A stretch of DNA of 64,000 nucleotides from Methanobacteriota archaeon (GTDB lineage: Archaea; Thermoplasmatota; E2; DHVEG-1). The position numbers and the translations under genes are program-made. Positions 1 through 64,000 of the stretch are shown here, one piece after another; the stretch's first letter is position 1, and the number at the start of each line of letters is the position of its first letter. The stretch lies in assembly GCA_963769885.1 (NCBI GenBank), contig CAVYNH010000004.1, positions 192,001-256,000 of the forward strand, read 5' to 3'. A model generated the notes under the pieces. That model was not told the origin of the DNA. It saw only the letters and a list, made by a program, of their open reading frames with translations, and made no database searches.

Positions 1-959
1 GCAACATGGTCACCGGCGCCAGCACCGCGAATCTGGCCGTCATCCTCATCGACGCCCGAAACGGCGTCGTCGAACAGACCCACCGCCACCTCTTCATCGC
101 CAGCCTGCTAGGCATCCCCCACTTCGTCATCTGCATCAACAAAATGGACCTCGTCGACTTCAAAGAAGATACCTACGAAGAAATCAAAGACGACCTCAAA
201 GGCTTCACCGCCAAACTCAATATCCCCGACGTCACCTACATCCCCATCAGCGCCCTCCTCGGCGACAACGTCGTCAACACCTCCACACACATGCCCTGGT
301 ACAAAGGACCCACCCTCCTCTACACCCTCGAAAACATCAACATCACCAGCGACGAAAACCTCGTCGACTGCCGCTTCCCCGTCCAATACGTCATCCGCCC
401 CCGCAACGACACCTACCACGACTACCGCGGCTACGCCGGCAAAATCGCCGGCGGCATCTTCAAGCCCGGCGATACCGTCACCGTCCTGCCCGCCGACCTC
501 ACCACCGAAATCACCAGCATCGAAACCCCCACGGGCCCCGTCACCGAAGCCTTCCCCCCCATGTCCGCCGTCATGCAACTCAAAGACGACATCGACATCA
601 GCCGCGGCGACATGATCGTCCGCGAACACAACCAACCAAAAGTCGGCCAGGACATCGACCTCATGGTCTGCTGGATGAATGCAACCCCGCTGCAGCCCAT
701 GAAAACCTACATCCTCCGCCACACCACACGAGAAACCAAGGCCATCGTCCGCACCCTCTACTATAAACTCGACATCAACACCCTCCACCGCATCGAAAAC
801 GTCCCCGAACTCGGCCTCAACGAAATCGGACGCATCTCCGTACGCACCGCCCAGCCCCTCCTTTACGACAGCTACCGCCGCAACCGCGTCACCGGCAGCC
901 TCATCCTCATCGACGAACGCACCAACGAAACCGTCGGGGCAGGGATGATCCGTGACTAA
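1..959 (+). CDS. cysN: Sulfate adenylyltransferase subunit 1 (GTPase), 5'-partial
   Basis: MVTGASTA, INKMD, PISALLGDNV, RFPVQYVIRP and C-terminal GSLILIDERTNETVGAGMI motifs; overlaps cysC; N-terminus lies outside the window. Confidence 0.95.
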   Translation, partial: NMVTGASTANLAVILIDARNGVVEQTHRHLFIASLLGIPHFVICINKMDLVDFKEDTYEEIKDDLKGFTAKLNIPDVTYIPISALLGDNVVNTSTHMPWYKGPTLLYTLENINITSDENLVDCRFPVQYVIRPRNDTYHDYRGYAGKIAGGIFKPGDTVTVLPADLTTEITSIETPTGPVTEAFPPMSAVMQLKDDIDISRGDMIVREHNQPKVGQDIDLMVCWMNATPLQPMKTYILRHTTRETKAIVRTLYYKLDINTLHRIENVPELGLNEIGRISVRTAQPLLYDSYRRNRVTGSLILIDERTNETVGAGMIRD

Positions 960-1491
960 ACACCCATCACGCGGCGTCACCGTCTGGTTCACCGGACTGC
1001 CCTGCAGTGGCAAGACCACCGTCGCCGACCACGTCGCCGACCGTCTCAAAATCCAAGGCTACCCCATCGAACGACTCGACGGCGACATCGTCCGTAAAGA
1101 CCTCACCAAAGACCTCGGATTCTCCAGACAAGACCGCGACGAAAACCTCAATCGCGTCACCGCCCTCGCCGCCAGTCTCACCACCCAAGGCAAAATCGTC
1201 CTCGCCACCTTCGTCTCCCCCTACCGCGACCGCCGCGAAAAAAGCCGCGCCGCCATCCCCGACTTCCTCGAAATCTACGCCCGCTGCCCCATCGAAGTCT
1301 GCATCCAGCGCGACGTCAAAGGCATGTACAAGCAAGCCCTCGCCGGCCGCCTCAAAGGCTTCACCGGCATCGACAACCCCTACGAAGAACCACAACAACC
1401 CGACCTCATCCTCGACACCGACAAAGAAACCATCCAAGAAAGCACCGAAAAAGTCATCGCCCTCCTTAAAACCAAAGGCTACCTCAAGTAG
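952..1491 (+). CDS. cysC: Adenylyl-sulfate (APS) kinase
   Basis: VWFTGLPCSGKTT P-loop, LDGD, DLGFS..DR.EN, RDVKGMY, FTGIDNPYEEP. Confidence 0.96.
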   Translation: MTKHPSRGVTVWFTGLPCSGKTTVADHVADRLKIQGYPIERLDGDIVRKDLTKDLGFSRQDRDENLNRVTALAASLTTQGKIVLATFVSPYRDRREKSRAAIPDFLEIYARCPIEVCIQRDVKGMYKQALAGRLKGFTGIDNPYEEPQQPDLILDTDKETIQESTEKVIALLKTKGYLK

Positions 1492-1499
1492 CCCTCCCG

Positions 1500-2318
1500 C
1501 TACTCCTCATTCACCCGATAAACCCCACGGCGATATTCAATGAGGCCCTCATCCGCCATCTTCTTAAGAATCTCCTGGGCCCGGTGCACCGGTGTCCCTG
1601 CCTTTTCCGCAAGCACGACCGCCGAAGCCGGACTCTGAAGCAGCAGTCGAAGAAGCTGGGCGCGCATCTGCCGATCCGAACCCTCGAATCGGGACTGACG
1701 CGTCCGAGGCGCGATCCCAGTCCGCCGCGCCGTCACCACCAACGCCCCGTAATCCATGAGCGCATTATGCCACTCCCGACTCCGCCCCCGCGGCAGACAC
1801 CGTGATGCGAGAGTCCATAACTCATGATCCGACGCCGACTCCGGCACCTCAAACTCAGCCACCAGAATCCGCCGGATGTTTGTATCCACCGTCACCAGGT
1901 CCTCGTTCGCCGCAAAGATACGCACCGCCGAAGCAGTATATCGCCCTACCCCGGGGACCGCATGATAGTTCCGCATCGCCTCCAACACATCCCCATCAAA
2001 CCGCTCCACGATGACACCCGCGGCCCGATGCAGGTTCACCCCCCGAGAATTATACCCCAGACCCATCCACGCCCGCAGGACCGCCTCCCGGGAGGCCGCG
2101 GCCAGCGCCTCCACCGCCGGCCAGGCCTGCACCCACCGGACATAATACGAGACGACCCTGGCAACCTGCGTCTGCTGCAACATCACCTCCGAGACCAGGA
2201 TACGGTACGGATCCGTGGTCTCGCGCCACGGCAGCGACCTGCCATGCTCCCGATAAAACCCTAAAACCCGTTCCTGAAACCCTTGAATCAGCTCCTCCGA
2301 GACCCCCTCGAGCGCCAT
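1500..2318 (-). CDS. mutY: A/G-specific adenine glycosylase, MutY-like HhH-GPD, lacking the Fe-S motif
   Basis: LPWR..DPY.ILVSEVMLQQTQV, W.GLGY, PGVGRYTA HhH, VDTNIRR, ALMDYGA. Confidence 0.85.
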   Translation of the reverse strand: MALEGVSEELIQGFQERVLGFYREHGRSLPWRETTDPYRILVSEVMLQQTQVARVVSYYVRWVQAWPAVEALAAASREAVLRAWMGLGYNSRGVNLHRAAGVIVERFDGDVLEAMRNYHAVPGVGRYTASAVRIFAANEDLVTVDTNIRRILVAEFEVPESASDHELWTLASRCLPRGRSREWHNALMDYGALVVTARRTGIAPRTRQSRFEGSDRQMRAQLLRLLLQSPASAVVLAEKAGTPVHRAQEILKKMADEGLIEYRRGVYRVNEE

Positions 2319-2375
2319 GTCAAATGCAGGAAAAAGGGTAGAAGTCTATCAAGTTTTGCCCAAAAAAGGAGAGTA

Positions 2376-3060
2376 TTAAATCCGGATCACGAAGAAACCG
2401 ACAACGAAGGCATCAATGTTCGCCTCAGTCCGTCCCACCCGAACGCGGATCGTCGGCTCACCCAGACCAAAGACAAGCGACCGCAGAATCTGCGTCTCCC
2501 CAGCCTTAATCGAAATCGTCCCGTTCCGGGTACTGCCCCAGGAGGTAGATCCCGTTATCCAGGGAAATCGAAAACGGCGTTTCAACCAGATCCTCAGTCC
2601 CGATGTTCGTGACCCTGGCCACCGGACCGATGCCGCCGGTAATCTCAATCGAGACCGGGCTTGCCAGGATGATGGTGAAACTCGCGTTCTTCGGAAACTC
2701 CACATTGCCCGCCTTGTCATCAGAATAATACGTCACCGTGTGCAGACCATTCCCCGAGACAATGAACTGCCCCCCATACACCGAGAAATTCCCAGAATCA
2801 ATCTGATAATACGTGGCATTGACCCCGGACAGATCATCCGAGGCGTTCAATAACACCGTCACATTACTGATATAGTTCTGCCCCTGCATGATACCTTGGA
2901 GAACACAGGTCGTGACCGGTGGGGTCGTATCGTTCCCGCTGAGACGTGCACCGCCCCCTATTTGTGATGGTGGGGATGGGGTAGCGGCCATCGACCAGCC
3001 CGAAAGGCTAGCCACGAGAAAACAAAGTAGGATGAAAGTGCGTAGTGGCATAGTCTTCAT
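2376..3060 (-). pseudogene. Secreted Ig-like domain protein split by a 1-nt frameshift (true pseudogene or sequence error)
   Basis: Signal peptide and DTTPPVT..SDDLSGV..HTVTYYSDDKAGNVE domain. Removing one G at 2528-2530 joins LLGQY to RNGTISIKAGETQ..FVVGFFVIRI of ORF 2376..2720. Confidence 0.7.
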
Positions 3061-3230
3061 TAGACTCCCCACGTATCTATACCAGAGGGAATTAATAAGG
3101 TTTCTCCTTCAAGTCTTACCAGAACAACCGTTACACACCATGCAGTGTAGTGAAGGCCAGAGACTGTGCTGACTGAGACGTTTCTCCCGTAAACGCGCGT
3201 TTCCAGGGTCAAAAGAGGGGCACCATCTCG

Positions 3231-5390
3231 TCATTGAAGAATCTGCACTCGGAAATGCCATAGAATCCCGATATGGTCCAGGAGCCAGTGTAATAGAGGA
3301 AACACGGGTCGTTCGACGATGAACGGCATCCGGACATGGAGGCTCCCCCAGTCGCTTTCGACGCCGTACACATCCCGGGCTTTGCATCTAATCGTATAGG
3401 CACCACGTTTCGCCCAGGTATGGGCGATGGTTTGGATCTGCCCAGAAGGAAATGGTCCGATCCAGCCACTCGTAGTATTGTCTCCCCAGTCGATGAAATA
3501 GGAGAGGGTATCGTTGTTTGAATCGGTTGCGACCACCGTATAGTTGTAAGACCTGCCTGGTTTTCCGGTCGCGGGCCCGTCAATGGTTGGGGTCGTTGGT
3601 GGGATGTTGTCTCCGGCAATGAACGCCCAGGTGGAGTCGCAGGCGATGATACCCACGCCGTCAGTGACCGTGAGGGTGACGGTGTAGTTTCCGGCGGTGT
3701 GGTAGGTGTGGGTGGGGTTCTGCTCGTCAGATGTCGCGCCGTCGCCGAAGGTCCAGTGGTACTGATAGGGTGGTGTGCCGTTCTCGGCTGATCCGGTGAA
3801 GTGGAGGGGGGTTTCGACGGCGCCATGATAGGGGCCGTGGGCGTGGGCGATGCAGCCGCCGATGATCGTGAAGTCTGCGGGGGAGATGGCGGTGGCGCTG
3901 GTGGTGCTGGTGGTGACCGTGATTTTGACGCGGCAGTGGGTTGATCCGGTGCCAGCGACGAGCCATTGGTAGCAGCCGTTGTCTAGCAGATCCGTGGCAA
4001 TGGGATACCAGGGTCCTGAAGGACCAGTGAGGGAATAGAAGAGGTCGACTGTGGCATCGCCTTGGGCTAGGGGGACGGCGGAAAGCCAACGGATGTTGCG
4101 GATGGCGTTGCCAGTGAAGGTTTCACCGCCGTAAGGGGATCTGAGGTGGACCGACAATGCGGTCGGCTCTTGCCAAGGGGAGATGGCGCATAGGACGTTG
4201 TGCGATTGTTCGATGACGAAGATGACGTCTTCGCGGCCGTCGTGGTCGAAGTCGCCGTCGACGCGCAACATGACGCAGTCTCCGGTCATGAAGAAGGTAG
4301 CATCGGCAGACCAGTATCCTGTACCGTAACCGAGGTAGACTTGGGCGACGTTGGTGGTAAAGGTCATGATGTCTAGGTATCCGTCGGCGTTGAGGTCGCC
4401 GCATTGAACGCGGTAGTCTCCGGTTGTCGGGAGGCCGGTGGAGGCTTGGGTCCAGGTGTTATTGTTTTTATGGTAGAGGTAGGCGCGGACGCCTTGGTTG
4501 TCGTAGGAGATGGCGAGGTCGTCGGTGCCGTCGTTATTGAGGTCGCCGTGATCGAGGCCGACGGCGACGGCGGTGGGGAGTCCGTTTTGGCTGAGGGTGA
4601 AGTTGAAGTGGCCGTCGCCGAGGTAGACGTTGGTGTTGTATTTAGTCCCGATGAAGTCCATGTTTCCGTCGGCGTTGATGTCGCAGGTTTTGAGGTCGTC
4701 GTTGGTGTTGTCGATGGTGTTGGTCCATTTGTGGGTCCAGGTGCCGTTGCCGTTGTTTTTGTAGACGTGGTAGCCGTTGCCGTAGCCGAAGGATTGGCTG
4801 ACGAGGTCGAGGAGGCCGTCGTTGTTGAAGTCGGCGAAGTCGGTGGCGCCCATGCCCCAGGTTTCGCCGCCTGTTCCGAGTCCGGTGGCCCAGCCGGTCC
4901 AGTTGATGCCGGTGCCGTCGCCGAGGGCGGCGCCGATGAGGGTGTCGCCGAAGCCGGGTGTTGAGCTGTAGTCGTGGTGGATGCCCCAGGCGATGTCGGG
5001 GTGGCCGTCAAGGTTGAGGTCGCCGATGGCGCAGCCGCCGTAGCCGAAGTCGCCGGTTTGGTGGATGGTCCAGGTGCCGGTGCCGTCGCCGAGCCAGGCC
5101 ATGATGCCGTGTTCTTGGGTGTTGATGTAGGGGTTGCCGTGGTCGCCGACGCTGAGGATGTCGAGGTGGCCGTCTTGGTTGATGTCGGCGAGTTCGACTT
5201 CCATGGGGCCGCCGTCAAGGCTGGGGGTGTTGAGGCCGGTGGATTTGGGGATGAAGGTGAGTTGGTTCGAGGAGGGGCGTGCCCCGGCGTTGGATGATCG
5301 GGCGGTCCAAGGGGTCAGAGATGTTGAGCAGAGGAGGATTGTTAAGACGCCCGCGAAAAGGATGCGGTGAAGCGGTGTGTGGTGGTTCAA
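3231..5390 (-). CDS. Secreted FG-GAP/VCBS beta-propeller protein with PKD domains
   Basis: Signal peptide; repeated D(I/L/F)NxDGxxD loops; PKD WTFGDG..NPTHTY and YFIDWGD; TTG start after GGGGGA. Confidence 0.9.
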   Translation of the reverse strand: MNHHTPLHRILFAGVLTILLCSTSLTPWTARSSNAGARPSSNQLTFIPKSTGLNTPSLDGGPMEVELADINQDGHLDILSVGDHGNPYINTQEHGIMAWLGDGTGTWTIHQTGDFGYGGCAIGDLNLDGHPDIAWGIHHDYSSTPGFGDTLIGAALGDGTGINWTGWATGLGTGGETWGMGATDFADFNNDGLLDLVSQSFGYGNGYHVYKNNGNGTWTHKWTNTIDNTNDDLKTCDINADGNMDFIGTKYNTNVYLGDGHFNFTLSQNGLPTAVAVGLDHGDLNNDGTDDLAISYDNQGVRAYLYHKNNNTWTQASTGLPTTGDYRVQCGDLNADGYLDIMTFTTNVAQVYLGYGTGYWSADATFFMTGDCVMLRVDGDFDHDGREDVIFVIEQSHNVLCAISPWQEPTALSVHLRSPYGGETFTGNAIRNIRWLSAVPLAQGDATVDLFYSLTGPSGPWYPIATDLLDNGCYQWLVAGTGSTHCRVKITVTTSTTSATAISPADFTIIGGCIAHAHGPYHGAVETPLHFTGSAENGTPPYQYHWTFGDGATSDEQNPTHTYHTAGNYTVTLTVTDGVGIIACDSTWAFIAGDNIPPTTPTIDGPATGKPGRSYNYTVVATDSNNDTLSYFIDWGDNTTSGWIGPFPSGQIQTIAHTWAKRGAYTIRCKARDVYGVESDWGSLHVRMPFIVERPVFPLLHWLLDHIGILWHFRVQILQ

Positions 5391-5696
5391 CCTCTGTTCC
5401 CCCGTTCAGATTCATTAGGTGGTGCCGTATTTTAATGTTGTGCTAAGGAGGGGTGGGTTATCCTTGGTTCTTTTGGTGTGGTAGTAGGTGTAACCCGAGG
5501 AAGTCAGCCTGGTTTTCGTCTGCTCGCAGGGGGAATCCGGGTCGCCGACGCAGCACAGACCGTGCCCCGGATATTCTACCATTAATTTCCTATTCCCAAT
5601 CTGTAACTTAAGTAAGTCTCGCTATTCAAAACTATGTTAGAAGGAATTCTATATTATTATATCTGCAAGAAATAGAAATGACGTATGAAGGATGAA

Positions 5697-5724
5697 AAAA
5701 GCGCAGGGGAAGGGATTTGAACCC
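5697..5724 (-). repeat. att-like direct repeat of the tRNA-Leu(CAA) 3' end
   Basis: aaaagcgcaggggaagggatttgaaccc vs 8022-8049 aaaagtgcaggggaagggatttgaaccc (27/28). Confidence 0.92.
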
Positions 5725-5752
5725 TTGTTTATCGGTACATAGGCGATTTTTA

Positions 5753-6601
5753 CTAGGGAACATATGTTGCTGTTGCAAGAGCTTGACCAAGGTAAAAACT
5801 TATTTTATCAAATTGATTAACGGGGAACCAAATCCTGAGTCCTTTAAAACCAATTAGCCAGTTCAAATTATCATTTATTGATTGCAACCCTTTTAATCCG
5901 AAAGACACCCCTCGGTAGCCGGAATTAATTGTTACCACTGTCCACAGTAAAAGAGGGCTAAACAAATTGAAAATCAACGAAGGAATCCCTACGACAGCAG
6001 ACAGTAATAATGGAATAGCCACCAACATTGCAAGATTAAGATTATTAAAATGAAACATCCCATAGGTAAAAAGCATAAAAAGAATTATCATAGGTAAAGT
6101 CAGCAACCCAAATATTACATCATTTCCTGCTAACACCGAATACATGGACAGCAAACAAAAGACATTGCTAAACGCTAAATGAAATTGAGAAAACCTAAGA
6201 GAGCCCACCAGTTTTTCAACAGCAGGATGAACTTGATCTGCCGTCACCAACTTCTGTGCCTTTTCAACACTCATACCTTTTGGCAATAGACCATACTTAT
6301 TGAACTCCACGACTGCTTCCTTGAAGATAGGAACCGCTTCTTCCCTGGTTGTCGTCTGGTTCAATCGTGCTTTGAAATCAACAAGATACTGCTGTAGGTT
6401 CTGATACTGTTGCCTGGTGAGTTTCACAGTGGTATCCCCAAATCCCTGGATACCACAGGCTTGAGTAGTCACTTCAACAAGGTCATTAGTTAGTGATGCT
6501 TTGGCCACATTGAAGTTGATGCTTGGTGCGACTGCAACACCAATGAACAAAAGAATGATACCAATTGCAGAACATTTCCCAATCAGAGGATATTTTTTCA
6601 T
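5753..6601 (-). CDS. Hypothetical exported/membrane protein
   Basis: 282-aa ORF; N-terminal signal-like segment, helical middle, hydrophobic C-terminal half; AT-richer codon usage. Confidence 0.8.
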   Translation of the reverse strand: MKKYPLIGKCSAIGIILLFIGVAVAPSINFNVAKASLTNDLVEVTTQACGIQGFGDTTVKLTRQQYQNLQQYLVDFKARLNQTTTREEAVPIFKEAVVEFNKYGLLPKGMSVEKAQKLVTADQVHPAVEKLVGSLRFSQFHLAFSNVFCLLSMYSVLAGNDVIFGLLTLPMIILFMLFTYGMFHFNNLNLAMLVAIPLLLSAVVGIPSLIFNLFSPLLLWTVVTINSGYRGVSFGLKGLQSINDNLNWLIGFKGLRIWFPVNQFDKISFYLGQALATATYVP

Positions 6602-6741
6602 CTATTCTGCCCCATTTGAAAATGAAGAATACTTCTCTATTTAAAATCTCCGTTAACGTGATTTCTCCAGAAATGAACCGGTATTTCGGAGTTCAAATCA
6701 TTTTTTTGTATTCTAGAATTCTTCTCCAGTAAAAATAAGAA

Positions 6742-6768
6742 AAAAGTGCAGGGGAAGTGATACCAACC
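6742..6768 (-). repeat. Degenerate second copy of the tRNA-Leu 3' end
   Basis: aaaagtgcaggggaagtgataccaacc; first 16 nt identical to 8022-8037; 23/27 overall. Confidence 0.8.
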
Positions 6769-6893
6769 TCAAGTTTAAATCTCACGGATCCGTGGGGGGG
6801 TACCTGGTTCCCTCCTAGTGGATTGTTCAATATTGGCCTGTTCTTTGGTTTGTTGAGCAAAGCGGGACTGCTCGTCTTAAATCAGCGAAACAA

Positions 6894-6916
6894 GGGACCG
6901 AGGGTGATTTGAACCC
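6894..6916 (-). repeat. tRNA 3'-end-like motif with a different acceptor strand (CGGTCCC)
   Basis: Reverse complement GGGTTCAAATCACCCTCGGTCCC: T-loop plus acceptor-like 3' strand. Confidence 0.55.
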
Positions 6917-7020
6917 ATCTCATATATCCGATATAGTAAAACCCAAAACAACCAAATCAGAATGAACTTCAGCCTTAAAAAAACGACAGGCACAATAAGA
7001 ATTTGTTGGAAGTGCAGAAC

Positions 7021-7785
7021 ATGAACGAGAATGCGTTGTACGAGGCTATTTTCAAACGAAAATCGGTTAGAGATTATGACCCAACGCCCATTGACTCCAA
7101 GCCCCTCGAAGAGATTTCAACGAATTTGCAGTCCTTAAAGCCAATGGTGACAGGGATTAAGACAGAGTTCAGGATTATTTCGCCAAATCAAGTAACCAGA
7201 AAGTTTAGCAACAAAGCGCCCCACTTCATTGCGGCGTTCTCAGAAGCAAAAGACGCTTACAAAGTCAATATTGGGTTTATGCTTCAACAAATGGACCTTT
7301 ATTTCTCGTCGAATGGGTTAGGCAGTTGTTGGTTGGGGATTCCGCAACCGACCAAAGACGTGGTAGATTCTTCAGATCTTGAGTTTATTATTCTGATGTC
7401 ATTCGTAAATTCAAAAGAAACACTTCACAGGACGAACGTTTCGGAGTTCAAAAGAAAGCTCCTTTCGGATATTACCAACATCAAAGATGCTGACGAGTTG
7501 TTAGAACCAGCTCGTCTTGCTCCGTCAGCGGTAAACATGCAGAACTGGTATTTTACTGGCAATAAGAGCGCAATCCATGCCTATTCAAACAGGGCTGGAT
7601 TTCCTATTACTTTCGTTGGGGGAAGTTATTATCCTGTCAACATGGGCATTGCTCTTTACCATTTGCAGCTAGCGGGACAGCACTTTGGGTGGAAAACCAA
7701 ATTCGTCTTCGACAAGTCAAAAGATAAAAGTCCCCCTAAGAATCTGGATTACGTTGCAACCGTAGAGAGGGCATTTAACCTATAG
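7021..7785 (+). CDS. Nitroreductase family protein (two domains)
   Basis: IFKRKSVRDY, LGSCWLG, ARLAPSAVNMQNW, GIALYH. Confidence 0.9.
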   Translation: MNENALYEAIFKRKSVRDYDPTPIDSKPLEEISTNLQSLKPMVTGIKTEFRIISPNQVTRKFSNKAPHFIAAFSEAKDAYKVNIGFMLQQMDLYFSSNGLGSCWLGIPQPTKDVVDSSDLEFIILMSFVNSKETLHRTNVSEFKRKLLSDITNIKDADELLEPARLAPSAVNMQNWYFTGNKSAIHAYSNRAGFPITFVGGSYYPVNMGIALYHLQLAGQHFGWKTKFVFDKSKDKSPPKNLDYVATVERAFNL

Positions 7786-7790
7786 TGAAA

Positions 7791-7810
7791 TGCCCAGGGC
7801 GGGTATTTGA
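7791..7810 (-). repeat. tRNA 3'-end-like motif (acceptor strand CCTGGGC-A)
   Basis: Reverse complement TCAAATACCCGCCCTGGGCA. Confidence 0.45.
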
Positions 7811-7844
7811 TTTTAAGTCATCCAGACAAGAAAAAAGAATCAGA

Positions 7845-7869
7845 GTGCCGCAGGAGGGGATACTGAGCC
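7845..7869 (-). repeat. Degenerate tRNA 3'-end-like motif (acceptor strand CTGCGGC-A)
   Basis: Reverse complement GGCTCAGTATCCCCTCCTGCGGCAC followed by a T-rich tract. Confidence 0.4.
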
Positions 7870-8026
7870 GGGTTAAATACCCCCGTCCTATTATAGCTGA
7901 ATCTGTGTGGGTCTGGAGGCAGCTATAGGAGGTTTTTTTCAGACTGAAAGGTTCAAATCTCTTTTTTTAACCACAATAGCATTCATTGTGGTTTCACTAA
8001 GGTTTTCTCCTGTAGAACGGTAAAAG

Positions 8027-8111
8027 TGCAGGGGAAGGGATTTGAACCCCCGAACCTCTACAGGAACAGATCTTGAGTCTGTCGCCGTTGACCGAGCTTG
8101 GCTACCCCTGC
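8027..8111 (-). tRNA. tRNA-Leu(CAA)
   Basis: Acceptor GCAGGGG/CCCCTGC + A; anticodon arm ACAGA-CTCAAGA-TCTGT; long variable arm; GGTTCAAATC T-loop; CCA not encoded. Confidence 0.97.
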
Positions 8112-8239
8112 ACTCTCCACCGTCAATCCATCGAACCATAATAAATATTTAGGTAAACACCCACCAGCAGACAAATACAATCAAAAATCCTTTTAAACCA
8201 ACAACAAGCTACCATCCCCCAACCAAAACGAGGAGACGG

Positions 8240-9262
8240 GTGAGAACCATCGAAACCAAAACCATCGGAGTACTCTCCAGCGGCGGCGACGCCCCCGGCA
8301 TGAACGCCGCCCTCCGCGCCATCGTCAGAACCGCACTCAACTACGGCCACACCCTCTACGGCATCAGACGCGGCTACGAAGGCCTCATCAACGACAACCT
8401 CGAACCCCTCACCCACTACTCCGTCAGCAACATCATCAAAAACGGCGGCACCATCATCCAAACCGCCCGCAGCCCCGAATTCCTCACCCCACAAGGACGA
8501 CAAAAAGCCTACGACACCATTAAAAAACACGGCATCACCAGCCTCATCGTCATCGGCGGCGACGGCAGTTTCCACGGACTCCACGAACTCATCCTCGAAC
8601 ACGGCATCCAAGGAATCGGCGTCCCCGGCACCATCGACAACAACCTCTATGGCACCGACTACACCATCGGCTTCGACACCGCAGTCAACACCGCCCTCGA
8701 CGCCATCGACAAAATCCGCGACACCGCCACCAGCCATAGCAGGCTCTTCATCATCGAAGTCATGGGGCACACCTCCGGTTACATCGCCCTCTACACCGGC
8801 GTCGGCGGCGGTGCTGAGGAAATCGTCCTCCCCGAATCCCCCGTTGACCTCAGCAAAATCTGGGCACGCCTCAACATGGGACGCGCCCACGGCAAAAAAA
8901 GCAGCATCGTCGTCGTCGCCGAGGGAGAACGCACCGGCGGCGCCGCAGCCGTCAAAGCCCACATCGAAAAATACAGCGACTGGGAAGTCAAAGTCAGCAT
9001 CCTGGGCCACATCCAACGCGGCGGCGACCCCACCGCCTTCGACCGCCTCCTCGCCAGCAGACTCGGCTACGAGGCAGTCTACGCCATCATGCGCAACGAG
9101 ACCGACAAAATGGTCGGCATCATCGATAAAACCGTCACTCTCACCCCACTGGCCGATACCTGGACGAAGAAAAAAGAACTCGACCTCTCCTACCTCTCCA
9201 TGAATGACATGCTTTCTTCGTACCATGAACCGCTTCAACAGACGAGCCGAATCATGATATAG
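8240..9262 (+). CDS. pfkA: ATP-dependent 6-phosphofructokinase (bacterial PfkA family)
   Basis: SGGDAPGMNAA, IGGDGS, PGTIDN, TIGFDTA, EVMG, LGHIQRGG. Confidence 0.95.
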   Translation: MRTIETKTIGVLSSGGDAPGMNAALRAIVRTALNYGHTLYGIRRGYEGLINDNLEPLTHYSVSNIIKNGGTIIQTARSPEFLTPQGRQKAYDTIKKHGITSLIVIGGDGSFHGLHELILEHGIQGIGVPGTIDNNLYGTDYTIGFDTAVNTALDAIDKIRDTATSHSRLFIIEVMGHTSGYIALYTGVGGGAEEIVLPESPVDLSKIWARLNMGRAHGKKSSIVVVAEGERTGGAAAVKAHIEKYSDWEVKVSILGHIQRGGDPTAFDRLLASRLGYEAVYAIMRNETDKMVGIIDKTVTLTPLADTWTKKKELDLSYLSMNDMLSSYHEPLQQTSRIMI

Positions 9263-9413
9263 GCGAGCAGGCGCGGGCACCCATGGCGGACCAAGTGAAC
9301 ATAGAGGGCGTCCCGATACAGCTTCTCAACCAGTTTCTTTGCCATAAGAAGCACAGTGCCCCCAGGACTATAAATATCCTCGAAATACGTTCGGCCACAA
9401 CCAAACAAACCCA

Positions 9414-10169
9414 TCAGAAACGCTGGACGATCCTCTGTTCGAGATTCGAGAGTAACGTCTCCGTATCAGGGAGCTCCTCAAACGAAAAAGGATAGCGGAC
9501 CTCGACAAGCACCAGCGGTTCCGCAGGCGCCAAGCCAAAATCCACGCGCGCGTCCGGTCTTTCGAACGCCATTCGGATATCAGACTCCGTCAACTTCCCA
9601 AACCCAATACGGATCAATGCGGCCACGATCCGTCGGACCTGATGCCATAAAAACGTCTGCGCACAGAATTCCAATATCAGGAACTGCCCCGACGGGACGA
9701 TTGAGAGGTGATCAAGCCGCCGAATGGGGTCCTTGCCTTTCTCCAGCTTCGCGAAATTCCGGAAATCATGCACCCCCAGGAACAGGGGGGCCGCATGCTC
9801 AATCGCCGCACAATCCAGACCCTGAGTCCGGAGATAGTACCGATACCGTCGTACTTCAGCATACCGGGGATAAAACGACTCCTCTACCTCGCGGGCACCG
9901 TAGACAATGATCTCTGTTCCAGGACCAGGCATGTGCGCCCGCAGCTGCTTGACGGTCATTGGAGTGGAGAACGCCACGACGTTGCCGAGCGCTGAGACGC
10001 CGCGGTCGGTTCTGCTCCCGGAGCGATACCGCGCCGCCTCCAGACTTTGGATGGCGCCCCACTCCTGGAGCATGGATACAAGGTCGCCTTCGACTGTGCG
10101 ACGCCCAGGCTGCCTGGCGAATCCTGAGAAGTCCCGGCCATCATATGCGAACTTCACAGCCACCCGCAT
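9414..10169 (-). CDS. truA: tRNA pseudouridine(38-40) synthase
   Basis: YDGRDFSGF, SRTDRGVSA, G.HDFRNF, FLWHQVRRIV. Confidence 0.93.
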   Translation of the reverse strand: MRVAVKFAYDGRDFSGFARQPGRRTVEGDLVSMLQEWGAIQSLEAARYRSGSRTDRGVSALGNVVAFSTPMTVKQLRAHMPGPGTEIIVYGAREVEESFYPRYAEVRRYRYYLRTQGLDCAAIEHAAPLFLGVHDFRNFAKLEKGKDPIRRLDHLSIVPSGQFLILEFCAQTFLWHQVRRIVAALIRIGFGKLTESDIRMAFERPDARVDFGLAPAEPLVLVEVRYPFSFEELPDTETLLSNLEQRIVQRF

Positions 10170-10171
10170 AG

Positions 10172-11203
10172 TTAGTCTTTCTCAGGAAGCAGATAATCAA
10201 GGTCGTTGATGCGGATGACCGCGGTTTTTTCCTTGGAAAACGTGTGCTTTTTCGGCTTGGGGATCGTCGTGATCTTATATGAGTCCGGATCCATGAGCTG
10301 GACCTCGGTCGGCGTCTGGCTGACCACAATCATCTCTTTTCTCCGGATGGAATCGGTAATCGGCGTCGCCTGCTGCAGAGTCTTGGCGTCGACGGTTTCA
10401 TCCACCCAGGTGGCGAGGTTCTGTAGCTTGGCTTTTGTCCCGTGGATGCTGCGGACCCGCATGGGTTTGCGCTGGTAGAGGAGGAAGTCCCCAGGTTGGT
10501 ACCGGGGGAGGCGAACCAAGTAGGTGATCCGGTAGAGCTGTCTGCTGTCCTTCATGCCGACGTTGGAGGCGGATTGCTTGAACTCGCCGCCGTACTGGTC
10601 TTGGAGTCGGCGGGCGATGGTCTGGGCGACGGCCTTGTCGCTGAGGAAGAAGTCGAGGCCTTCGCGTTTGATTTCGTAGTCGGTGATGTAGACGTTGCGT
10701 TTGCCTTTTTGGGCGTTGCCGACCTGGGTGGCGACTTGGGCCTCGAGGCGTTCGAGTTCCTCAGGGGTGAAGGTGCGTTGGTCCGCGCGGATCTGCAGGA
10801 TGGCTTCGTAGTAGCCGCCGGCCTCTCGGCTGCAGACGTCGCAGGTGATTTTTTTGAGGCGGACGGTGAGCGGGTGCTGCTCGTGGACGGTCTTGCCGCC
10901 GACGGTCCCGGAGACGGTGATGAGGCAGGAGAGCATGCGGTCCTGTTCCTTGCAGTCGGCCTGGAACGCGGGGTTGTGCAGTTCCGGGGCGACGGTGAAG
11001 GCGCCTTTGAGGTGCCGTTGGAGGGCCTCTTCGAAGGTCTCCTGGATCCAGGTATTCTTGTATTTGTAGGCGTCGCAGCGGGGACAGGTGGTGATGTCCA
11101 GGATGGCGGGTCCTTTTGAGAACCTGGTTGTCTTAAGGTAGCAGGCGAGGCAGACGCCGTTTTTGTAGAGCGGGCCTTCGGTGCCGCATTCGACGCAAAA
11201 CAT
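10172..11203 (-). CDS. NMD3 family ribosome biogenesis protein
   Basis: MFCVECG, four CxxC pairs, GGYYEAILQIR, YRITYLVRLP. Confidence 0.9.
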   Translation of the reverse strand: MFCVECGTEGPLYKNGVCLACYLKTTRFSKGPAILDITTCPRCDAYKYKNTWIQETFEEALQRHLKGAFTVAPELHNPAFQADCKEQDRMLSCLITVSGTVGGKTVHEQHPLTVRLKKITCDVCSREAGGYYEAILQIRADQRTFTPEELERLEAQVATQVGNAQKGKRNVYITDYEIKREGLDFFLSDKAVAQTIARRLQDQYGGEFKQSASNVGMKDSRQLYRITYLVRLPRYQPGDFLLYQRKPMRVRSIHGTKAKLQNLATWVDETVDAKTLQQATPITDSIRRKEMIVVSQTPTEVQLMDPDSYKITTIPKPKKHTFSKEKTAVIRINDLDYLLPEKD

Positions 11204-11220
11204 ACTCTTTCCTAGCTGAT

Positions 11221-12099
11221 TCAATGCCGCTGGGTGAGGTATACGCCGTAGATTATTAAGCCTGCGCCGAGGAAAAACACGGGAGTCATGTGTTCTCCGA
11301 GGGGGATGGCGATGAGGAGGGTGAACAGGGGGATGAAGGTGAGGTACACGCCCGCCTGGCTGGCGTCCATGTGGGCTAGGGCGTAGTTCCAGGCGAGATA
11401 GGCAACGATGGTGCTGCCGACGGCGAGGTAGAGGATCGCGCTCCAGCCGAGCAGCGAGGTCTGCTGGAGGCTGGGGATGAGGCTGCCGGCGACGATGGGC
11501 AGGTAGAAAAGGGTGCCGAGGGCGAAGCTGTAGGTGGTCACGGTGATCATGTCGTAGGTCTGGAAGAGACGCTTACTAATGATAGAGAAGATGCCCCAGC
11601 ACAGCGAGGAGAGGATGACGAGGCCTGCGCCCAACAGGAAGAGGCTATTGACCGTGACGGTGGCGAAGTCGAGGTTCGAGAGGATGACGATGACGACGCC
11701 GGCGAAGGACAACAGGATGCCCAGGATTCGGAGACGCGCCGCGGCCTCTCTGAGGAAGAGGATCGAGAAGAGGGCGATGAACAGGACGTCGGTCTCGGTG
11801 AGGACGGAGGAGATGGAGGCGTTGGTGTACGCGATCCCGACGTACTGGAAGACGTACAGGAAGGTGACGCCGGTGAGGCCGAGGACCGCCAGCCAGACCC
11901 ATTCCTTGCGCGGGATCCGCGGATTGGACCGTCTGACGAAGAAAATCAGCAACATCAGAGGCGTCGCGACAAGGAATCGCGCAGCGCCCAGGACCACCGG
12001 ATCCATCTCCGCGACCGCGAACCTCACGACCACAAACGAGCCACCCCAGACGAGGGCGGCGAGCAGGAGGAGGCTAGAGAGGAGTGCCTTGCCGGGCAT
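11221..12099 (-). CDS. DMT/EamA family transporter
   Basis: ~10 TM helices, WGGSF..RF, duplicated EamA halves. Confidence 0.9.
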   Translation of the reverse strand: MPGKALLSSLLLLAALVWGGSFVVVRFAVAEMDPVVLGAARFLVATPLMLLIFFVRRSNPRIPRKEWVWLAVLGLTGVTFLYVFQYVGIAYTNASISSVLTETDVLFIALFSILFLREAAARLRILGILLSFAGVVIVILSNLDFATVTVNSLFLLGAGLVILSSLCWGIFSIISKRLFQTYDMITVTTYSFALGTLFYLPIVAGSLIPSLQQTSLLGWSAILYLAVGSTIVAYLAWNYALAHMDASQAGVYLTFIPLFTLLIAIPLGEHMTPVFFLGAGLIIYGVYLTQRH

Positions 12100-12252
12100 A
12101 GCGCTTCTTCGAGCCTGGACAACATCGCAGGCTTATATTAACCAGCCGAGAAAAACCCGTTTGGGTACCGCGTGTACAGAAACTGGGCGAGGGGTGTACA
12201 ACAACACCCTTTAAACAAAACGGAGAAAACAGGGGGTGAGGTGTGATGAGAC

Positions 12253-12372
12253 ATGATGATTGTCGGCCAGGTGGCAAGCAAGACGGAAGCCCTTGAGATT
12301 GAAGACATCGCGAAGTCCTTTGTCGTCGCGAACCGCGCCCGGACCCTCGCCCAGAAACTCCATGAGGCGTAA
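12253..12372 (+). CDS. Putative small protein, 39 aa (MMIVGQVASKTEALEIEDIAKSFVVANRARTLAQKLHEA)
   Basis: GAGGTG RBS at 12238-12243; TTTAAA box near 12210; host-like codon usage. Confidence 0.5.
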   Translation: MMIVGQVASKTEALEIEDIAKSFVVANRARTLAQKLHEA

Positions 12373-12376
12373 GACC

Positions 12377-12481
12377 ATGACCGCAGCCACGCAGAAAAAG
12401 AAGAAGAACGTCCCGACGGACATCCCCATCGTCTGGGTCAATATCGTGGAGACTCCGGGCCCGTCCGACGCCTTCCTATAG
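12377..12481 (+). CDS. Putative small protein, 34 aa (MTAATQKKKKNVPTDIPIVWVNIVETPGPSDAFL)
   Basis: Starts 4 nt after the previous stop; host-like codon usage. Confidence 0.4.
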   Translation: MTAATQKKKKNVPTDIPIVWVNIVETPGPSDAFL

Positions 12482-15247
12482 CTGCTCGACACGAACCGGG
12501 TTTTTAGGGTTTAGCTTTTTTTTTTCGCCACTGGGTTCCTCGACTTTGTGGCCGCTCTCCAGGATGCCCTTGGCGAACTCCGCGTACATGTCGTACTCGA
12601 TCTTGTACTCACCGGGGTCCCCCTCGGAGAACTTGAAGTTCTTTTCCCGGCACAAGGCGATCATCGGGTAGTTGTCCTTGAGGACGACGCCGTAGATCTT
12701 CCGGATGCCCTTGTCCCGGGCAATCGCGAACGTGTAGTCGATGAACTCGGAGCCCAGCCCGAGCCGCTGGTACTTGTCAGAGACCACGAGCGCGAACTCC
12801 GCCTCCTCAGGCTTCACCGGATCAGAGATCAACCGCGTCACGCCCAGGAACCGACGGGTGCCGTCCTCGGTGACCTCACCGACGATGGCTATCTCCCGGT
12901 CGTAGTCGATGTTGCAGTACCGCGTCCTGACCTCATGCGGCGTGTCCTTGATGATCCGGAAGAACCGGAACCGCACCGTCTCCTCCGAAAAGCTCTTGAA
13001 CATGTCCAGCCACAGCAGTTCATCCTCAGGCTTGATCGGCCGCAACAAGACAGCCTTACCGTCCTTCAGAGTCACCGTCTTCATGTACTTTGTCGGATAC
13101 GGGCTGATGATCAGATGCGGATGCTTCTCCGGCTCCGGGTCCAACACGATCCGCGCGTCGACCGCGGTCAGGTCGCTGCCCTCCGGGATCAGCGGGTTGA
13201 TGTCGACCTCCTTGATCTCCGGATGGTCGATGATCATCTGAGAGAACTTCACCATGGTCTCCTCCACCCGCCGCATGTCCACCGGCGGGATGCCACGGTA
13301 GCCTTTTAACAGCTCGTAGGCCTTGGTCTTCTCCATGATCCGCTGCGCCAATACCTGATTTAGTGGCGGGAAGCCAATCGCCCGGTCCTTGAACAACTCG
13401 GTATAAATGCCGCCCAGCCCGAACAAGATCACCGACCCGAAGATCGAGTCCTTCTTCGACCCCAGGATTAACTCGTACGTATGGTTCTTCACCTGCCGTT
13501 GAATCGTCACCCCAAGAATCGTTGCGTCCGGCACTTTCTGCTTCGCCGTCGCCGTCATCTGCTGGAACGCGGCCTTCACCTCAGCCGCCGAATGCAAATC
13601 AAGGACGACGCCGCCGACATCCGTTTTATGCGTGATCTGCGGCGACAGAATCTTCATGACAACCGGGTACCCAATCTTGTCCGCAGCCGCCGCGGCCTTC
13701 TCCGCGGTCTCCGCGATACTCGGCTTCGTCGTCGGAATCCCATACAACTCCAGGAATGTCTTCGCCTCACTCTCATTGAGGATCATCCGCTGCTCCTTTT
13801 TCGCGGTCCGGATAATCCGCTGCAGGATCTCCTTATGCGCCGCCGTCCGGATGTTGAGCTCCTCCGGCGTCTCATAGAGCTGCGACAGATGCCGCTCATA
13901 GTGATACAGATACATGTACGCCTCTACCGCCTCCTCCGGGCTGGGATAGGAGGGCACGTTGTTGCGGTTCAACGTCTCCCGGGCATGATACACGCTGGCC
14001 TCCCCAATCAACGTCGTCAGGATCGGCTTCGTCGTACGCCGCGAGATATCAATCAACCGCTCCGCCAGCTTATTCGGATCCGCCATCACCTGCGGCACAC
14101 AGATGACCAGCAGCCCATCGATGCCCTTATCCTCCAGGCAGATGTCGATGGCCTTCTGATACCGCTCATCGTCGCCATCCCCGATGATATCCACCGGGTT
14201 CCCATGGCTCCAATGCAGCGGCAGCACCTTGTTCAGCTTCTCCAGCGTCTCCGGCGCCAATGCAGCGAGTTTCCCGCCATGCTCCACGATTGAATCCGTG
14301 GCCAATACACCAGGGCCACCAGCGTTAGTGACAACCGCGATGTTTGGGCCCATCGGACGCGTCTGCTTCGCCAGAATCGCGGCACAGTCAAACAAATCCA
14401 TGATGTTCTTCACACGGACGACACCGCTGCGCCGGAAGGCGGCCTCATAGATGGCATCCTCACCGGCGAGCGCCCCCGTATGGGACGCCGCGGCCTTCGC
14501 ACCCTCCTTGAACCGACCAGACTTGATCACAATAATCGGCTTCGCCCGCGCAAACGCCTTCGTCGAACTCATGAACTTCCGGGCATCTGTAATCGACTCC
14601 ACATACAACACAATGCTCCTCGTATGGATATCCATCCCGAAGTAGTCGATGAGGTCGCCAAAATCCACATCCAGCATCGAGCCCACCGAGACAAACGAGC
14701 TGAACCCGACATTCGCAGCCGCTGCCCAGTCCAGGATCGCACCGCATATCGCACCGCTCTGCGACAACAGTGCAATTGAACCCTGCAGCGGCATTGAACC
14801 CGCGAAGGTCGCGTTCAAATTCAGAAACGGCATGATGAAACCGACACAGTTCGGCCCAAGGATACGCAGATTGTACTTCTTCTTCAGTTCCAGGATCTGC
14901 TGCTCCCGGGCGACGCCCTCGGGACCGATCTCCTTGAACCCTGCAGAAATAATCAAGATCCCCTGAATCCCCCGCTTCCCGCACTGCTCCACCACGTCGG
15001 CGACGATGGCGGAATGGGTCGCGATGATCGCGAGGTCCACGACCTTGGGGACATCGTTAATCGATGGGTACGCCTGAACACCCTGGACGCTCTCATGCTT
15101 CGGGTTCACCGGGTACACGACCCCGATATAACCGGAGCCTATGAGATTGCGGAAGATGCGGTACCCAGCGGTACCAGGAGTCTCGCTTGCGCCAATGACG
15201 GCGATACTCTTGGGCTTGAAGATCCTATCTAACGTCAATCCATCCAT
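12476..15247 (-). CDS. ADP-forming acyl-CoA synthetase (alpha+beta) fused to C-terminal GNAT (Pat/PatZ architecture)
   Basis: IAVIGAS, GPNCVG, SQSGA, SHTGALAG, ATP-grasp HKTDVGGV and DINPL; GNAT RPIKPED..IDYDREIA..YQRLGLG. Confidence 0.92.
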   Translation of the reverse strand: MDGLTLDRIFKPKSIAVIGASETPGTAGYRIFRNLIGSGYIGVVYPVNPKHESVQGVQAYPSINDVPKVVDLAIIATHSAIVADVVEQCGKRGIQGILIISAGFKEIGPEGVAREQQILELKKKYNLRILGPNCVGFIMPFLNLNATFAGSMPLQGSIALLSQSGAICGAILDWAAAANVGFSSFVSVGSMLDVDFGDLIDYFGMDIHTRSIVLYVESITDARKFMSSTKAFARAKPIIVIKSGRFKEGAKAAASHTGALAGEDAIYEAAFRRSGVVRVKNIMDLFDCAAILAKQTRPMGPNIAVVTNAGGPGVLATDSIVEHGGKLAALAPETLEKLNKVLPLHWSHGNPVDIIGDGDDERYQKAIDICLEDKGIDGLLVICVPQVMADPNKLAERLIDISRRTTKPILTTLIGEASVYHARETLNRNNVPSYPSPEEAVEAYMYLYHYERHLSQLYETPEELNIRTAAHKEILQRIIRTAKKEQRMILNESEAKTFLELYGIPTTKPSIAETAEKAAAAADKIGYPVVMKILSPQITHKTDVGGVVLDLHSAAEVKAAFQQMTATAKQKVPDATILGVTIQRQVKNHTYELILGSKKDSIFGSVILFGLGGIYTELFKDRAIGFPPLNQVLAQRIMEKTKAYELLKGYRGIPPVDMRRVEETMVKFSQMIIDHPEIKEVDINPLIPEGSDLTAVDARIVLDPEPEKHPHLIISPYPTKYMKTVTLKDGKAVLLRPIKPEDELLWLDMFKSFSEETVRFRFFRIIKDTPHEVRTRYCNIDYDREIAIVGEVTEDGTRRFLGVTRLISDPVKPEEAEFALVVSDKYQRLGLGSEFIDYTFAIARDKGIRKIYGVVLKDNYPMIALCREKNFKFSEGDPGEYKIEYDMYAEFAKGILESGHKVEEPSGEKKKLNPKNPVRVEQL

Positions 15248-15379
15248 CCAACTTCCCTCCTGTTCGTTGGATATAAATTATACTTGCAGAGGTACGCAGC
15301 CCTGAGAATGCCATTCACTATTTAATAGTATCGAACCAGTTCATCAGATTCAAGTAAAAGAAAGAGGGAGGGCAGGCGA

Positions 15380-18946
<3,567 letters not shown>

Positions 18947-19100
18947 TCAGAGAATTTGGAGAATCCTAGTGGTTCTCCCATCTTCCGTGTCTTATCTGGT
19001 ATGGGGTATTTTGGGACTGCTCATAAATATTTGGATACAGAGTGCATAAATATGCCAACTGAAGAAACTTGTCTTTCCCTTGCAAGTGTATCATGCTCGC

Positions 19101-19457
19101 TTAGAACATGAGGGAGTACATCTCTGCAGTGTTGATGATCTGTATTTTCCTCTGAAGCTTCAGTCTTTTATCATCTGGATCTATGTTTTTAACAAGTTCG
19201 TAAGCTTCTTCTCGATATTGTAATAAGACGTCGGATGGGACGATAAATACTTTTTGGAGAAGCAAGCCGAGGATCGTGTTGAATTGTTTTAGGGATAGTC
19301 CGGATTTTGCTAAAAGCTCTGTTTTGTGTTTTTCCAGTTCTTCAAAAATGTACGATGGAAAGAGGAAATAGCCTTCGCATTCCAAGATTATTTTTCTTGT
19401 GACTGAGTTCTTGATGAGTGCCGAGAAGAGGATGTTCGAGTCGAGAACGACCTTCAA
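19101..19457 (-). CDS. PIN-domain (VapC-like) toxin, apparently with an internal in-frame deletion
   Basis: VVLDSNILFSALI, EE, IDPDD directly followed by KRLKLQ; overlaps antitoxin stop. Confidence 0.8.
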   Translation of the reverse strand: MKVVLDSNILFSALIKNSVTRKIILECEGYFLFPSYIFEELEKHKTELLAKSGLSLKQFNTILGLLLQKVFIVPSDVLLQYREEAYELVKNIDPDDKRLKLQRKIQIINTAEMYSLMF

Positions 19458-19681
19458 CTGAGGAACCTCTTTGTCGCCGATGCCTTGATTTTCTTGTTGA
19501 ATTCCTTGACATCATCCTCAGAGAGCTTGCTTTTCTGTGCGAGTTTCTCCGCGAGTTGGAGCATTTCAAGACGTTCTACAATGGCTTTTCGTGCGACCTC
19601 GCTCCATCTGACTTCTGAAAAGTATTTCATTTGCTTGAAGACATCGTCTGGGATTGAGAGTGTGATGTTACTCATATACAT
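19454..19681 (-). CDS. RHH/CopG-type antitoxin
   Basis: NITLSIPDD...WSEVARKAI; 4-nt overlap with the PIN gene; start may be 19675. Confidence 0.82.
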   Translation of the reverse strand: MYMSNITLSIPDDVFKQMKYFSEVRWSEVARKAIVERLEMLQLAEKLAQKSKLSEDDVKEFNKKIKASATKRFLS

Positions 19682-19684
19682 GAT

Positions 19685-19706
19685 TATGTGATTTCACATA
19701 TATAAG
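19685..19706 (-). promoter_or_regulatory. TATA box with overlapping palindromic operator of the TA operon
   Basis: TATGTGA-TT-TCACATA at 19685-19700; CTTATATA (minus) at 19699-19706, ~25 nt before ATG. Confidence 0.65.
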
Positions 19707-19738
19707 TGTTTTCGATTTACGCAGATGACCATATAAAA

Positions 19739-20773
19739 TCAAAGTTCCCAGTAGTCGCTGAGGCGCCGTTTCAGGTCTGTGAGCATGGCGTCAACGGCGC
19801 TGGGGTCTGAGTCCCTGGTCTCCGGCTCGGTGATGACGTTTGTGTCTCCGAGGAGGCCGCTGACGATGTTGCCGTAGGCCTGGATGCAGCTGTCGCTGTT
19901 GTAGCCGCCGCCGAAGAGGACCGTGAGCCTGTTGCAGGTGTCTTTGGCAAGCTTCGCGACCTGCGCCCCGAGAATATGGTAGGTCTGCAGGGTGAGGCTG
20001 AGGTCGGCGAGCGGGTCTGCGTGATGCGTGTCGACGCCGGACTGGTAGATGATGACCTCGGGGGAGAACTGCATCGTGAGCGGGGGGATGATCTCATGGA
20101 AGGCTTTGAGGTAGTTGGGACCGGCGGTGCCGGGCGGGAGGGGGAGGTTGACGGTGTAGCCTTCACCGGGTCCGCGGCCGATGGCGTCGATGTCGCCGGT
20201 GCCGGGGTAGAGGGTGCGGCCATCCTGGTGCATGCTGATGTTCAGGACGGTGGGGTCCTCATAGAAAATATCTTGGGTGCCGTTGCCATGGTGGACGTCG
20301 AGGTCGATGATGAGGAAGCGTTTGAGGTGATGGGTGTGGCGGAGGTGTTCGATGGCGACGGCGATGTCGTTGAAGAAGCAGAAGCCTGATGAGCTGGAGC
20401 GGCAGGCGTGGTGGAAGCCGCCGAGGGGGTTGACGGTGAGGTGGTAGCCGTCGAAGAGTTTCTCGGCGGCGAGGATGCTGCCGCCGGTGGCGAGGCTGGC
20501 GATTTCGAAGATGCCTTTGGGGGCGGGGGTGTCCGTGGAGAGGTAGCCGCCGTGCTCGCTGAGGTACTGGACGTGCTTGAGGTACTCTGGGGTGTGGACG
20601 CGCAGGAGGTCGTCGTAGGTGGCTGGCGTTGGGGTGAGGACGTCGAAGTGAGAAAGGAGGCCGAGGCGGGCGAGGTGGTCGCGGGCGCTGCGGGGTTTGT
20701 CGCCGATGAGCGGGTGGTCAACACCGAGGTCGTATTTGTTGAAGTCGTCGTGGTAGATGAACGCGTTCTTCAT
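19739..20773 (-). CDS. Zn-dependent HDAC/AcuC family deacetylase
   Basis: GGFHHA, GFCFFND, DLDVHHGNGTQ, YPGTG, GVDTH..DPL, GGGY. Confidence 0.93.
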   Translation of the reverse strand: MKNAFIYHDDFNKYDLGVDHPLIGDKPRSARDHLARLGLLSHFDVLTPTPATYDDLLRVHTPEYLKHVQYLSEHGGYLSTDTPAPKGIFEIASLATGGSILAAEKLFDGYHLTVNPLGGFHHACRSSSSGFCFFNDIAVAIEHLRHTHHLKRFLIIDLDVHHGNGTQDIFYEDPTVLNISMHQDGRTLYPGTGDIDAIGRGPGEGYTVNLPLPPGTAGPNYLKAFHEIIPPLTMQFSPEVIIYQSGVDTHHADPLADLSLTLQTYHILGAQVAKLAKDTCNRLTVLFGGGYNSDSCIQAYGNIVSGLLGDTNVITEPETRDSDPSAVDAMLTDLKRRLSDYWEL

Positions 20774-20810
20774 CGCGTGCGGTGGATGGGTGGTCGGGCT
20801 AAAAATCTTC

Positions 20811-21218
20811 CTATAGAGGTGTCTCGGCTGGTCGTTTGTGGAAGAGGGTTTTTTGTTTGATGAAGTACCAGAGCATGATAAGGGGGAGGACGAGGAGTGC
20901 GAGTCTGAGCAGGATGTAGGGGGTGATGTAGCCGTAGTAGAGGTCGGAGACCATGGTAAATGCGTAGAGGATGGCGTAGAGGAAGGCGAGGATGGAGAAG
21001 GTCATGACGGTGAGGCGCGCCCAGTTCTGGAGTCGGAGGAGGCCCCAGCCGGCGAGGACGAGGAGGATGCCCATGAGAAGGAAGATGGTACTATAGACTG
21101 AGCTTGATTCTGAGGTGGCGTAGACGAGGAGGAGGTCGGTGCCGATGAGGATCCAGAAGACGGCGCAGAGCAGCACGCCGATCGGCAGGAAAGGGTTCTG
21201 GTCCGATGCCATGGCCAT
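20811..21218 (-). CDS. Hypothetical 4-TM membrane protein
   Basis: Four hydrophobic segments; GWGLLRLQNWAR. Confidence 0.75.
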   Translation of the reverse strand: MAMASDQNPFLPIGVLLCAVFWILIGTDLLLVYATSESSSVYSTIFLLMGILLVLAGWGLLRLQNWARLTVMTFSILAFLYAILYAFTMVSDLYYGYITPYILLRLALLVLPLIMLWYFIKQKTLFHKRPAETPL

Positions 21219-21224
21219 ACGGGC

Positions 21225-21659
21225 TCATCCGCGGCGGCGCCGGAACGCGAGCACCGTGACGACAAGGACGAGGGCGCCGAGGGCGAAGACGGTCTCGAAT
21301 CCGGGGGTCCCCAGCGCCGTCGGTCGACTCTGATACGCGCTCTGGTTCCCGGTCATGTACGACGGGATATTCCATTCCAGGTACGACGACCCGGCGGTGT
21401 AGATGATGAGCATCACCAGCCCGAGGATCAAGATGAGCAGGCGGAGGGTCCGGTCGATCCCTTCGAGGCGGAGGCCCGCGACGATCAAGGTGCAGATCAG
21501 GCCGCCGACTGCGAGCAGTTTCACGGAGGCGGAGACGCGATACGGCACGAGATCCGTGGCGCTCCCGGGGAACACGGTGCTGATGATTCCTCCGACGAAC
21601 AGCAAGACGATTCCCGCGGACACTCCGAGCACTACCAGCCCTCTCACGACGTTCTTCAT
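21225..21659 (-). CDS. Membrane protein with C-terminal PGF-CTERM signal
   Basis: Three TM segments, then TPGFE, a TM helix and RRRRG. Confidence 0.8.
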   Translation of the reverse strand: MKNVVRGLVVLGVSAGIVLLFVGGIISTVFPGSATDLVPYRVSASVKLLAVGGLICTLIVAGLRLEGIDRTLRLLILILGLVMLIIYTAGSSYLEWNIPSYMTGNQSAYQSRPTALGTPGFETVFALGALVLVVTVLAFRRRRG

Positions 21660-21674
21660 GTGGTCTTATTCCTC

Positions 21675-21968
21675 CTAATAATGGTACGTTGACATCAATA
21701 TGACGTTGACCAGGAGCAGGATCACCCCGAAGATTAGGAGGAGCACCTTGGTGTCCCGGTCGATTTTCTCCACGAACACTGAGCCGAGGATCATGGAGAG
21801 GCAGACGATGCCCATCCCCGACAGCTTCACGACTTCTGATACCTGCGCCGGGACCTGATACGATGTCGTACTCGGACCCAGCACGATGTTCGAGACCATC
21901 CCCAGGAAGAACAGGATGATGCCGCCCACGAGTCCGAGCGTGAACAGGTTATATTTATCCATCCGCAT
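21675..21968 (-). CDS. 3-TM membrane protein, paralog of the N-terminal part of 21225..21659
   Basis: Shared GI(I/V)L.F.G, VP..VS..VKL, IDR..(K/R).L pattern. Confidence 0.78.
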   Translation of the reverse strand: MRMDKYNLFTLGLVGGIILFFLGMVSNIVLGPSTTSYQVPAQVSEVVKLSGMGIVCLSMILGSVFVEKIDRDTKVLLLIFGVILLLVNVILMSTYHY

Positions 21969-22176
21969 AGTCCAACATCCTCACCTAAATCATAACGCTG
22001 GATGCTTAAAGAAGGTTTCTCAGATAAAATTTTGATTAATCACTCCCCAGACACACCATCTCAGGAAGAGTTAAACACAAATAGTTCCTCATCATTACCA
22101 AACACCAAACCTGTATCCGCTCCTATGCATCTCTCTTGGGGGATAGGGACCATAGCACCACATGGAACAATCAACT

Positions 22177-23175
22177 ATGAGCGCACCACACCCAAAACCA
22201 GCCTCTTCTAAACCCACCGTCGCCCTCTACTGGGCGGCCAGCTGCGGCGGCTGCGAAATCGCCATGCTCGACCTCGACGAAAAAATCCTCGACGTCGTCA
22301 ACGCCGTCGACCTCATCTTCTGGCCCGTCGCCCTCGACACCAAATACAAAGAAATCGAGGCCATGCCGGACCACAGCATCGACGTGTGCCTCTTCAACGG
22401 CGCCATCCGCACCACGGAAAACGAACACATGGCAAAACTCCTGCGCAAAAAAGCCAAAATCCTCATCGCCTTCGGCGCCTGCGCAGTCTCTGGCGGCATC
22501 CCCGGCCTCTCCAACCTCACCACCAAAAAGGACACCCTCACCACTGCCTACCTCGACAACCCCAGCACCCCCAACCCCACCAAGACACTCCCACAACCCC
22601 ATACGAAAGCCAAAGAAGGCGACCTCACCATCCCAGACCTCTACGAAACAGTCAAAACCCTTGACCAAACCGTCCCCGTCGACTACTACCTCCCCGGCTG
22701 CCCCCCACCCACTGACCTCATCCTCAACGCCCTCACCGCCATCACCACTAACACACTCCCAGAAAAAGGAACCGTCCTCGCCCCCTTGAAATCCGTCTGC
22801 GATGAATGCCGCTTCAAAAAAACCGATAAGAAAATGACCACCATCACCAGAATCCAAGACCTCGACCACACCCCCGACTCCTGCCTCCTCGACCACGGCC
22901 TCATCTGCCTCGGACCCGCCACCCGCGGCGGCTGCAAAGGACGCTGCATCGACGCCAACGCCCCCTGCACCGGCTGCGGCGGACTCCTCCCCAACAGCCT
23001 CGACCAGGGCGCCGCCATGATCACCGCCCTCGCCAGCCTCCTCGGAATCGAGACGGAAGACAAAACCACAGACCACGACCTCGACATCCTCCTCGCCAAG
23101 ATCCAGGACCTCGCCGGCACCTTCTACAAATACACCCTCCCAGCCTCCCTCATCAACAAGCGGAGGACCCCATGA
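22177..23175 (+). CDS. mvhG: F420-non-reducing [NiFe] hydrogenase small subunit
   Basis: SCGGC, FGACA..GGIPGL, PGCPP, VCDEC, CLGPATRGGC..C..CTGC; alternative start 22162. Confidence 0.92.
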   Translation: MSAPHPKPASSKPTVALYWAASCGGCEIAMLDLDEKILDVVNAVDLIFWPVALDTKYKEIEAMPDHSIDVCLFNGAIRTTENEHMAKLLRKKAKILIAFGACAVSGGIPGLSNLTTKKDTLTTAYLDNPSTPNPTKTLPQPHTKAKEGDLTIPDLYETVKTLDQTVPVDYYLPGCPPPTDLILNALTAITTNTLPEKGTVLAPLKSVCDECRFKKTDKKMTTITRIQDLDHTPDSCLLDHGLICLGPATRGGCKGRCIDANAPCTGCGGLLPNSLDQGAAMITALASLLGIETEDKTTDHDLDILLAKIQDLAGTFYKYTLPASLINKRRTP

Positions 23176-24635
23176 CCAAGACCATCACCATCGACCCCAT
23201 CACCCGACTCGAAGGACACGGCAAAATCACCATCTTCCTCAACCAAAACGGAGACGTCGACAACGCCTACCTCCAAATCCCCGAACTCCGCGGCTTCGAA
23301 CGCTTCACCCAAGGCCGCCGCGCCGAAGACATGCCCCAAATCACCTCAAGGATCTGCGGCGTCTGCCCCGTCGCCCACCACATGGCCGCCACCAAAGCCT
23401 TGGACGCCGCCTACCACGCCCACCCCCCACCCACCGCCCAAAAACTCAGAGAACTCCTCTACATGGGCTACCTCATCTACGACCACATCCTCCACTTCTA
23501 CTTCCTCGGCGGACCAGACTTCATCGTCGGCCCCGACGCACCACCCGCCAAACGCAACATCCTCGGCGTCATCGAAAAAGCAGGCCTCGACGTCGGCAAA
23601 GACGTCATCAAACACCGCGCCTACGGCCAACAGATCACCGCCATCCTCGGCGGCAAAGCCACCCACCCCGTCTGCGGCATCCCCGGCGGCGTCACCAAAG
23701 GACTCACCACCGAGGAACAACAACGAATCCGACCCATGATCGCCAGCTGCAAAACCTTCGCCCAGTTCACCCTCAAACTCTTCAACGACATCGTCCTCCA
23801 AAACAACGACTACCTCAGCCTCATCAAATCCGACGCCTACACCCTCAAGACCTACAACATGGGCCTCGTCGACCACCACAACCACGTCGCCTTCTACGAC
23901 GGCACCATCCGCGTCACCGACCCCACCGGTAAAGAATATCTCACCTTTCAACCCCAAGACTACGCAAATCACATCGCCGAACACGTCGAACCCTGGAGCT
24001 ACATGAAATTCCCATACCTCAAAACACTCGGCTGGCACGGCCTCACCGACGGCAAAGACAACGGCATCTACCGCGTCGGACCCCTCGGCAGACTCAACGC
24101 CGCCGACGGCATGGCCACCCCCCACGCCAACAAAGAATACCAACGCCTCATGGAAACCCTCGGCAAACCCGTTCACTCAACGCTGGCCTTCCACTGGGCG
24201 CGACTCATCGAACTCCTCTACGCCACCGAACGCGCCCAAGAACTCATCGACAACCCCCACATCACCTCCACCCAGATCCGCGTCCCCGTCGGCACACCCA
24301 CCGAAGGCGTCGGCGTCGTCGAAGCCGCCCGCGGCACCCTCATCCACCACTACCAACTCACCCCCGACGGTCTCATCAAGAAAGCCAACCTCATCGTCGC
24401 CACCACAAACAACGCAGGCGCCATCACCATGTCCGTCCGCGACGCCGCCAAAGCCGTCATCCACAACGGCACCGTCAACGACGGCCTCCTTAACCGTATC
24501 GAGATGGCCTTCCGTGCCTACGACCCCTGCTTCGGCTGCGCCACTCACACGCTGCCCGGCGGCATGCCGCTCGCCGTGGACATCTACGACGCCCGTAAAC
24601 GCCTTGTTCACTCCCTCTCGCAGAACCTCTCCTAA
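23172..24635 (+). CDS. mvhA: F420-non-reducing [NiFe] hydrogenase large subunit (group 3c)
   Basis: PITRLEGH, L1 RICGVC, EAARGTLIHHY, L2 RAYDPCFGCATH plus cleavable tail. Confidence 0.95.
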   Translation: MTKTITIDPITRLEGHGKITIFLNQNGDVDNAYLQIPELRGFERFTQGRRAEDMPQITSRICGVCPVAHHMAATKALDAAYHAHPPPTAQKLRELLYMGYLIYDHILHFYFLGGPDFIVGPDAPPAKRNILGVIEKAGLDVGKDVIKHRAYGQQITAILGGKATHPVCGIPGGVTKGLTTEEQQRIRPMIASCKTFAQFTLKLFNDIVLQNNDYLSLIKSDAYTLKTYNMGLVDHHNHVAFYDGTIRVTDPTGKEYLTFQPQDYANHIAEHVEPWSYMKFPYLKTLGWHGLTDGKDNGIYRVGPLGRLNAADGMATPHANKEYQRLMETLGKPVHSTLAFHWARLIELLYATERAQELIDNPHITSTQIRVPVGTPTEGVGVVEAARGTLIHHYQLTPDGLIKKANLIVATTNNAGAITMSVRDAAKAVIHNGTVNDGLLNRIEMAFRAYDPCFGCATHTLPGGMPLAVDIYDARKRLVHSLSQNLS

Positions 24636-24644
24636 GGAAAGATC

Positions 24645-25115
24645 ATGAAGATCCTCATCCTCGGCATCGGCAATCCTATCCTGCAGAACGACAGCGTCGG
24701 CCTGCGCATCGCGGACGAACTCGAAACCATGATCAAGGACCCCGAGGTCAGAGTCGACACGGTCTACACCGGCGGTTTGAACCTCTTGGACTGCATCCGT
24801 GGCTTCGACAAAGTCATCCTCATCGATGCCGTCAATGATACCAAGGAGATCGGGACGGTAAGCCGGTATCAACTCCATGAGCTTCCCCCAGGGCATTCCT
24901 GTAACCTGCACGACTGCTCCCTGCTGGAGGCCGTGCAGTTAGCCAAGGCGCTCGGCGATACGAATATCCCTCAGGACATCGTTATCATTGGGGTCTCGGT
25001 GCCCCCAGCTGTTGAATTCGGTGAGAACCTCAGCCCCATGGTTGAACAGGCCATCCCGAAGGTTTTGACTAGTGTCCTGACTGAGCTCGACCAAAAAACG
25101 AGGAGAAGGGCATGA
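24645..25115 (+). CDS. Hydrogenase maturation protease
   Basis: [22 protein letters not shown]. Confidence 0.9.
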
Positions 25116-25534
25116 CGGAGAAAGAATTCGAGCCGAACATCATCGGGTTTCTCTGCAACTGGTGCAGCTACGCTGGTGCGGATTTGGCAGGCACGAGCCG
25201 GATGAAGTACCCGCCGAACCTCAAGGCGATCCGCGTGATGTGCTCGGGGCGGGTCGACCCCGCCTTCGTCCTTGAGGCGCTGTCCCGTGGCGCGGACGGC
25301 GTACTCATCGCGGGGTGCCATCCCGGAGACTGCCATTATCAATCTGGGAACTACAAGATGAACCGACGGATGCGGCTGCTGCGCAAGCTCGTCGAGGAAC
25401 TGGGCATCGAGCCGCAACGAATCCGTTTCGAGTACATCTCGGCCGCGGAGGGACAGAAGTTCGCCTCGGTCGTCACAGAGTTCGTCACCGAAATTAAGAA
25501 GCTTGGCCCGATGACACCCGCAAAACCCGAGTAA
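25112..25534 (+). CDS. mvhD: Hydrogenase [2Fe-2S] subunit
   Basis: [31 protein letters not shown]. Confidence 0.96.
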
Positions 25535-25540
25535 TTCTTT

Positions 25541-27583
25541 TCAGCTGGGATTGCCGCCGGCATAGTCAACCGGGGCGACGAGGGGTTTTTTCGTCCCATA
25601 ATACAGCACCTGTTCTGCTTTGCTGCCGTAGCGGTACACGGTGACGCCCTTACAACCGAGCTCCCAGGCCTTCATGTAAATTGCCCGGATATCACCGACG
25701 GTCGCATCATGGGGGAGGTTGACAGTCTTGCTGACGGCGTTGTCGACATGGCGCTGGAAAACAGCCTGCATCTGGAGATGGGATTCTGGGGATATATCCG
25801 CTGCCGTGACGAAGATCTTCTTAAGGTCCAGGGGAAGGGGGAGGTTTTTGACTGATTTCGTTTTTGCGAGTTTATCGATGAGGTCGTTTGTGTAGAGTCC
25901 GCGTTTGAGGAGGGCGAGTTTGAGGGGTTCGCTGACCTCCTGGAGGAGTTTGCCTTCCATGACGCGGCGGTAGAAGACCAGGGCGAAGACAGGTTCGATG
26001 CCAGAGGAGCAGCCAGCGATGATGCTGATGGTGCCGGTGGGGGCGATAGTAAGGTGGGTGGCATTGCGCATAGCTGGATAGCGTGTGGCCCAGGTGCTGT
26101 CTTGGAAGGCAGGGAAGGAGCCGCGCTGCTGACCGAGTTCGACTGATTTTTTGATGGCTTCTTTTTGGATGAAGCGGATGAGACGGTCAGCAATCCTGAG
26201 CCCTTCGTCGCCGTCGTACGGAATCTGGAGGGTGTAGAGGAGTTCGGCGAGGCCCATGACGCCGAGGCCAATCTTGCGGTGCTCTTTGACTATCTTTTCC
26301 GTTTCGGGTAGTGGGTATTTGTTAGCGTCGATGACGTCGTCGAGGAATTGGACGGTGAGGCGGACGGTGAGGCGGAGTTTGTCCCAGTCGATTTTTCTCT
26401 TGGGTGTGATCATTTTCATGAGGTTGATGCTGCCGAGATTGCAGGATTCGTAGGGGAGGAGAGGGACTTCACCGCAGGGGTTCGTAGCTTCGATGTTTCC
26501 GATTTTTTTGAGGGTGTGGCGGCGGTTGATCTCGTCGATGAAGAGGAGGCCGGGGTCGCCGGTCTCCCAGGCGCTTTGGGCGATGAGTGAGAAGAGGTCG
26601 GCGGCTGGGATTTTCTTGATGATTCTATTGGTTTTAGGACTGCGGAGGCTGAGGGGCTCGTTCTTTCTGATTTTCTTCATGAAGGCGTCGGTGGCGGCGA
26701 CGCTGATGTTGAAGTTGGTGAGGCGTCGGCCGGTTTTGGAGGTGGTGAAGTCTTCGATGTCGGGGTGGGTACAGTGGAGGATGCCGATGTTGGCGCCGCG
26801 TCGTTTGCCGCCTTGTTTGATGACGTCGGTGGTCTGGTCGTAGATGTTCATGAAGCTGACGGGGCCGCTGGCGACGCCGCTGGTGCTGCGGACGACCGCG
26901 CCTTTCTCGCGGAGGCGACTGAAGCTGAAGCCGGTGCCGCCGCCAGATTGTTGGATGAGGGCCATGTGTTTGAGGGTGGTGAAGATGCTTTGGAGGCTGT
27001 CTTCTATTGGGAGGACGAAGCAGGCGGCGAGCTGGCCGAGGGGGGTGCCGGCGTTCATGAGGGTGGGGCTGTTGGGGAGGAACTCGAGGTTGGCCATCAT
27101 GTGGTAGAAGGCGTCTGCGGTCTCCTGGATGTTGCCGCCGTACTGTTTCTCGGGTGTGGCGATGGCGTCGGCGACGCGGTGGAAGAGCTGGGTTGGTGTC
27201 TCGGTGATGTGGCCGGTTTCGTCGCGTTGGAGGTAGCGTTCTTCGAGGACTTTGAGGGCGTTGGCGCTGAGTTTGAGGTCGTCTTTGATGTGGAAGTAGG
27301 TTTTAATCTGGCGGGCGGGGCCGCGGCTGCGGCGGTAGAGGCTGTAGGCCATGAAGAGGCGTTTGTCGTAGGCTTCGAGGGCGTCTTCGACGTGGTCTTG
27401 GATGGTCTCGATGTCCGTGACGTCTGTCGGTGGGAGGCTGCGGGTGACTTGGGCGGCGAGGCGGGCGGCGGCGGGGTCGTCGTGGATGTCGATGGCGGCC
27501 ATGGCCTTGCGGATGGCGGCAGCGATCTTGTCTTGGGTGAAGGGGACGAGTTCGCCGGTGCGTTTCCTCACCTGGGTCGGCAT
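25541..27583 (-). CDS. nrdJ: Class II (AdoCbl) ribonucleotide reductase with ATP-cone
   Basis: VRKRTG cone, PNSPTLMNAG, ACFV, TNPCGE, ESCNLGS, IAPTGT, CKGVTVYR; no beta subunit adjacent. Confidence 0.9.
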   Translation of the reverse strand: MPTQVRKRTGELVPFTQDKIAAAIRKAMAAIDIHDDPAAARLAAQVTRSLPPTDVTDIETIQDHVEDALEAYDKRLFMAYSLYRRSRGPARQIKTYFHIKDDLKLSANALKVLEERYLQRDETGHITETPTQLFHRVADAIATPEKQYGGNIQETADAFYHMMANLEFLPNSPTLMNAGTPLGQLAACFVLPIEDSLQSIFTTLKHMALIQQSGGGTGFSFSRLREKGAVVRSTSGVASGPVSFMNIYDQTTDVIKQGGKRRGANIGILHCTHPDIEDFTTSKTGRRLTNFNISVAATDAFMKKIRKNEPLSLRSPKTNRIIKKIPAADLFSLIAQSAWETGDPGLLFIDEINRRHTLKKIGNIEATNPCGEVPLLPYESCNLGSINLMKMITPKRKIDWDKLRLTVRLTVQFLDDVIDANKYPLPETEKIVKEHRKIGLGVMGLAELLYTLQIPYDGDEGLRIADRLIRFIQKEAIKKSVELGQQRGSFPAFQDSTWATRYPAMRNATHLTIAPTGTISIIAGCSSGIEPVFALVFYRRVMEGKLLQEVSEPLKLALLKRGLYTNDLIDKLAKTKSVKNLPLPLDLKKIFVTAADISPESHLQMQAVFQRHVDNAVSKTVNLPHDATVGDIRAIYMKAWELGCKGVTVYRYGSKAEQVLYYGTKKPLVAPVDYAGGNPS

Positions 27584-27671
27584 GGTGATTCATATCATGG
27601 TGTTGTTATTAAAACAATGTCCTCAGGAGAGGGGTGGATTACAGAAAAACCATGCGGGATGGGGGGACGGC

Positions 27672-27872
27672 TTAGGCGTTCTTCATGTCTTCGTCGATGA
27701 GCCGGTCCAGATCCTTGTCCACGCCCTGCTTGCGGGCGATGTTCTGCAGCTCCGCGATGACGTTCTCCCAGAGGACCTGCTGGGCGAGGGCGTAGTCCCA
27801 CATGTCCAGGCGCGTGGGCCCGTCCGCATTCTTGAACTCCTCGATAAACTCTTTCTTATCGTTGTCGTCCAT
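27672..27872 (-). CDS. Hypothetical 66-aa helical protein
   Basis: MDDNDKKEFIEEFKNAD..LDMWDYAL.Q..LWE; paralog of neighbour. Confidence 0.8.
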   Translation of the reverse strand: MDDNDKKEFIEEFKNADGPTRLDMWDYALAQQVLWENVIAELQNIARKQGVDKDLDRLIDEDMKNA

Positions 27873-27877
27873 ACTCG

Positions 27878-28054
27878 CTATTCTTCCGTTATGCGTGCCT
27901 TGGGGTTCGCCGTCTGCGCGATCGTCGACATCTCGGCCAGGAGCTCCTCCCAGATGGCCTCCTGCTCGACCGCGTAGTACCACAGGTCCAACTTCTTGGT
28001 GATGTCCGCCTTCGTGAAGTCGCTGAGGAAGGCCTTCATTTCGTCCTCATTCAT
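27878..28054 (-). CDS. Hypothetical 58-aa helical protein
   Basis: MNEDEMKAFLSDFTKAD..LDLWYYAV.Q..IWE; paralog of neighbour. Confidence 0.8.
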   Translation of the reverse strand: MNEDEMKAFLSDFTKADITKKLDLWYYAVEQEAIWEELLAEMSTIAQTANPKARITEE

Positions 28055-28200
28055 GGCTGATCCGAATCCCGTACCGGCGTTTCCGTTTGCGTTTCGATAG
28101 AATACCTCACAAGTATATAAGCCCAACGTGTTCGCCGCCCCCTGCTTCCCTGGAGAAAACCAATGGGTTAATAAGACTATAGGATGTTGGCGCTGGCCGC

Positions 28201-28863
28201 ATGATTTCTGTCGTGTCCTTCGACCTTGACGGCACCCTGACCACGTCGTCGTTCGCAGACGCCGTCTGGCTCGACGGCCTGCCCCGGCTCTACGCACAAA
28301 CCACCGGCAAAGACCTCGCCGCTGCGAAGCAGGAGCTGTTCGCGGAGTACGACCGGATCGGCGACCAGCGCCTCGAGTGGTACGACCCCGCCTACTGGTT
28401 CGACCGCTTCCACCTCCCCGGCGACTGGCGCACCATGCTTTATCAGAACCGTTCTCATATCGCCTGCTATCCGGACGTACCCGTGGTCCTCCCCCGCCTC
28501 GCCACACACTACACGCTCATCGTCAGCTCCAACGCGAAACGCGAGTTCATCGACATCGAACTCCAAGAGCTCCACCTCCGCGACTGCTTCACCCACATCT
28601 TCTCCTCCACCTCTGATTTCCATACCGTCAAGAAGGTCACGGAGTTCTACGCTATGATCTGCCAACGACTCAATGTCACACCCTCGCAGATTGTCCACGT
28701 CGGCGATTCCAAACGTTTCGATTACGACGCCCCGCTGGCGGCGGGGATCTCCGCCTATTTCCTGGACCGCACCAGTAAAGAACATGGACCTTTCGTGGTT
28801 CATACGCTTCTTGAATTCGAAGACAAACTAATAAAAAATGAAACGGGGGTTTTGCCCCTATGA
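28201..28863 (+). CDS. HAD-superfamily hydrolase
   Basis: FDLDGTL, SSN, K, HVGDS..FD. Confidence 0.9.
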   Translation: MISVVSFDLDGTLTTSSFADAVWLDGLPRLYAQTTGKDLAAAKQELFAEYDRIGDQRLEWYDPAYWFDRFHLPGDWRTMLYQNRSHIACYPDVPVVLPRLATHYTLIVSSNAKREFIDIELQELHLRDCFTHIFSSTSDFHTVKKVTEFYAMICQRLNVTPSQIVHVGDSKRFDYDAPLAAGISAYFLDRTSKEHGPFVVHTLLEFEDKLIKNETGVLPL

Positions 28864-29068
28864 CCCCGTTCAGCCTTCGTTCCTCAACGATTTATGAAAA
28901 ATTTGATATAGAGTCACAATGACCTGAGTCAAAGCGAAATGGAAGGGGATTAGAATTGTGATATAGAGGGAGAAACATTCTTATGATAGAGTATTATAAT
29001 TTTTTTATTGAATTTCAGTTTCAGGGGGAGTATTTATTAGCGGGAAGAAAACCCAGGGTTCAAAACCA

Positions 29069-32000
29069 GTGTATCACCCGATTTTAAAAAAACAAAATGA
29101 AAAAGACCGGGAAACTGGAATCGATATTATCGAAGAAGTTCCATGGGGTACTCATTTATGTCAATTCTACCAGACTAAAGAGGACCTCCTCGACATTCTC
29201 GTCCCATATTTTGCGAAAGGATTGCAGAACAACGAGTTTTGCATGTGGATTACCTCGGAGCCGTTAAATGTTGATGAGGCAAAAAGAGCGTTAAAGAAAG
29301 CACTGAAGAACGCGGATGACTACTTGAAAAAAGGACAGATTGAGATTCTTGATTCGACCGAGTGGTACACAAAATCTGGTAAATTCAATGCGGATGAGGT
29401 GTTAGCAGCATGGATAAAAAAGGAGGCGTTGGCACGGAAAAAAGGGTTTTATGGCCTGCGACTCTCTGGAAATACATTCTGGCTTGAGAAAAAAGATTGG
29501 CAGGATTTTACGAAGTACGAAGAAGCCATCAACCAGGTTATCGGAAATTATCATATGATTGCCATTTGTTCGTATTCACTTGATAAATGTAATGCATCAG
29601 AGATTATCGATGTGGTGAGCAATCATCAATTTGCTTTGATTAAGCGAGAAGGCACCTGGCATCGAATTGAAAGTCCCGAAATCAAGAAATCCGAAGACGA
29701 ACGAATGCGTCTGATGCAAATGATTAACCAGGTTCAGGATGGGATAATCGTTACTGATTCCGACTACCGCATTACCTATTGGAACAAAGGCATGGAACAA
29801 ATTTTTGGATATCGTCAACCCGAAGCATTAGGGAAAATCCCGCTAGAAATATTACGGCCAACCTATGCCCCAGGCGAACGTGAAAAAATCCTTGATGAAA
29901 TGAATCGGCTTAGTACCTCCAAAAATATAATCCATACTAAGCATCGCAATGGAACTGATATTTTTGTTGAGATGCATGCGAAACGTCTAGCAGATAAATT
30001 TGATAATACTTCTGGGTATGTCGTCACATATCGGGATGTAACTGAACGAAAAAAAATTGAAGACGCATTTGCCAAGCAACATGAGGAGCTCCAGACTATT
30101 TTTGACACAGTGCCAGCGTTGATTTTTTATAAAGATAAACAAAATCGGCTCATTCGGACGAATAAAGCATTTGAAAATGCTATGGGTCTACCAAGGGAAA
30201 CGCTCGAGGGAAAATCGTGTTTTGATTTATATCCACGAGAACAAGCCGAGAAGTATTGGAAAGACGACAAACAAGTGATGAAGACCCGTAAAGCAAAATA
30301 CGGCATCATAGAATCAATGGACACTCCAAGCGGTACATTGACATATCTAACAGATAAAATCCCGTATATTGATGAGCAAGGTAACCTCGCAGGGGTCATT
30401 GGCTTCAGCGTTGATATCACTGAGCGGAAGCGGACGGAAACCGAACTGCGGCGCATCGAGTGGCTGTTGACCAAGCATCTTCATTCAACAACCCAACAAG
30501 ACCAGCAGCGTTTAATTATCAGTAATCAACCCTATGGTGATCTCACCAGAATTAATCAATCTAGACTCATTCGTGACTCCGTTGGAAAAGACATTTTAGT
30601 CAATATCGTTGAGGATTACCTTAGCCTCCTCGATACTTCAGCTGCGGTGTATGAGAAAAACGGCGACTATGCGCTAGGCATCTTTACTTCAGGCTGGTGT
30701 CGATTCATGGACCTCGCATCTCGCCGACTCTGTAAAACCACTAATAATTCCAAGGCACTCGCCTCGGGGAAATGGCTCTGCCATGAATCATGCTGGACGA
30801 AAGCTTCCAAGAAATCCATAAAGACGGGGCAGCCTGTTGACATAGTGTGCGACGGTGGTATCCATCTCTTCGCCGTACCAATTCGTGCGGGTGGGGAAAT
30901 CGTTGGTTCTATCAACTTTGGATATGGAAATCCACCTCGAGATCCAAACGAACTTCATGAATTGGCTGTTAAGTACGGCGTGGATTTTGAGGAGTTACGA
31001 AAGAATGCCGAAGCATATGAGGTTCGCCCCCCCTACATCATCGAACTCGCAAAACAACGACTCCAATCATCAGCACAACTAATTGGTGAAATCGTTGAAC
31101 GTAAAAAGGCTGAAGAAGCATTCCTACGAGCAAAAACGGAATGGGAACTGACGTTTAACAGCGTACCTGATCTCATCGCGATACTGGACAAACAATATAA
31201 AATTGTCCGCGTCAATAAAGCCATGGCACAGCGGCTGGGCAGACCCTCGGAACAGTGTAATGGTTTGACGTGTTATTCATGTGTTCATGGGGCGAACAGG
31301 CCACCTTCTGCCTGTCCGCATAGATTAACATTAAGGGATCGGAAGGAACACACGGCGGAGGTCCATGAGGATAAACTTGGTGGTGATTTCCTAGTCACTA
31401 CGACGCCACTCTTTAACGATGAAGGTGAAATGATCGGGAACGTACATGTCGCCCGTGATATCACTGAGCGTAAACACGCCGAAGAGATTCGGATGGAAAG
31501 CGAAAATCGATTGAACAGAGCGCAAGAATTATCGCATCTTGGCAGTTGGGAGCTCAATCTCATCACTAACCAACTCACGTGGTCCGATGAGGTCTATCGG
31601 ATTTTTGGTATGCAACCGCAAGAGTTTGATGCTACCTATGAGGCGTTCCTTCAATCAGTGCATCCAGATGATCGAGCTGCTGTTGATGCTGCGTATTCTG
31701 AATCCCTGCGTGAAGGACGAGATATCTATGAAATAGAACATCGAGTGGCCCGAAAAAACGGTGAAATCCGTGTCGTTTTTGAAAAATGTGAACATATCCG
31801 GAATAAATCCGGCAAAGTCATTCGATCGATGGGAATGGTGCAGGATATCACCGAACGCAAGCATGCGGAAGCAGAACTCACCCGACTTGCGTCGTTTCCA
31901 GAAAAAAATCCTAATCCCATCGTCGAAATTAATCTCACTGGAAAAATTCAGTACCTTAATCCAATATCAAAGAAAGTGTTCCCGGATTTAGAGACGAAAC

Positions 32001-33301
32001 AATTCAACCATCAATTCTTAAAAGGAATAAAATATCTTGTCCCTGAATTACAGAAAAAAGGAAAAACGCCAATCGTCCGAGAAATAAAAAACAACAATAC
32101 GTATTATCATCAGACGATAATCTACATCCCCGAGAATCAGCGGATTCGGGTTTATGCTACAGATATAACGGACCGAAAACGAGCTGAGGAAACACTTCGG
32201 AATAGTGAAGAGAAATATCGAGGGATTGTTGAAAATACATCGAATGTCATTATGGTAACCCAACCAGACGGTATAATATCGTATTTAAGTCCATCATGCA
32301 AAGAGGTAATCGGCTATCTTCCCAAGGAACTCGTCGGTACAAACCCGGTCATCTTTCACCCAGATGATGTCCAAAAAGTCCAGCACGCGTTAACACGAGC
32401 TTTGAAGGGAGAAAAAGGGTCGGGGTTCGAATACCGAATTCTGACGAAGCAAGGGAACATCAGATGGGTTTCACATTCTTGGTCTCCAATTATTATCGAC
32501 AATAAAATACAATCAATAGTCAGCGTAATTGAGGATATCACTAATCGTAAGGAAACAGAAAATAATATCAAAGAATTGAATGAAAACTTGATACATCAGG
32601 CTATCGATCTTGCGGCAGCGAACAAGGAACTCGAGGCATTCAGTTATTCGGTTTCTCATGATTTGCGAGCGCCGCTCCGAAGCATCGATGGATTCAGCCA
32701 GGCACTAATGGAAGACTATACCGATGTCCTCGATGAGCAGGGAAAAGAATATCTCAAACGTGTACAGAAAGCCACGCAGCGCATGGGGCAGCTCATCGAT
32801 GATATGCTTAAGCTGTCGCGGTTAACAAGAGCTGAGATGACGATAAACACGGTGGATTTAAGTGAAACAGCTACAGCTATTATGGAGCGGTTTGAGAAAG
32901 AGGAGCCGACGAGAAAGGTTGAGTTCAGCAAACAGGACAATCTCCTGGCGACAGGAGATCCAAATCTCCTTAACATCCTCCTTGAGAATTTACTTGGAAA
33001 CGCATGGAAATTTACGAAGAAACGGAAACGGGCAGTAATTGAATTTGGCAAAATACAACAAGAACAAGAAACTGTGTTTTTCATCAGAGACAATGGCGCT
33101 GGTTTTGACATGAAATACGTCGATAAAATATTCATCCCCTTCCAGCGGCTCCATGATGATATTGATTATCCTGGTACAGGGATAGGACTTGGCATCGTGT
33201 CCCGTATCATCCATCGTCACGGAGGACGAATCTGGGCAGAAGCAGAAGAAAATAAAGGAGCAACGTTCTATTTCACATTAGGAGGAAAAATCAATGACTA
33301 A
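29069..33301 (+). CDS. Cytoplasmic sensor histidine kinase: MEDS, PAS x2, PocR, PAS x4, HisKA, HATPase
   Basis: [10 protein letters not shown] (MEDS); repeated DITERK PAC ends; GWCRF..CHESC..C.GG..FAVPI (PocR-like); SHDLRAPLR; [21 protein letters not shown]. Confidence 0.92.
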
Positions 33302-34892
33302 ACAACTACGTGTGTTATTGGTGGAAGATTCGCAAGATGATGCAGCATTGCTCGAAAGAGCGTTGAAAAAAGGCGGTGTTCAGCTTGCCATGAATCGGGT
33401 GGAAACCGCAGAGATGATGAAAAAAGCGTTAGAAAAACAAGACTGGGATGTAATCATCTCTGATTATGTCCTTCCCCGTTTTAGCGGGTTAGAAGCATTA
33501 AACGTGCTAAAGAAAATCGGAAAAGACTTACCTTTCATTATCGTCTCAGGGAAAATCGGTGAAGACACCGCAGTGGAGACCATGAGAGCAGGGGCCCACG
33601 ATTACATCATGAAAGGAAATCTTGCGCGTCTAATCCCTGCTATTGAACGAGAAATGGAAGAAGCGAAAATCAGACAAAAAAAGAGAGACGCTGAAGAAGA
33701 ATTGCGCAAATCCTATCATGAGTTAGCTGATGCTACCACGCAACTGGAAGCGGCGAATAAACAATTACGAGCTGAGATCGATGAAAGGAAAAAGGTGGAG
33801 AAAAATGTTCTTGAGATCAAGGAGCACCTGCAGAATGTCATTGATAGCGCAACTGATCTAATCGTATCACTGGATGCTAATAAGCGGGTAACAACATGGA
33901 ATAAAACCGCAGAAACCATGACCGGATACAGTCAGAAAGAGGTCATAAATCGAAGCATCACGAAGTTCTCACTCTTTGAAAATCCCCAAAAATTATTAGA
34001 TCTTATTAAAAACATATCCGCTGAGGATCAACCGGGGTATGAAGATTTCATTATTATTTCAAAAAATCAAGCGAAAAAAATTGTTCGATTCTCCGGTTCG
34101 ATTATTAAAAGCAAAGATGCGCCAAGCAGTGGTGTGCTTCTTATCGGACGCGATATCACTCGCGAGATGGACATTCATGGTAAGCTACTCCCTGGGAACA
34201 GCTACCTGATTCCCGAGAAGAAAGGCACTGCTACTGTTGATTTACTCGTCGACCTGGCGACCTCCGGATACTCAGGCATAATGATTACGCGAATGGACCC
34301 GGAAGTAGTGAAAAACACCATCTCAGCGGCTAAGATACAACTCTACCTCTTAGGACAAGAACAAGGGAAAGGCTATACCGCCATTCCAACATTACAGATG
34401 TTATCACAGAAAATAAAGGAACTTGGGAAGCAAAAGAATAATTCAGTGATTCTTTTGGAACGACTTGATTATCTCATCAACCGGTTCTCCTTTGAAAATG
34501 TGATGAATACACTCTATGACATCAACGATGCTGTCATGAAGAACAAAAATCTCTTATTACTCAGATTAGATCCAGCCACGATTCAACCGACTCAAATGGC
34601 CCTTATTGAAAATGAGTTTCAGCTCTTGCCTAGTCAGAAAATAGAGGGGTTAACATTAGAAGACGAAGTCTATGACATCCTCAAGTTTATCAACGAACAA
34701 AACCAGAACAATGCAGTCGTGCCAATAAAAAAGGTCATGGGCCGATTCAAACTTGCGTATTCAACCGTAGCAAAACGTTTACAGATGCTAGAGGCGAAAG
34801 GGCTTATCTTTACAAAAAAACAAGGGAAGTTACGAACCGTTACTATTTCAGACAAAGGAAAAACATTTTTACATAAACGACAGGCTGTGTAA
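33294..34892 (+). CDS. Response regulator REC-PAS-DUF835-wHTH
   Basis: LLVEDS, ISDYVLP, DYIMK; PAS; [19 protein letters not shown] (DUF835-like); [16 protein letters not shown] wHTH. Confidence 0.85.
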
Positions 34893-34993
34893 CAGGGGCA
34901 CTATTTAATTAAAATCTCTTCATTTCTTAATTAATTTTAAATTAATCTTTAATAGTAATATTTTTTAATCAAGAACAAAAAAGGTGATTACCA

Positions 34994-35398
34994 ATGAATA
35001 CTATAGTGGATGAACTAGGAAATGATGCAGGAAAACTCTGGCAGACCTTGCATTCAAATGGAACTTTCTTTTCCCAAACAAAGCTACAAAAAAATGCGAA
35101 TCTCTCCGAGGAAGCATTCTATAGAGCTGTAGGATGGCTTGCTCGTGAGAATAAAATCTATAAAACCGGGGTAACCTATCGACTAGGTGTGACGAATCTA
35201 ACCCCGATAATTGGATCTAACGCGGGAAAAATCTGGCATTTTCTTAATACTCAAAAAGAAGCAGATGTCACCGCAATTATACAACAAACCAAAATCGACG
35301 AACAGGATGTACATTCTGCTATTGGATGGTTGGCGCGAGAAAATAAAATCGATGCACAGGTCGGGAAAAACAACCAACTAGTGTTCCGATTAAAATAG
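34994..35398 (+). CDS. Tandem winged-helix protein (DUF2582-like x2)
   Basis: G..AGK.W..L...A(V/I)GWLARENKI occurs twice. Confidence 0.82.
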   Translation: MNTIVDELGNDAGKLWQTLHSNGTFFSQTKLQKNANLSEEAFYRAVGWLARENKIYKTGVTYRLGVTNLTPIIGSNAGKIWHFLNTQKEADVTAIIQQTKIDEQDVHSAIGWLARENKIDAQVGKNNQLVFRLK

Positions 35399-35518
35399 AA
35401 ACAAATACATTTGTTCTGCATCTGTTTCTTATGCATTTTTTCACTATTTATTTATATACTAACCTCAATTCTATAATGAAAGGTAACGGTTAAATACAAA
35501 GTAGAAGGGATTTGCTCC

Positions 35519-35965
35519 ATGGAAAAGAAAAAGATATTGCTCGTTGAAGACAATACAGATGATATTCTATTGGTTCGACGTGCATTTTCAAAAACGAAAC
35601 TCTCTGATAAATATGATCTAATCATCACCCAAGATGGATATGAGACAATCCGCTATCTAGAAAATGATGGCAATTCACAAAAAACCGCAACAAATCACGC
35701 TCCGATTGCGTTCCTTCTTCTTGACTTAAATCTCCCACGAATGAACGGTTTTGAGATACTAGAACGAATACGAAGCAACGAAAAATGTAAACTGATCCCA
35801 GTAATAATCTTCACCTCATCAAAAGAAGAACAGGACATCACAAAATCATATATCTCCGGTGCTAATGGATACGTGCGAAAACCTATCGATTCTGGGAAAT
35901 TTACTTCAGTGCTCCAAGATATCGTTACGTACTGGGGAGATGTCAACGAAATACCGATGAAATAA
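35519..35965 (+). CDS. Stand-alone receiver-domain response regulator
   Basis: LLVEDN, LLDLNLPRMNG, IPVIIFTSS, GANGYVRKP. Confidence 0.93.
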   Translation: MEKKKILLVEDNTDDILLVRRAFSKTKLSDKYDLIITQDGYETIRYLENDGNSQKTATNHAPIAFLLLDLNLPRMNGFEILERIRSNEKCKLIPVIIFTSSKEEQDITKSYISGANGYVRKPIDSGKFTSVLQDIVTYWGDVNEIPMK

Positions 35966-36090
35966 AAAAGAATTTTTGAATTCCCTCGGTCGCTGTTCCG
36001 TGTTAAAGTCCCAATTTAACTTATTCTTCACACATTTTTTATATGTTTTTAAATAATGATTTTATAATGCAAAGGAAATCCTTTCTACCA

Positions 36091-36197
36091 TGAACTTGAT
36101 GGAGAGTTGTAGAGCGAAAAAAATATTGTTGATCTCCTTTCTCATCCCTCCCCTCCTCTCTTTTTTCTAAAACACTCTACAACACTTCCATCCAAGC
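36091..36197 (+). ncRNA. Candidate sRNA or structured 5' leader: long hairpin with CU-rich loop
   Basis: TTTTATAA at 36060-36067; stems 36095-36114/36175-36196 and 36116-36122/36161-36167; loop CTCCTTTCTCATCCCTCCCCTCCTCTC. Confidence 0.5.
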
Positions 36198-36276
36198 CAA
36201 ATCACAATAGAAAAAACCGATAACAATGATGAGGTTATTTCAATACAAACATTGAAGAACCATGAAAGGTGAAAAA

Positions 36277-36468
36277 ATGGAGCAATATGAATGTATGAGC
36301 TGCCGGCGCACTGCATCAATAGATGAAGATGAAAAACCGCCGGTCTGCTGTGGAAAAGCTATGAATAAGAAACTACCGCTGGATATTTGTCTCCAACCTG
36401 GACATTCAGAACATGCTCGGCCCATGGAAGATGAAGACGCCTGTGATGATTTCCGCGCGGGAACCTAA
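36277..36468 (+). CDS. Small Cys-rich desulforedoxin/Zn-ribbon-like protein
   Basis: YECMSC...VCCGKAM; AGGTGA RBS; extra Cys/His in acidic tail. Confidence 0.75.
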   Translation: MEQYECMSCRRTASIDEDEKPPVCCGKAMNKKLPLDICLQPGHSEHARPMEDEDACDDFRAGT

Positions 36469-36487
36469 GAAAAAATCTCTATAAAAT

Positions 36488-36527
36488 TAACCGTTTTTTA
36501 ATTATCTTTAAACCGTTTTTAAGTTAT
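36488..36527 (+). promoter_or_regulatory. Tandem direct repeat (22-bp period) upstream of hsp20
   Basis: taaccgttttttaattat / aaaccgtttttaagttat. Confidence 0.45.
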
Positions 36528-36571
36528 GGCTTTATGGAGACGGTCAATTAAGATATGTGGAGGTAATACAT

Positions 36572-37084
36572 ATGCCAATAAAAAAAGAAAAAAAAGGAAA
36601 ACTTGCTATTGTTCCAAAGCAAAAAGCTGAGGTAATCGCACAGAGACCATATGAGTTATGGTCAGATATGGACCAACTATTTAATCAATTCAGAACCAAC
36701 GTTGATGAGCTGTTTTGGGGACCAAAAACAGATCTTCTGGCAATCCCTGAATACCGAACACCTCTTGTGGATATCGTTGATCATGGCGACAAATATGAAA
36801 TGCATGTAGAAATGCCGGGAATCAAAAAAGAAGATATTAGCATCGAAGTATCACCCACGATGGTTGAAATCAGTGCCGAACATGAAGAAAAAAGTGAGGA
36901 CAAGGGGAAGAACTGGCTACGGCAGGAACGAACAAGCATGGATTTCTATCGCTCGTTCCAAGTCCCTGAGAACGTGAAAACCGGAAAAGTAGAAGCGGAA
37001 CTCAAAGATGGGGTACTTACACTATTACTACCAAAAGCAGAGCCGAAACCAAAATATGAGACAACCAAAGTGAAAGTAAAATAA
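36572..37084 (+). CDS. Hsp20/alpha-crystallin small heat shock protein
   Basis: PLVDI, EMPGI.KEDI, ER...FYRSF..P, AELKDGVLTLLLPK; GGAGGT RBS. Confidence 0.94.
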   Translation: MPIKKEKKGKLAIVPKQKAEVIAQRPYELWSDMDQLFNQFRTNVDELFWGPKTDLLAIPEYRTPLVDIVDHGDKYEMHVEMPGIKKEDISIEVSPTMVEISAEHEEKSEDKGKNWLRQERTSMDFYRSFQVPENVKTGKVEAELKDGVLTLLLPKAEPKPKYETTKVKVK

Positions 37085-37144
37085 TCTGCAATACTACCAA
37101 AAAAAACGTTCAACGAATAACAGGAAAAAAATGAGGCGTTTGTC

Positions 37145-37591
37145 ATGACAAAAGAAAAAATCATTGAATTATTAAATCATGGGCTAGAGCTGGAACATGC
37201 TGCTTATGTGCAGTACTTGAGCCACGCGGAGATCGTCGATGGAATAAACGCCGAGCCTATTATCGCGCGACTTAAAGAAATCGCCAGCGACGAGAAAGGA
37301 CATCAAGAAAAATTCCGAACATTAATTGGTGACCTCGGCGGGGTACCAAGCGTCGATTTTCAACCAAGACACCCGGCAACAAACATCAAACAGATCCTCG
37401 AAGTGAATTTAAAGGACGAAAAAACCGCGGTCGATACGTATCGGAAAATCCTTGAAGAGTTAAAAAAAGAGAAAGGAAAAGGGTATTACGATCATCTCCT
37501 GGAACATGAAATCAGGCACATCCTGATGGAAGAACAAGAACATATCACTGAGCTTGAACTCTTACTGGGAACTCAAGGGACGAGCTATTAG
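37145..37591 (+). CDS. Ferritin-like diiron protein
   Basis: ELE, Y, DEKGH, DE, Y, EEQEH ligand pattern. Confidence 0.85.
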   Translation: MTKEKIIELLNHGLELEHAAYVQYLSHAEIVDGINAEPIIARLKEIASDEKGHQEKFRTLIGDLGGVPSVDFQPRHPATNIKQILEVNLKDEKTAVDTYRKILEELKKEKGKGYYDHLLEHEIRHILMEEQEHITELELLLGTQGTSY

Positions 37592-37624
37592 CTAGAATCA
37601 AAAGAGATTAATCAGGAAAAAGGT

Positions 37625-37735
37625 ATGGGCGAAAAGGAGACGCTTATTTCTACAGCCTATAGCGGCACGTGGTTGTTTGTCTGTCTTCTAATCATCATTA
37701 GCATTGCCACGTTGATAATTAATTTTCTCTACTAG
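37625..37735 (+). CDS. Putative 36-aa single-TM small protein
   Basis: MGEKETLISTAYSGTWLFVCLLIIISIATLIINFLY; purine-rich upstream sequence. Confidence 0.4.
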   Translation: MGEKETLISTAYSGTWLFVCLLIIISIATLIINFLY

Positions 37736-37760
37736 CGAAGCCGCAACTCTAAAAAATATT

Positions 37761-38300
37761 TCAAACCTTTTTTTCCTGTTTTTCTATGAACTGAGTATAA
37801 TGTTTATGAATAGTACTCGTATCGAAATCGATGAATTCTCGGAGCATATCGTCGCATTCTTTACGAGTAAAATATTCCATGGTTGGGAAGAAAAAGTGCT
37901 TGTCTTCTGTCTCAATATGCTGATGATACAGTATCATCAGCTGTCCTATTTTGTTGTGGATCTTCTGGAGGGCCGTATCATCTCCCCGGAGATATCGTTG
38001 GTTAGCAGTGTTAAGGCTACGTATTATCTGCCGCGCTCGTCTGTGATCATACACTAACTGCTTCAGAATCGCCTTGTGTTTCGTGGTAAGCTTTTTGTGC
38101 AACAGAGCCTTAAAAAGGATGTCTTCTTCTTTTCCATGATGGGGCATATCTACATAGGTCTGAAAAAAATCAATGGCAGCATTGATAAACATCGCATCGA
38201 TTTTTTTACTCACTGTACTTCTTTCCATTTCGCTTTCGAGTAATGGCAGTATTCGCTCAATCAAACGGTGCTCTCTCATTAACATTCCGATCGGCTGCAT
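37761..38300 (-). CDS. Hemerythrin/HHE cation-binding domain protein
   Basis: LMREHRLI, HHGKEEDILF, DH, HIETEDKHFFFP. Confidence 0.9.
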   Translation of the reverse strand: MQPIGMLMREHRLIERILPLLESEMERSTVSKKIDAMFINAAIDFFQTYVDMPHHGKEEDILFKALLHKKLTTKHKAILKQLVYDHRRARQIIRSLNTANQRYLRGDDTALQKIHNKIGQLMILYHQHIETEDKHFFFPTMEYFTRKECDDMLREFIDFDTSTIHKHYTQFIEKQEKKV

Positions 38301-38309
38301 ACTTATTGC

Positions 38310-38888
38310 TTACCTCTCAATCTCATTCGAAAAATCATTCATGAGCTTATTTGTTATTGCACAGGAACCCGCGTTCCAGGCTTTGTGTGTGTTTTTTTTA
38401 TTCATCTGGATGTGAAGAACGCCGTTGACGAGTCTAGTCTCAACAACGTCCGGATTCGCTTTCTTAGGAAATCGAAGGTAACGGCACAAGGTGGAATACC
38501 CTCGCTTGCGCTTCATGTACCCTTCATTCTCCTATCGGATATGTTTTTCTGTTTGGCCGCAAATACTAATGGTTTTTGACGGGACAATAACTTTAATGTT
38601 TTTATATTGACCTGCGGCATTCCTGTCATGATTTTGTGTCCTTGACCGACATTTGCGAAGTCAACCGGAAATATTTTCAAATGGTTCTCAGATGGTATCC
38701 CAAGAGATGGATTCACTATCCAATTGGTTCCATTATGGATTAATCAAGGATCCATCATAGAACATCCTGTTGATATCATCCCAGATGTCAAAGGGGCTCT
38801 CAAACAGAGGGACCAAGGCTTTTTGCGGAAAAGATTCTTGTTTTTGTTTAGTATGTATCGTAAGTTTTTTCGCTTTCTGCTTGACCAT
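38310..38888 (-). pseudogene. Degraded second Hsp20 gene
   Basis: Fragments in different frames with stops: SPFDIWDDINRMF; FPVDF..HKIMTGMPQVN; RGYSTLCRYLRFP..RLVNGVLHIQMNKK. Confidence 0.75.
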
Positions 38889-39112
38889 ACGACAATCCCC
38901 TACAACAGCTCTGATCAATTAATAGGTAGGTTTGTGAATCTGCTGAAGAAGATCTCGTTCTTCTCGGGTGAGATATTTTTCCCGCAGAGTATCTTCAGAG
39001 TCAAAGAACATAGAGCTCTTTCCTCCTTGATAATCAAGAGACGCTAACAGGTTAAAAAATTGATTCAAAAACAGGTAGAAAATAAATAGAAAATATTTTC
39101 AATTCATGGTGG

Positions 39113-39155
39113 TAAAAAAAGAGGAAAAGAGGGGAAGGAGTGTATTTTCCCTCTT
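39113..39155 (-). terminator. Hairpin plus oligo-T downstream of the multicopper oxidase gene
   Basis: aagagggg(aa)...ttccctctt inverted repeat followed on minus by TTTTCCTCTTTTTTT. Confidence 0.45.
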
Positions 39156-39179
39156 GAGTCCTGGTTTGGTTCGAATCAT

Positions 39180-42100
39180 CTACAGGGTGACCCTGATCGA
39201 GAGCCCTTTTATCGCTGTCGCTCCAACGCTGTCCGTGAGTTTGACGTTGAAGTAAAAGGTACCGAGTCTTGTCGGCTTCCCGGAGATTGTACCGGTTGTT
39301 GCTGCGAGGGTAAGTCCATTGGGGAGCGTGCCCACTGATATTGACCATGTGTACGGAGGCGAACCGCCAGTCGCTGCCAGGGTTTGTGAATAGGGCCGGA
39401 AGATTCGGCCATTCGGAAGCGAGGTAGTGGTAATCGTTGGTACCGGTCTGACGGTGATGGATAAAGCCTTCGTCGCTAAACCGCCAACACTATCTGTTAG
39501 TGTGACAGTGAAGCTCAATGTTCCAGCAGTGGTTGGTGTCCCGGAAATAATACCGGTTGATGCACCAAGAGACAGTCCAGCCGGTAGAGCACCAGCAGTT
39601 ATTGTCCAAGTGTACGGAGGTGTGCCACCCGTACCTGTGAGGGTCTGGCTATATGCGATGTTGACTTGTCCGTTGGGGAGTGACGTAGTGGTAATCGTTG
39701 GTATCGGTTGGATGGTTATCGAGAAGGCCTTGGTCCCCATACCACCAATGCTGTCGGTTACTTTTATGGTAAAACTGAAGGTACCGGCAGTGGTTGGTGT
39801 GCCAGAAATGATGCCAGTTGATGCACCAAGCAGCAGCCCAGCAGGCAGAGAACCAGCTGACACAGACCAGGTGTACGGAACCCAGCCGCCAGTAGCCGCT
39901 AGAGTCTGACTATATATCACACTGACTTCACCGTTAGGGAGCGAGGCGGTCGTAATCGTCGGTGCGGCCTTGATGATAATAGTAAGAGCCTTCGTCCCCG
40001 TACCACCGACACCGTCAGTCACCATGATAGTGAAACTATAGGTGCCCACAGTAGTCGGTGTCCCGGATATGACCCCAGTTGATGCACCAAGAGACAATCC
40101 CGCAGGCAACGAACCAGTTGACACAGACCAGGTGTACGGAACCCAGCCGCCAGTAGCCGCCAGAGTCTGGCTATATGCAGCACCAACATCTCCGCCCGGA
40201 AGTGTTGTGGTAGTGATTGTCGGAGCAACATTGATGATAATGGATAGCGGTTTTGTAGCAGTACCACCAACACCGTCAGTCACCATGATAGTGAAACTGA
40301 AGGTACCTGCAGTGGTCGGCGTCCCCGAGATCACACCAGTAGTCGCCCCAAGAGACAATCCCGCAGGCAAAGACCCTACTGATATCGTCCAGGTATACGG
40401 TAGAGTCCCACCAACAGCTCCTAGCGTCTGTTGATAGGTAATCCCAACATCACTGGCACCAAGGGATGTGGTGGTAATAACCGGTATTGGGTTGATGATG
40501 ATGGAGAGGGGTTGTATCGCTATGCCGCTCATACTGTCGACGAGTCTTACCGTGAAGCTGTAGGTGCCTGCGGTGGTTGGCGTCCCTGAGATGATGCCGG
40601 TTGTTGCTCCAATTGTCAATCCCGCGGGTAATGATCCTGCTGATATTGACCAGGTGAATGGTAGGGTTCCACCTGTGGCCGCTAGGGTCTGACTGTAGGG
40701 GATATTGACTTGTCCATTGGGGAGCAAAGTAGTTGTGATTGTCGGCGCTGGGCTGATGGTGACGGTGAATGGTGTTGTCGCCGTACCGGTTACGCTATCC
40801 GTAAGCAGGACAGTAAAGCTATAGGTGCCTGCGGTGGTCGGCGTCCCTGAGATGATGCCGGTTGTCGCTCCGATTGTCAACCCAGGAGGCAGGGATCCCA
40901 CTGAGATAGACCAAGCATAGGGGGTCCAGCCGCCAGTAGCAGCCAGGGTCTGACTGTACACGACATTTACTTCACCGTTTGGAAGAGACGTGGTGGTTAT
41001 TGTCGGCGCAACCTTAATAATTATTGAGAGCGCCTGTGTTGCTACGCCACCTGCACTGTCGACGAGACTTACCGTGAAGCTGTAGGTGCCTGCGGTGGTT
41101 GGCGTCCCAGAGATGACGCCGGTCGTGGTTCCAATTGTCAATCCCGCCGGTAATGATCCAGCTGATATTGACCAGGTGAATGGTACTGAACCACCGGTTT
41201 CTCCAATGGTCTGGCTATAGGCGACTCCGATGTCACCACCAGGTAACGTGATTGTCGTAATCACTGGTGCTGCGTTGATGATGATTGATAACGGTTTTAT
41301 TCCTACGCCGCCAATATTGTCAATCACTTGGACCGTGAACCCGTAGGTGCCAATCGTCGTTGGAGTGCCAGAGATAATCCCTGTCGAAGGAGCGATTGAG
41401 AGACCCGCTGGTAACGAACCGATTGATATCGACCATGTGTAGGGTAGAGTACCACCTATGGCAGTTAGTGTTTGACCGTATACGACTCCAACATCTCCAG
41501 CGGGTAGTGAGGTTGTGGTAATCACTGGTGCTGTTGGGCTTACCACTGCGGTGTTCGAAAACGTCGAATTCATATATTCGTGAGGGAACCCGACTGCCGG
41601 GGCAGCGTAGACCGTGGTGTCACCAATTAAGTTGTTGGCTTGTACACGATAGTAGTGTGCATTATTTGCCAAGATGGTCGTATCGGTATATGTGTTGGTG
41701 TTTTGTCCTACCATGAAATTCACTACGCCAGTCGTAAAACCGGAGTCGTCCGCTCTTTGGATAGTGAAGTTGGTTTCACTGAGAGATTTGTCCTGCCAGT
41801 TTAATTGGGCTGACCTGTTGCTCCCATTTACTATTACGAGAGCGGTAAGATTTGTCGGTGCTTTGGGTGCAACGCCAAACGACATTGCATGCATCATGTC
41901 CATCTCTTCATGACCTAAGATGTGGCAATGCCAGACATACTCCCAGCCGTAATTCACATAATGGTTGGTGACGGTCACTGGTTCTGCGATAGGGTCAACG
42001 AATCCACCAGGCGGACCTGCCAACGTAACGCCTTCTGGCATGGTTGGGTCGATGAGTCGAACACTATTCGGGACATCAAAAGGTAATGTGGGGGCTGTCG

Positions 42101-45100
42101 GTCGTACGGCGACGATTGTCTGCTCCAAGGGATTTACCCTCACGGTGTCCTTCCATCCCAGTTCATTGGCATCAGGCGGGAGAATCATGTTATCCCATCC
42201 GAGGCGGTTGATAAGTTGTACATTGAATAGATGGAAGTGGATGGCGTGCGTGTCGATCCCATTGTGTGTGATCCTCCAAATTTGGGTTCCGTCATTAGCG
42301 ACAGGACCGATTAGAGATATATTGCAGTCGTTGATAATATCGACAACTGGGCTTGCATACGGGTACAAAAGGAATCCTTGTTGTTGAGGTCCTGCGTTTG
42401 ATAGTTCAAGTCCTTCCATACCACTTGCTCTTCCGTAATCATCATAGACCGCGCTCATTTCGTCATGTAATGCCTTATCTTGGAAGGGGATCGTGAGTGT
42501 GGTATTGACGATGGTTGTGAAGGTATAGGCGGTGTCACCAATTCTAACGAAGTTATCCACGGGGAAGGTGCTGTTGTAGGCTGAGTCGTGGCCTGCTTGC
42601 GGTGCAATAATTGGGTTGTTATCTGCTTCAAAGACGCCCCGTTTCGCAGCGGTCTTGGCAAATACTGTGTTTAAAGCCGTGAGATTGTATGGAACGGCTG
42701 GAGTGGTGTTGTTCACCCGGAATTGCAGGATGGTTCTGGTGTTCGGACCATACCCGGGTTGAGTTGTCGGTGCGCCGCCGGACGCGGTGTTATCCATGCA
42801 TCCCGTAAAGTAATCGTTTCTTGGGTCTGCTGCTGGCCATGCTGCTGGACCATCATTGTACAGGATGATGGTTTTTCCCGCAAACTGGGAAAAGTCGATG
42901 ATGACATCAGCCCGTTCTGCTGGTACTAGGGCAAGTGCATGATCAAGGACGTTTCCGTAGTTGAAGGTTTTTGGGTTGAGATTAAAGGTGACCGGTTGGT
43001 TCGGTATGACTGTAGGTGCTGGCAGGAATCCTCCTTCAGTACCGATTTGGATAAAATTTGGTCCTACAGTGGTTGGATCAGGAGCACCACCGTCCCTTCC
43101 ATCGGTTGGCCATGTCTCAGGGAAACCAGGGGTAGGAACAGCAGGGACCATCTTGACTTCTGTGTTGGTTCTCCCATCCCAGGTTGTGACATTGGTGTCA
43201 GCTTGATATAACTGCAAGTTCAGGGATCTGTCGTTTCCAACACTTAATATCTTGAATCGATACGCTCTCGGTTCCACATTCATGAAGGGGTATGCAACAC
43301 CATTCACAAGCGGTGTGTCGCAAAACGCTTCCATGACCATAGACGTATCCGGCACTCCAAGTGTCATTTTCGGTTCCCAGGGGGCATTAATTGGATCGTA
43401 ATACGGATTTGGAACTGGTGGGTAGAGTATATCATTAGTTGGTGGGAAGAACCATGGACCGTAATCCCACCGTCCGAAGGCATTTGATCCATCGATTGCA
43501 CCAGCATTCTGATTTGGCATATAGACATGGGGGAACCACAGATCACCGGTATGTGCTGTCCCTGGTGTCGATCCCCAACGCCATAACGGGTCTTGATACC
43601 CAATCGTACTTGCATCAACGAAAGTTTTATCTTGAATAACCAAGGGAGTTCCTATGCCTGGAAGAACCTGTAAATGACCGGGGTTCACACCGGACACATC
43701 GGTACCCGCTATCAAGTCTTGTTCCACTTGATCGGTTAACACGTAGCCCGCTGCTTCACCAGCATAGACATTAAGACGAGTGACGCCGTATGCATGATCA
43801 TGGTAAAACATCAGCCGAGCGCTCTGTTGATTGGTGTAGTAAAACGTTAGAGATCCATTACCTGGATTCGTTGACGCTCCAGGCACCGGTGGCGTTGTTT
43901 GCCCAACTGTATTTGGGATAACGGTACCGTTCACGAACCACATATCAGGAACATACTGAACGCTCACACCCTTCGGGTATTGCGTCATTTCTCCAGCAGG
44001 CGTGGTCCATTGATGGGGCGTTCCATCGCTTATCCAAGGAGTCGCACCGCCATGCAAATGTATCGTCGCGCGATTCTGGGTGTAATTTTCTTTCATCCCA
44101 GGCATCATGGGCATATCAAGCGGCCCCATTCCCGCCCCCATCACCGTGGTATCGACCGGTATGAATAAATTTCCACCCATTCCGGTTGGCAGATAGTTGG
44201 TGAATCTAATCCGCACCGGGCGGTCGCGCATTGCGACAATATTGGGTCCCATATAGTGTGGGTTATCGACTCCATAGACTTGATTGCCGTAGGGATCTCG
44301 GATTGGCGTCCCATTGATATATGTCAAGGGAACATACAACCCAGGGACTGTCGGTGTTGAAATCTGAACATATCCTTCTAACAAAGTCGGTGGAAGATCG
44401 GTGTGCATCTTTTCCGTGTATTGCACAAGCCCTATCTCATAATAATCACAACCCGGATAGGTTGAATTATCAGGAGAAGCAATAACCATATACTGCCCTA
44501 GGTCATTTGCACCCGACGGGCCTAGACCTGGGAGACTGTCAACAAACTTCCTGATGCCGCCAGAGAGGACTCCGCCGATTGTTGCTGTCGCAACCGCACC
44601 TGAACCGGTTGGATCAGTGATAGTAACAATCGGCGAATTGTAATTGGCACCTCCGCTATTGAGAACGATACTGGTGATCACTCCATTTGTTACTACCGCG
44701 GTAGCGTTCGCCCATGAAGTTGGATTATAATAGAGATTAGTAATATTTACTATTGGGACCGTATAACCAGTGCCCCCCTTGACCAATGTAATGCTGGTAA
44801 CAGCACCTGTTGGAAGGGGGCTGTTCGCCCAATTTGGCCACGGACCAAAGAAATGAGGTTTTGTTGACCCATTTATTGGAAGCGGTGAAGGATTCGACCC
44901 TCCATTCTTGCCTTTGAAAAATGAGCTAAACAATTCTCGGAAACGCTCTCCTGCAGCTTGCCGTATTGCGGGTAACTCACGAGCTGCTTTCAGGGTACTC
45001 CGCAGCGTTTTTCAACTCTGGTGTTAAATATGGCAAAGTCGAATCTGTGTTCGCACCATTGATATTTCCAGATGATGTTGCTGAATAGGCTACAGAATTT

Positions 45101-45228
45101 GAAGCTGTTGACAAGTTTCCATCGGCTCTCGCAATGGTGTTTATGAACCCTGTTGAAATCATCGAAAATATGATGATTCCGATTACCATCTGCCTTATTT
45201 TTTCTTTCTTTTCTATAACAATCCTCAT
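39180..45228 (-). CDS. Large secreted multicopper oxidase with FN3 and nine Ig-like (He_PIG-type) repeats; 1-nt frameshift near the 5' end
   Basis: HLHGG, YHDH, HAIHFH, WHCHILGHEEMDMM. Signal-peptide ORF 44977..45228 joins ORF 39180..44933 if one nt is removed within ~44980-45012. Confidence 0.88.
39183..41531 (-). repeat. Nine tandem 261-bp (87-aa) Ig-like repeats
   Basis: P.ITTT.LP.G.V...YSQTL.ATGG..PYTWS...GSLPAGL.....TG.ISGTPTT.GT..F.V...D nine times. Confidence 0.95.
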
Positions 45229-45431
45229 TTTTATTTTCACCAGACCATCGAGCTTCGCTCGGCTATAGAAATATATTTTCAAAATACGTGTGAAACACCT
45301 TTAAAACAATTAAAATTTATAACAGCAAGAGAAGGATGAGTGAACGGAAATAAAACTCTTTATTTTCTAATGATGTATGAATCATCGTTCCCGAATTATG
45401 CGTCAAAGAGAAAAAAAACCGTAGTAATCCG

Positions 45432-46355
45432 TTAAGGAAAAAATATAATGAAGAGAAAATACCCTATGAGCAGAAAATAAAAGATAAAGAAAGACCCTGC
45501 AGATCGAAACACAAGGGGATTGATTCTAGAGATATCAGCCTTATATTTTATTAGACTAGAAACAGAAAAATAGAAAGGCAATAAAGAGAAAAGCGCTACC
45601 AACCAATAATTAATTTCTCCCGTACTAACATGAAAGAACCCATAGAGTACAAAACAAAGCGAGGCAAGAAATGACGAGAGAGCCCCTACGATAAGTCCAA
45701 ACGAAATCCCCTTTTGGACCACTAATGTATTCTTATGACCTTGACGATCTGCTTCTCTATCCGGAATCTCGAGGTAAAAACTTAGACTAAATCCCTGGAA
45801 TAGCAAGGGAAGCAGGAGGAAGAAATAAGGGACATTGAGCTGACCTGCAAGGGCAAAATATCCCAATCCAGGGGCAAGTAACCCTACTGCAAGCATCGTA
45901 CATATCTCACCAAAACCATGATAGAGAAGTTGAATAGGAGGTGCAGTATAATACCATCCAAGAAGATTTCCACACAAAACAAGGATAAAAAATGTCACGG
46001 GATACGAGAAGACAATCATACCAATAAAACCTACTACGATTGAGAAGCCAAGGAAAAACAAAGACACCTGTTTTACTGTTCTCATCAATTCAGGGTGCTC
46101 CACCAGAATTCGACTGCCACCAGAAAAAAAGGTTTGTGCTGCATTCCTATCGACAGCAACATCGTTATAATTATTGTTGTACACTGCAGAGAGCGTCCCT
46201 GCGAAAAGGATCACGTAGACAAATAGAAATCGGACTATGTCAAAGCGTGCGCCAACAATAACAGCGAAGAGAGCACCAAGAAGATACACTAAAAAAACAC
46301 CATGAATAATTGGTCTCCCTAACCTAACAATCCGAGTAATTTTCTGCAGATCTAT
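45432..46355 (-). CDS. UbiA/MenA-family prenyltransferase, probable non-canonical ATA start
   Basis: NNYND..VD, FSGGSR, YTAPP, GFGE, EIPDREADRQGHKNTL; frame open upstream of GTG 46289 through RLGRP to ATA 46355. Confidence 0.85.
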   Translation of the reverse strand: MDLQKITRIVRLGRPIIHGVFLVYLLGALFAVIVGARFDIVRFLFVYVILFAGTLSAVYNNNYNDVAVDRNAAQTFFSGGSRILVEHPELMRTVKQVSLFFLGFSIVVGFIGMIVFSYPVTFFILVLCGNLLGWYYTAPPIQLLYHGFGEICTMLAVGLLAPGLGYFALAGQLNVPYFFLLLPLLFQGFSLSFYLEIPDREADRQGHKNTLVVQKGISFGLIVGALSSFLASLCFVLYGFFHVSTGEINYWLVALFSLLPFYFSVSSLIKYKADISRINPLVFRSAGSFFIFYFLLIGYFLFIIFFP

Positions 46356-46421
46356 GAATAACCCCCCATATAACTGATTGTTTTTCTAATAGGGATAGTA
46401 GATATCGATTGGATTGGCCAG

Positions 46422-46781
46422 CTATGGAACGGTTATTGACTTCGTGTTAAAGCCGAATAGAATGCAATACGCTGATACAGTGATAACATCTCCAGGGTTC
46501 GCAGATAGGTTATATTCATATTTGTTGAGGAAAAAGCTTGGCTGTCTAGAATAGAAATGCACTTGATCTACCACGCCATTTTTTTCGACCTCAATCCGAT
46601 AGATATAATGGATGGAACGAACCGGAGTTGCATGGGACACAGTCACCTTTAAGGTATGGGTATTTGCTTGATATTGAATCCTAAGGTACCGTGGCGGGGT
46701 AGCGTCGACGTTCTGGTGTACAAGAGATAAACTCATGAACAGGACGGTAATAAAAATCCCAGCGATTTTCAGGTATTTCAT
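46422..46781 (-). CDS. Secreted superoxide-reductase-like fold protein with incomplete ligand set
   Basis: Signal peptide; VSH...HYI..IEV, AYCILFG. Confidence 0.6.
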   Translation of the reverse strand: MKYLKIAGIFITVLFMSLSLVHQNVDATPPRYLRIQYQANTHTLKVTVSHATPVRSIHYIYRIEVEKNGVVDQVHFYSRQPSFFLNKYEYNLSANPGDVITVSAYCILFGFNTKSITVP

Positions 46782-48413
46782 CTACACCCCTCCTGACTCC
46801 ACCGTGATATGCCAAATTTCACCAGTAGTCAGTATCGGACCGACGGTCCGTTGGGTCAGTACATACAACTCACCGGATTCATCTGCTCCGATACCCATAA
46901 TGCGAAGATTCAATGGTTTATCGCCACTCAGACGAAACTCCATGTGCTTCCAAACATTTGGTGCACTCTCATTCATATAGTAGAGTTTTCCTCGGGGCTG
47001 GAAATAGGTAGCACTCCAGTCGCCATAGACGTAGTTACCGACAAGCGAAGGAAACTGAGTACCTCGATAGACAACCCCACCGATGACACAGTGGCCAACG
47101 TAATGGCTGTAATCATAGACTGGTGGAGAAAGCGAACTGATATTTATTCCAAGTAACGTGGCTAATGCTGGGTCATAGAGATGATTTCCTTCCATGATCC
47201 TCCATCCGTAATTACCTCCCTTCTGAACGATATCGATTTCTTCCCAGAGGTCTTGGCCAACATCGCCGACAAACAGCCGGCCGTTCAGACTGTCAAAAGA
47301 AAAACGGAATGGGTTACGGAACCCGTACGCGTAGATTTCATCAAGTCCATCCACACCGACAAATGGATTGTCCTCTGGTACGCTATACGGAGTACCGTGG
47401 TCAACATCGATCCGTAATATTTTTCCAAGCAACGTACTGATATTCTGTCCATTGCCGATAACCCCATGCGGGTCGCCCTCACCGCCACCGTCACCGACCC
47501 CGATGTAGAGAAAACCATCCGGCCCAAAGGCAAGTTGTCCGCCACAATGGTTGAAATCAGGTTGTTTGATACTCAGAATGATTCTTTCAGAATTTGGATC
47601 CACCATATTGGAATTATTCGCAAAGACCTGATATTCAGCAATAATGTCCAGATGATCTACGCCAGATTCATTTGCTGGGGCTGTATAATACACAAAGAAG
47701 CGATGGTTAGATATGAAATCAGGATGAAAAGCCAACCCCAACAATCCGCGTTCATCATACACGGGTATGAGTTTCACAATTTTCTTTGACAAATCGAGGA
47801 AAGGCGTAGATTGGAGAACGCCGTTCTCAAGGAGGAGAATTTTGCCGGTTTGCTCAGCAATATAAAGGCGACCTGAGCCATCACCAGCGCCTGTTAAAAT
47901 AATTGGTGCCTTCAAACCGCTGGCAATAGGATCAAGGCGAACAGCCAATGACTCTTCTAATCCAGGTAGGAGGGTCACTCGAATTCCGGTGACATGTGCT
48001 CTTGCAGTGGTTGTTGTAGTGTTCGCATTTGAAGCGTTTACAGTTGCTACAACATTGATTTTTCCAAATCCTATAATGAATGGTATTTTGACAATAGAAA
48101 CGCTGCCTGGGAAAATCAGGGGGATTGTGCCTGATGCTTTTTTACCAACAACGACCAGTCCACCAGATAATGTAACACTCCAATGAACATTGGTTGCATT
48201 GATACTGCCTGTATTTATAATAAAAGCACTCATGCCGAAGAGCTCATTGATTTTATAATCAACATTAAAACCGCTACTAACAAAATCAATTCCAAGTGTA
48301 GTCATAGCTGTTGTTTTATTTTCTGACGCCAGAACCTCTGAATGTAGTACCGTGGCAACACTGGCAAAACTTACTAGCATGGTGCAAAAAAAGGTTATGA
48401 TTTTTTTCCCCAT
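46782..48413 (-). CDS. Secreted PQQ-dependent sugar dehydrogenase (GSDH family) with N-terminal beta domain
   Basis: ERGLLGLAFHPDF, NHCGGQLAFGPDG.LYI..GDGG, GKILRIDV, YGFRNPFRFSFD, GNYGW. Confidence 0.9.
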   Translation of the reverse strand: MGKKIITFFCTMLVSFASVATVLHSEVLASENKTTAMTTLGIDFVSSGFNVDYKINELFGMSAFIINTGSINATNVHWSVTLSGGLVVVGKKASGTIPLIFPGSVSIVKIPFIIGFGKINVVATVNASNANTTTTTARAHVTGIRVTLLPGLEESLAVRLDPIASGLKAPIILTGAGDGSGRLYIAEQTGKILLLENGVLQSTPFLDLSKKIVKLIPVYDERGLLGLAFHPDFISNHRFFVYYTAPANESGVDHLDIIAEYQVFANNSNMVDPNSERIILSIKQPDFNHCGGQLAFGPDGFLYIGVGDGGGEGDPHGVIGNGQNISTLLGKILRIDVDHGTPYSVPEDNPFVGVDGLDEIYAYGFRNPFRFSFDSLNGRLFVGDVGQDLWEEIDIVQKGGNYGWRIMEGNHLYDPALATLLGINISSLSPPVYDYSHYVGHCVIGGVVYRGTQFPSLVGNYVYGDWSATYFQPRGKLYYMNESAPNVWKHMEFRLSGDKPLNLRIMGIGADESGELYVLTQRTVGPILTTGEIWHITVESGGV

Positions 48414-48761
48414 AGCATAGCTCCTTATATCGTAGAATGATAAAATATGAAGCCATTTATAGTAATATCTATAAAATGATTTAAAAACATATAAAAAATG
48501 TCTACAAAACAGATGTTCAATATTTTATGTCCTTAGAAAAGGCAATCCATTTATTAGAAAAAACCGAATCGTCTTTTCGTTGAATACTATTTAATTGCTT
48601 GGAGTAGTTCTTTTACAATGTTTCGCCGATCATGTTTCGACATTTTCTGCCGGATTCCTATCGCCTTACAGTTTCTGATGCACTCGATGCCTCAAACTCA
48701 GATTGAAATTACTTCGTATGGCGCATACCTTCGCTTAAGGCAAAGAAAAAAAGAGGAATGA

Positions 48762-49535
48762 TTACCCGATGTACCGGATATCCTCGGGTTTCTCCTTGAC
48801 CATGCTCTCCATCTCGTTAAGCTGCTGCGCGATGTACTCGATCTCCCGGGCCTTCTCCTCAAGCCTCGAGTAGTCGACCTTGATGTTCACCGCCTTCGTC
48901 AGCACCTTCAATACGGCCTTCGCGCTCTTCGGGTCCACCAGATACCCGGGCGTCTCGCCCATGAAGCACGTCCCGGCGATCCCACGCAGCTTCCCCAGCC
49001 CAAGCAGGAGACCGCTGGCGCCGATGATCCCGCCGCCCGGCTCGTTCTTCTTGAACACCGCACCGTACTTCTTCGTCTCCTTGACGAACTTCACGTCCGT
49101 CGTGGCAAACAGGACCTTGGGCTCCTTGATCTCCCGGCCCAGCCCATAGCCGCCCAGCGTGAACATATGCGAGACATGCAGTCTCTGGATCACGTTGAGG
49201 ATCGACTCGGCCAGCTCGTACTGCCCTTGCGACGACAGCCCCTGATAATCCCCAGTCAACAGGACGAGGTCATGCTGCCCCTTCTGTTTGGCCCGCCAGA
49301 AATAGAACTCGTTGTTCACCAGTTTCACCGTCCCATCCGGGTTAATGAACACCTGTGGTGGAAAATCCTTGCTATACAACTCGGCGAACTTCGTCGCCTT
49401 CAGCGTCTCAATCAAATGCTCCACGGCAAGCTTCCCGACGTTCCCAATCCCCGGCAGCCCCTCAATCAGAATCGGCGCCTTCAACTTCGGAATCTTCGCC
49501 GTGTACTTAATCGTGACCAGATTCATTTTCAGCAT
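48762..49535 (-). CDS. PAC2 family proteasome assembly chaperone
   Basis: IEGLPGIGNVGK, FPPQV, TLGGY, GETPGY..DP; conserved position after nop10. Confidence 0.92.
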   Translation of the reverse strand: MLKMNLVTIKYTAKIPKLKAPILIEGLPGIGNVGKLAVEHLIETLKATKFAELYSKDFPPQVFINPDGTVKLVNNEFYFWRAKQKGQHDLVLLTGDYQGLSSQGQYELAESILNVIQRLHVSHMFTLGGYGLGREIKEPKVLFATTDVKFVKETKKYGAVFKKNEPGGGIIGASGLLLGLGKLRGIAGTCFMGETPGYLVDPKSAKAVLKVLTKAVNIKVDYSRLEEKAREIEYIAQQLNEMESMVKEKPEDIRYIG

Positions 49536-49690
49536 GCCTCCAGTTTCTTCAGCGCCCGGCGGTATTTCCCGTAATGATCCTGCGGGGAGAACCGCGCGGG
49601 TTTATTCACTATCGTCCGCCCTTTGCACTGCGGACAGACATCCTGCAGGGTATAACAATGACATTCTCGACAGAAATGAATCGCTGCCAT
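49529..49690 (-). CDS. nop10: H/ACA RNP protein Nop10
   Basis: C..C..YTL...CP.C, PARFSPQDHYGKYRR. Confidence 0.93.
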   Translation of the reverse strand: MAAIHFCRECHCYTLQDVCPQCKGRTIVNKPARFSPQDHYGKYRRALKKLEAC

Positions 49691-49694
49691 AGGC

Positions 49695-50480
49695 CTACTC
49701 GACGATCTCACGCTTGAACTCGAACTCGCCCTTGCCCTTCATCTTCGCCTGGACGCGTTCCACCGCCTTTTTCATCTGGTGCTCCGCGACCTTATAATCC
49801 GGCGCCTTCACCTTAATGATGTACCGAGGCGCGCTAATGTACTTCACCTCGATCGTCACATCCTCATACTCCGTGGACTCCGCAGTGGTCAGCGCCTCCT
49901 TGATAAACGAGACGCCGTTCGGCAGCGCCGACGACACCATCAACATCCCCTTGATCTCCACGAACGGGATGCTGATACTCTCCTTGGAAATCTTCTCAAA
50001 CGACTGGAGCCACTCACCGGAAAACCCGTCCTTCACCAGCGTGTTACAGTCGTACGCGCACTCCTCAAACGCCACATACAGCGACCCGTACTTCTTGATG
50101 AGCGCGTCGCCGAACTCACGGTAACAGGCCTCCACCGGCTTGTTGAGGTTCTTGGCAACCATCTCGAAGAGCCGCGTAGACTTCTGCGTGTTCTTCCATT
50201 CCTGGATCTTCTCCCGGCGCTGATGGTCGTTGACCTTCTTCAGCGACAGGTCGATGTGGTTCTTCTGCACGTCGACATTGACGACCTTGCAGACCACTTT
50301 TTGCTTTTCACGCACAAAATTGCGAATCCGCTTCACCCACCCGGTCGCAATCTCAGAAATATGAATGAAGCCTTCCTTCCCAGCGTACTCGTCTAAAGAA
50401 ACGAAGGCACCAAAATTCTGCACCTTAGTAATCGTACCGACAATAAGCTCCCCGTCGTCAGGGTACTCCTTCTTTTGCAT
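49695..50480 (-). CDS. eif2a: Translation initiation factor 2 subunit alpha
   Basis: YPDDGELIVG, LDEY..KEGFIHISEIA.GW, IDLSLK, YISAPRY. Confidence 0.96.
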   Translation of the reverse strand: MQKKEYPDDGELIVGTITKVQNFGAFVSLDEYAGKEGFIHISEIATGWVKRIRNFVREKQKVVCKVVNVDVQKNHIDLSLKKVNDHQRREKIQEWKNTQKSTRLFEMVAKNLNKPVEACYREFGDALIKKYGSLYVAFEECAYDCNTLVKDGFSGEWLQSFEKISKESISIPFVEIKGMLMVSSALPNGVSFIKEALTTAESTEYEDVTIEVKYISAPRYIIKVKAPDYKVAEHQMKKAVERVQAKMKGKGEFEFKREIVE

Positions 50481-50493
50481 ACGTAGGTGGACC

Positions 50494-50670
50494 TTATTCG
50501 ATCGTCTCGAGAATGGTCCCTTTGATCTTCGCCTTGCCACCCGTCGGGGTCGCAAGGGTGCTGCTGCAGATGTGACAGAGCACCGTGTTGCTCGCCTTGT
50601 CGAACATCACCTGCTCGTTCTCGCAATCGTTGCAGCGGACCTTGATGAAGCGGCTCTTCGGCTGATCCAT
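50494..50670 (-). CDS. rps27e: 30S ribosomal protein S27e
   Basis: Hand translation MDQPKSRFIKVRCNDCENEQVMF..CHIC..LATPTGGKA (58 aa, absent from ORF track). Confidence 0.96.
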   Translation of the reverse strand: MDQPKSRFIKVRCNDCENEQVMFDKASNTVLCHICSSTLATPTGGKAKIKGTILETIE

Positions 50671-50676
50671 ACTCGA

Positions 50677-50958
50677 TTATTCTCCTTCAATCTCAAACTT
50701 CTTCGACCGGATGCTGGCCGGCTGATACGTCTTCTTACAGATCGTACACGTGTACCGCGTGGCAATCCGCCGACTAGTCTTCTCCCGGCCCTCAGGCTTG
50801 GGCCGAGGGAACCCGCCATACCCACTCGTCGCACGCCGGAACCGGCGCTGACCGCGCTTCAGCTCACTCGCCTTCCGCTTCTTCATCCTGTCGACTTCTT
50901 GGAGCGTATGCTTCTTGCAGTACGGGCAGTAATGCTTGACCTTCCCAGGCATCTTCAT
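50677..50958 (-). CDS. rpl44e: 50S ribosomal protein L44e
   Basis: YCPYCKKHT, GQRRFRR..GYGGFPRP, CTIC. Confidence 0.96.
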   Translation of the reverse strand: MKMPGKVKHYCPYCKKHTLQEVDRMKKRKASELKRGQRRFRRATSGYGGFPRPKPEGREKTSRRIATRYTCTICKKTYQPASIRSKKFEIEGE

Positions 50959-51025
50959 GGGTATCACGAGGTGGTACTAAGTATGGAGGGTAATAAGGAG
51001 GTTGTATATAAAAATGATAGGTGGT

Positions 51026-51682
51026 CTACTCTATGGGGACGAGGATGCCTCGTCTGAGGAGCGGCTCAGCCATCTCGGCCGGCAGCGTCAGCACGTCGTC
51101 CGCGCGCAGCTCATAGACGCGCAGGTCAGTGCCCACGAACGGCGGCATCGTCTGCGCCACCCGCAGTATCGGATGCGGGTTCGCCTGCACCTTCGAAACG
51201 ACCGGGGCTGCAGGCACCGGAGGCGCGGGTGAAGCAACGGGGGCCTGCGGAGGTGTTTTCAGGCTCGAGGCGACCGGGACCGAAGAGGCCGCAGACTCTT
51301 CTGGAGAGGATTCTTCGCCGAGGACCGCCTGCCGCGCCCTCGAAATCTCCCGCAACAGACGTTCATACAACGGTTGCTCCTCCTCCGCGAGGTTCCTAAT
51401 ATCGGGGACGCCGCCGCGGGCCGCGACCAACGCTGCCGCCACGATCTTCTTCTCCCGCAACTCATAGATCCCGGCGACCAGCTTGCGCGTGTTCGCCAAC
51501 TCCTCCGCAAACAACCGGCTCTTCTGCTGCTGCCTCTCAGATGCCACGCTCGACTCCAACGCCTTGAGGTACGCCGCGACATCATGGTAGTAGCCGGTCT
51601 CTAACTTTGTAAGGACTGCCGCGTTTTGCTCCGCCTGCTGCACCTTCCGCAACGACTTGTAGCTGACCGCTGGCTCCTCCAT
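51026..51682 (-). CDS. GINS15-like DNA replication protein
   Basis: Helical A domain (IYELREKKI), low-complexity linker, B domain PPFVGTDLRVY...DVLTLP..AE.L..RG; upstream of rpl44e. Confidence 0.8.
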   Translation of the reverse strand: MEEPAVSYKSLRKVQQAEQNAAVLTKLETGYYHDVAAYLKALESSVASERQQQKSRLFAEELANTRKLVAGIYELREKKIVAAALVAARGGVPDIRNLAEEEQPLYERLLREISRARQAVLGEESSPEESAASSVPVASSLKTPPQAPVASPAPPVPAAPVVSKVQANPHPILRVAQTMPPFVGTDLRVYELRADDVLTLPAEMAEPLLRRGILVPIE

Positions 51683-51853
51683 AGTTGATTTTCCCAATCC
51701 TCAGCCTCACCTTTAAACTTGACTATCGATTCGTATCTTCACTGAAATTCACGACAACCCGAACCATCCAACCCATGTAACTATCAGCGAGTACATAAAC
51801 CTCCCACCGACCAAAGAAAGTATTCCCCCCATTTCAAAACAAAAATCGAACAT

Positions 51854-52507
51854 CTACACGAGACCAGACGTCGTAATCGCGAACTCCGCTCGTAGCCCCA
51901 CCGGCTGCCGCCGATGCCGCACCATCACCGCCTCACGCCGCGACGCGTCCACCCGCGACAACCCCACCACCGTCTTCACCATCGACTCCGTCTGCCGACT
52001 CGTAAATGGACGAATCTGACCCGCCTGATCCGTGTACACCTGCTCCGTCACTACCACCACAAGGCGCCGCTGCCGAGCCGCCACCTGCAACGTCGTCATC
52101 TGCCGTACAAACGACCGCACCGACTCCTCCAATTCCGCCCCCTGCTTCCCCCGGTATAACCCATTTACCGTATCCACCACGATCAACCCAAGGCCCTGCA
52201 GCCGTACCGCATGCGCCACCATCTTTTCCTGCGCCGAGAACGTTCCAGGTCGATAGAAAAACACGGTTCGCAGCACGTCATTGAACACCGATTCGGAGCA
52301 AATCTGCCGCAGTCGCTCCACCGACACTCCCGCCGTGTCCACATACACGGACTTCTTCCCCGCCGCGGCGCATTCCCGGACTGCCTGCAGGCAGCAGTTC
52401 GTCTTCCCCGTCCCCGACTCGCCGTACAACTTGGTGATGATTCCCACTTCCAGTCCACCCCCAAGCAAAACGTCCAGCGACGGGCAGCGTAACGGCAGAA
52501 ATGTCAT
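51854..52507 (-). CDS. radB: DNA repair protein RadB
   Basis: LLGGGLE, GESGTGKT, VVDTV, C-terminal RHR. Confidence 0.88.
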   Translation of the reverse strand: MTFLPLRCPSLDVLLGGGLEVGIITKLYGESGTGKTNCCLQAVRECAAAGKKSVYVDTAGVSVERLRQICSESVFNDVLRTVFFYRPGTFSAQEKMVAHAVRLQGLGLIVVDTVNGLYRGKQGAELEESVRSFVRQMTTLQVAARQRRLVVVVTEQVYTDQAGQIRPFTSRQTESMVKTVVGLSRVDASRREAVMVRHRRQPVGLRAEFAITTSGLV

Positions 52508-52557
52508 CAGTTCAAGGAACGGTCCTCCCCCTGATAAAACCTTATGGCTCTGCAGGC

Positions 52558-53571
52558 TTAGGGGAGGATCTGGTCGAAGACGTACTCCGCCCAGGAACGT
52601 AGTCCCAAGGCGACTTCGAGCTCCACCGGCGTAAGCATTGGTTTTTCATAGAGCGTGCTGTCGTCGATCGCGATCCGCGGGCATGCTGTCGAGACAAAAC
52701 ACTCAAGCTCCGTGAACCCTTGCAGCGCAAGGGGGGAACAGTGCTCAAGCAGCAAGAGGATTGCGGTCTTCCCCTGTTTGAGGAGCAGGTCCCGGATGTG
52801 TGTGGCGAGTGCGAGCCGCTGCTGACCCGCCTTCAAACCGATGATGATGCCGAACCGGGTGGCGTTCTGGGCGAGGGTAATCGCCGCGTAGCGCTGGCGC
52901 AGCAGCTTGTCCTTTACGGTTTCGATCTCTTCCCGTCGCACTTCGCCGGTGTACGGGTCGGCGGCGATGACTGGTTTCTGCGTCGCCAAGGCTAACCCTA
53001 CGGGGTGGAACATGCCGCTGCCGACGAACAGGAAGCAGTCGATCTGGTCTTGGATGAGGGTTCCGGCGGAGAAGTTGCAGCCGAGGATCTGGCCGCAGGC
53101 GGCTCGTGGGCCGCATTTTCCGATGACCGGGATGAAGTCATGGTTTTTCAGCGTGTCCTCGATTTTGGTGAGTTCTTCGAGATGCTGGGCCGTGGTCACG
53201 ATTCCGATGCGTTTGCCGACCAGCTGGGGAAGGGCTTGCTGCACGACTTTGGTGGGATCCCTTATCGAGAGCGCGTTCGCGTAGACGGTAGGGATGTCGC
53301 TTTTGAGGACCGGTACTTCGGTATGTCCAACGTGAATGACGAGGTCGATGTTCAGGCGTCGTAGTTTGTCCGAGGCGAGGTCGCAGGCGCCGTAGCAGGG
53401 GTCTGCACACAGCATCACGAGCGCCCCGGTCTTCTTCTCGAGAGTGTCGACAAGAGTGCGGGCGTGGGGTCGGAGTCCTTCCGGCATCTGCACGGCGACC
53501 GACGTCGCGTGTTTCTCTTTGATGGCGGTGATGATTCGTTGAATGTCGATGCGGTAGCCGGAGAGTTCCAT
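52558..53571 (-). CDS. dph2: Diphthamide biosynthesis enzyme Dph2
   Basis: QMPEGL, DPCYGACD, GQILGC, TACPRI..DD. Confidence 0.93.
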   Translation of the reverse strand: MELSGYRIDIQRIITAIKEKHATSVAVQMPEGLRPHARTLVDTLEKKTGALVMLCADPCYGACDLASDKLRRLNIDLVIHVGHTEVPVLKSDIPTVYANALSIRDPTKVVQQALPQLVGKRIGIVTTAQHLEELTKIEDTLKNHDFIPVIGKCGPRAACGQILGCNFSAGTLIQDQIDCFLFVGSGMFHPVGLALATQKPVIAADPYTGEVRREEIETVKDKLLRQRYAAITLAQNATRFGIIIGLKAGQQRLALATHIRDLLLKQGKTAILLLLEHCSPLALQGFTELECFVSTACPRIAIDDSTLYEKPMLTPVELEVALGLRSWAEYVFDQILP

Positions 53572-53575
53572 AGTC

Positions 53576-55168
53576 TTAGACAGCCTCTTGGAGCATGGTG
53601 ATGAGGTTTTGGTAGGAGTCCAGGCGATAGTCGTAGGAGTCATTGCCGGTGTTGAGGTCGAGGTGGATGCCGAGGGGCTCTTCGAAGGGTTCGAAGGTTC
53701 TTTTCTGGGCGAGGTAGATCTCCCAGCGGCCGTCGGAGACGGTTTTTTCTTTGAGGCGGTGTTCGAGGCGTTGTTTGACGAGGGCGTCGGGGGTCTCGCA
53801 GTGGACGACGACGAGGATCGCGTGGTTGCCTTCGGCGGCGGTGAGGGCGATTCTGCGGTGTTCTTGTTTTTGGAAGGTGGCGTCGAGGACGACGTGGTCG
53901 CCGCGGCTCATGAAGGCCCAGGCGAGGTCGATCATCTTGTGGTAGGTTTTGTCGACGTTTTTTGGGGTGTAGAGACCGATGTCGAGGGAATCGTGGTGTC
54001 GTTCGAAGGGATCGATGCCGGCGAGTTCTTTGCGGACGACGTCGGTGTTGAGGAGGTGGGCGCCGTAGTCGACCGATAGTTTTTCGGCGACGGTGGATTT
54101 GCCGGTGCCGGTGAGGCCGGCGACGAGGAAGAGGACGGGGTGGGTGCAGGTCTGGTCGAAGGTGAAGAGGCGGGTGTAGTAGCGGGCGAGGTCGTAGTAG
54201 CGGCGGGCGTCGCTGATGATGTGGTTTTTCTCTTTTTTTGGGAGTTTTTTATCGGCGAGGCGGAAGCCGAGGACTTTGCCGCGGACGTAGGCGCGGTAGG
54301 ATTTGTAGAAGTTGAGGACGCGGTGGATGTCGTGGTCGCCGGAGAGTTCGATGTAGCGGCGGATGAGGCGGCTGGCGAGGTAGGGGGCGTTGTGGCTGTC
54401 GAGGTCCATGGCGAGGAAGGCGATGTCGCTGGCGGCGTCGCAGTAGCGGAAGCGGGTGTTGAATTCGATGCAGTCGAAGATGCAGGGGTCGCCGTCGGTG
54501 ATGACGATGTTGCCGGTGTGGAGGTCGCCGTGGCAGTCGTGGATGCGGCCGTCGTTGATGCGTTGGGTGAAGACGGCGGCGTTGGTGGTGAAGTAGCGGT
54601 GGCAGGCTTCTTTGATGAAGTTGTAGATCTGGGTGGGGATGGTGACGTCGATCATGCTGGTGGTTTGTTCGAAGTTTTCGTCGATGTTGTGTTTGACGGC
54701 TTCCATGGTTGCGAATTGGTTTTTTTCTGGGGTGGGGTGGTCGTTGTTGTAGAAGTCGACGAGGCAGGCGACGAGGCGGTCGATGTGGTGGGGGGTGATC
54801 TTGCCGTGCTCGAGCATGGTGGTCATGATGTGGTCTTGGGGGAATTGTTTCATTTTGACGGCGTAGTCGACGACGTCTCCGTTGCCGTTGAGGCGGTAGG
54901 TGCTGTTGAGTTTGGTTATTGGGAGGACGTCGAGGTAGATGTCGGGGCAGAGGCGGCGGTTGAGTCTGAGTTCTTCGTCGCAGTAGTGTTTGCGTTTGTC
55001 GAGGGTGGAGAAGTCGAGGAAGCCGAAGTCGACGGGTTTTTTGATTTTATAGGCGTATTTTCCGGTGAGGGCGACGGTGGAGATGTGGGTGTGGATGATT
55101 TGGACGGTTTTGACGTGTGGGCCGTAGAAGGAGGGTTTGGTCATGGCGGTCTGGAGCGTCTCGGGCAT
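53576..55168 (-). CDS. APH-like kinase fused to P-loop AAA_33 domain
   Basis: KIKKPV, ELRLNRR, CHGDLH..NI, FDCIEFN; GLTGTGKST, D.VRK, LDATF. Confidence 0.88.
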   Translation of the reverse strand: MPETLQTAMTKPSFYGPHVKTVQIIHTHISTVALTGKYAYKIKKPVDFGFLDFSTLDKRKHYCDEELRLNRRLCPDIYLDVLPITKLNSTYRLNGNGDVVDYAVKMKQFPQDHIMTTMLEHGKITPHHIDRLVACLVDFYNNDHPTPEKNQFATMEAVKHNIDENFEQTTSMIDVTIPTQIYNFIKEACHRYFTTNAAVFTQRINDGRIHDCHGDLHTGNIVITDGDPCIFDCIEFNTRFRYCDAASDIAFLAMDLDSHNAPYLASRLIRRYIELSGDHDIHRVLNFYKSYRAYVRGKVLGFRLADKKLPKKEKNHIISDARRYYDLARYYTRLFTFDQTCTHPVLFLVAGLTGTGKSTVAEKLSVDYGAHLLNTDVVRKELAGIDPFERHHDSLDIGLYTPKNVDKTYHKMIDLAWAFMSRGDHVVLDATFQKQEHRRIALTAAEGNHAILVVVHCETPDALVKQRLEHRLKEKTVSDGRWEIYLAQKRTFEPFEEPLGIHLDLNTGNDSYDYRLDSYQNLITMLQEAV

Positions 55169-55230
55169 AATGGGGTATCAATGAACCGGTTGTGTTTTTA
55201 AAAGGTTCGTTTAGTTGAGTGCGGTGTTAT

Positions 55231-56493
55231 TTATGTATGGAAGAGGAGGAGGACGATGATGAGGTTGGAGGCGAGGGCAGCGATGCTGGCGGGGATGTAC
55301 ATCTTGTACATACGGGTGACGTCCGTATGAAGGTAGTCGCTGCTGAGGACGTTGCAGAGGTGGATGGGGCTGATGAGGTAGCCGATGAGGACGGCGATGA
55401 AGACGAGGCAGGTACAGCCGAGGACGGTGACGCCGCTGATGGCGATGAGGGGGGCAATGAGGGGGTAGGAGAGGGCGACGCTGGCGAAGTCGCTGCCGAT
55501 GAGCAGCGCGATGATGAGGGGGATGAGGATGATGACGGCGAGGGCGGGGATGGTGAGGGTCTGCATCCCTTGGGAGATGAAGGTGTCGACTTGGGAGAGC
55601 TCAATCATCTGGCGGAAGATCATGATGGCGAAGATCGCGGCGGCGAGGTTCCAGCTCAGGGATTTGCGGAGGATCTGCCATGAGGTTTTTTTGTCGGTGT
55701 TGGTGAGGATGAAGAGGAGGATGATGCCGACGGTGACGCCGATGATGAAGCTTTCGGTCTCATTGAATCCTACGAAGATCAGGGCGTAGAAGGGGAGTGG
55801 GATGATGGGTGGGAACAGGAATTTCAGCCCGGTGTAGTCTTTGTTTTGGGTCGTTGGTCGGGGTGGTTTTTGTCGCATGAAGCGGCGCATGTAGAGGTGG
55901 CCGATGAGGAGGTAGGCGATGAAGAAGGGGATGTCGGCGAGGATGAGGTTCTGGATGGGGATGTCGGAGAACTGGGTGCTGACGATGAGGATCATGGTCT
56001 GGCTGAGGGGAAAGATGGGGAACCAGAGGTGGCGGAACCAGACGTTGAGGACGTTTTTGTTGTCTTGGGTGAGGCCGTATTTGGTGCCTTCGTGGTCGAT
56101 GAGGGGGGCGGAGAAGAGGGCGCCGCCGGGGATGGGCATGAGGCCGTAGACGGCGGGGATGACGGCGATGGTGCCGCCTTTGGTGAAGATGGTGCGGAGG
56201 CTGTCGATGAGTCTGGTGATGGCCTTGGTTTCCTGCATGCATTTGGCGAGCATGAGGATGAGGGTCATGAGGATGGCGAGTTCGATGGTGTCAGTAACAA
56301 TCTGGTGAGTTGAGACGTTATAGATGACTGCGGTTAGAAATCCTTCGAGAATCTGTACCGGTGTCGCGACTTGCAGGGAGAAGATGGCGACGATGAGGGC
56401 GCCGATGATGAGTGCGAGGGCGAAGCTGACTTTCTTTCTGATGAGAACGAGGATGAGGATGAAGGCGATGAGGACCCCGATGAGGTTCAACAT
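55231..56493 (-). CDS. DUF401-family membrane transporter
   Basis: GLMPIPGGALFSAP, NVWFRH, SPIHLC. Confidence 0.82.
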   Translation of the reverse strand: MLNLIGVLIAFILILVLIRKKVSFALALIIGALIVAIFSLQVATPVQILEGFLTAVIYNVSTHQIVTDTIELAILMTLILMLAKCMQETKAITRLIDSLRTIFTKGGTIAVIPAVYGLMPIPGGALFSAPLIDHEGTKYGLTQDNKNVLNVWFRHLWFPIFPLSQTMILIVSTQFSDIPIQNLILADIPFFIAYLLIGHLYMRRFMRQKPPRPTTQNKDYTGLKFLFPPIIPLPFYALIFVGFNETESFIIGVTVGIILLFILTNTDKKTSWQILRKSLSWNLAAAIFAIMIFRQMIELSQVDTFISQGMQTLTIPALAVIILIPLIIALLIGSDFASVALSYPLIAPLIAISGVTVLGCTCLVFIAVLIGYLISPIHLCNVLSSDYLHTDVTRMYKMYIPASIAALASNLIIVLLLFHT

Positions 56494-56508
56494 ATGGTTA
56501 GTCCAAGG

Positions 56509-57810
56509 CTATCGGGCCGGGGTTTTTGTAGTTAACTCGACGGCTTGGCGGGAGGCTGCATCTATGGTCTTGTCGGCGTCAAGGGTGAGGAATTCGTGCT
56601 CCAGCATGAGTGGTGTTCCGTTCACAATGGTGGTGCTGACGTCGCTGCCGCGGACCGCGTACGTGAGGTGTGAGACGGGGTCGTGGACGGGGGTGAGGTG
56701 TAGTTTGTGCAGGTCGATGAGGATGAGGTCGGCGAGGCTGCCTTCCGTGAGGCTGCCGAGATGATTCTGTTGGAGGCTGGCGGCGCCGTTGACGGTGGCC
56801 ATGTCGAGGAGGGTCTGGGCGGGCATGACGGTGGGGTCCCAGCGGTGTTGTTTCTGGCCGAGGGCGGCGAATTTCATGGTGTCGAACATGTCGAGGATGT
56901 TGTTGCTGGCGGCACCGTCGGTGCCGAGGCCGACGCGAAGTCCTGCGGCGAGCATCTCCGGGATGGGAGCGTAGGCGCCGGTGCCGATCTTGTAGTTGCT
57001 GACGGGACAGTGGGCGACCGCGACGCCGGCGTCTTTCATAGTGGCGATCTCGGTTTTAGTGATCCAGCCACAGTGGGCGAGTACCATGCGTGGGGTAAGG
57101 AGGCCGAGGCTGTGGAATTGTTCGATGGGGCGTCTGTTGTATTTGTTCTCAACGTCGTAGACCTCGTCACGAGTCTCGGAGCAGTGGCTGTGGAGGAGCA
57201 CGTTGTTCTTGGTCGCAAGGTCGAGGCAGCGGGCGAGCGTCTCCGGGCTGCAGGTGTAGGCGCCGTGGGGGGCGACGACGGGATGGACCAGGGGGTCGTG
57301 CTGCCAGGTTTTAATGAATCGTTCGCAGGCGGGGAGGAGCTCGTTGGCTTTGTATTCAGCGGTGTCGAAGTCGAGGATGCCGAAACCGAGGAACCCGCGC
57401 ATCCCGGCTTTTTTGGTCACGGCGGCGACGTGTTCTTCGAAGAAGTACATGTCCAGAAAGGTGGTGGTCCCGGAAGCGATCATTTCGAGCAGGCCGAGGG
57501 TGGCGCCGGTCTCGATCGATTTGGGGGTGAGGCGGGCTTCGACGGGCCAGATGCAGTGTTGCAGCCAATCATTCAGGAGGCGGTCGTCGCCGTAGCCGCG
57601 TAGCAGCGTCATCGGCAGGTGGGTGTGGAGGTTGACGAGGCCGGGGAGGACGAGGGTGTCTTTGCCGTCGATTTTGTAGTCTGCCTCGACGGTGATCGGC
57701 CGTTCAGAAATCTGAGTGATGGTCTCTTGCTCTACAAGAAGGTCGCCGTGGAGCCGCCGCCGTTTCTCGTCTTGGGTGAGGATGGTGGCGTGTTTAATGA
57801 GTAGGCTCAT
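56509..57810 (-). CDS. Amidohydrolase, MTA/SAH/5'-deoxyadenosine deaminase family
   Basis: PGLVNLHTH, LRGYGDD, DMYF, HCSET, HCPVSN, LGTDGAASNN. Confidence 0.9.
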   Translation of the reverse strand: MSLLIKHATILTQDEKRRRLHGDLLVEQETITQISERPITVEADYKIDGKDTLVLPGLVNLHTHLPMTLLRGYGDDRLLNDWLQHCIWPVEARLTPKSIETGATLGLLEMIASGTTTFLDMYFFEEHVAAVTKKAGMRGFLGFGILDFDTAEYKANELLPACERFIKTWQHDPLVHPVVAPHGAYTCSPETLARCLDLATKNNVLLHSHCSETRDEVYDVENKYNRRPIEQFHSLGLLTPRMVLAHCGWITKTEIATMKDAGVAVAHCPVSNYKIGTGAYAPIPEMLAAGLRVGLGTDGAASNNILDMFDTMKFAALGQKQHRWDPTVMPAQTLLDMATVNGAASLQQNHLGSLTEGSLADLILIDLHKLHLTPVHDPVSHLTYAVRGSDVSTTIVNGTPLMLEHEFLTLDADKTIDAASRQAVELTTKTPAR

Positions 57811-58246
57811 CGGTGGGCTCGTCGTCGAAGAGGGGCGTGGCTTTCGCCCAGCTGTCCTCGAAGTAGCGGTTGAGTTTCTGTATCATGTCTTTTTCCACGG
57901 TCCAGATCCCCAGCTCGTTCTCCTGGATGGGTCCGGAGAGGATGAGGGCGCGGTTGTCGCCGAGGATGAAGTTGCCTTTGATGCCGCTGTGGTGCTTGAC
58001 GGCCATGCCGGTGAACATGGCCTTGTTGGGGTAGTCGTTGACGACGATCTTGGCGTTCTTGGGGAGGTCGATGCTGCCCATGGTCTCGGCGATGATGCGG
58101 GGGTTTTTGATTTCCTCGAGCGTCCATTTGTGGGTGGGCAGCGTCGCGGGGGCGGCGCGGTTGAAGCGCCGTAGCCCGAGTTCGATGGCGAAGCCGACCA
58201 CGACGACGCCGACGATTAGTCCGAGGATAAACGATACGACATCCAT
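57794..58246 (-). CDS. Hypothetical protein with N-terminal TM and PLD/TrmB-like degenerate domain
   Basis: TM helix; NFILGDNRALI..WT..YFEDSWAKA; no HKD motif. Confidence 0.7.
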   Translation of the reverse strand: MDVVSFILGLIVGVVVVGFAIELGLRRFNRAAPATLPTHKWTLEEIKNPRIIAETMGSIDLPKNAKIVVNDYPNKAMFTGMAVKHHSGIKGNFILGDNRALILSGPIQENELGIWTVEKDMIQKLNRYFEDSWAKATPLFDDEPTDEPTH

Positions 58247-58405
58247 CTCTCTCTAGTCTCCTTATGAAGAGTATTCGGGAGGCTGGATAAATAGATTGCC
58301 TTATTGCACTGGAACAAGGGGGTTTCCTTTGCTTGTTTTTTCCTGGTTTTTGAGGGGACGAAATTTTATTATACAACCCCGTCTTTATTGTGGGAAGGAT
58401 TTCCC

Positions 58406-58870
58406 ATGCATCGAGTGTTTTCACTCATGTGTATACTCGTTCTCGTAGCGGGCATCGCATCAACGGCAACTTCTGGGACCATCCGCACCCCAGCGCACTA
58501 CAGAGTCTTCGCTGGCGGGGACATCTTTTACGTGGACCCGTTCAACTGGACCTGGCATGGAAACCTTCACGAGTACAGGACGAACTACACGTCTCAGACC
58601 TATGGATTCTACTACAAGACGTGCATTTACATCATCAACCAAGGCGGGATGTCACTCGGCTGGTACTTCCTCTTCCTTCAAGAGAAAAAGACAAGAACCA
58701 TCTTCAATAAAAACCAGCTCCCCTATCAATTCATCATCTACAATTTCACAGGATCGATTAGTCTGTCGTATTATTACCACCCTCACGGCAGCATGGGCTG
58801 CGGTTTCAGGCTCATCGGCAACGCCGAATCCTACGCCCCCTACAATCCTTTCCCGCCTCTGAATAAGTAA
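58406..58870 (+). CDS. Hypothetical secreted protein
   Basis: Signal peptide; aromatic beta-rich body. Confidence 0.7.
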   Translation: MHRVFSLMCILVLVAGIASTATSGTIRTPAHYRVFAGGDIFYVDPFNWTWHGNLHEYRTNYTSQTYGFYYKTCIYIINQGGMSLGWYFLFLQEKKTRTIFNKNQLPYQFIIYNFTGSISLSYYYHPHGSMGCGFRLIGNAESYAPYNPFPPLNK

Positions 58871-58938
58871 TCGTCACAAGGTAATCTTTATGTGCCATTG
58901 ATGAATTCAGGTCAAATCTTGTTCCTGGGGATTCTCCT

Positions 58939-59856
58939 ATGGATACCATCCTTCAGACACGCATCGCGGACCTCAAGAAGAAGCACCACATCCTGCTCCT
59001 GGCGCACAACTACCAGCCGCCAGAGATCCAGGACGCGGCCGACTTCATCGGCGACAGCCTCGACCTCGCCATCAAAGCCACCAAGACCACAGCCGACGTC
59101 ATCGTCTTCTGCGGCGTCTCGTTCATGGCCGAGGCCGCCAAGATCCTCAACCCGGACAAGACCGTGATCCTGCCCGACCCCACCGCCACCTGCCCCATGG
59201 CCAACATGGCCACCCCCACCGACCTGCGCCTCCTCATGAAGAAACACCCGAAGGCCGCCGTCGTCGCCTACATCAACACCAACGCCGACGTCAAGGCCCT
59301 CGCCACCATCTGCTGCACCAGCGCCAACGGCGTCACCGTCGTCAACAGCCTCAAAGAAAAGGAGATCATCTTCGTCCCGGACAAGAACCTCGGCGCCTAC
59401 ATCCAACAGCAGGTCCCAGACAAGAAACTCATCCTCTGGCCCGGGTACTGCCACACCCACCAGGACATCCTCCCCGACGACATCCGCACGCTGAAGGCCG
59501 CACATCCGAAGGCCGAGGTCCTCGCCCACCCCGAATGCCGCCCCGAGGTCATCGCCCTCGCCAACCACGTCTGCTCCACCAACGGCATGGTCACCCGCGC
59601 CAAAGCCTCGACCACGACCGAGTTCATCATCGGCACCGAACAAGGCCTCTGCTACCGTCTCGAAAAAGAAATACCGAACAAAAAATTCTACCCGATTCCT
59701 AAGGCTTTCTGCCCCAACATGAAGAAAATCACCATAGAAAAACTCATAAAGAGCATGGAGACTTTAGAGCCAGAGGTCCACCTTTCACCGCAGATTATGC
59801 AACAAGCTAAACAACCACTCCAACACATGATGGACCTGGGGATGAGCAGACCATGA
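58939..59856 (+). CDS. nadA: Quinolinate synthase
   Basis: LAHNYQ, GDSL, FCGV.FMAE, CPMA, YIN, CTSAN, HPEC, CPNMK. Confidence 0.97.
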   Translation: MDTILQTRIADLKKKHHILLLAHNYQPPEIQDAADFIGDSLDLAIKATKTTADVIVFCGVSFMAEAAKILNPDKTVILPDPTATCPMANMATPTDLRLLMKKHPKAAVVAYINTNADVKALATICCTSANGVTVVNSLKEKEIIFVPDKNLGAYIQQQVPDKKLILWPGYCHTHQDILPDDIRTLKAAHPKAEVLAHPECRPEVIALANHVCSTNGMVTRAKASTTTEFIIGTEQGLCYRLEKEIPNKKFYPIPKAFCPNMKKITIEKLIKSMETLEPEVHLSPQIMQQAKQPLQHMMDLGMSRP

Positions 59857-61022
59857 GAGAAGTCTTCCTCGACTACGCCTCGACCACACCCATCGACCCT
59901 GACGTGATCAAAGCCGTCACCACCGCCTTCACCGCCGACATCGGCAACCCCTCCTCCATCCACCACTTCGGCCGCAAAGCCCGCGAAGACGTCGAAGCCA
60001 ACCGCGACGCCGTCGCCCGGCTCCTCGGCGCCAAACACGACGAGATCATCTTCACCGCCGGCGGCACCGAAGCCGACAACCTCGCCATCAAAGGCGTCGC
60101 TTACGCCCACCCCGAAAAAACCAAGACCAAAGGCCCCCACATCATCACCAGCGCCATCGAACACCCCGCCGTCCTCGAACCCTGCCGCAGCCTCGAAGCC
60201 GACGGCTACCAAGTCAAGTACCTCCCTGTCGATAAATACGGCCTCATCGACCCCACCGATGTCGAACACAGCATCACCAAAAACACCTTCCTCATCACCA
60301 TCATGACCGCCAACAACGAGATCGGCACCATCCAACCCATCCAAGAAATCGGCAAGATCGCCCATGAGCACAACATCCTCTTCCACACCGACGCCGTCCA
60401 AGCCGTCGGTAAACTCCCCATCGACGTCAAAAAACACCACATCGACCTCCTCAGCCTCTCCGCCCACAAATTCTACGGCCCCAAAGGCATCGGCGCCCTC
60501 TACGCCCGCAACGGCGTCCAAATCAAGCCCCTCATCCACGGCGGCGGCCACGAAAAAGGACTACGAAGCAGCACCCTCAACGTCCCCGGCATCGTTGGCC
60601 TCGGCAAAGCAGCCCAGCTCGCCAGCCAACGCCTCATCACCGACGTCGACAAAATGACACAGCTGCGCGAACACCTCATCAACCGCACCCTCGCCATTGA
60701 AGAAAGCTACCTCAACGGCCACCCCACCAAACGCCTCTGCAACAACGCCCACTTCCGATTCACCGGCATCGAAGGCGAAAGCCTACTCCTCGGCCTCGAC
60801 GACAAAGGCATCGCCGCCAGCACCGGCTCCGCCTGCTCCAGCCAAAAACAGCAGGCCAGCCACGTCCTCCTCGCCATCGGCCTCACCCCCATCGAAGCCC
60901 ACGGCAGCCTGCGGTTCAGCCTCGGCCGCACAACCACAAAAGATGATCTCGATTACGTCGCCGACCAACTCCCCGCGATCGTCGGCCGCCTCCGCCAGAT
61001 GTCCCCGATGTGGAACCGCTAA
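59853..61022 (+). CDS. iscS: Cysteine desulfurase (IscS/NifS)
   Basis: LDYASTTP, GNPSS, IEHPAV, HTDAVQ, SAHKFYGPKG, STGSACSS. Confidence 0.95.
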   Translation: MREVFLDYASTTPIDPDVIKAVTTAFTADIGNPSSIHHFGRKAREDVEANRDAVARLLGAKHDEIIFTAGGTEADNLAIKGVAYAHPEKTKTKGPHIITSAIEHPAVLEPCRSLEADGYQVKYLPVDKYGLIDPTDVEHSITKNTFLITIMTANNEIGTIQPIQEIGKIAHEHNILFHTDAVQAVGKLPIDVKKHHIDLLSLSAHKFYGPKGIGALYARNGVQIKPLIHGGGHEKGLRSSTLNVPGIVGLGKAAQLASQRLITDVDKMTQLREHLINRTLAIEESYLNGHPTKRLCNNAHFRFTGIEGESLLLGLDDKGIAASTGSACSSQKQQASHVLLAIGLTPIEAHGSLRFSLGRTTTKDDLDYVADQLPAIVGRLRQMSPMWNR

Positions 61023-61035
61023 AACCAAGGATGTT

Positions 61036-61764
61036 ATGAAGAACGCCGTCTGCCTCCTCTCCGGAGGACTCGACTCCGCGGTCACCGCCTACGTGGCCCA
61101 CCACGACGGCTACGCGGTGCACGCCCTCTCCTTCTCCTACGGCCAGCGTCACAACCGAGAGATCGCCAGCGCCCGGGCCATCGCCACAGCAGTCGGCGCC
61201 ATCCGCCATAAGATCCTCCCGCTGCCGCTCGACCAAATCGGCGGCTCCTCCCTGACCGCCAGCGAGCCGATCGCGGACCACGACTACCGTGACATCGGCG
61301 CCGAGATCCCCCGGACCTATGTGCCCGCCCGCAACACGATCTTCCTTTCCTTCGGCCTTGCGTATGGGGAAGTCGTCGGCGCAGACGCCATCTACATCGG
61401 CGTCAACGCCGTGGACTACTCCGGGTACCCCGACTGCCGCCCCGAGTACATCGAGGCGTTCCAGCGGCTCGCGAACGTCGCGACCAAGCAAGCGGTCGAG
61501 GGCCATCCCATCAGGCTGCAAACGCCGCTCATCAGCCTCTCCAAGGCCGACATCGTCCGGCTCGGCACGCGACTTCATGTTCCTTTTGAGCACACGTGGT
61601 CCTGTTACCGTGGGGGCGCGAAAGCGTGCGGGCGGTGTGACTCCTGTCTTTTACGCTTGCGCGGCTTCCAGGACGCGGGTATCCTCGACCCTCTCACGTA
61701 CGAAACCTACCCAGCTTGGTACACGCTGAAGAAAACAGGGAAGAAACCGGAAAAGAAAAGATAA
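61036..61764 (+). CDS. queC: 7-cyano-7-deazaguanine (preQ0) synthase
   Basis: SGGLDS, YGQRH, YVPARN, YPDCR, SCY..CGRCDSC. Confidence 0.96.
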   Translation: MKNAVCLLSGGLDSAVTAYVAHHDGYAVHALSFSYGQRHNREIASARAIATAVGAIRHKILPLPLDQIGGSSLTASEPIADHDYRDIGAEIPRTYVPARNTIFLSFGLAYGEVVGADAIYIGVNAVDYSGYPDCRPEYIEAFQRLANVATKQAVEGHPIRLQTPLISLSKADIVRLGTRLHVPFEHTWSCYRGGAKACGRCDSCLLRLRGFQDAGILDPLTYETYPAWYTLKKTGKKPEKKR

Positions 61765-61770
61765 GAGGAT

Positions 61771-62595
61771 TTATTTTTTCGACTCGTTGGTGTCCTTCTT
61801 TCGATGGACGTAGTCCCGGACATCCAGGATGATCGGAATCGAAATCAGCAGCGCCAGCACGATGCCCAGGCAGATCAAGCTGTCCTCATGCACATTGGCC
61901 ACTGTGTTCTTCCCATGCAGGACATCCTCGAAGAAGAGGTTGATCGTCCCGACCCAGGGGATCTCCCCGCGGGCCTTCCCGGTGATCCACTGCGGCAGCA
62001 CCGGCTGCGGACAGATCTCGGAGACCTGATCAATGATCCTGTTGTGATCCCCTTTTGTGAGGAACCCGGAGTGCGTCCAATCTGGCTTGGCATCATGGAG
62101 ATTAAGAGCATCGATGGTGATTGACGTCGCATTATAGATCCCGTAGTCCCTGATCGTGTAATAGGTCTGTCCGTTCTGAAAGGTGACGTTGACCCAGCAC
62201 ATCGCCCGATGGATGATCTGGCTGACGTCGGAGTGTCCCATCGGTTTATAGATCACCACGTCACCGTAGTTCCCGTACGTTTGCAGGCCGTTCTGCGCCT
62301 GCGCCCCGCTGATCGGGCCCCCATGTGGGACCACATCCTTTACCGAGGTGACCTTGACGACCAGGACCATGTCCCCGGCGTCAATCGTGCCGAGACGGCC
62401 GAACGGCGCATTGTCATGCTCCATGCTGCCGGACTCGATCGCCACCATCGGCGCCGCGAGCCACTGCCCCGTGTACGCCCACAGCAGCATCAGGATGATG
62501 AACACGGCCAGGAGCGCGACCAATACGTCGCGGACGAGGGCTACCGTGGAATTCTCTGTATGCCAGAAACGCCGAAAAGCTGTAGGTACGTTCAT
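61771..62595 (-). CDS. Signal peptidase I (archaeal S26B/Sec11 type)
   Basis: ESGSME, IIHRA, TKGDHN..D, flanking TMs. Confidence 0.9.
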   Translation of the reverse strand: MNVPTAFRRFWHTENSTVALVRDVLVALLAVFIILMLLWAYTGQWLAAPMVAIESGSMEHDNAPFGRLGTIDAGDMVLVVKVTSVKDVVPHGGPISGAQAQNGLQTYGNYGDVVIYKPMGHSDVSQIIHRAMCWVNVTFQNGQTYYTIRDYGIYNATSITIDALNLHDAKPDWTHSGFLTKGDHNRIIDQVSEICPQPVLPQWITGKARGEIPWVGTINLFFEDVLHGKNTVANVHEDSLICLGIVLALLISIPIILDVRDYVHRKKDTNESKK

Positions 62596-62708
62596 GGGAC
62601 ACCAGGGTTAACCGCTAGGCGAAGACAGAAGGGAACTCGAGTCGACCGTGAACCCCTCCACTTGTCTGTATCCCCTGCACATACAAGGGTCATTTAAACT
62701 TTACCGTC

Positions 62709-63248
62709 TCACCGGCCCCGCACCGCCGACTCAGCCACGCGGGACTTCCGTTGCGCGGCCACCCGCGTCTTCGTCCCACAGACCGGACAGACCGAAACCT
62801 TGTCCGCGAACCGCCGTCCGCAGCCCGGGCAGCAGACCACCCACGTGATCCGCCTGGTGATCCCCTCCTGCGACAGGCCTAGGTACTTCACCTGCAGGCT
62901 CCGTGCGAGGTTCTGAATCGAATAATCATCGGTGAGGACAATCGCCTCCTGCACCGGGTCCATGTTGATATCAAGGGCGACCGCCAAGACCTCCAGGTCC
63001 GTCGGCGACAGCCGCGCGATGTCTCCGGATCGGGTCGCGGCCTTACGAACCCGCGCCACGGAGGCCGCCGACGGCTTGTAGATGCCCAACCCCTTCTCCT
63101 GCAGGAGCTGAAACGACCGGTAATCCCTCCCGCCGGGACGCAGCTCCGCCGCGACCCCAGGCGCCGTAATCATCGGCCCACTGCTGATGTTGATCGGCTT
63201 CCCCGAAAGGAGCGCCGAGGTATCAAGGATGTACGTCGGCTGTTTCAT
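62709..63248 (-). CDS. nob1: NOB1-family PIN endonuclease with Zn ribbon
   Basis: ILDTSA, LSPTD, TDDYSIQN, CPGC..CPVCG. Confidence 0.93.
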   Translation of the reverse strand: MKQPTYILDTSALLSGKPINISSGPMITAPGVAAELRPGGRDYRSFQLLQEKGLGIYKPSAASVARVRKAATRSGDIARLSPTDLEVLAVALDINMDPVQEAIVLTDDYSIQNLARSLQVKYLGLSQEGITRRITWVVCCPGCGRRFADKVSVCPVCGTKTRVAAQRKSRVAESAVRGR

Positions 63249-64000
63249 GACCCTAATCGTCCACGGATCCGCACCGCAAGCTCGGTGACGGGACAGGTGC
63301 TCTGCGAGCCGTCCGTCATGTTCCGCAGCGTCACCACACGGTCCTCGAGCTCCTTGGGCCCGATGATGACCGCGTACCGGGCATGCTGCGCCGAGGCATA
63401 CTTCAACGACTTGCCGATCCCACGGCGCACTAGGTCAAGATCTACGGTGAGTCCCTGGCCCCGCAGCTGCGACGCGACCGACAGCGCGGTCCCCAGCGCA
63501 GCCTCTGAGACTGGCACGATAAAAACATCCAGCGACGGTTCCGGGAACGAGAACCCCTCCGTCTCCAACGCCAGCAGCACCCGGTCGAACCCGATCGCGA
63601 AACCGGCCTGGGGCACCGGGCTGCCCCCAAACAACGCAACCAGCTCGTAGTCCCCGCCGCCACACAACTGCTTCTCCGCACCCAACACGGGCGCCTCAAG
63701 CTCAAACACCAGGCCCTTGTAGTAATCCAACCCGCGGACGATCCCCATCTTCACCCGCGCATCCGGAATCCCGAACGACTCCTTCAACAGACTGAGGATG
63801 CCCTGCAGTCGGCCTAGCTCTGCGACCGCCGCCGGACTCTTCGAGACGTACGCCCGGATCTTCTCCGCCTCCGGCGTCTGAAGCATCTCAAGGAACACCT
63901 CGGCCTCCTGCTGACTGACGTCGTTGGCCCGCAGCGCCGAGAACAAATCCTCAAACTGCGACTTATCGATAAACGGCAACAAGTCCTTCTTCACCGCATC
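63245..64000 (-). CDS. hisS: Histidine--tRNA ligase, 5'-partial
   Basis: VRGLDYY.G.VFE, CGGG.Y, GFAIGFDR, anticodon-binding domain. Confidence 0.95.
   Translation of the reverse strand, partial: DAVKKDLLPFIDKSQFEDLFSALRANDVSQQEAEVFLEMLQTPEAEKIRAYVSKSPAAVAELGRLQGILSLLKESFGIPDARVKMGIVRGLDYYKGLVFELEAPVLGAEKQLCGGGDYELVALFGGSPVPQAGFAIGFDRVLLALETEGFSFPEPSLDVFIVPVSEAALGTALSVASQLRGQGLTVDLDLVRRGIGKSLKYASAQHARYAVIIGPKELEDRVVTLRNMTDGSQSTCPVTELAVRIRGRLGS

Follow-up and report, generated by a model that had tools for sequence, protein, structure and literature searches.

Kilobase-scale blocks of alternating C/A and G/T strand skew tile the chromosome of an uncultured wetland archaeon

Introduction

In the chromosome of an uncultured wetland archaeon (Thermoplasmatota), represented by a metagenome-assembled genome of seven contigs, the same DNA strand alternates between near-pure C/A and near-pure G/T at freely evolving sites, changing over at intervals of 5-6 kb and in part irrespective of gene direction. 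Which process could write such a pattern is the question raised by the locus analysed here, a 64-kb stretch of DNA (the window). The original prediction had attributed it to a local strand-specific mutational process acting from many fixed sites, for example by dispersed replication or by recurrent resection. In the literature we found no paper describing such kilobase-scale amino/keto skew blocks.

Results

The predicted alternation of C/A- and G/T-rich blocks was borne out. Plus-strand GC skew per kb ranges from -0.46 to +0.49 across the window, with AT skew of the opposite sign, and the standard deviation of the 1-kb GC skew is 0.211, against 0.045 +/- 0.004 in shuffles (about 5-fold). The block limits drawn by eye were correct to within a few hundred bases, and all five hand counts were exact (22681-22740, C34:G7; 8161-8220, C22:G3; 5441-5490, G21:C4; 51961-52020, C24:G10; 54121-54180, G31:C7). 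Co-oriented genes do carry opposite skews, as had been claimed: with all compared reading frames fixed by Pfam, coding-strand GC3 skew is +0.63 in RadB versus -0.87 in the AAA_33/APH kinase, and +0.20 in the acyl-CoA synthetase versus -0.51 in PFOR. The AT-rich islands are indeed free of skew (4-fold sites: A.31, C.22, G.18, T.29). Maximum-likelihood flips, termed 'down' (G-to-C) or 'up' (C-to-G), lie at 3333 (up), 5388 (down), 9202 (up), 11887 (down), 15554 (up), 21813 (down), 24845 (up), about 48610 (down), 52840 (up) and 58426 (down). The components of the window are given below; genes with G and T at third codon positions are called mirror coded.

1..3333, plus strand C/A-rich block (limit from maximum-likelihood flip, skew profile)
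3-959, plus, CysN-like GTPase, C-rich coding strand
952-1491, plus, APS kinase, C-rich coding strand
1500-2318, minus, HhH-GPD glycosylase, mirror coded, GC3 skew +0.57
2506-3072, minus, ORF, mirror coded
3333..5388, plus strand G/T-rich block; flip at 3333 falling in the FG-GAP/PKD gene, about 100 nt from its 3' end
3231-5390, minus, FG-GAP/PKD protein gene, coding-strand GC3 skew -0.72
5400..8150, AT-rich island without skew, its flanks forming a 'down' flip (left S +0.82, right S -0.55)
8026-8111, minus, tRNA-Leu(CAA), adjoining the island 5400..8150
8150..9202, plus strand C/A-rich block
8240-9262, plus, ATP-phosphofructokinase, GC3 skew -0.80
9414-10169, minus, pseudouridine synthase, GC3 skew +0.15; the skew fades here
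10172..11887, plus strand G/T-rich block
10172-11224, minus, NMD3
11221-12099, minus, EamA transporter; 'down' flip 11887 (support interval 12 nt) 212 nt inside the frame
11887..15554, weak plus strand C/A-rich block, anti-oriented genes only
12476-15247, minus, ADP-forming acyl-CoA synthetase fused to GNAT, GC3 skew +0.20, AT3 skew -0.54
15554..21813, plus strand G/T-rich block, small ORFs up to 21968
15380-18934, minus, PFOR; 'up' flip 15554 is 174 nt inside its 3' end
19739-20773, minus, histone-deacetylase-family gene
21813..24845, plus strand C/A-rich block, its left limit a sharp 'down' flip (6-nt support interval) within a divergent promoter region
22162-23175, plus, [NiFe] hydrogenase small subunit, GC3 skew -0.79
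23172-24635, plus, [NiFe] hydrogenase large subunit, GC3 skew -0.83
24845..27900, plus strand G/T-rich block
25541-27583, minus, ribonucleotide reductase, GC3 skew -0.68
28201..28863, plus, HAD hydrolase, GC3 skew -0.43
28650..48900, AT-rich inserted region without skew, missing between the same two flanking genes in a same-genus genome
48610..52840, plus strand C/A-rich block, all genes minus-strand and mirror coded, GC3 skews +0.27 to +0.63
48762-49535, minus, PAC2, mirror coded
49695-50555, minus, eIF2-alpha, mirror coded
50677-50967, minus, ribosomal protein L44e, mirror coded
51026-51697, minus, ORF, mirror coded
51854-52507, minus, RadB, mirror coded
52840..58426, plus strand G/T-rich block, all genes minus-strand
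52558-53643, minus, diphthamide synthase; 'up' flip 52840 is 282 nt inside its 3' end
53576-55168, minus, AAA_33/APH kinase, GC3 skew -0.87
55231-56493, minus, DUF401
56509-57810, minus, amidohydrolase
57794-58246, minus, ORF
58426..61800, plus strand C/A-rich block, its left limit a 'down' flip within a divergent promoter region
58939-59856, plus, NadA
59853-61022, plus, class-V aminotransferase, GC3 skew -0.84
61771..64000, weakly C/A-rich plus strand carrying minus-strand genes
61771-62595, minus, ORF, skew 0.00
62709-63248, minus, PIN, skew +0.28
63245-64000, minus, histidyl-tRNA synthetase, C-terminal part

Logan contigs from four public runs span 48.6-61.8 kb of the window (about 13 kb); X1 is identical to it, and X2 and X4 are approximately 4-5% diverged. 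Skew of the same type is present in the independent assembly of a same-genus genome, as the original prediction required, with an orthologue skew correlation of r = 0.74 at 77% amino-acid identity. In that genome the HAD hydrolase gene is directly convergent with PAC2, with no counterpart of the 28650..48900 insert between them; therefore, 28201..28863 and 48610-52840 represent one ancestral C/A-rich block, in which the HAD hydrolase is the sole co-oriented gene, those for L44e, eIF2-alpha and RadB being mirror coded. Low-GC members of the family show ordinary purine loading, with a GC3/AT3 correlation of +0.5 to +0.9.

The whole chromosome is tiled by about 333 such blocks (median 5.2 kb), with 167 'down' and 166 'up' flips in 2.09 Mb and a mean absolute skew per kb of 0.195. 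At 4-fold sites the amino-rich strand reaches 82% C, 8% A, 5% G and 4% T, the partner strand having the complementary keto composition. The skew is located at third codon positions, where GC3 and AT3 skews are opposed (r = -0.87), and it increases in strength with GC content; GC3 is about 0.8 and intergenic GC about 0.48. Most genes (64%) favour C- and A-ending codons. Usage of 4-fold and 2-fold codons in class-C genes is the mirror image of that in class-G genes, and the mirror-coded genes (G 70%, T 13% at 4-fold sites) are the exact complement of the C-type preference. Codon positions 1 and 2 are shifted as well, as is amino-acid usage: Thr falls from 9.7% to 4.9% and Val rises from 5.3% to 9.6%, with Val, Gly, Cys, Arg and Glu standing against Thr, His, Asn and Pro; intergenic flanks to +/-200 nt have the same skew sign. 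Taken together, the amino-acid shifts and the skewed flanks indicate a substitution bias acting on DNA rather than codon selection. The skew is a strand-specific property of local DNA, driven at weakly constrained sites, and suggests a mutation or repair bias of great strength that affects one strand.

The claim that gene orientation does not explain the pattern is supported. Orientation alone accounts for 28% of the variance in skew (R2 0.28, compared with 0.52 for neighbours and 0.64 for both combined), but it retains an independent effect of its own (regression coefficient -0.18). The coding strand is C/A-rich in about 75% of coding DNA and the remaining 25% or so is mirror coded; GC3 skew exceeds +0.1 in 20% of GC-rich genes. 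Mirror-coded genes are genuine: RadB, eIF2-alpha, ribosomal protein L44e and the ADP-forming acyl-CoA synthetase were checked with Pfam, and all ten drawn at random had a Pfam match in the called frame. The DNA-level skew of opposite-strand neighbours is positively correlated (r about 0.5), and just 28% of single genes flanked by opposite-strand neighbours are mirror coded. The skew is heterogeneous within 269 of 678 long genes, and 32 of the 678 switch sign within the frame, the Pfam-validated cases including GyrA, NrdD and a 2325-aa PAS protein (C5:150598-157575) whose last 685 codons are mirror coded. Since flips occur inside intact genes and the congener conserves the pattern, recent inversions, which might have undone the original claim, do not account for it. 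Skew of the purine-loading type was rejected: its sign does not follow the coding strand of every gene, and G and A should rise together, which the GC3/AT3 relationship contradicts. In a ribosomal protein cluster lying entirely on one strand (C4:271.9-288.2 kb) the skew drifts smoothly from -0.81 to +0.84, and a greater skew in highly expressed genes was not found, ribosomal protein genes not being the most biased.

The two classes of flip differ in shape and position. For 67% of the sharp 'down' flips (random 23%) a gene start is no more than 150 nt away, and the TATA-like motif TTTAAATA is enriched at these flips; the proposal of fixed sites is supported for this one class. Half of the 'up' flips (50%; random 22%) lie within 150 nt of a stop codon, with T-runs enriched. 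Onset at 'down' ends is completed within 250-500 nt, the change at 'up' ends is a ramp spread over about 1 kb near gene ends, and between them the skew forms a plateau over kilobases, skew and GC being greater toward the end far from the 'down' flip; in co-oriented gene runs the signature erodes over the final 3-4 kb. Across a 'down' flip, the skew strengths to the left and right are negatively correlated (rho -0.41), a relation more in keeping with two separate units, each acting one way, than with a single two-way source. In 73% of blocks the first gene from the promoter side is co-oriented, equal to the 75% background; 12 blocks lack any co-oriented gene, and 46 have an anti-oriented gene between co-oriented ones. 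AT-rich islands occur at 'down' versus 'up' flips in a ratio of 11:1, and upstream flanks of tRNA genes are polar (26:7).

The genome has one canonical predicted origin, comprising a Cdc6 gene and, upstream of it, two ORB boxes with an AT-rich stretch between them. The ORB core TTYSAGTGGAAA is present there in two copies (C6:261745, 261903) and in one chance copy inside a gene; a genome-wide motif search did not find it at the other flips. The flip at the predicted origin is a 'down' flip, and no gene in the block on its right is co-oriented. Cumulative skew shows no replichore-scale trend over contigs of 0.4-0.8 Mb, neither sign dominating large regions. The single ORB/Cdc6 origin and the missing trend argue against canonical replication as the source, and dispersed canonical origins are excluded. 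Skew of the ori/ter kind was likewise rejected, given 333 flips in 2.09 Mb that have no replichore coherence and, away from cdc6, no ORB boxes.

Discussion

We tentatively favour, with a probability of roughly 0.38, mutation or repair that is strand-biased and linked to transcription units, in preference to resection/recombination and to dispersed origin-independent replication. Strand-biased damage or repair would be coupled to DNA opening along entire transcription units, beginning at promoters, running to leaky ends, and spilling over onto oppositely oriented neighbours via putative read-through and divergent antisense transcription. As a net effect, G and T would be lost from the strand that is non-template in the dominant direction of transcription or, in an equivalent view, deamination-type changes would remove A and C from its partner. 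The process may have arisen, or greatly strengthened, in this genus during the rise in GC from about 35% to 55%.

The placement of 'down' flips at gene starts and of 'up' flips at stops, the T-runs, ramps and 3-4 kb erosion, the own-orientation effect, the 28% mirror coding of isolated genes and the rho of -0.41 all speak for the transcription-unit model. Against it stand the ribosomal protein cluster and the other highly expressed genes, the mirror-coded L44e/eIF2-alpha/RadB block, the background-level co-orientation of promoter-side genes, the 12 blocks without co-oriented genes and the 46 with sandwiched anti-oriented ones, and the 11:1 preference of AT-rich islands for 'down' flips, which transcription does not predict. 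Moreover, to our knowledge every described transcription-associated asymmetry makes the coding strand G/T-rich, a polarity opposite to that observed here.

A rather less probable source is a footprint of break repair, with recurrent breaks or recombination starts at the 'down' flips, similar to the proposal for GRINS: 5'-to-3' resection would expose the 3'-ended strand to deamination (C to U, A to hypoxanthine) or to biased heteroduplex repair, and fill-in would fix the change. The resection idea of the original prediction has the right polarity, the strand whose 3' end points to the 'down' flip being the keto, deaminated-looking one. It would also accommodate the islands (integration or exchange sites, e.g. 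beside tRNA-Leu), the polar tRNA flanks, mirror-coded highly expressed genes, amino-acid shifts that agree with those of GRINS (PMC8256042), and the growth of skew with GC, expected if GC-biased conversion shares its cause. However, there is no fading with distance from the 'down' flip, skew and GC being higher at the far end of the plateau; a common two-sided source would not give negatively correlated sides; 'up' flips concentrate at stop codons; gene orientation acts independently; and the domains are not repeats. Dispersed origin-independent replication (e.g. recombination-dependent or R-loop-primed), which we regard as unlikely, would start at about 167 promoter-type sites, with forks meeting in zones of about 1 kb near gene ends, a leading strand that is A+C-rich as in yeasts (PMC3459929), and genes co-oriented 3:1 with forks. 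The sharp start, plateau and fuzzy end, the 75% co-orientation of coding DNA, the anti-oriented genes that act like head-on genes, and the 'down' flip at the predicted origin beside a block without a co-oriented gene are consistent with this, but the flip sides should then correlate positively, ORB boxes occur nowhere beyond cdc6, a canonical origin leaves no replichore-scale skew, lone opposite-strand genes mostly retain their own C-type coding, and co-orientation with the blocks is inconsistent across the ribosomal protein cluster. We know of no precedent in archaea for some 167 initiation sites in 2.1 Mb.

Selection on codons or mRNA (for C/A-ending codons or unstructured A/C-rich messages, with weakly selected genes drifting) would explain the majority codon preference and the excess of GC3 over intergenic GC, yet it is very improbable: mirror-coded genes are no relaxed version of that preference, the skew runs into intergenic DNA, flips within single genes and tracks neighbours on the other strand, and ribosomal protein genes are not the most biased. 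Translational selection was rejected on the complementary codon sets of the two classes, the skewed spacers and the swing within the ribosomal cluster. Least credible of all is an artefact of assembly or history, i.e. a binning chimera, recent inversions over a replichore-scale skew, or a mosaic of horizontal DNA. Although the genome is metagenome-assembled and contains foreign AT-rich islands, independent runs are identical or 95-96% identical over 13 kb, the same-genus assembly repeats the pattern gene by gene, flips fall within conserved intact genes, neither sign prevails regionally, and the foreign islands are precisely the unskewed parts.

Among known systems, the gene-orientation skew (purine loading) of archaea (Mottez et al. 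10.1101/2023.11.15.567178) likewise involves local departures from Chargaff's second rule along gene direction, orientation here explaining 28% of variance with 75% of coding DNA co-oriented. The blocks differ from it in that G here goes with T and not with A (r = -0.87), whereas in the low-GC relatives G rises with A as usual, and in that mirror coding affects about 25% of coding DNA, flips lie in genes and the skew reaches spacers. The transcription-associated mutational asymmetry of E. coli and mammals shares the link to transcription units, the effect on silent sites and flanks, and the keto/amino type. Under that asymmetry the coding strand turns G+T-rich and the effect scales with expression; in most genes of this archaeon the sign is opposite, with a C+A-rich coding strand, and ribosomal protein genes are not the most skewed.

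Yeast skews are small in amplitude, that of the archaeon being far larger. Multi-origin eukaryotes (yeast skews, PMC3459929; human N-domains) resemble it in having many local domains with jumps at fixed sites, and the A+C-rich leading strand of yeasts has the polarity that would be needed if 'down' flips were starts. The sharp 'down' onset and 1-kb 'up' ramps of the archaeal domains are, however, joined by plateaus rather than long linear declines, the sides of the jumps are anti-correlated, and the archaeon has one canonical ORB/Cdc6 origin.

GRINS are defined by intense GC and TA skews that are correlated, exceed 0.15 in mean absolute value and peak at third positions, and by repeats of > 500 bp that share > 80% identity with a second region of their cluster; they reside in bacterial polyketide synthase clusters, are linked to gene conversion, and shift amino-acid usage toward Gly, Val and Cys against Pro, Thr, His and Gln (PMC8256042). 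The archaeal blocks share the coupled GC and TA (keto/amino) skews at GRINS strength, the third-position maximum, the occurrence of both signs on one strand with abrupt changes, and similar amino-acid shifts. The GRINS repeat structure is absent from them: self-BLAST detected just 49 repeated intervals, mostly small mobile elements. Unlike GRINS, the archaeal blocks tile a whole chromosome in unique sequence, and their skew is anchored at gene starts and ends and is kept between species.

Skew blocks in the window and in the genome

In the 1-kb profile of the window, + strand GC skew ranges from -0.46 to +0.49, with AT skew opposite in sign, and the standard deviation of the 1-kb skew is 0.211, compared with 0.045 in shuffled sequences. 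The block limits that the original prediction had estimated by eye match this profile, and all five of its hand counts proved exact on recount. The window occupies positions 192001-256000 of contig C4. The genome (2.09 Mb in seven contigs, 55% GC), whose relatives by eIF2-alpha are uncultured Thermoplasmatota of sediments and wetlands, has a mean absolute skew of 0.195 per kb; this value climbs with GC content, AT-rich parts having 0.08 and the most GC-rich ones 0.28-0.44. Using a threshold of |S| > 0.3 (S being the DNA-level strand skew of the + strand), we called 167 'down' flips (G-to-C changes on the + strand) and 166 'up' flips (C-to-G) genome-wide, i.e. about 333 blocks with a median length of 5.2 kb. 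The 48 AT-rich islands (269 kb in total) are without skew, as had been noted for those of the window. One of these islands has the following features:

5400-8150: AT-rich island directly next to a tRNA gene, on the side of its 3' end, as expected for an integrated element
8026-8111 (-): tRNA-Leu(CAA)
7003-7785: ORF, probably mobile in view of its 93%-identical copy in a genome of the same genus (G001)

Reading frames and mirror-coded genes

Since strongly skewed DNA yields long shadow ORFs, reading frames were fixed with Pfam. The following window frames illustrate the annotation:

8240-9262 (+): ATP-phosphofructokinase, 340 aa (PF00365, E = 1e-108)
8123-9280 (-): shadow ORF of 385 aa without a Pfam match, exceeding the true phosphofructokinase gene
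12476-15247 (-): 923-aa fusion of an ADP-forming acyl-CoA synthetase (CoA-binding, ligase, ATP-grasp) with a GNAT acetyltransferase at the C-terminus, an architecture that characterises Pat-type protein acetyltransferases
49695-50555 (-): eIF2-alpha ORF, matched by relatives only from residue 24-26 onward, which probably places the true start about 25 codons after the first start codon

Gene calling by longest ORF fails in this genome. A self-trained three-class codon model with explicit shadow frames called 1739 genes (87% coding) and recovered every validated window gene.

Nearly all of the skew in the 20 Pfam-validated window genes is carried by codon position 3. Fourteen of them are of class C (coding strand C/A-rich at third positions), with coding-strand GC3 skews of -0.27 to -0.87 and A3 > T3, while six are of class G (G/T-rich, or mirror coded), with +0.15 to +0.63 and T3 > A3. 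The claim that co-oriented genes show opposite skew was therefore correct. Class G comprises the genes of HhH-GPD, pseudouridine synthase, ADP-forming acyl-CoA synthetase, PAC2, eIF2-alpha and RadB, to which L44e and a PIN gene were later added. Among 1114 GC-rich genes of the genome the GC3 skew is broadly distributed: it peaks at -0.7 to -0.8, tails off as far as +0.7, and lies below -0.2 in 64% and above +0.1 in 20%, equally on both strands. Strong class G genes drawn at random outside the window had a Pfam domain in the called frame in 10 of 10 cases.

Silent-site composition of the extreme genes of each class
Four-fold sites: class C, C.82, A.08, G.05, T.04; class G, G.70, T.13, C.12, A.05
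NNY codons: class C, 94% C; class G, 65% T
NNR codons: class C, 76% A; class G, 91% G

At four-fold sites of extreme class C genes the C:G ratio is thus about 16:1, and the skew of this genome is, to our knowledge, among the strongest known. Selection on codons or mRNA, which could favour one set of third bases, is highly improbable as the cause: a preference set by tRNAs or mRNA cannot give the complementary preference in other genes, while a pressure acting on DNA strands can yield complementary codon sets. Non-coding flanks up to 200 nt have the same sign of skew as the adjacent gene (-0.2 to -0.35 or +0.2 to +0.26), codon positions 1 and 2 vary with position 3 (r = 0.52 and 0.41), and amino-acid usage shifts from class C to class G (Thr from 9.7% to 4.9%, Val from 5.3% to 9.6%; His, Asn and Pro on the class C side versus Glu, Arg, Gly and Cys on the class G side), all of which agrees with DNA-strand pressure.

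Skew domains and gene orientation

The skews (S) of neighbouring opposite-strand genes are positively correlated, both in convergent (r = 0.50, n = 187) and in divergent pairs (r = 0.48, n = 176); convergent pairs combine class C with class G in 44% of cases, and are C|C in 21% and G|G in 1%. In a regression of S, a gene's own orientation explained 28% of the variance, the S of its two neighbours 52% and both together 64%. Own orientation kept a separate effect (coefficient -0.18), and the neighbours' orientation had no added explanatory power. Mirror coding occurs in just 28% of single genes lying between opposite-strand neighbours, and skew overrides gene direction in about a quarter of coding DNA. 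Of 294 blocks, 93 are wholly co-oriented, 12 contain no co-oriented gene, and in 46 an anti-oriented gene is enclosed by co-oriented ones. Seen from the 'down' end, 73% of blocks open with a co-oriented gene, no excess over the background of 75%.

Domains also change within genes. Among 678 genes of at least 300 aa, 269 are internally heterogeneous and 32 change sign, 24 of these from C to G and eight from G to C when read 5' to 3'. Three Pfam-confirmed cases are:

GyrA: internal flip at codon 820
NrdD: internal flip at codon 891, within the catalytic domain
PAS protein of 2325 aa: internal flip at codon 1640, skew -0.61 before and +0.48 after

Flips within intact genes cannot be made by inversions, by codon usage at the level of genes or by mosaics formed through horizontal transfer, all of which were rejected as causes. 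The NrdD gene (anaerobic ribonucleotide reductase, contig C6, 188272-191859, locus L117) encodes 1195 aa, and its NRDD domain is matched in two stretches; an insertion, for instance an intein, may be present.

Anatomy of block borders

A gene start is found no more than 150 nt away from 67% of the sharp 'down' flips (23% at random), and a stop no more than 150 nt away from 50% of the 'up' flips (22% at random). The motif search at flip points suggested with the original prediction was productive: 'down' flips are enriched for TTTAAATA, which is of the archaeal TATA-box type, and 'up' flips for T-runs. In a fine profile built from third positions of GC-rich genes only, a plateau of -0.62 to -0.68 is attained within 250-500 nt of the 'down' flip, while build-up from the 'up' flip needs about 1 kb. 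Blocks therefore have a sharp start, then a plateau and a fuzzy end. Two-segment change-point intervals had given a 'square wave' with both flip types equally sharp, which was discarded in view of the 1-kb 'up' ramps. An apparent rise of skew toward 'up' ends was partly due to AT-rich DNA near 'down' ends, and persists only in blocks longer than 6 kb once restricted to GC-rich genes. Runs of co-oriented genes carry a C-type signature of -0.3 to -0.4, which dwindles in the final 3-4 kb and is about 0 where the run ends at its 3' side.

Across 'down' flips, the stronger the skew on one side, the weaker it tends to be on the other (rho = -0.41, p = 3e-4); across 'up' flips the two strengths are uncorrelated. 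AT-rich islands occur at 'down'-type versus 'up'-type junctions in a ratio of 11:1. 'Up' flips do not lie nearer the midpoint between 'down' flips than 'down' flips lie to that between 'up' flips (mean |r-0.5| of 0.162 and 0.153), a comparison made uninformative by the minimum detectable block length. Divergent spacers between two class C genes have the expected sign of skew, the 16 usable pairs being too noisy to distinguish a point source from two transcript starts.

Relatives

The pattern was borne out in a relative's assembly: G001 (50-57% GC) shows keto/amino skew of the same type at lower amplitude, with GC-AT skew correlations of -0.5 to -0.9. Across 88 orthologue pairs of 77% amino-acid identity, the correlation of GC3 skew is r = 0.74, mean absolute values being 0.51 in the genome under study and 0.32 in G001; at this divergence, polarity was evidently kept at conserved places while silent sites turned over. 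The main net difference between the species concerns four-fold sites of the amino strand, where G in G001 against C in the genome under study was counted 1057 times and the reverse 149 times. Public sequencing runs also contain contigs of a strain 4-5% diverged from the genome under study, whose variant totals pool both polarities. Divergent 'down' junctions are retained in both genomes, and 'up' flips shift (diphthamide synthase, -0.28 in the genome under study and +0.17 in G001). Other family members have 29-44% GC, ordinary purine loading and GC-AT skew correlations of +0.5 to +0.9; the skew arose within one genus of a low-GC family, alongside a 20-point GC rise. Loci L031 and L028 of other Thermoplasmatota (41% GC) also show keto/amino skew (correlations -0.65 and -0.54; mean absolute skew 0.21 and 0.15), and the phenomenon is thus confined neither to the genus nor to high GC.

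An AT-rich 20-kb region (28650-48900), an insertion bearing very long ORFs at 29069-33301 (1410 aa), 33294-34892 and 39180-44933 (1917 aa), is missing in G001. There the HAD gene (+) is directly convergent with PAC2 (-), which indicates that the ancestral C/A-rich block consisted of one small hydrolase gene and five anti-oriented genes, including L44e and eIF2-alpha.

Loss of a repair gene was rejected as the cause: both genomes and most relatives have the MGMT-EndoV fusion, UDG and NucS, with no genus-specific difference, and MutS was found in none of the 21 genomes searched. PF01035 (O6-alkylguanine-DNA alkyltransferase) and PF04493 (endonuclease V) share one 430-aa open frame on contig C4 (163426-164301), and are adjacent or fused in most relatives searched. 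We also noticed a small element, about 710 bp long and encoding an ORF of 174 aa, that is present in 10 copies (contig C7, 64564-65275, and nine other places on C7 and C4). Seven copies are 98.6-99.9% identical, so it was recently active. It was set aside as a source of a polarised substitution spectrum, as 99% identity leaves too few changes and the copies lie mostly in weakly skewed DNA.

Replication

The genome has two Cdc6 genes, one of which adjoins a NucS/EndoMS gene and has the features of a predicted textbook archaeal origin upstream (contig C6):

259505-260320: NucS/EndoMS gene
260359-261630 (-): cdc6
261728-261928 (3728-3928 of locus L131): two ORB boxes, TTTCGAGTGGAAAC and GTTCCAGTGGAAAT, each with GGGG four bases after, flanking an AT-rich stretch of about 60 nt

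Apart from one chance match within a gene, no ORB core was found elsewhere in the genome, and contigs of 0.4-0.8 Mb show no skew on the scale of replichores. We therefore reject canonical replication as the cause, and with it a reading of the flips as canonical origins. At the cdc6 origin itself there is a 'down' flip, followed on the right by a 4.4-kb block devoid of co-oriented genes. If this single case reflects replication, the leading strand would be A+C-rich, as reported for yeasts (PMC3459929).

Discussion

Our analyses point to a real substitution bias that acts on DNA strands domain by domain, is specific to the lineage and has its anchors at the starts and ends of genes, a reading to which we assign a probability of about 85-90%. 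An artefact has a very small chance of accounting for the blocks, which turn over within Pfam-confirmed genes. What drives the bias was weighed by rough likelihoods over ten discriminating observations: flips at starts, flips at stops, anti-oriented expressed genes, the orientation effect, polarity, the plateau, anti-correlated 'down' flanks, AT-rich islands at 'down' flips, no replichore-scale skew and no expression scaling. Our tentative choice is a process of mutation or repair that is biased between strands and has transcription units as its anchor. Transcription units are suggested by the location of flips at starts and stops, TATA-like boxes and T-runs, as well as by block size, the sharp-start/fuzzy-end shape, the separate orientation effect and the uncoupled strengths of divergent units. 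A simple sense-transcription driver is disfavoured, since the polarity is the reverse of the asymmetries known from E. coli and mammals, skew changes smoothly between -0.81 and +0.84 along a ribosomal protein cluster that lies on one strand throughout, mirror coding affects L44e and eIF2-alpha, and many blocks lack a co-oriented first gene. (The first window gene is not EF-1alpha but a CysN-like GTPase followed by APS kinase, and is unusable as a high-expression marker.) Anchoring on transcription units would therefore need dominance of read-through and divergent antisense transcription, or of a process merely starting at promoters.

Over the same observations, footprints of breaks or recombination are rather unlikely, and dispersed origin-independent replication distinctly more so; the remaining probability falls to some explanation outside those weighed. 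Going beyond the substitution bias itself, one might envisage a promoter-anchored, one-directional, hitherto undescribed DNA transaction in this archaeal lineage, repeatedly treating the strands differently over 5-kb units. This is a doubtful proposal; candidates for the transaction are DNA synthesis independent of origins and a strand-specific mutator or repair system. If true, it would rewrite silent sites to 82% one base, reshape protein composition and perhaps cause the similar skews in other Thermoplasmatota.

Strand skews are in routine use for locating origins and inferring mutational processes. The present genome breaks both readings of skew, as origin locator and as gene-orientation effect. 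In such genomes composition-based gene finders and origin predictors will be misled, and shadow frames can outsize the true gene. Whichever process is responsible, the blocks chart from sequence alone a directional DNA process of an uncultured archaeon, and comparison of sister genomes could reveal the responsible factor, since the skew arose in one genus together with the GC rise.

A full-text literature search turned up no account of archaeal keto/amino domains that are genome-wide and on the scale of kilobases. Local skews in archaea have been ascribed to gene orientation in a 2023 preprint (10.1101/2023.11.15.567178), an account that does not suffice here. The nearest published phenomenon is that of GRINS, for which the mechanism is unknown (PMC8256042). 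GRINS share with the blocks described here the third-position keto/amino skews and the effects on amino acids, but, unlike these archaeal blocks, they are defined by repeats in bacterial PKS genes (PMC8256042).

Follow-up and report, generated by a model that had tools for sequence, protein, structure and literature searches.

A probable array of two integrase-less, single-gene cassettes stacked behind tRNA-Leu(CAA) in an uncultured Thermoplasmatota archaeon

The window analysed here, a stretch of 64,000 nt from the genome of an uncultured Thermoplasmatota archaeon found in sediment, harbors an islet (positions 5590–8025) with a GC content of 40% overall and 36–46% along its length, versus about 60% in the flanks; it lies between core genes of 60% GC. 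The insert is bounded by direct repeats of the 3′ end of a tRNA-Leu(CAA) gene that is itself kept intact, and it retains attL/attR-type ends with neither integration nor transfer genes between them. The 23-nt core of these repeats is referred to as O, and the adjoining non-tRNA arms as P and P′. The features of the locus are as follows.

5701–5724, minus strand: motif 1, terminal Leu core O, matching the tRNA tail at 23 of 24 positions and followed by TTTTTT; its P arm lies at about 5725–5745
5701–6745, minus strand: unit 2, a cassette for a 282-aa membrane protein that ends in core O (motif 1), with Leu-type sites at both ends
5753–6601, minus strand: unit 2 cargo gene, encoding 282 aa with a signal or anchor at the N-terminus and a C-terminal half that is hydrophobic
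6637–6646, minus strand: TATA-like TTTTAAATAG box, some 35 nt before the start codon of the 282-aa protein, a conserved column block in the leader alignment
6678–6707, plus strand: inverted truncated P arm and T-loop copy that has a T-run of its own, in the unit 2 leader
6746–8025, minus strand: unit 1, the nitroreductase cassette adjoining the tRNA, with Leu-type sites at both ends
6746–6768, minus strand: motif 2, variant Leu core O closing unit 1 (19 of 23 matches; T-run at 6740–6745)
6894–6916, minus strand: motif 3, T-loop and Ala-like acceptor motif in unit 1 (18/23 to tRNA-Ala(TGC), aligned by hand)
7018–7785, plus strand (antisense to the tRNA): unit 1 cargo gene, encoding a 255-aa nitroreductase of the TM1586 type (Pfam PF14512, E 2.9e-44)
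7791–7810, minus strand: motif 4, once claimed to be tRNA-like and treated here as ordinary spacer
7845–7861, minus strand: motif 5, tRNA-Phe(GAA) 3′-end relic inside unit 1, a 17/17 exact match to the tRNA-Phe at C5:65008
7950–7968, plus strand: inverted T-loop-like motif and T-run in the leader of unit 1, read from the sequence and among the GGTTCAAATC sites listed
8003–8012, minus strand: CAGGAGAAAA motif, 14 nt past the 3′ end of tRNA-Leu(CAA)
8026–8048, minus strand: core O, the last 23 nt of tRNA-Leu(CAA), the attB-like anchor of the array
8026–8111, minus strand: intact tRNA-Leu(CAA) (ARAGORN; Rfam tRNA model, 52 bits)

A first-pass annotation had read all five motifs as resembling tRNA 3′ ends, the last three tentatively, each followed by a T-rich tract, with tiny units between them. 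Only the Leu-type sites act as junctions, and they delimit two units. Motifs 1 and 2 are indeed Leu tails with T-runs directly behind them; the former probably holds the original tail of the tRNA, and the latter, whose earlier start at 6742 took in part of the T-run, is a distinct variant (GGTTGGTATCAC...) that recurs together with its upstream flank at C4:114720 and in the sister-species copy of the unit (G001), and is therefore a conserved site type rather than a product of random decay. Motif 5, which has a T-run 8 nt behind it, is confirmed by its sequence match as Phe-derived: end-anchored matches of this kind are expected about 0.01 times genome-wide by our own arithmetic, and 16 of the 17 positions are kept in both G001 and the metagenome contig L099, which carry the other copies of the unit. 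Motif 3 is plausibly a tRNA relic, with a perfect T-loop 10-mer and an identical sequence in 3/3 copies of the unit; its tail agrees at best at 8/12 positions with a tRNA tail of the genome (P 0.04–0.09), and a search for a donor at up to two mismatches among 108 genomes of the family found none. Motif 4 does not stand as a tRNA remnant, having no match at up to two mismatches in the same 108 genomes and differing by 3–4 bases in each other copy of the unit; the T-runs behind motifs 3 and 4 are weak. The related proposal that a unit bears the tail of a former host tRNA suits motif 5, perhaps motif 3, and not motif 4. The CAGGAGAAAA motif is also found after tRNA-Pro(CGG), remnants of tRNA-Pro(CGG) and some Glu remnants, and a CAGGAG motif occurs after tRNA tails of several identities. 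Split-tRNA or expressed 3′-half genes, an idea arising from the T-runs and TATA-like boxes, were dropped: the complete tRNA genes are undamaged, and what the repeats delimit are mobile units.

Unit 1 consists of a leader P′, motif 5, motif 4, the nitroreductase gene (with an alternative TTG start at 7003), motif 3, a P arm of variant type and the variant core O. Over its full span, from the start of one O through the end of the following O, it is 93% identical at the nucleotide level to G001:C1:449–1759 in the sister species, whose nitroreductase shares 94% protein identity; this copy sits in a different tRNA-Leu array, bordering the orthologue of the tRNA-Leu(TAA) locus G000 C7:512748, in agreement with the initial suggestion that units move between tRNA loci. 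A third copy (L099, 95% identity) lies behind a third neighbor with another arm. Homology with the other copies begins at position 8050, and motifs 3–5 are fixed internal parts in 3/3 of them, no homology boundary falling at any of the three. None of 79 other metagenomic nitroreductase homologues (at most 79% identical) has a Leu core nearby; among these matches, carriage on a cassette is confined to this genus, and outside it the gene is an ordinary one. Contig searches gave only a near-identical contig or no match. In the sister species, the flanks of the CAA orthologue are syntenic while the content is wholly different. The segment is not gained or lost as a single block.

The cargo of unit 2 has no Pfam match and belongs to a large lineage-specific paralog family, with homologs in 51/197 genomes of the class (up to 12 matches counted per genome) and a 75% identical member in another genus (G106). 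Its leader, promoter and signal-peptide region are common to cassettes in G113, G123, G107 and G106, and the conserved TTTTAAATAG box looks like the unit's own putative promoter. Across genomes, 11 leaders of the family keep the inverted arm copy. It was considered as a hairpin partner of the core and set aside: such a copy accompanies only 15/105 cores scanned, 11 of which are leaders of this one family, and is not a general feature of the sites.

The 23-nt tail is common to four of the five tRNA-Leu genes (CAA, GAG, CAG and TAA), all four of which carry stacks whose core repeats have a conserved non-tRNA P arm upstream; no stack lies behind tRNA-Leu(TAG), which has the same T-loop and different stems and tail. 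The site used is hence this specific tail, and not the generic T-arm that had been put forward as the target. Integrase-less units of one gene do stack behind the tRNA, as originally described for this locus; stacks of a similar kind occur at other tRNAs, and the Glu and Pro arrays have P arms of their own, different from those of Leu. The 47 units surveyed have a median length of 1010 nt; exactly one ORF of at least 90 aa is present in 35 of them, and one intact gene fills 60–97% of the unit; 16/55 ORFs run antisense to the array. The cargo consists of unrelated accessory genes, and neither integrase nor transfer- or replication-gene debris was seen among the Pfam families listed (25 of the 41 families matched) in a survey of 54 cassette ORFs. 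A unit carrying an M14 carboxypeptidase occurs in two arrays of this genome, with homology ending exactly at the end of O, and is also present whole in another genus.

P arms measure 20–55 nt, yielding P-O sites of 45–80 nt, and are conserved across genera whatever the cargo, which argues for a putative protein-binding site. The P-O pattern is found in 56/108 genomes of the family, spanning 21/40 genera, with 0 control matches, and exact matches among GTDB species representatives fall almost all in Thermoplasmata MAGs. Foreign tails also occur within arrays: besides the Phe tail of the present Leu array, these include Arg(GCG) in the array at tRNA-Pro and a tail resembling Glu upstream of C4:114720, while tails resembling Leu follow a Glu remnant and tRNA-Met.

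The window contains no integrase, as had been noted before, and no PF00589 match was obtained in it or at any Leu array of the genome; neither an intact integrase nor an SSV-type one split across the att site is encoded there, PF16795 having no match and small ORFs spanning the cores matching no Pfam family. Searches linked no recombinase to the sites, none lying in the Leu arrays of this genome. PF00589 matches are also lacking in G113 (12 sites) and G080 (7 sites), and resolvase matches in G113, both being incomplete MAGs. A recombinase lies within 1 kb of a core at only 3 or 4 of 108 loci. In G075, a gene for a 413-aa integrase is found 424 nt past a Leu O; its best match in the present genome is only 28.6% identical. 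In IMG/VR, scans with the P-O pattern gave 0 matches, and the bare core gave one terminase-bearing, provirus-like contig ending in a Leu core, a contig end that shows the Leu site in use by proviruses and reveals no integrase. As these two sequences show, the Leu core is indeed used by integrase-bearing DNA. The two XerA-like genes of this genome, which reach 67–69 bits with the integron-integrase model, whose cut-off is 265 bits, and are located in TIR and HEPN islands away from the arrays, are not convincing as the Leu-site recombinase. Integrase fragments on G106:C85 lie instead beside a Glu-like remnant, and their intact homologue in G107 has no core nearby; a small resolvase abutting one core on G107:C94 is a single case and likewise not convincing.

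Folding of 13 junctions as single-stranded DNA produced z-scores of −1.3 to +1.25 relative to shuffles, with no attC-like hairpins. Excision was checked on Logan contigs, one run of which represents the same strain: neither a circular form nor an empty-site joint was seen in these contigs, where the sides of a joint span only 20–44 nt and lie in repeats. In three wetland runs the flanks are about 94% identical to those of the locus; neither of the cassette genes is covered, whereas the repeats are covered heavily. The Logan contigs are no evidence for excision, for circles or for absence of the units.

Taken together, the islet is probably a two-member array of integrase-less integrative cassettes, accreted successively at the 3′ end of tRNA-Leu(CAA) and mobilized in trans. 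The data show the makeup of the units, their exact O-to-O boundaries, the recurrence of one unit in several arrays and genomes, and the specificity of the site. Each cassette comprises a promoter-like leader, usually one cargo gene, a P arm and the 23-nt core O, and would transiently exist as a circle of about 1 kb with a P-O-P′ configuration. Site-specific, as opposed to homologous, recombination between the O of the circle and that of the tRNA-Leu gene or of an older junction would insert the cassette directly behind the tRNA, whose sequence would be restored by the incoming cassette's own O while older cassettes are displaced outward. We infer that the enzyme, which the arrays do not encode, is most likely supplied in trans by an autonomous element that bears an integrase and shares this site.

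The same cassettes could also move with no dedicated enzyme, by homologous (Campbell-type) recombination over the 23–80 bp of O, P and leader that they share, an explanation that we regard as unlikely. Archaea are able to recombine over short homologies, the long conserved leaders common to many cassettes are a possible source of homology, and most arrays have no recombinase in or near them, with none at all detected in G113. However, at the tRNA gene only the 23-nt core is shared, yet the boundaries fall exactly there; P arms that persist across genera independently of the cargo are easier to understand as a putative binding site; and the strict use of one tail, together with separate families of Glu and Pro arms, resembles the specificities of integrases.

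We consider it rather improbable, and already disfavored, that the islet is an ordinary decayed island in which every unit is the last remnant of a larger integrase-bearing virus or plasmid integrated at the tRNA. Arrays of elements re-using one tRNA site are known from both archaea and bacteria (PMC6563490; bioRxiv 10.1101/2020.12.28.424599), the present genome carries islands of the classic type, with an integrase, at tRNA-His, Arg, Gly and Pro, and the provirus-like contig described above ends in a Leu core; the units are nevertheless uniformly about 1 kb long, each with one intact gene and no integrase or replication debris seen, and independent decay would not give a unit the same O-to-O limits each time it turns up in another array or genome. 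Very improbable, in our judgment, is a single recombinase reading the generic T-arm, for which all five motifs would be live junctions of units hopping between tRNA identities. The tails of other tRNAs inside arrays and the CAGGAG motif behind tails of several identities are in line with such an enzyme, but motifs 3–5 travel together within one unit, motif 4 is not tRNA-like, tRNA-Leu(TAG) is unused despite its identical T-loop, and P arms differ among the Leu, Pro and Glu arrays.

Among known systems, the tandem accretion of CIMEs (cis-mobilizable elements), defined as several-kb ICEs or IMEs of Firmicutes that have decayed (Pavlovic 2004 and Bellanger 2011, as reviewed in PMC5704250), resembles the array proposed here: in both, DNA that is flanked by att sites and has neither integrase nor transfer genes would pile up at a target gene's 3′ end through site-specific recombination, presumably mobilized by the integrase of a related element. 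Unlike CIMEs, the present units are uniform one-gene cassettes of 0.5–1.5 kb, apparently with their own promoter and with no decay debris seen in them, and they occur by the dozens per lineage in an archaeon; no parent ICE or IME was identified among the families searched. With integrons, among them archaeal integrons and CALINs (attC clusters that lack an integrase; PMC9668308; PMC9024848), they share mostly single-ORF, mostly co-oriented accessory cassettes, the newest of which adjoins the anchor, shuffling between arrays and genomes, and the lack of a nearby integrase. Single-ORF cassettes are exchanged unit by unit, as the nitroreductase and M14 units recur O to O elsewhere. In contrast to integrons, there is no IntI, the junctions are copies of a tRNA tail and lack the attC hairpin fold, a live tRNA gene takes the place of attI as anchor, and the cassettes apparently have their own promoters, the TATA-like box conserved in the leaders and the antisense ORFs both seeming contrary to a common one. 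Prochlorococcus tycheposons (bioRxiv 10.1101/2020.12.28.424599) likewise form tRNA-anchored hypervariable islands by repeated integration, with partial tRNAs between elements and adaptive cargo, but span several kb and encode both a tyrosine or large serine recombinase of their own and a replication module, neither of which is present in these units of about 1 kb. Archaeal viruses and plasmids that integrate into tRNA genes (PMC8371274, PMC6563490) are comparable in their direct repeats of tRNA 3′ halves, re-use of one site and AT-rich DNA. They differ from the modular one-gene units in having a partitioned or intact integrase and viral or plasmid core genes.

Archaeal 'gene capture' by tRNA integration was reportedly described by She and colleagues in 2001. 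It is conceivable, if rather tentative, that the cassettes form a dedicated gene-capture system of this Thermoplasmatota lineage, an integron in function built from other parts: the tRNA-Leu tail as the insertion site, P-O as the cassette site, promoters of the cassettes' own, and a host or helper recombinase possibly of neither the classical tyrosine nor the serine type, with parallel systems at tRNA-Glu and tRNA-Pro. If the reading of the islet as mobile cassettes holds, it would warn annotators that kilobase-scale islets can be mobile even when they lack an integrase, and the search for the missing recombinase could start from two defined DNA sites. To our knowledge, gene flow of this kind has been described for integrons and not for tRNA-anchored sites or for archaea. 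Under this reading, archaea of sediments and peat that make up a large, abundant group would diversify their surface proteins and accessory enzymes by one-gene modules that plug in behind tRNA genes and are swapped between loci and species, which would account for part of the 'dark-matter islands' adjoining archaeal tRNA genes.

Between tRNA-Leu(CAA) and an FG-GAP/PKD gene, the window (contig C4, 192001-256000, of a 2.09-Mb genome in 7 contigs) contains an islet with a GC content of 36-46%, whereas its flanks, including a phosphofructokinase (PFK) gene, are at about 60%. The genome is archaeal, with 6 TBP-domain matches and none for sigma-70.

3231-5390: FG-GAP/PKD gene, on the far side of the islet from the tRNA
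8026-8111, minus strand: tRNA-Leu(CAA)
8240-9262: PFK gene, in the flank of the islet

Local strand skew is very strong here, GC skew reaching −0.44 over the PFK gene (8200-9300) and +0.43 over the FG-GAP gene (3400-5300).

Element-side DNA follows the tRNA, an element-side arm precedes each tRNA remnant, and the sequence after the last remnant looks like the original tRNA trailer. Since this is the anatomy that site-specific integration predicts, the islet can be read as a pair of integrative cassettes, lacking an integrase, that accreted at the tRNA-Leu tail and of which the nitroreductase unit (6746-8025) would be the later arrival. The first-pass annotation had described five tRNA-3'-end-like motifs (m1-m5) with tiny units between them, an observation that is largely real. 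The core of m1 (5701-5724) is one base away from the tRNA-Leu(CAA) tail, and that of m2 (6746-6768) is a distinct variant, further copies of which, upstream flank included, are present at another place in the genome and in a sister species; m1 and m2 are both confirmed as tail copies. Only such Leu-type cores bound units in the islet, which therefore has two and not five; m3, m4 and m5 lie within the nitroreductase unit. Among these, m5 (7845-7861) reproduces 17 nt of the genome's own tRNA-Phe tail without a mismatch, and m4 is spurious, having no match in 108 family genomes and differing from copy to copy of the unit that contains it. The T-loop of m3 is perfect; its 10-mer has 37 occurrences genome-wide, of which 18 fall within tRNAs and about 10 within Leu remnants, against 6.9 expected by chance. 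The tail of m3 matches the genome's tRNA tails at 8/12 positions at best (P 0.04-0.09) and is carried by no tRNA across the 108 genomes, with the whole motif reaching 18/23 against tRNA-Ala(TGC) when compared by hand with the genome's tRNA tails.

At the CAA locus of the sister species, the flanks are syntenic (76% identical on the PFK side, 74% on the FG-GAP side) and the DNA between them has the tRNA tail alone in common with the islet. The nitroreductase gene of this species is found on another contig, at another tRNA-Leu locus, within a 1.31-kb segment 93% identical to 8050-6743; the homology opens with the first base of the tRNA core and closes with the final base of m2, with m3, m4 and m5 inside. 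Upstream of it lies the arm of another cassette instead of a tRNA, and downstream a different small gene, followed by an orthologue (89% identity) of C7:512748-513456, the far flank of the tRNA-Leu(TAA) array in the genome under study. A metagenome contig of 1.2 kb carries a third copy, 95% identical, preceded by a further, different arm. Because three contexts, with two different tRNA-Leu loci among them, hold copies with the same core-to-core limits, the nitroreductase unit is a single module. The proposal of mobile, stacked, integrase-less single-gene units was right in spirit and wrong in its details. An M14 carboxypeptidase unit is likewise present twice in the genome (DNA 83% identical), with homology that stops precisely where the core ends, and has a whole-unit copy in another genus.

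In a survey of 47 units, the median length was 1010 nt, 35 contained exactly one ORF of at least 90 aa, and 39 of 55 ORFs were co-oriented with the site. The cargo is of diverse accessory function (NosD/beta-helix proteins, PKD, FG-GAP, a CBM, a peptidase, radical SAM, FMN reductase, Fic, UbiA, PAS and nitroreductase). Among the 25 of 41 matched Pfam families that were listed, none was an integrase. The second unit of the islet (5701-6745) encodes a 282-aa protein of a large lineage-specific paralog family; in translation, it starts with a signal-like segment and is hydrophobic in its C-terminal half. Many cassettes of this family have in common a leader of 170 nt, in which a TATA-like box lies, and in addition the signal-peptide codons. 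At 6678-6707, the leader also contains the arm and T-loop in inverted, truncated form, with a T-run after it on the opposite strand; this copy is conserved across genera (loci L023, L025, L073, L075, L077 and L080) and may be a trace of an inversion that once took place between sites.

Four tRNA-Leu genes of the genome (CAA, GAG, CAG and intron-bearing TAA) share an identical 23-nt tail, and each carries a stack of one or two units; tRNA-Leu(TAG), differing at 3/23 core positions, has none. The target is thus a specific Leu tail rather than the generic T-arm first suggested. A conserved non-tRNA arm precedes each core; it contains a GTCGTACCGGTAAAC-like block or is of a second, 55-nt type, and both types are common to several genera irrespective of cargo. 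Of 108 family genomes, 56 have arm plus core, representing 21 of 40 genera (reversed-pattern control, 0 matches), and public records in which the same junction motif occurs have titles that name Thermoplasmata, Thermoplasmatales or Thermoplasmatota MAGs. The longest arrays have at least 5 units; one array, in genome G080, begins at tRNA-Leu(TAA). Three stacked Leu cores beside an Endo_dU gene (C6:290455-292370) have no tRNA-Leu gene at their head, and their anchor may have been lost or rearranged. A viral contig of 6.9 kb that encodes a terminase large subunit (IMGVR_UViG_3300031587_000020) also ends in an exact tRNA-Leu core, showing that tailed archaeal proviruses share the attachment site. 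Short introns of 15-66 nt interrupt five tRNA loci of the genome, which a default bacterial tRNA scan misses or misreads:

C7:508750-508878: tRNA-Leu(TAA)
C6:133054-133170: tRNA-Leu(TAG)
C4:138424-138546: tRNA-Met
C6:517483-517625: tRNA-Trp
C6:618985-619075: tRNA-Tyr

As anticipated, scanning behind other tRNAs revealed comparable stacks, each with its own arms. Behind tRNA-Glu(CTC) (C6:3273-25197), the final 13-17 nt of the gene recur in eight co-oriented copies that delimit units of 1-7 kb, and the region has no integrase match; a Leu-like tail lies 67 nt after the copy at 22257. Behind tRNA-Pro(CGG) (C1:42299-46221) are two tail copies, each junction being a conserved module of about 150 nt (75-nt arm, 14-nt core, CTACAGGAGAAAAGTC and a hairpin with a T-run), and the second is preceded, at a distance of 120 nt, by a copy of the tRNA-Arg(GCG) tail. 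Of about 47 tRNA genes, 8 have CAGGAG or its complement within the 40 nt after their 3' end (about 1 expected by our own arithmetic); in the window it is at 8003-8012, and it follows several tRNA remnants too. CAGGAGAAA occurs 64 times genome-wide, versus 5-33 for shuffled 9-mers. Such motifs may be an arm site, a ribosome-binding-like motif or part of a terminator.

Stacking at tRNA sites is already known in archaeal elements (PMC6563490) and tycheposons (bioRxiv 10.1101/2020.12.28.424599); no description of such arrays was found in the literature searched. Their logic is shared with integrons, archaeal ones included (PMC9668308), but the tRNA-Leu arrays are without IntI and their junctions do not fold as attC hairpins, which sets them apart by the defining tests. 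CIMEs, att-flanked elements without integrase (PMC5704250), formally cover the cassettes, in which nevertheless nothing points to debris. An origin by simple decay of large islands is disfavored, because unit size is uniform, genes are intact and core-to-core limits are repeated.

No PF00589, PF16795 or resolvase gene is present at any Leu array of the genome, in line with the integrase absence reported initially, and a recombinase lies within 1 kb of a core at just 3 or 4 of 108 loci. Genomes G113 and G080 (91% and 81% complete) have zero PF00589 matches, Xer-type included, despite 12 and 7 Leu junctions. The best enzyme lead is a 413-aa integrase located 424 nt after a core in another relative (G075), with no close homologue in the genome under study. 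The latter encodes two tyrosine recombinases resembling XerA (331 aa at C4:123922-124917 and 340 aa at C6:676482-677504), mutually 86% identical. Both score under the XerA model cut-off, and each occupies a low-GC island with TIR or HEPN genes beside it; a canonical XerA was not seen in this genome. The main rival explanation is insertion through homologous recombination across the short shared sites. Our preferred reading is that the cassettes would depend on a recombinase acting in trans, from an unbinned helper element.
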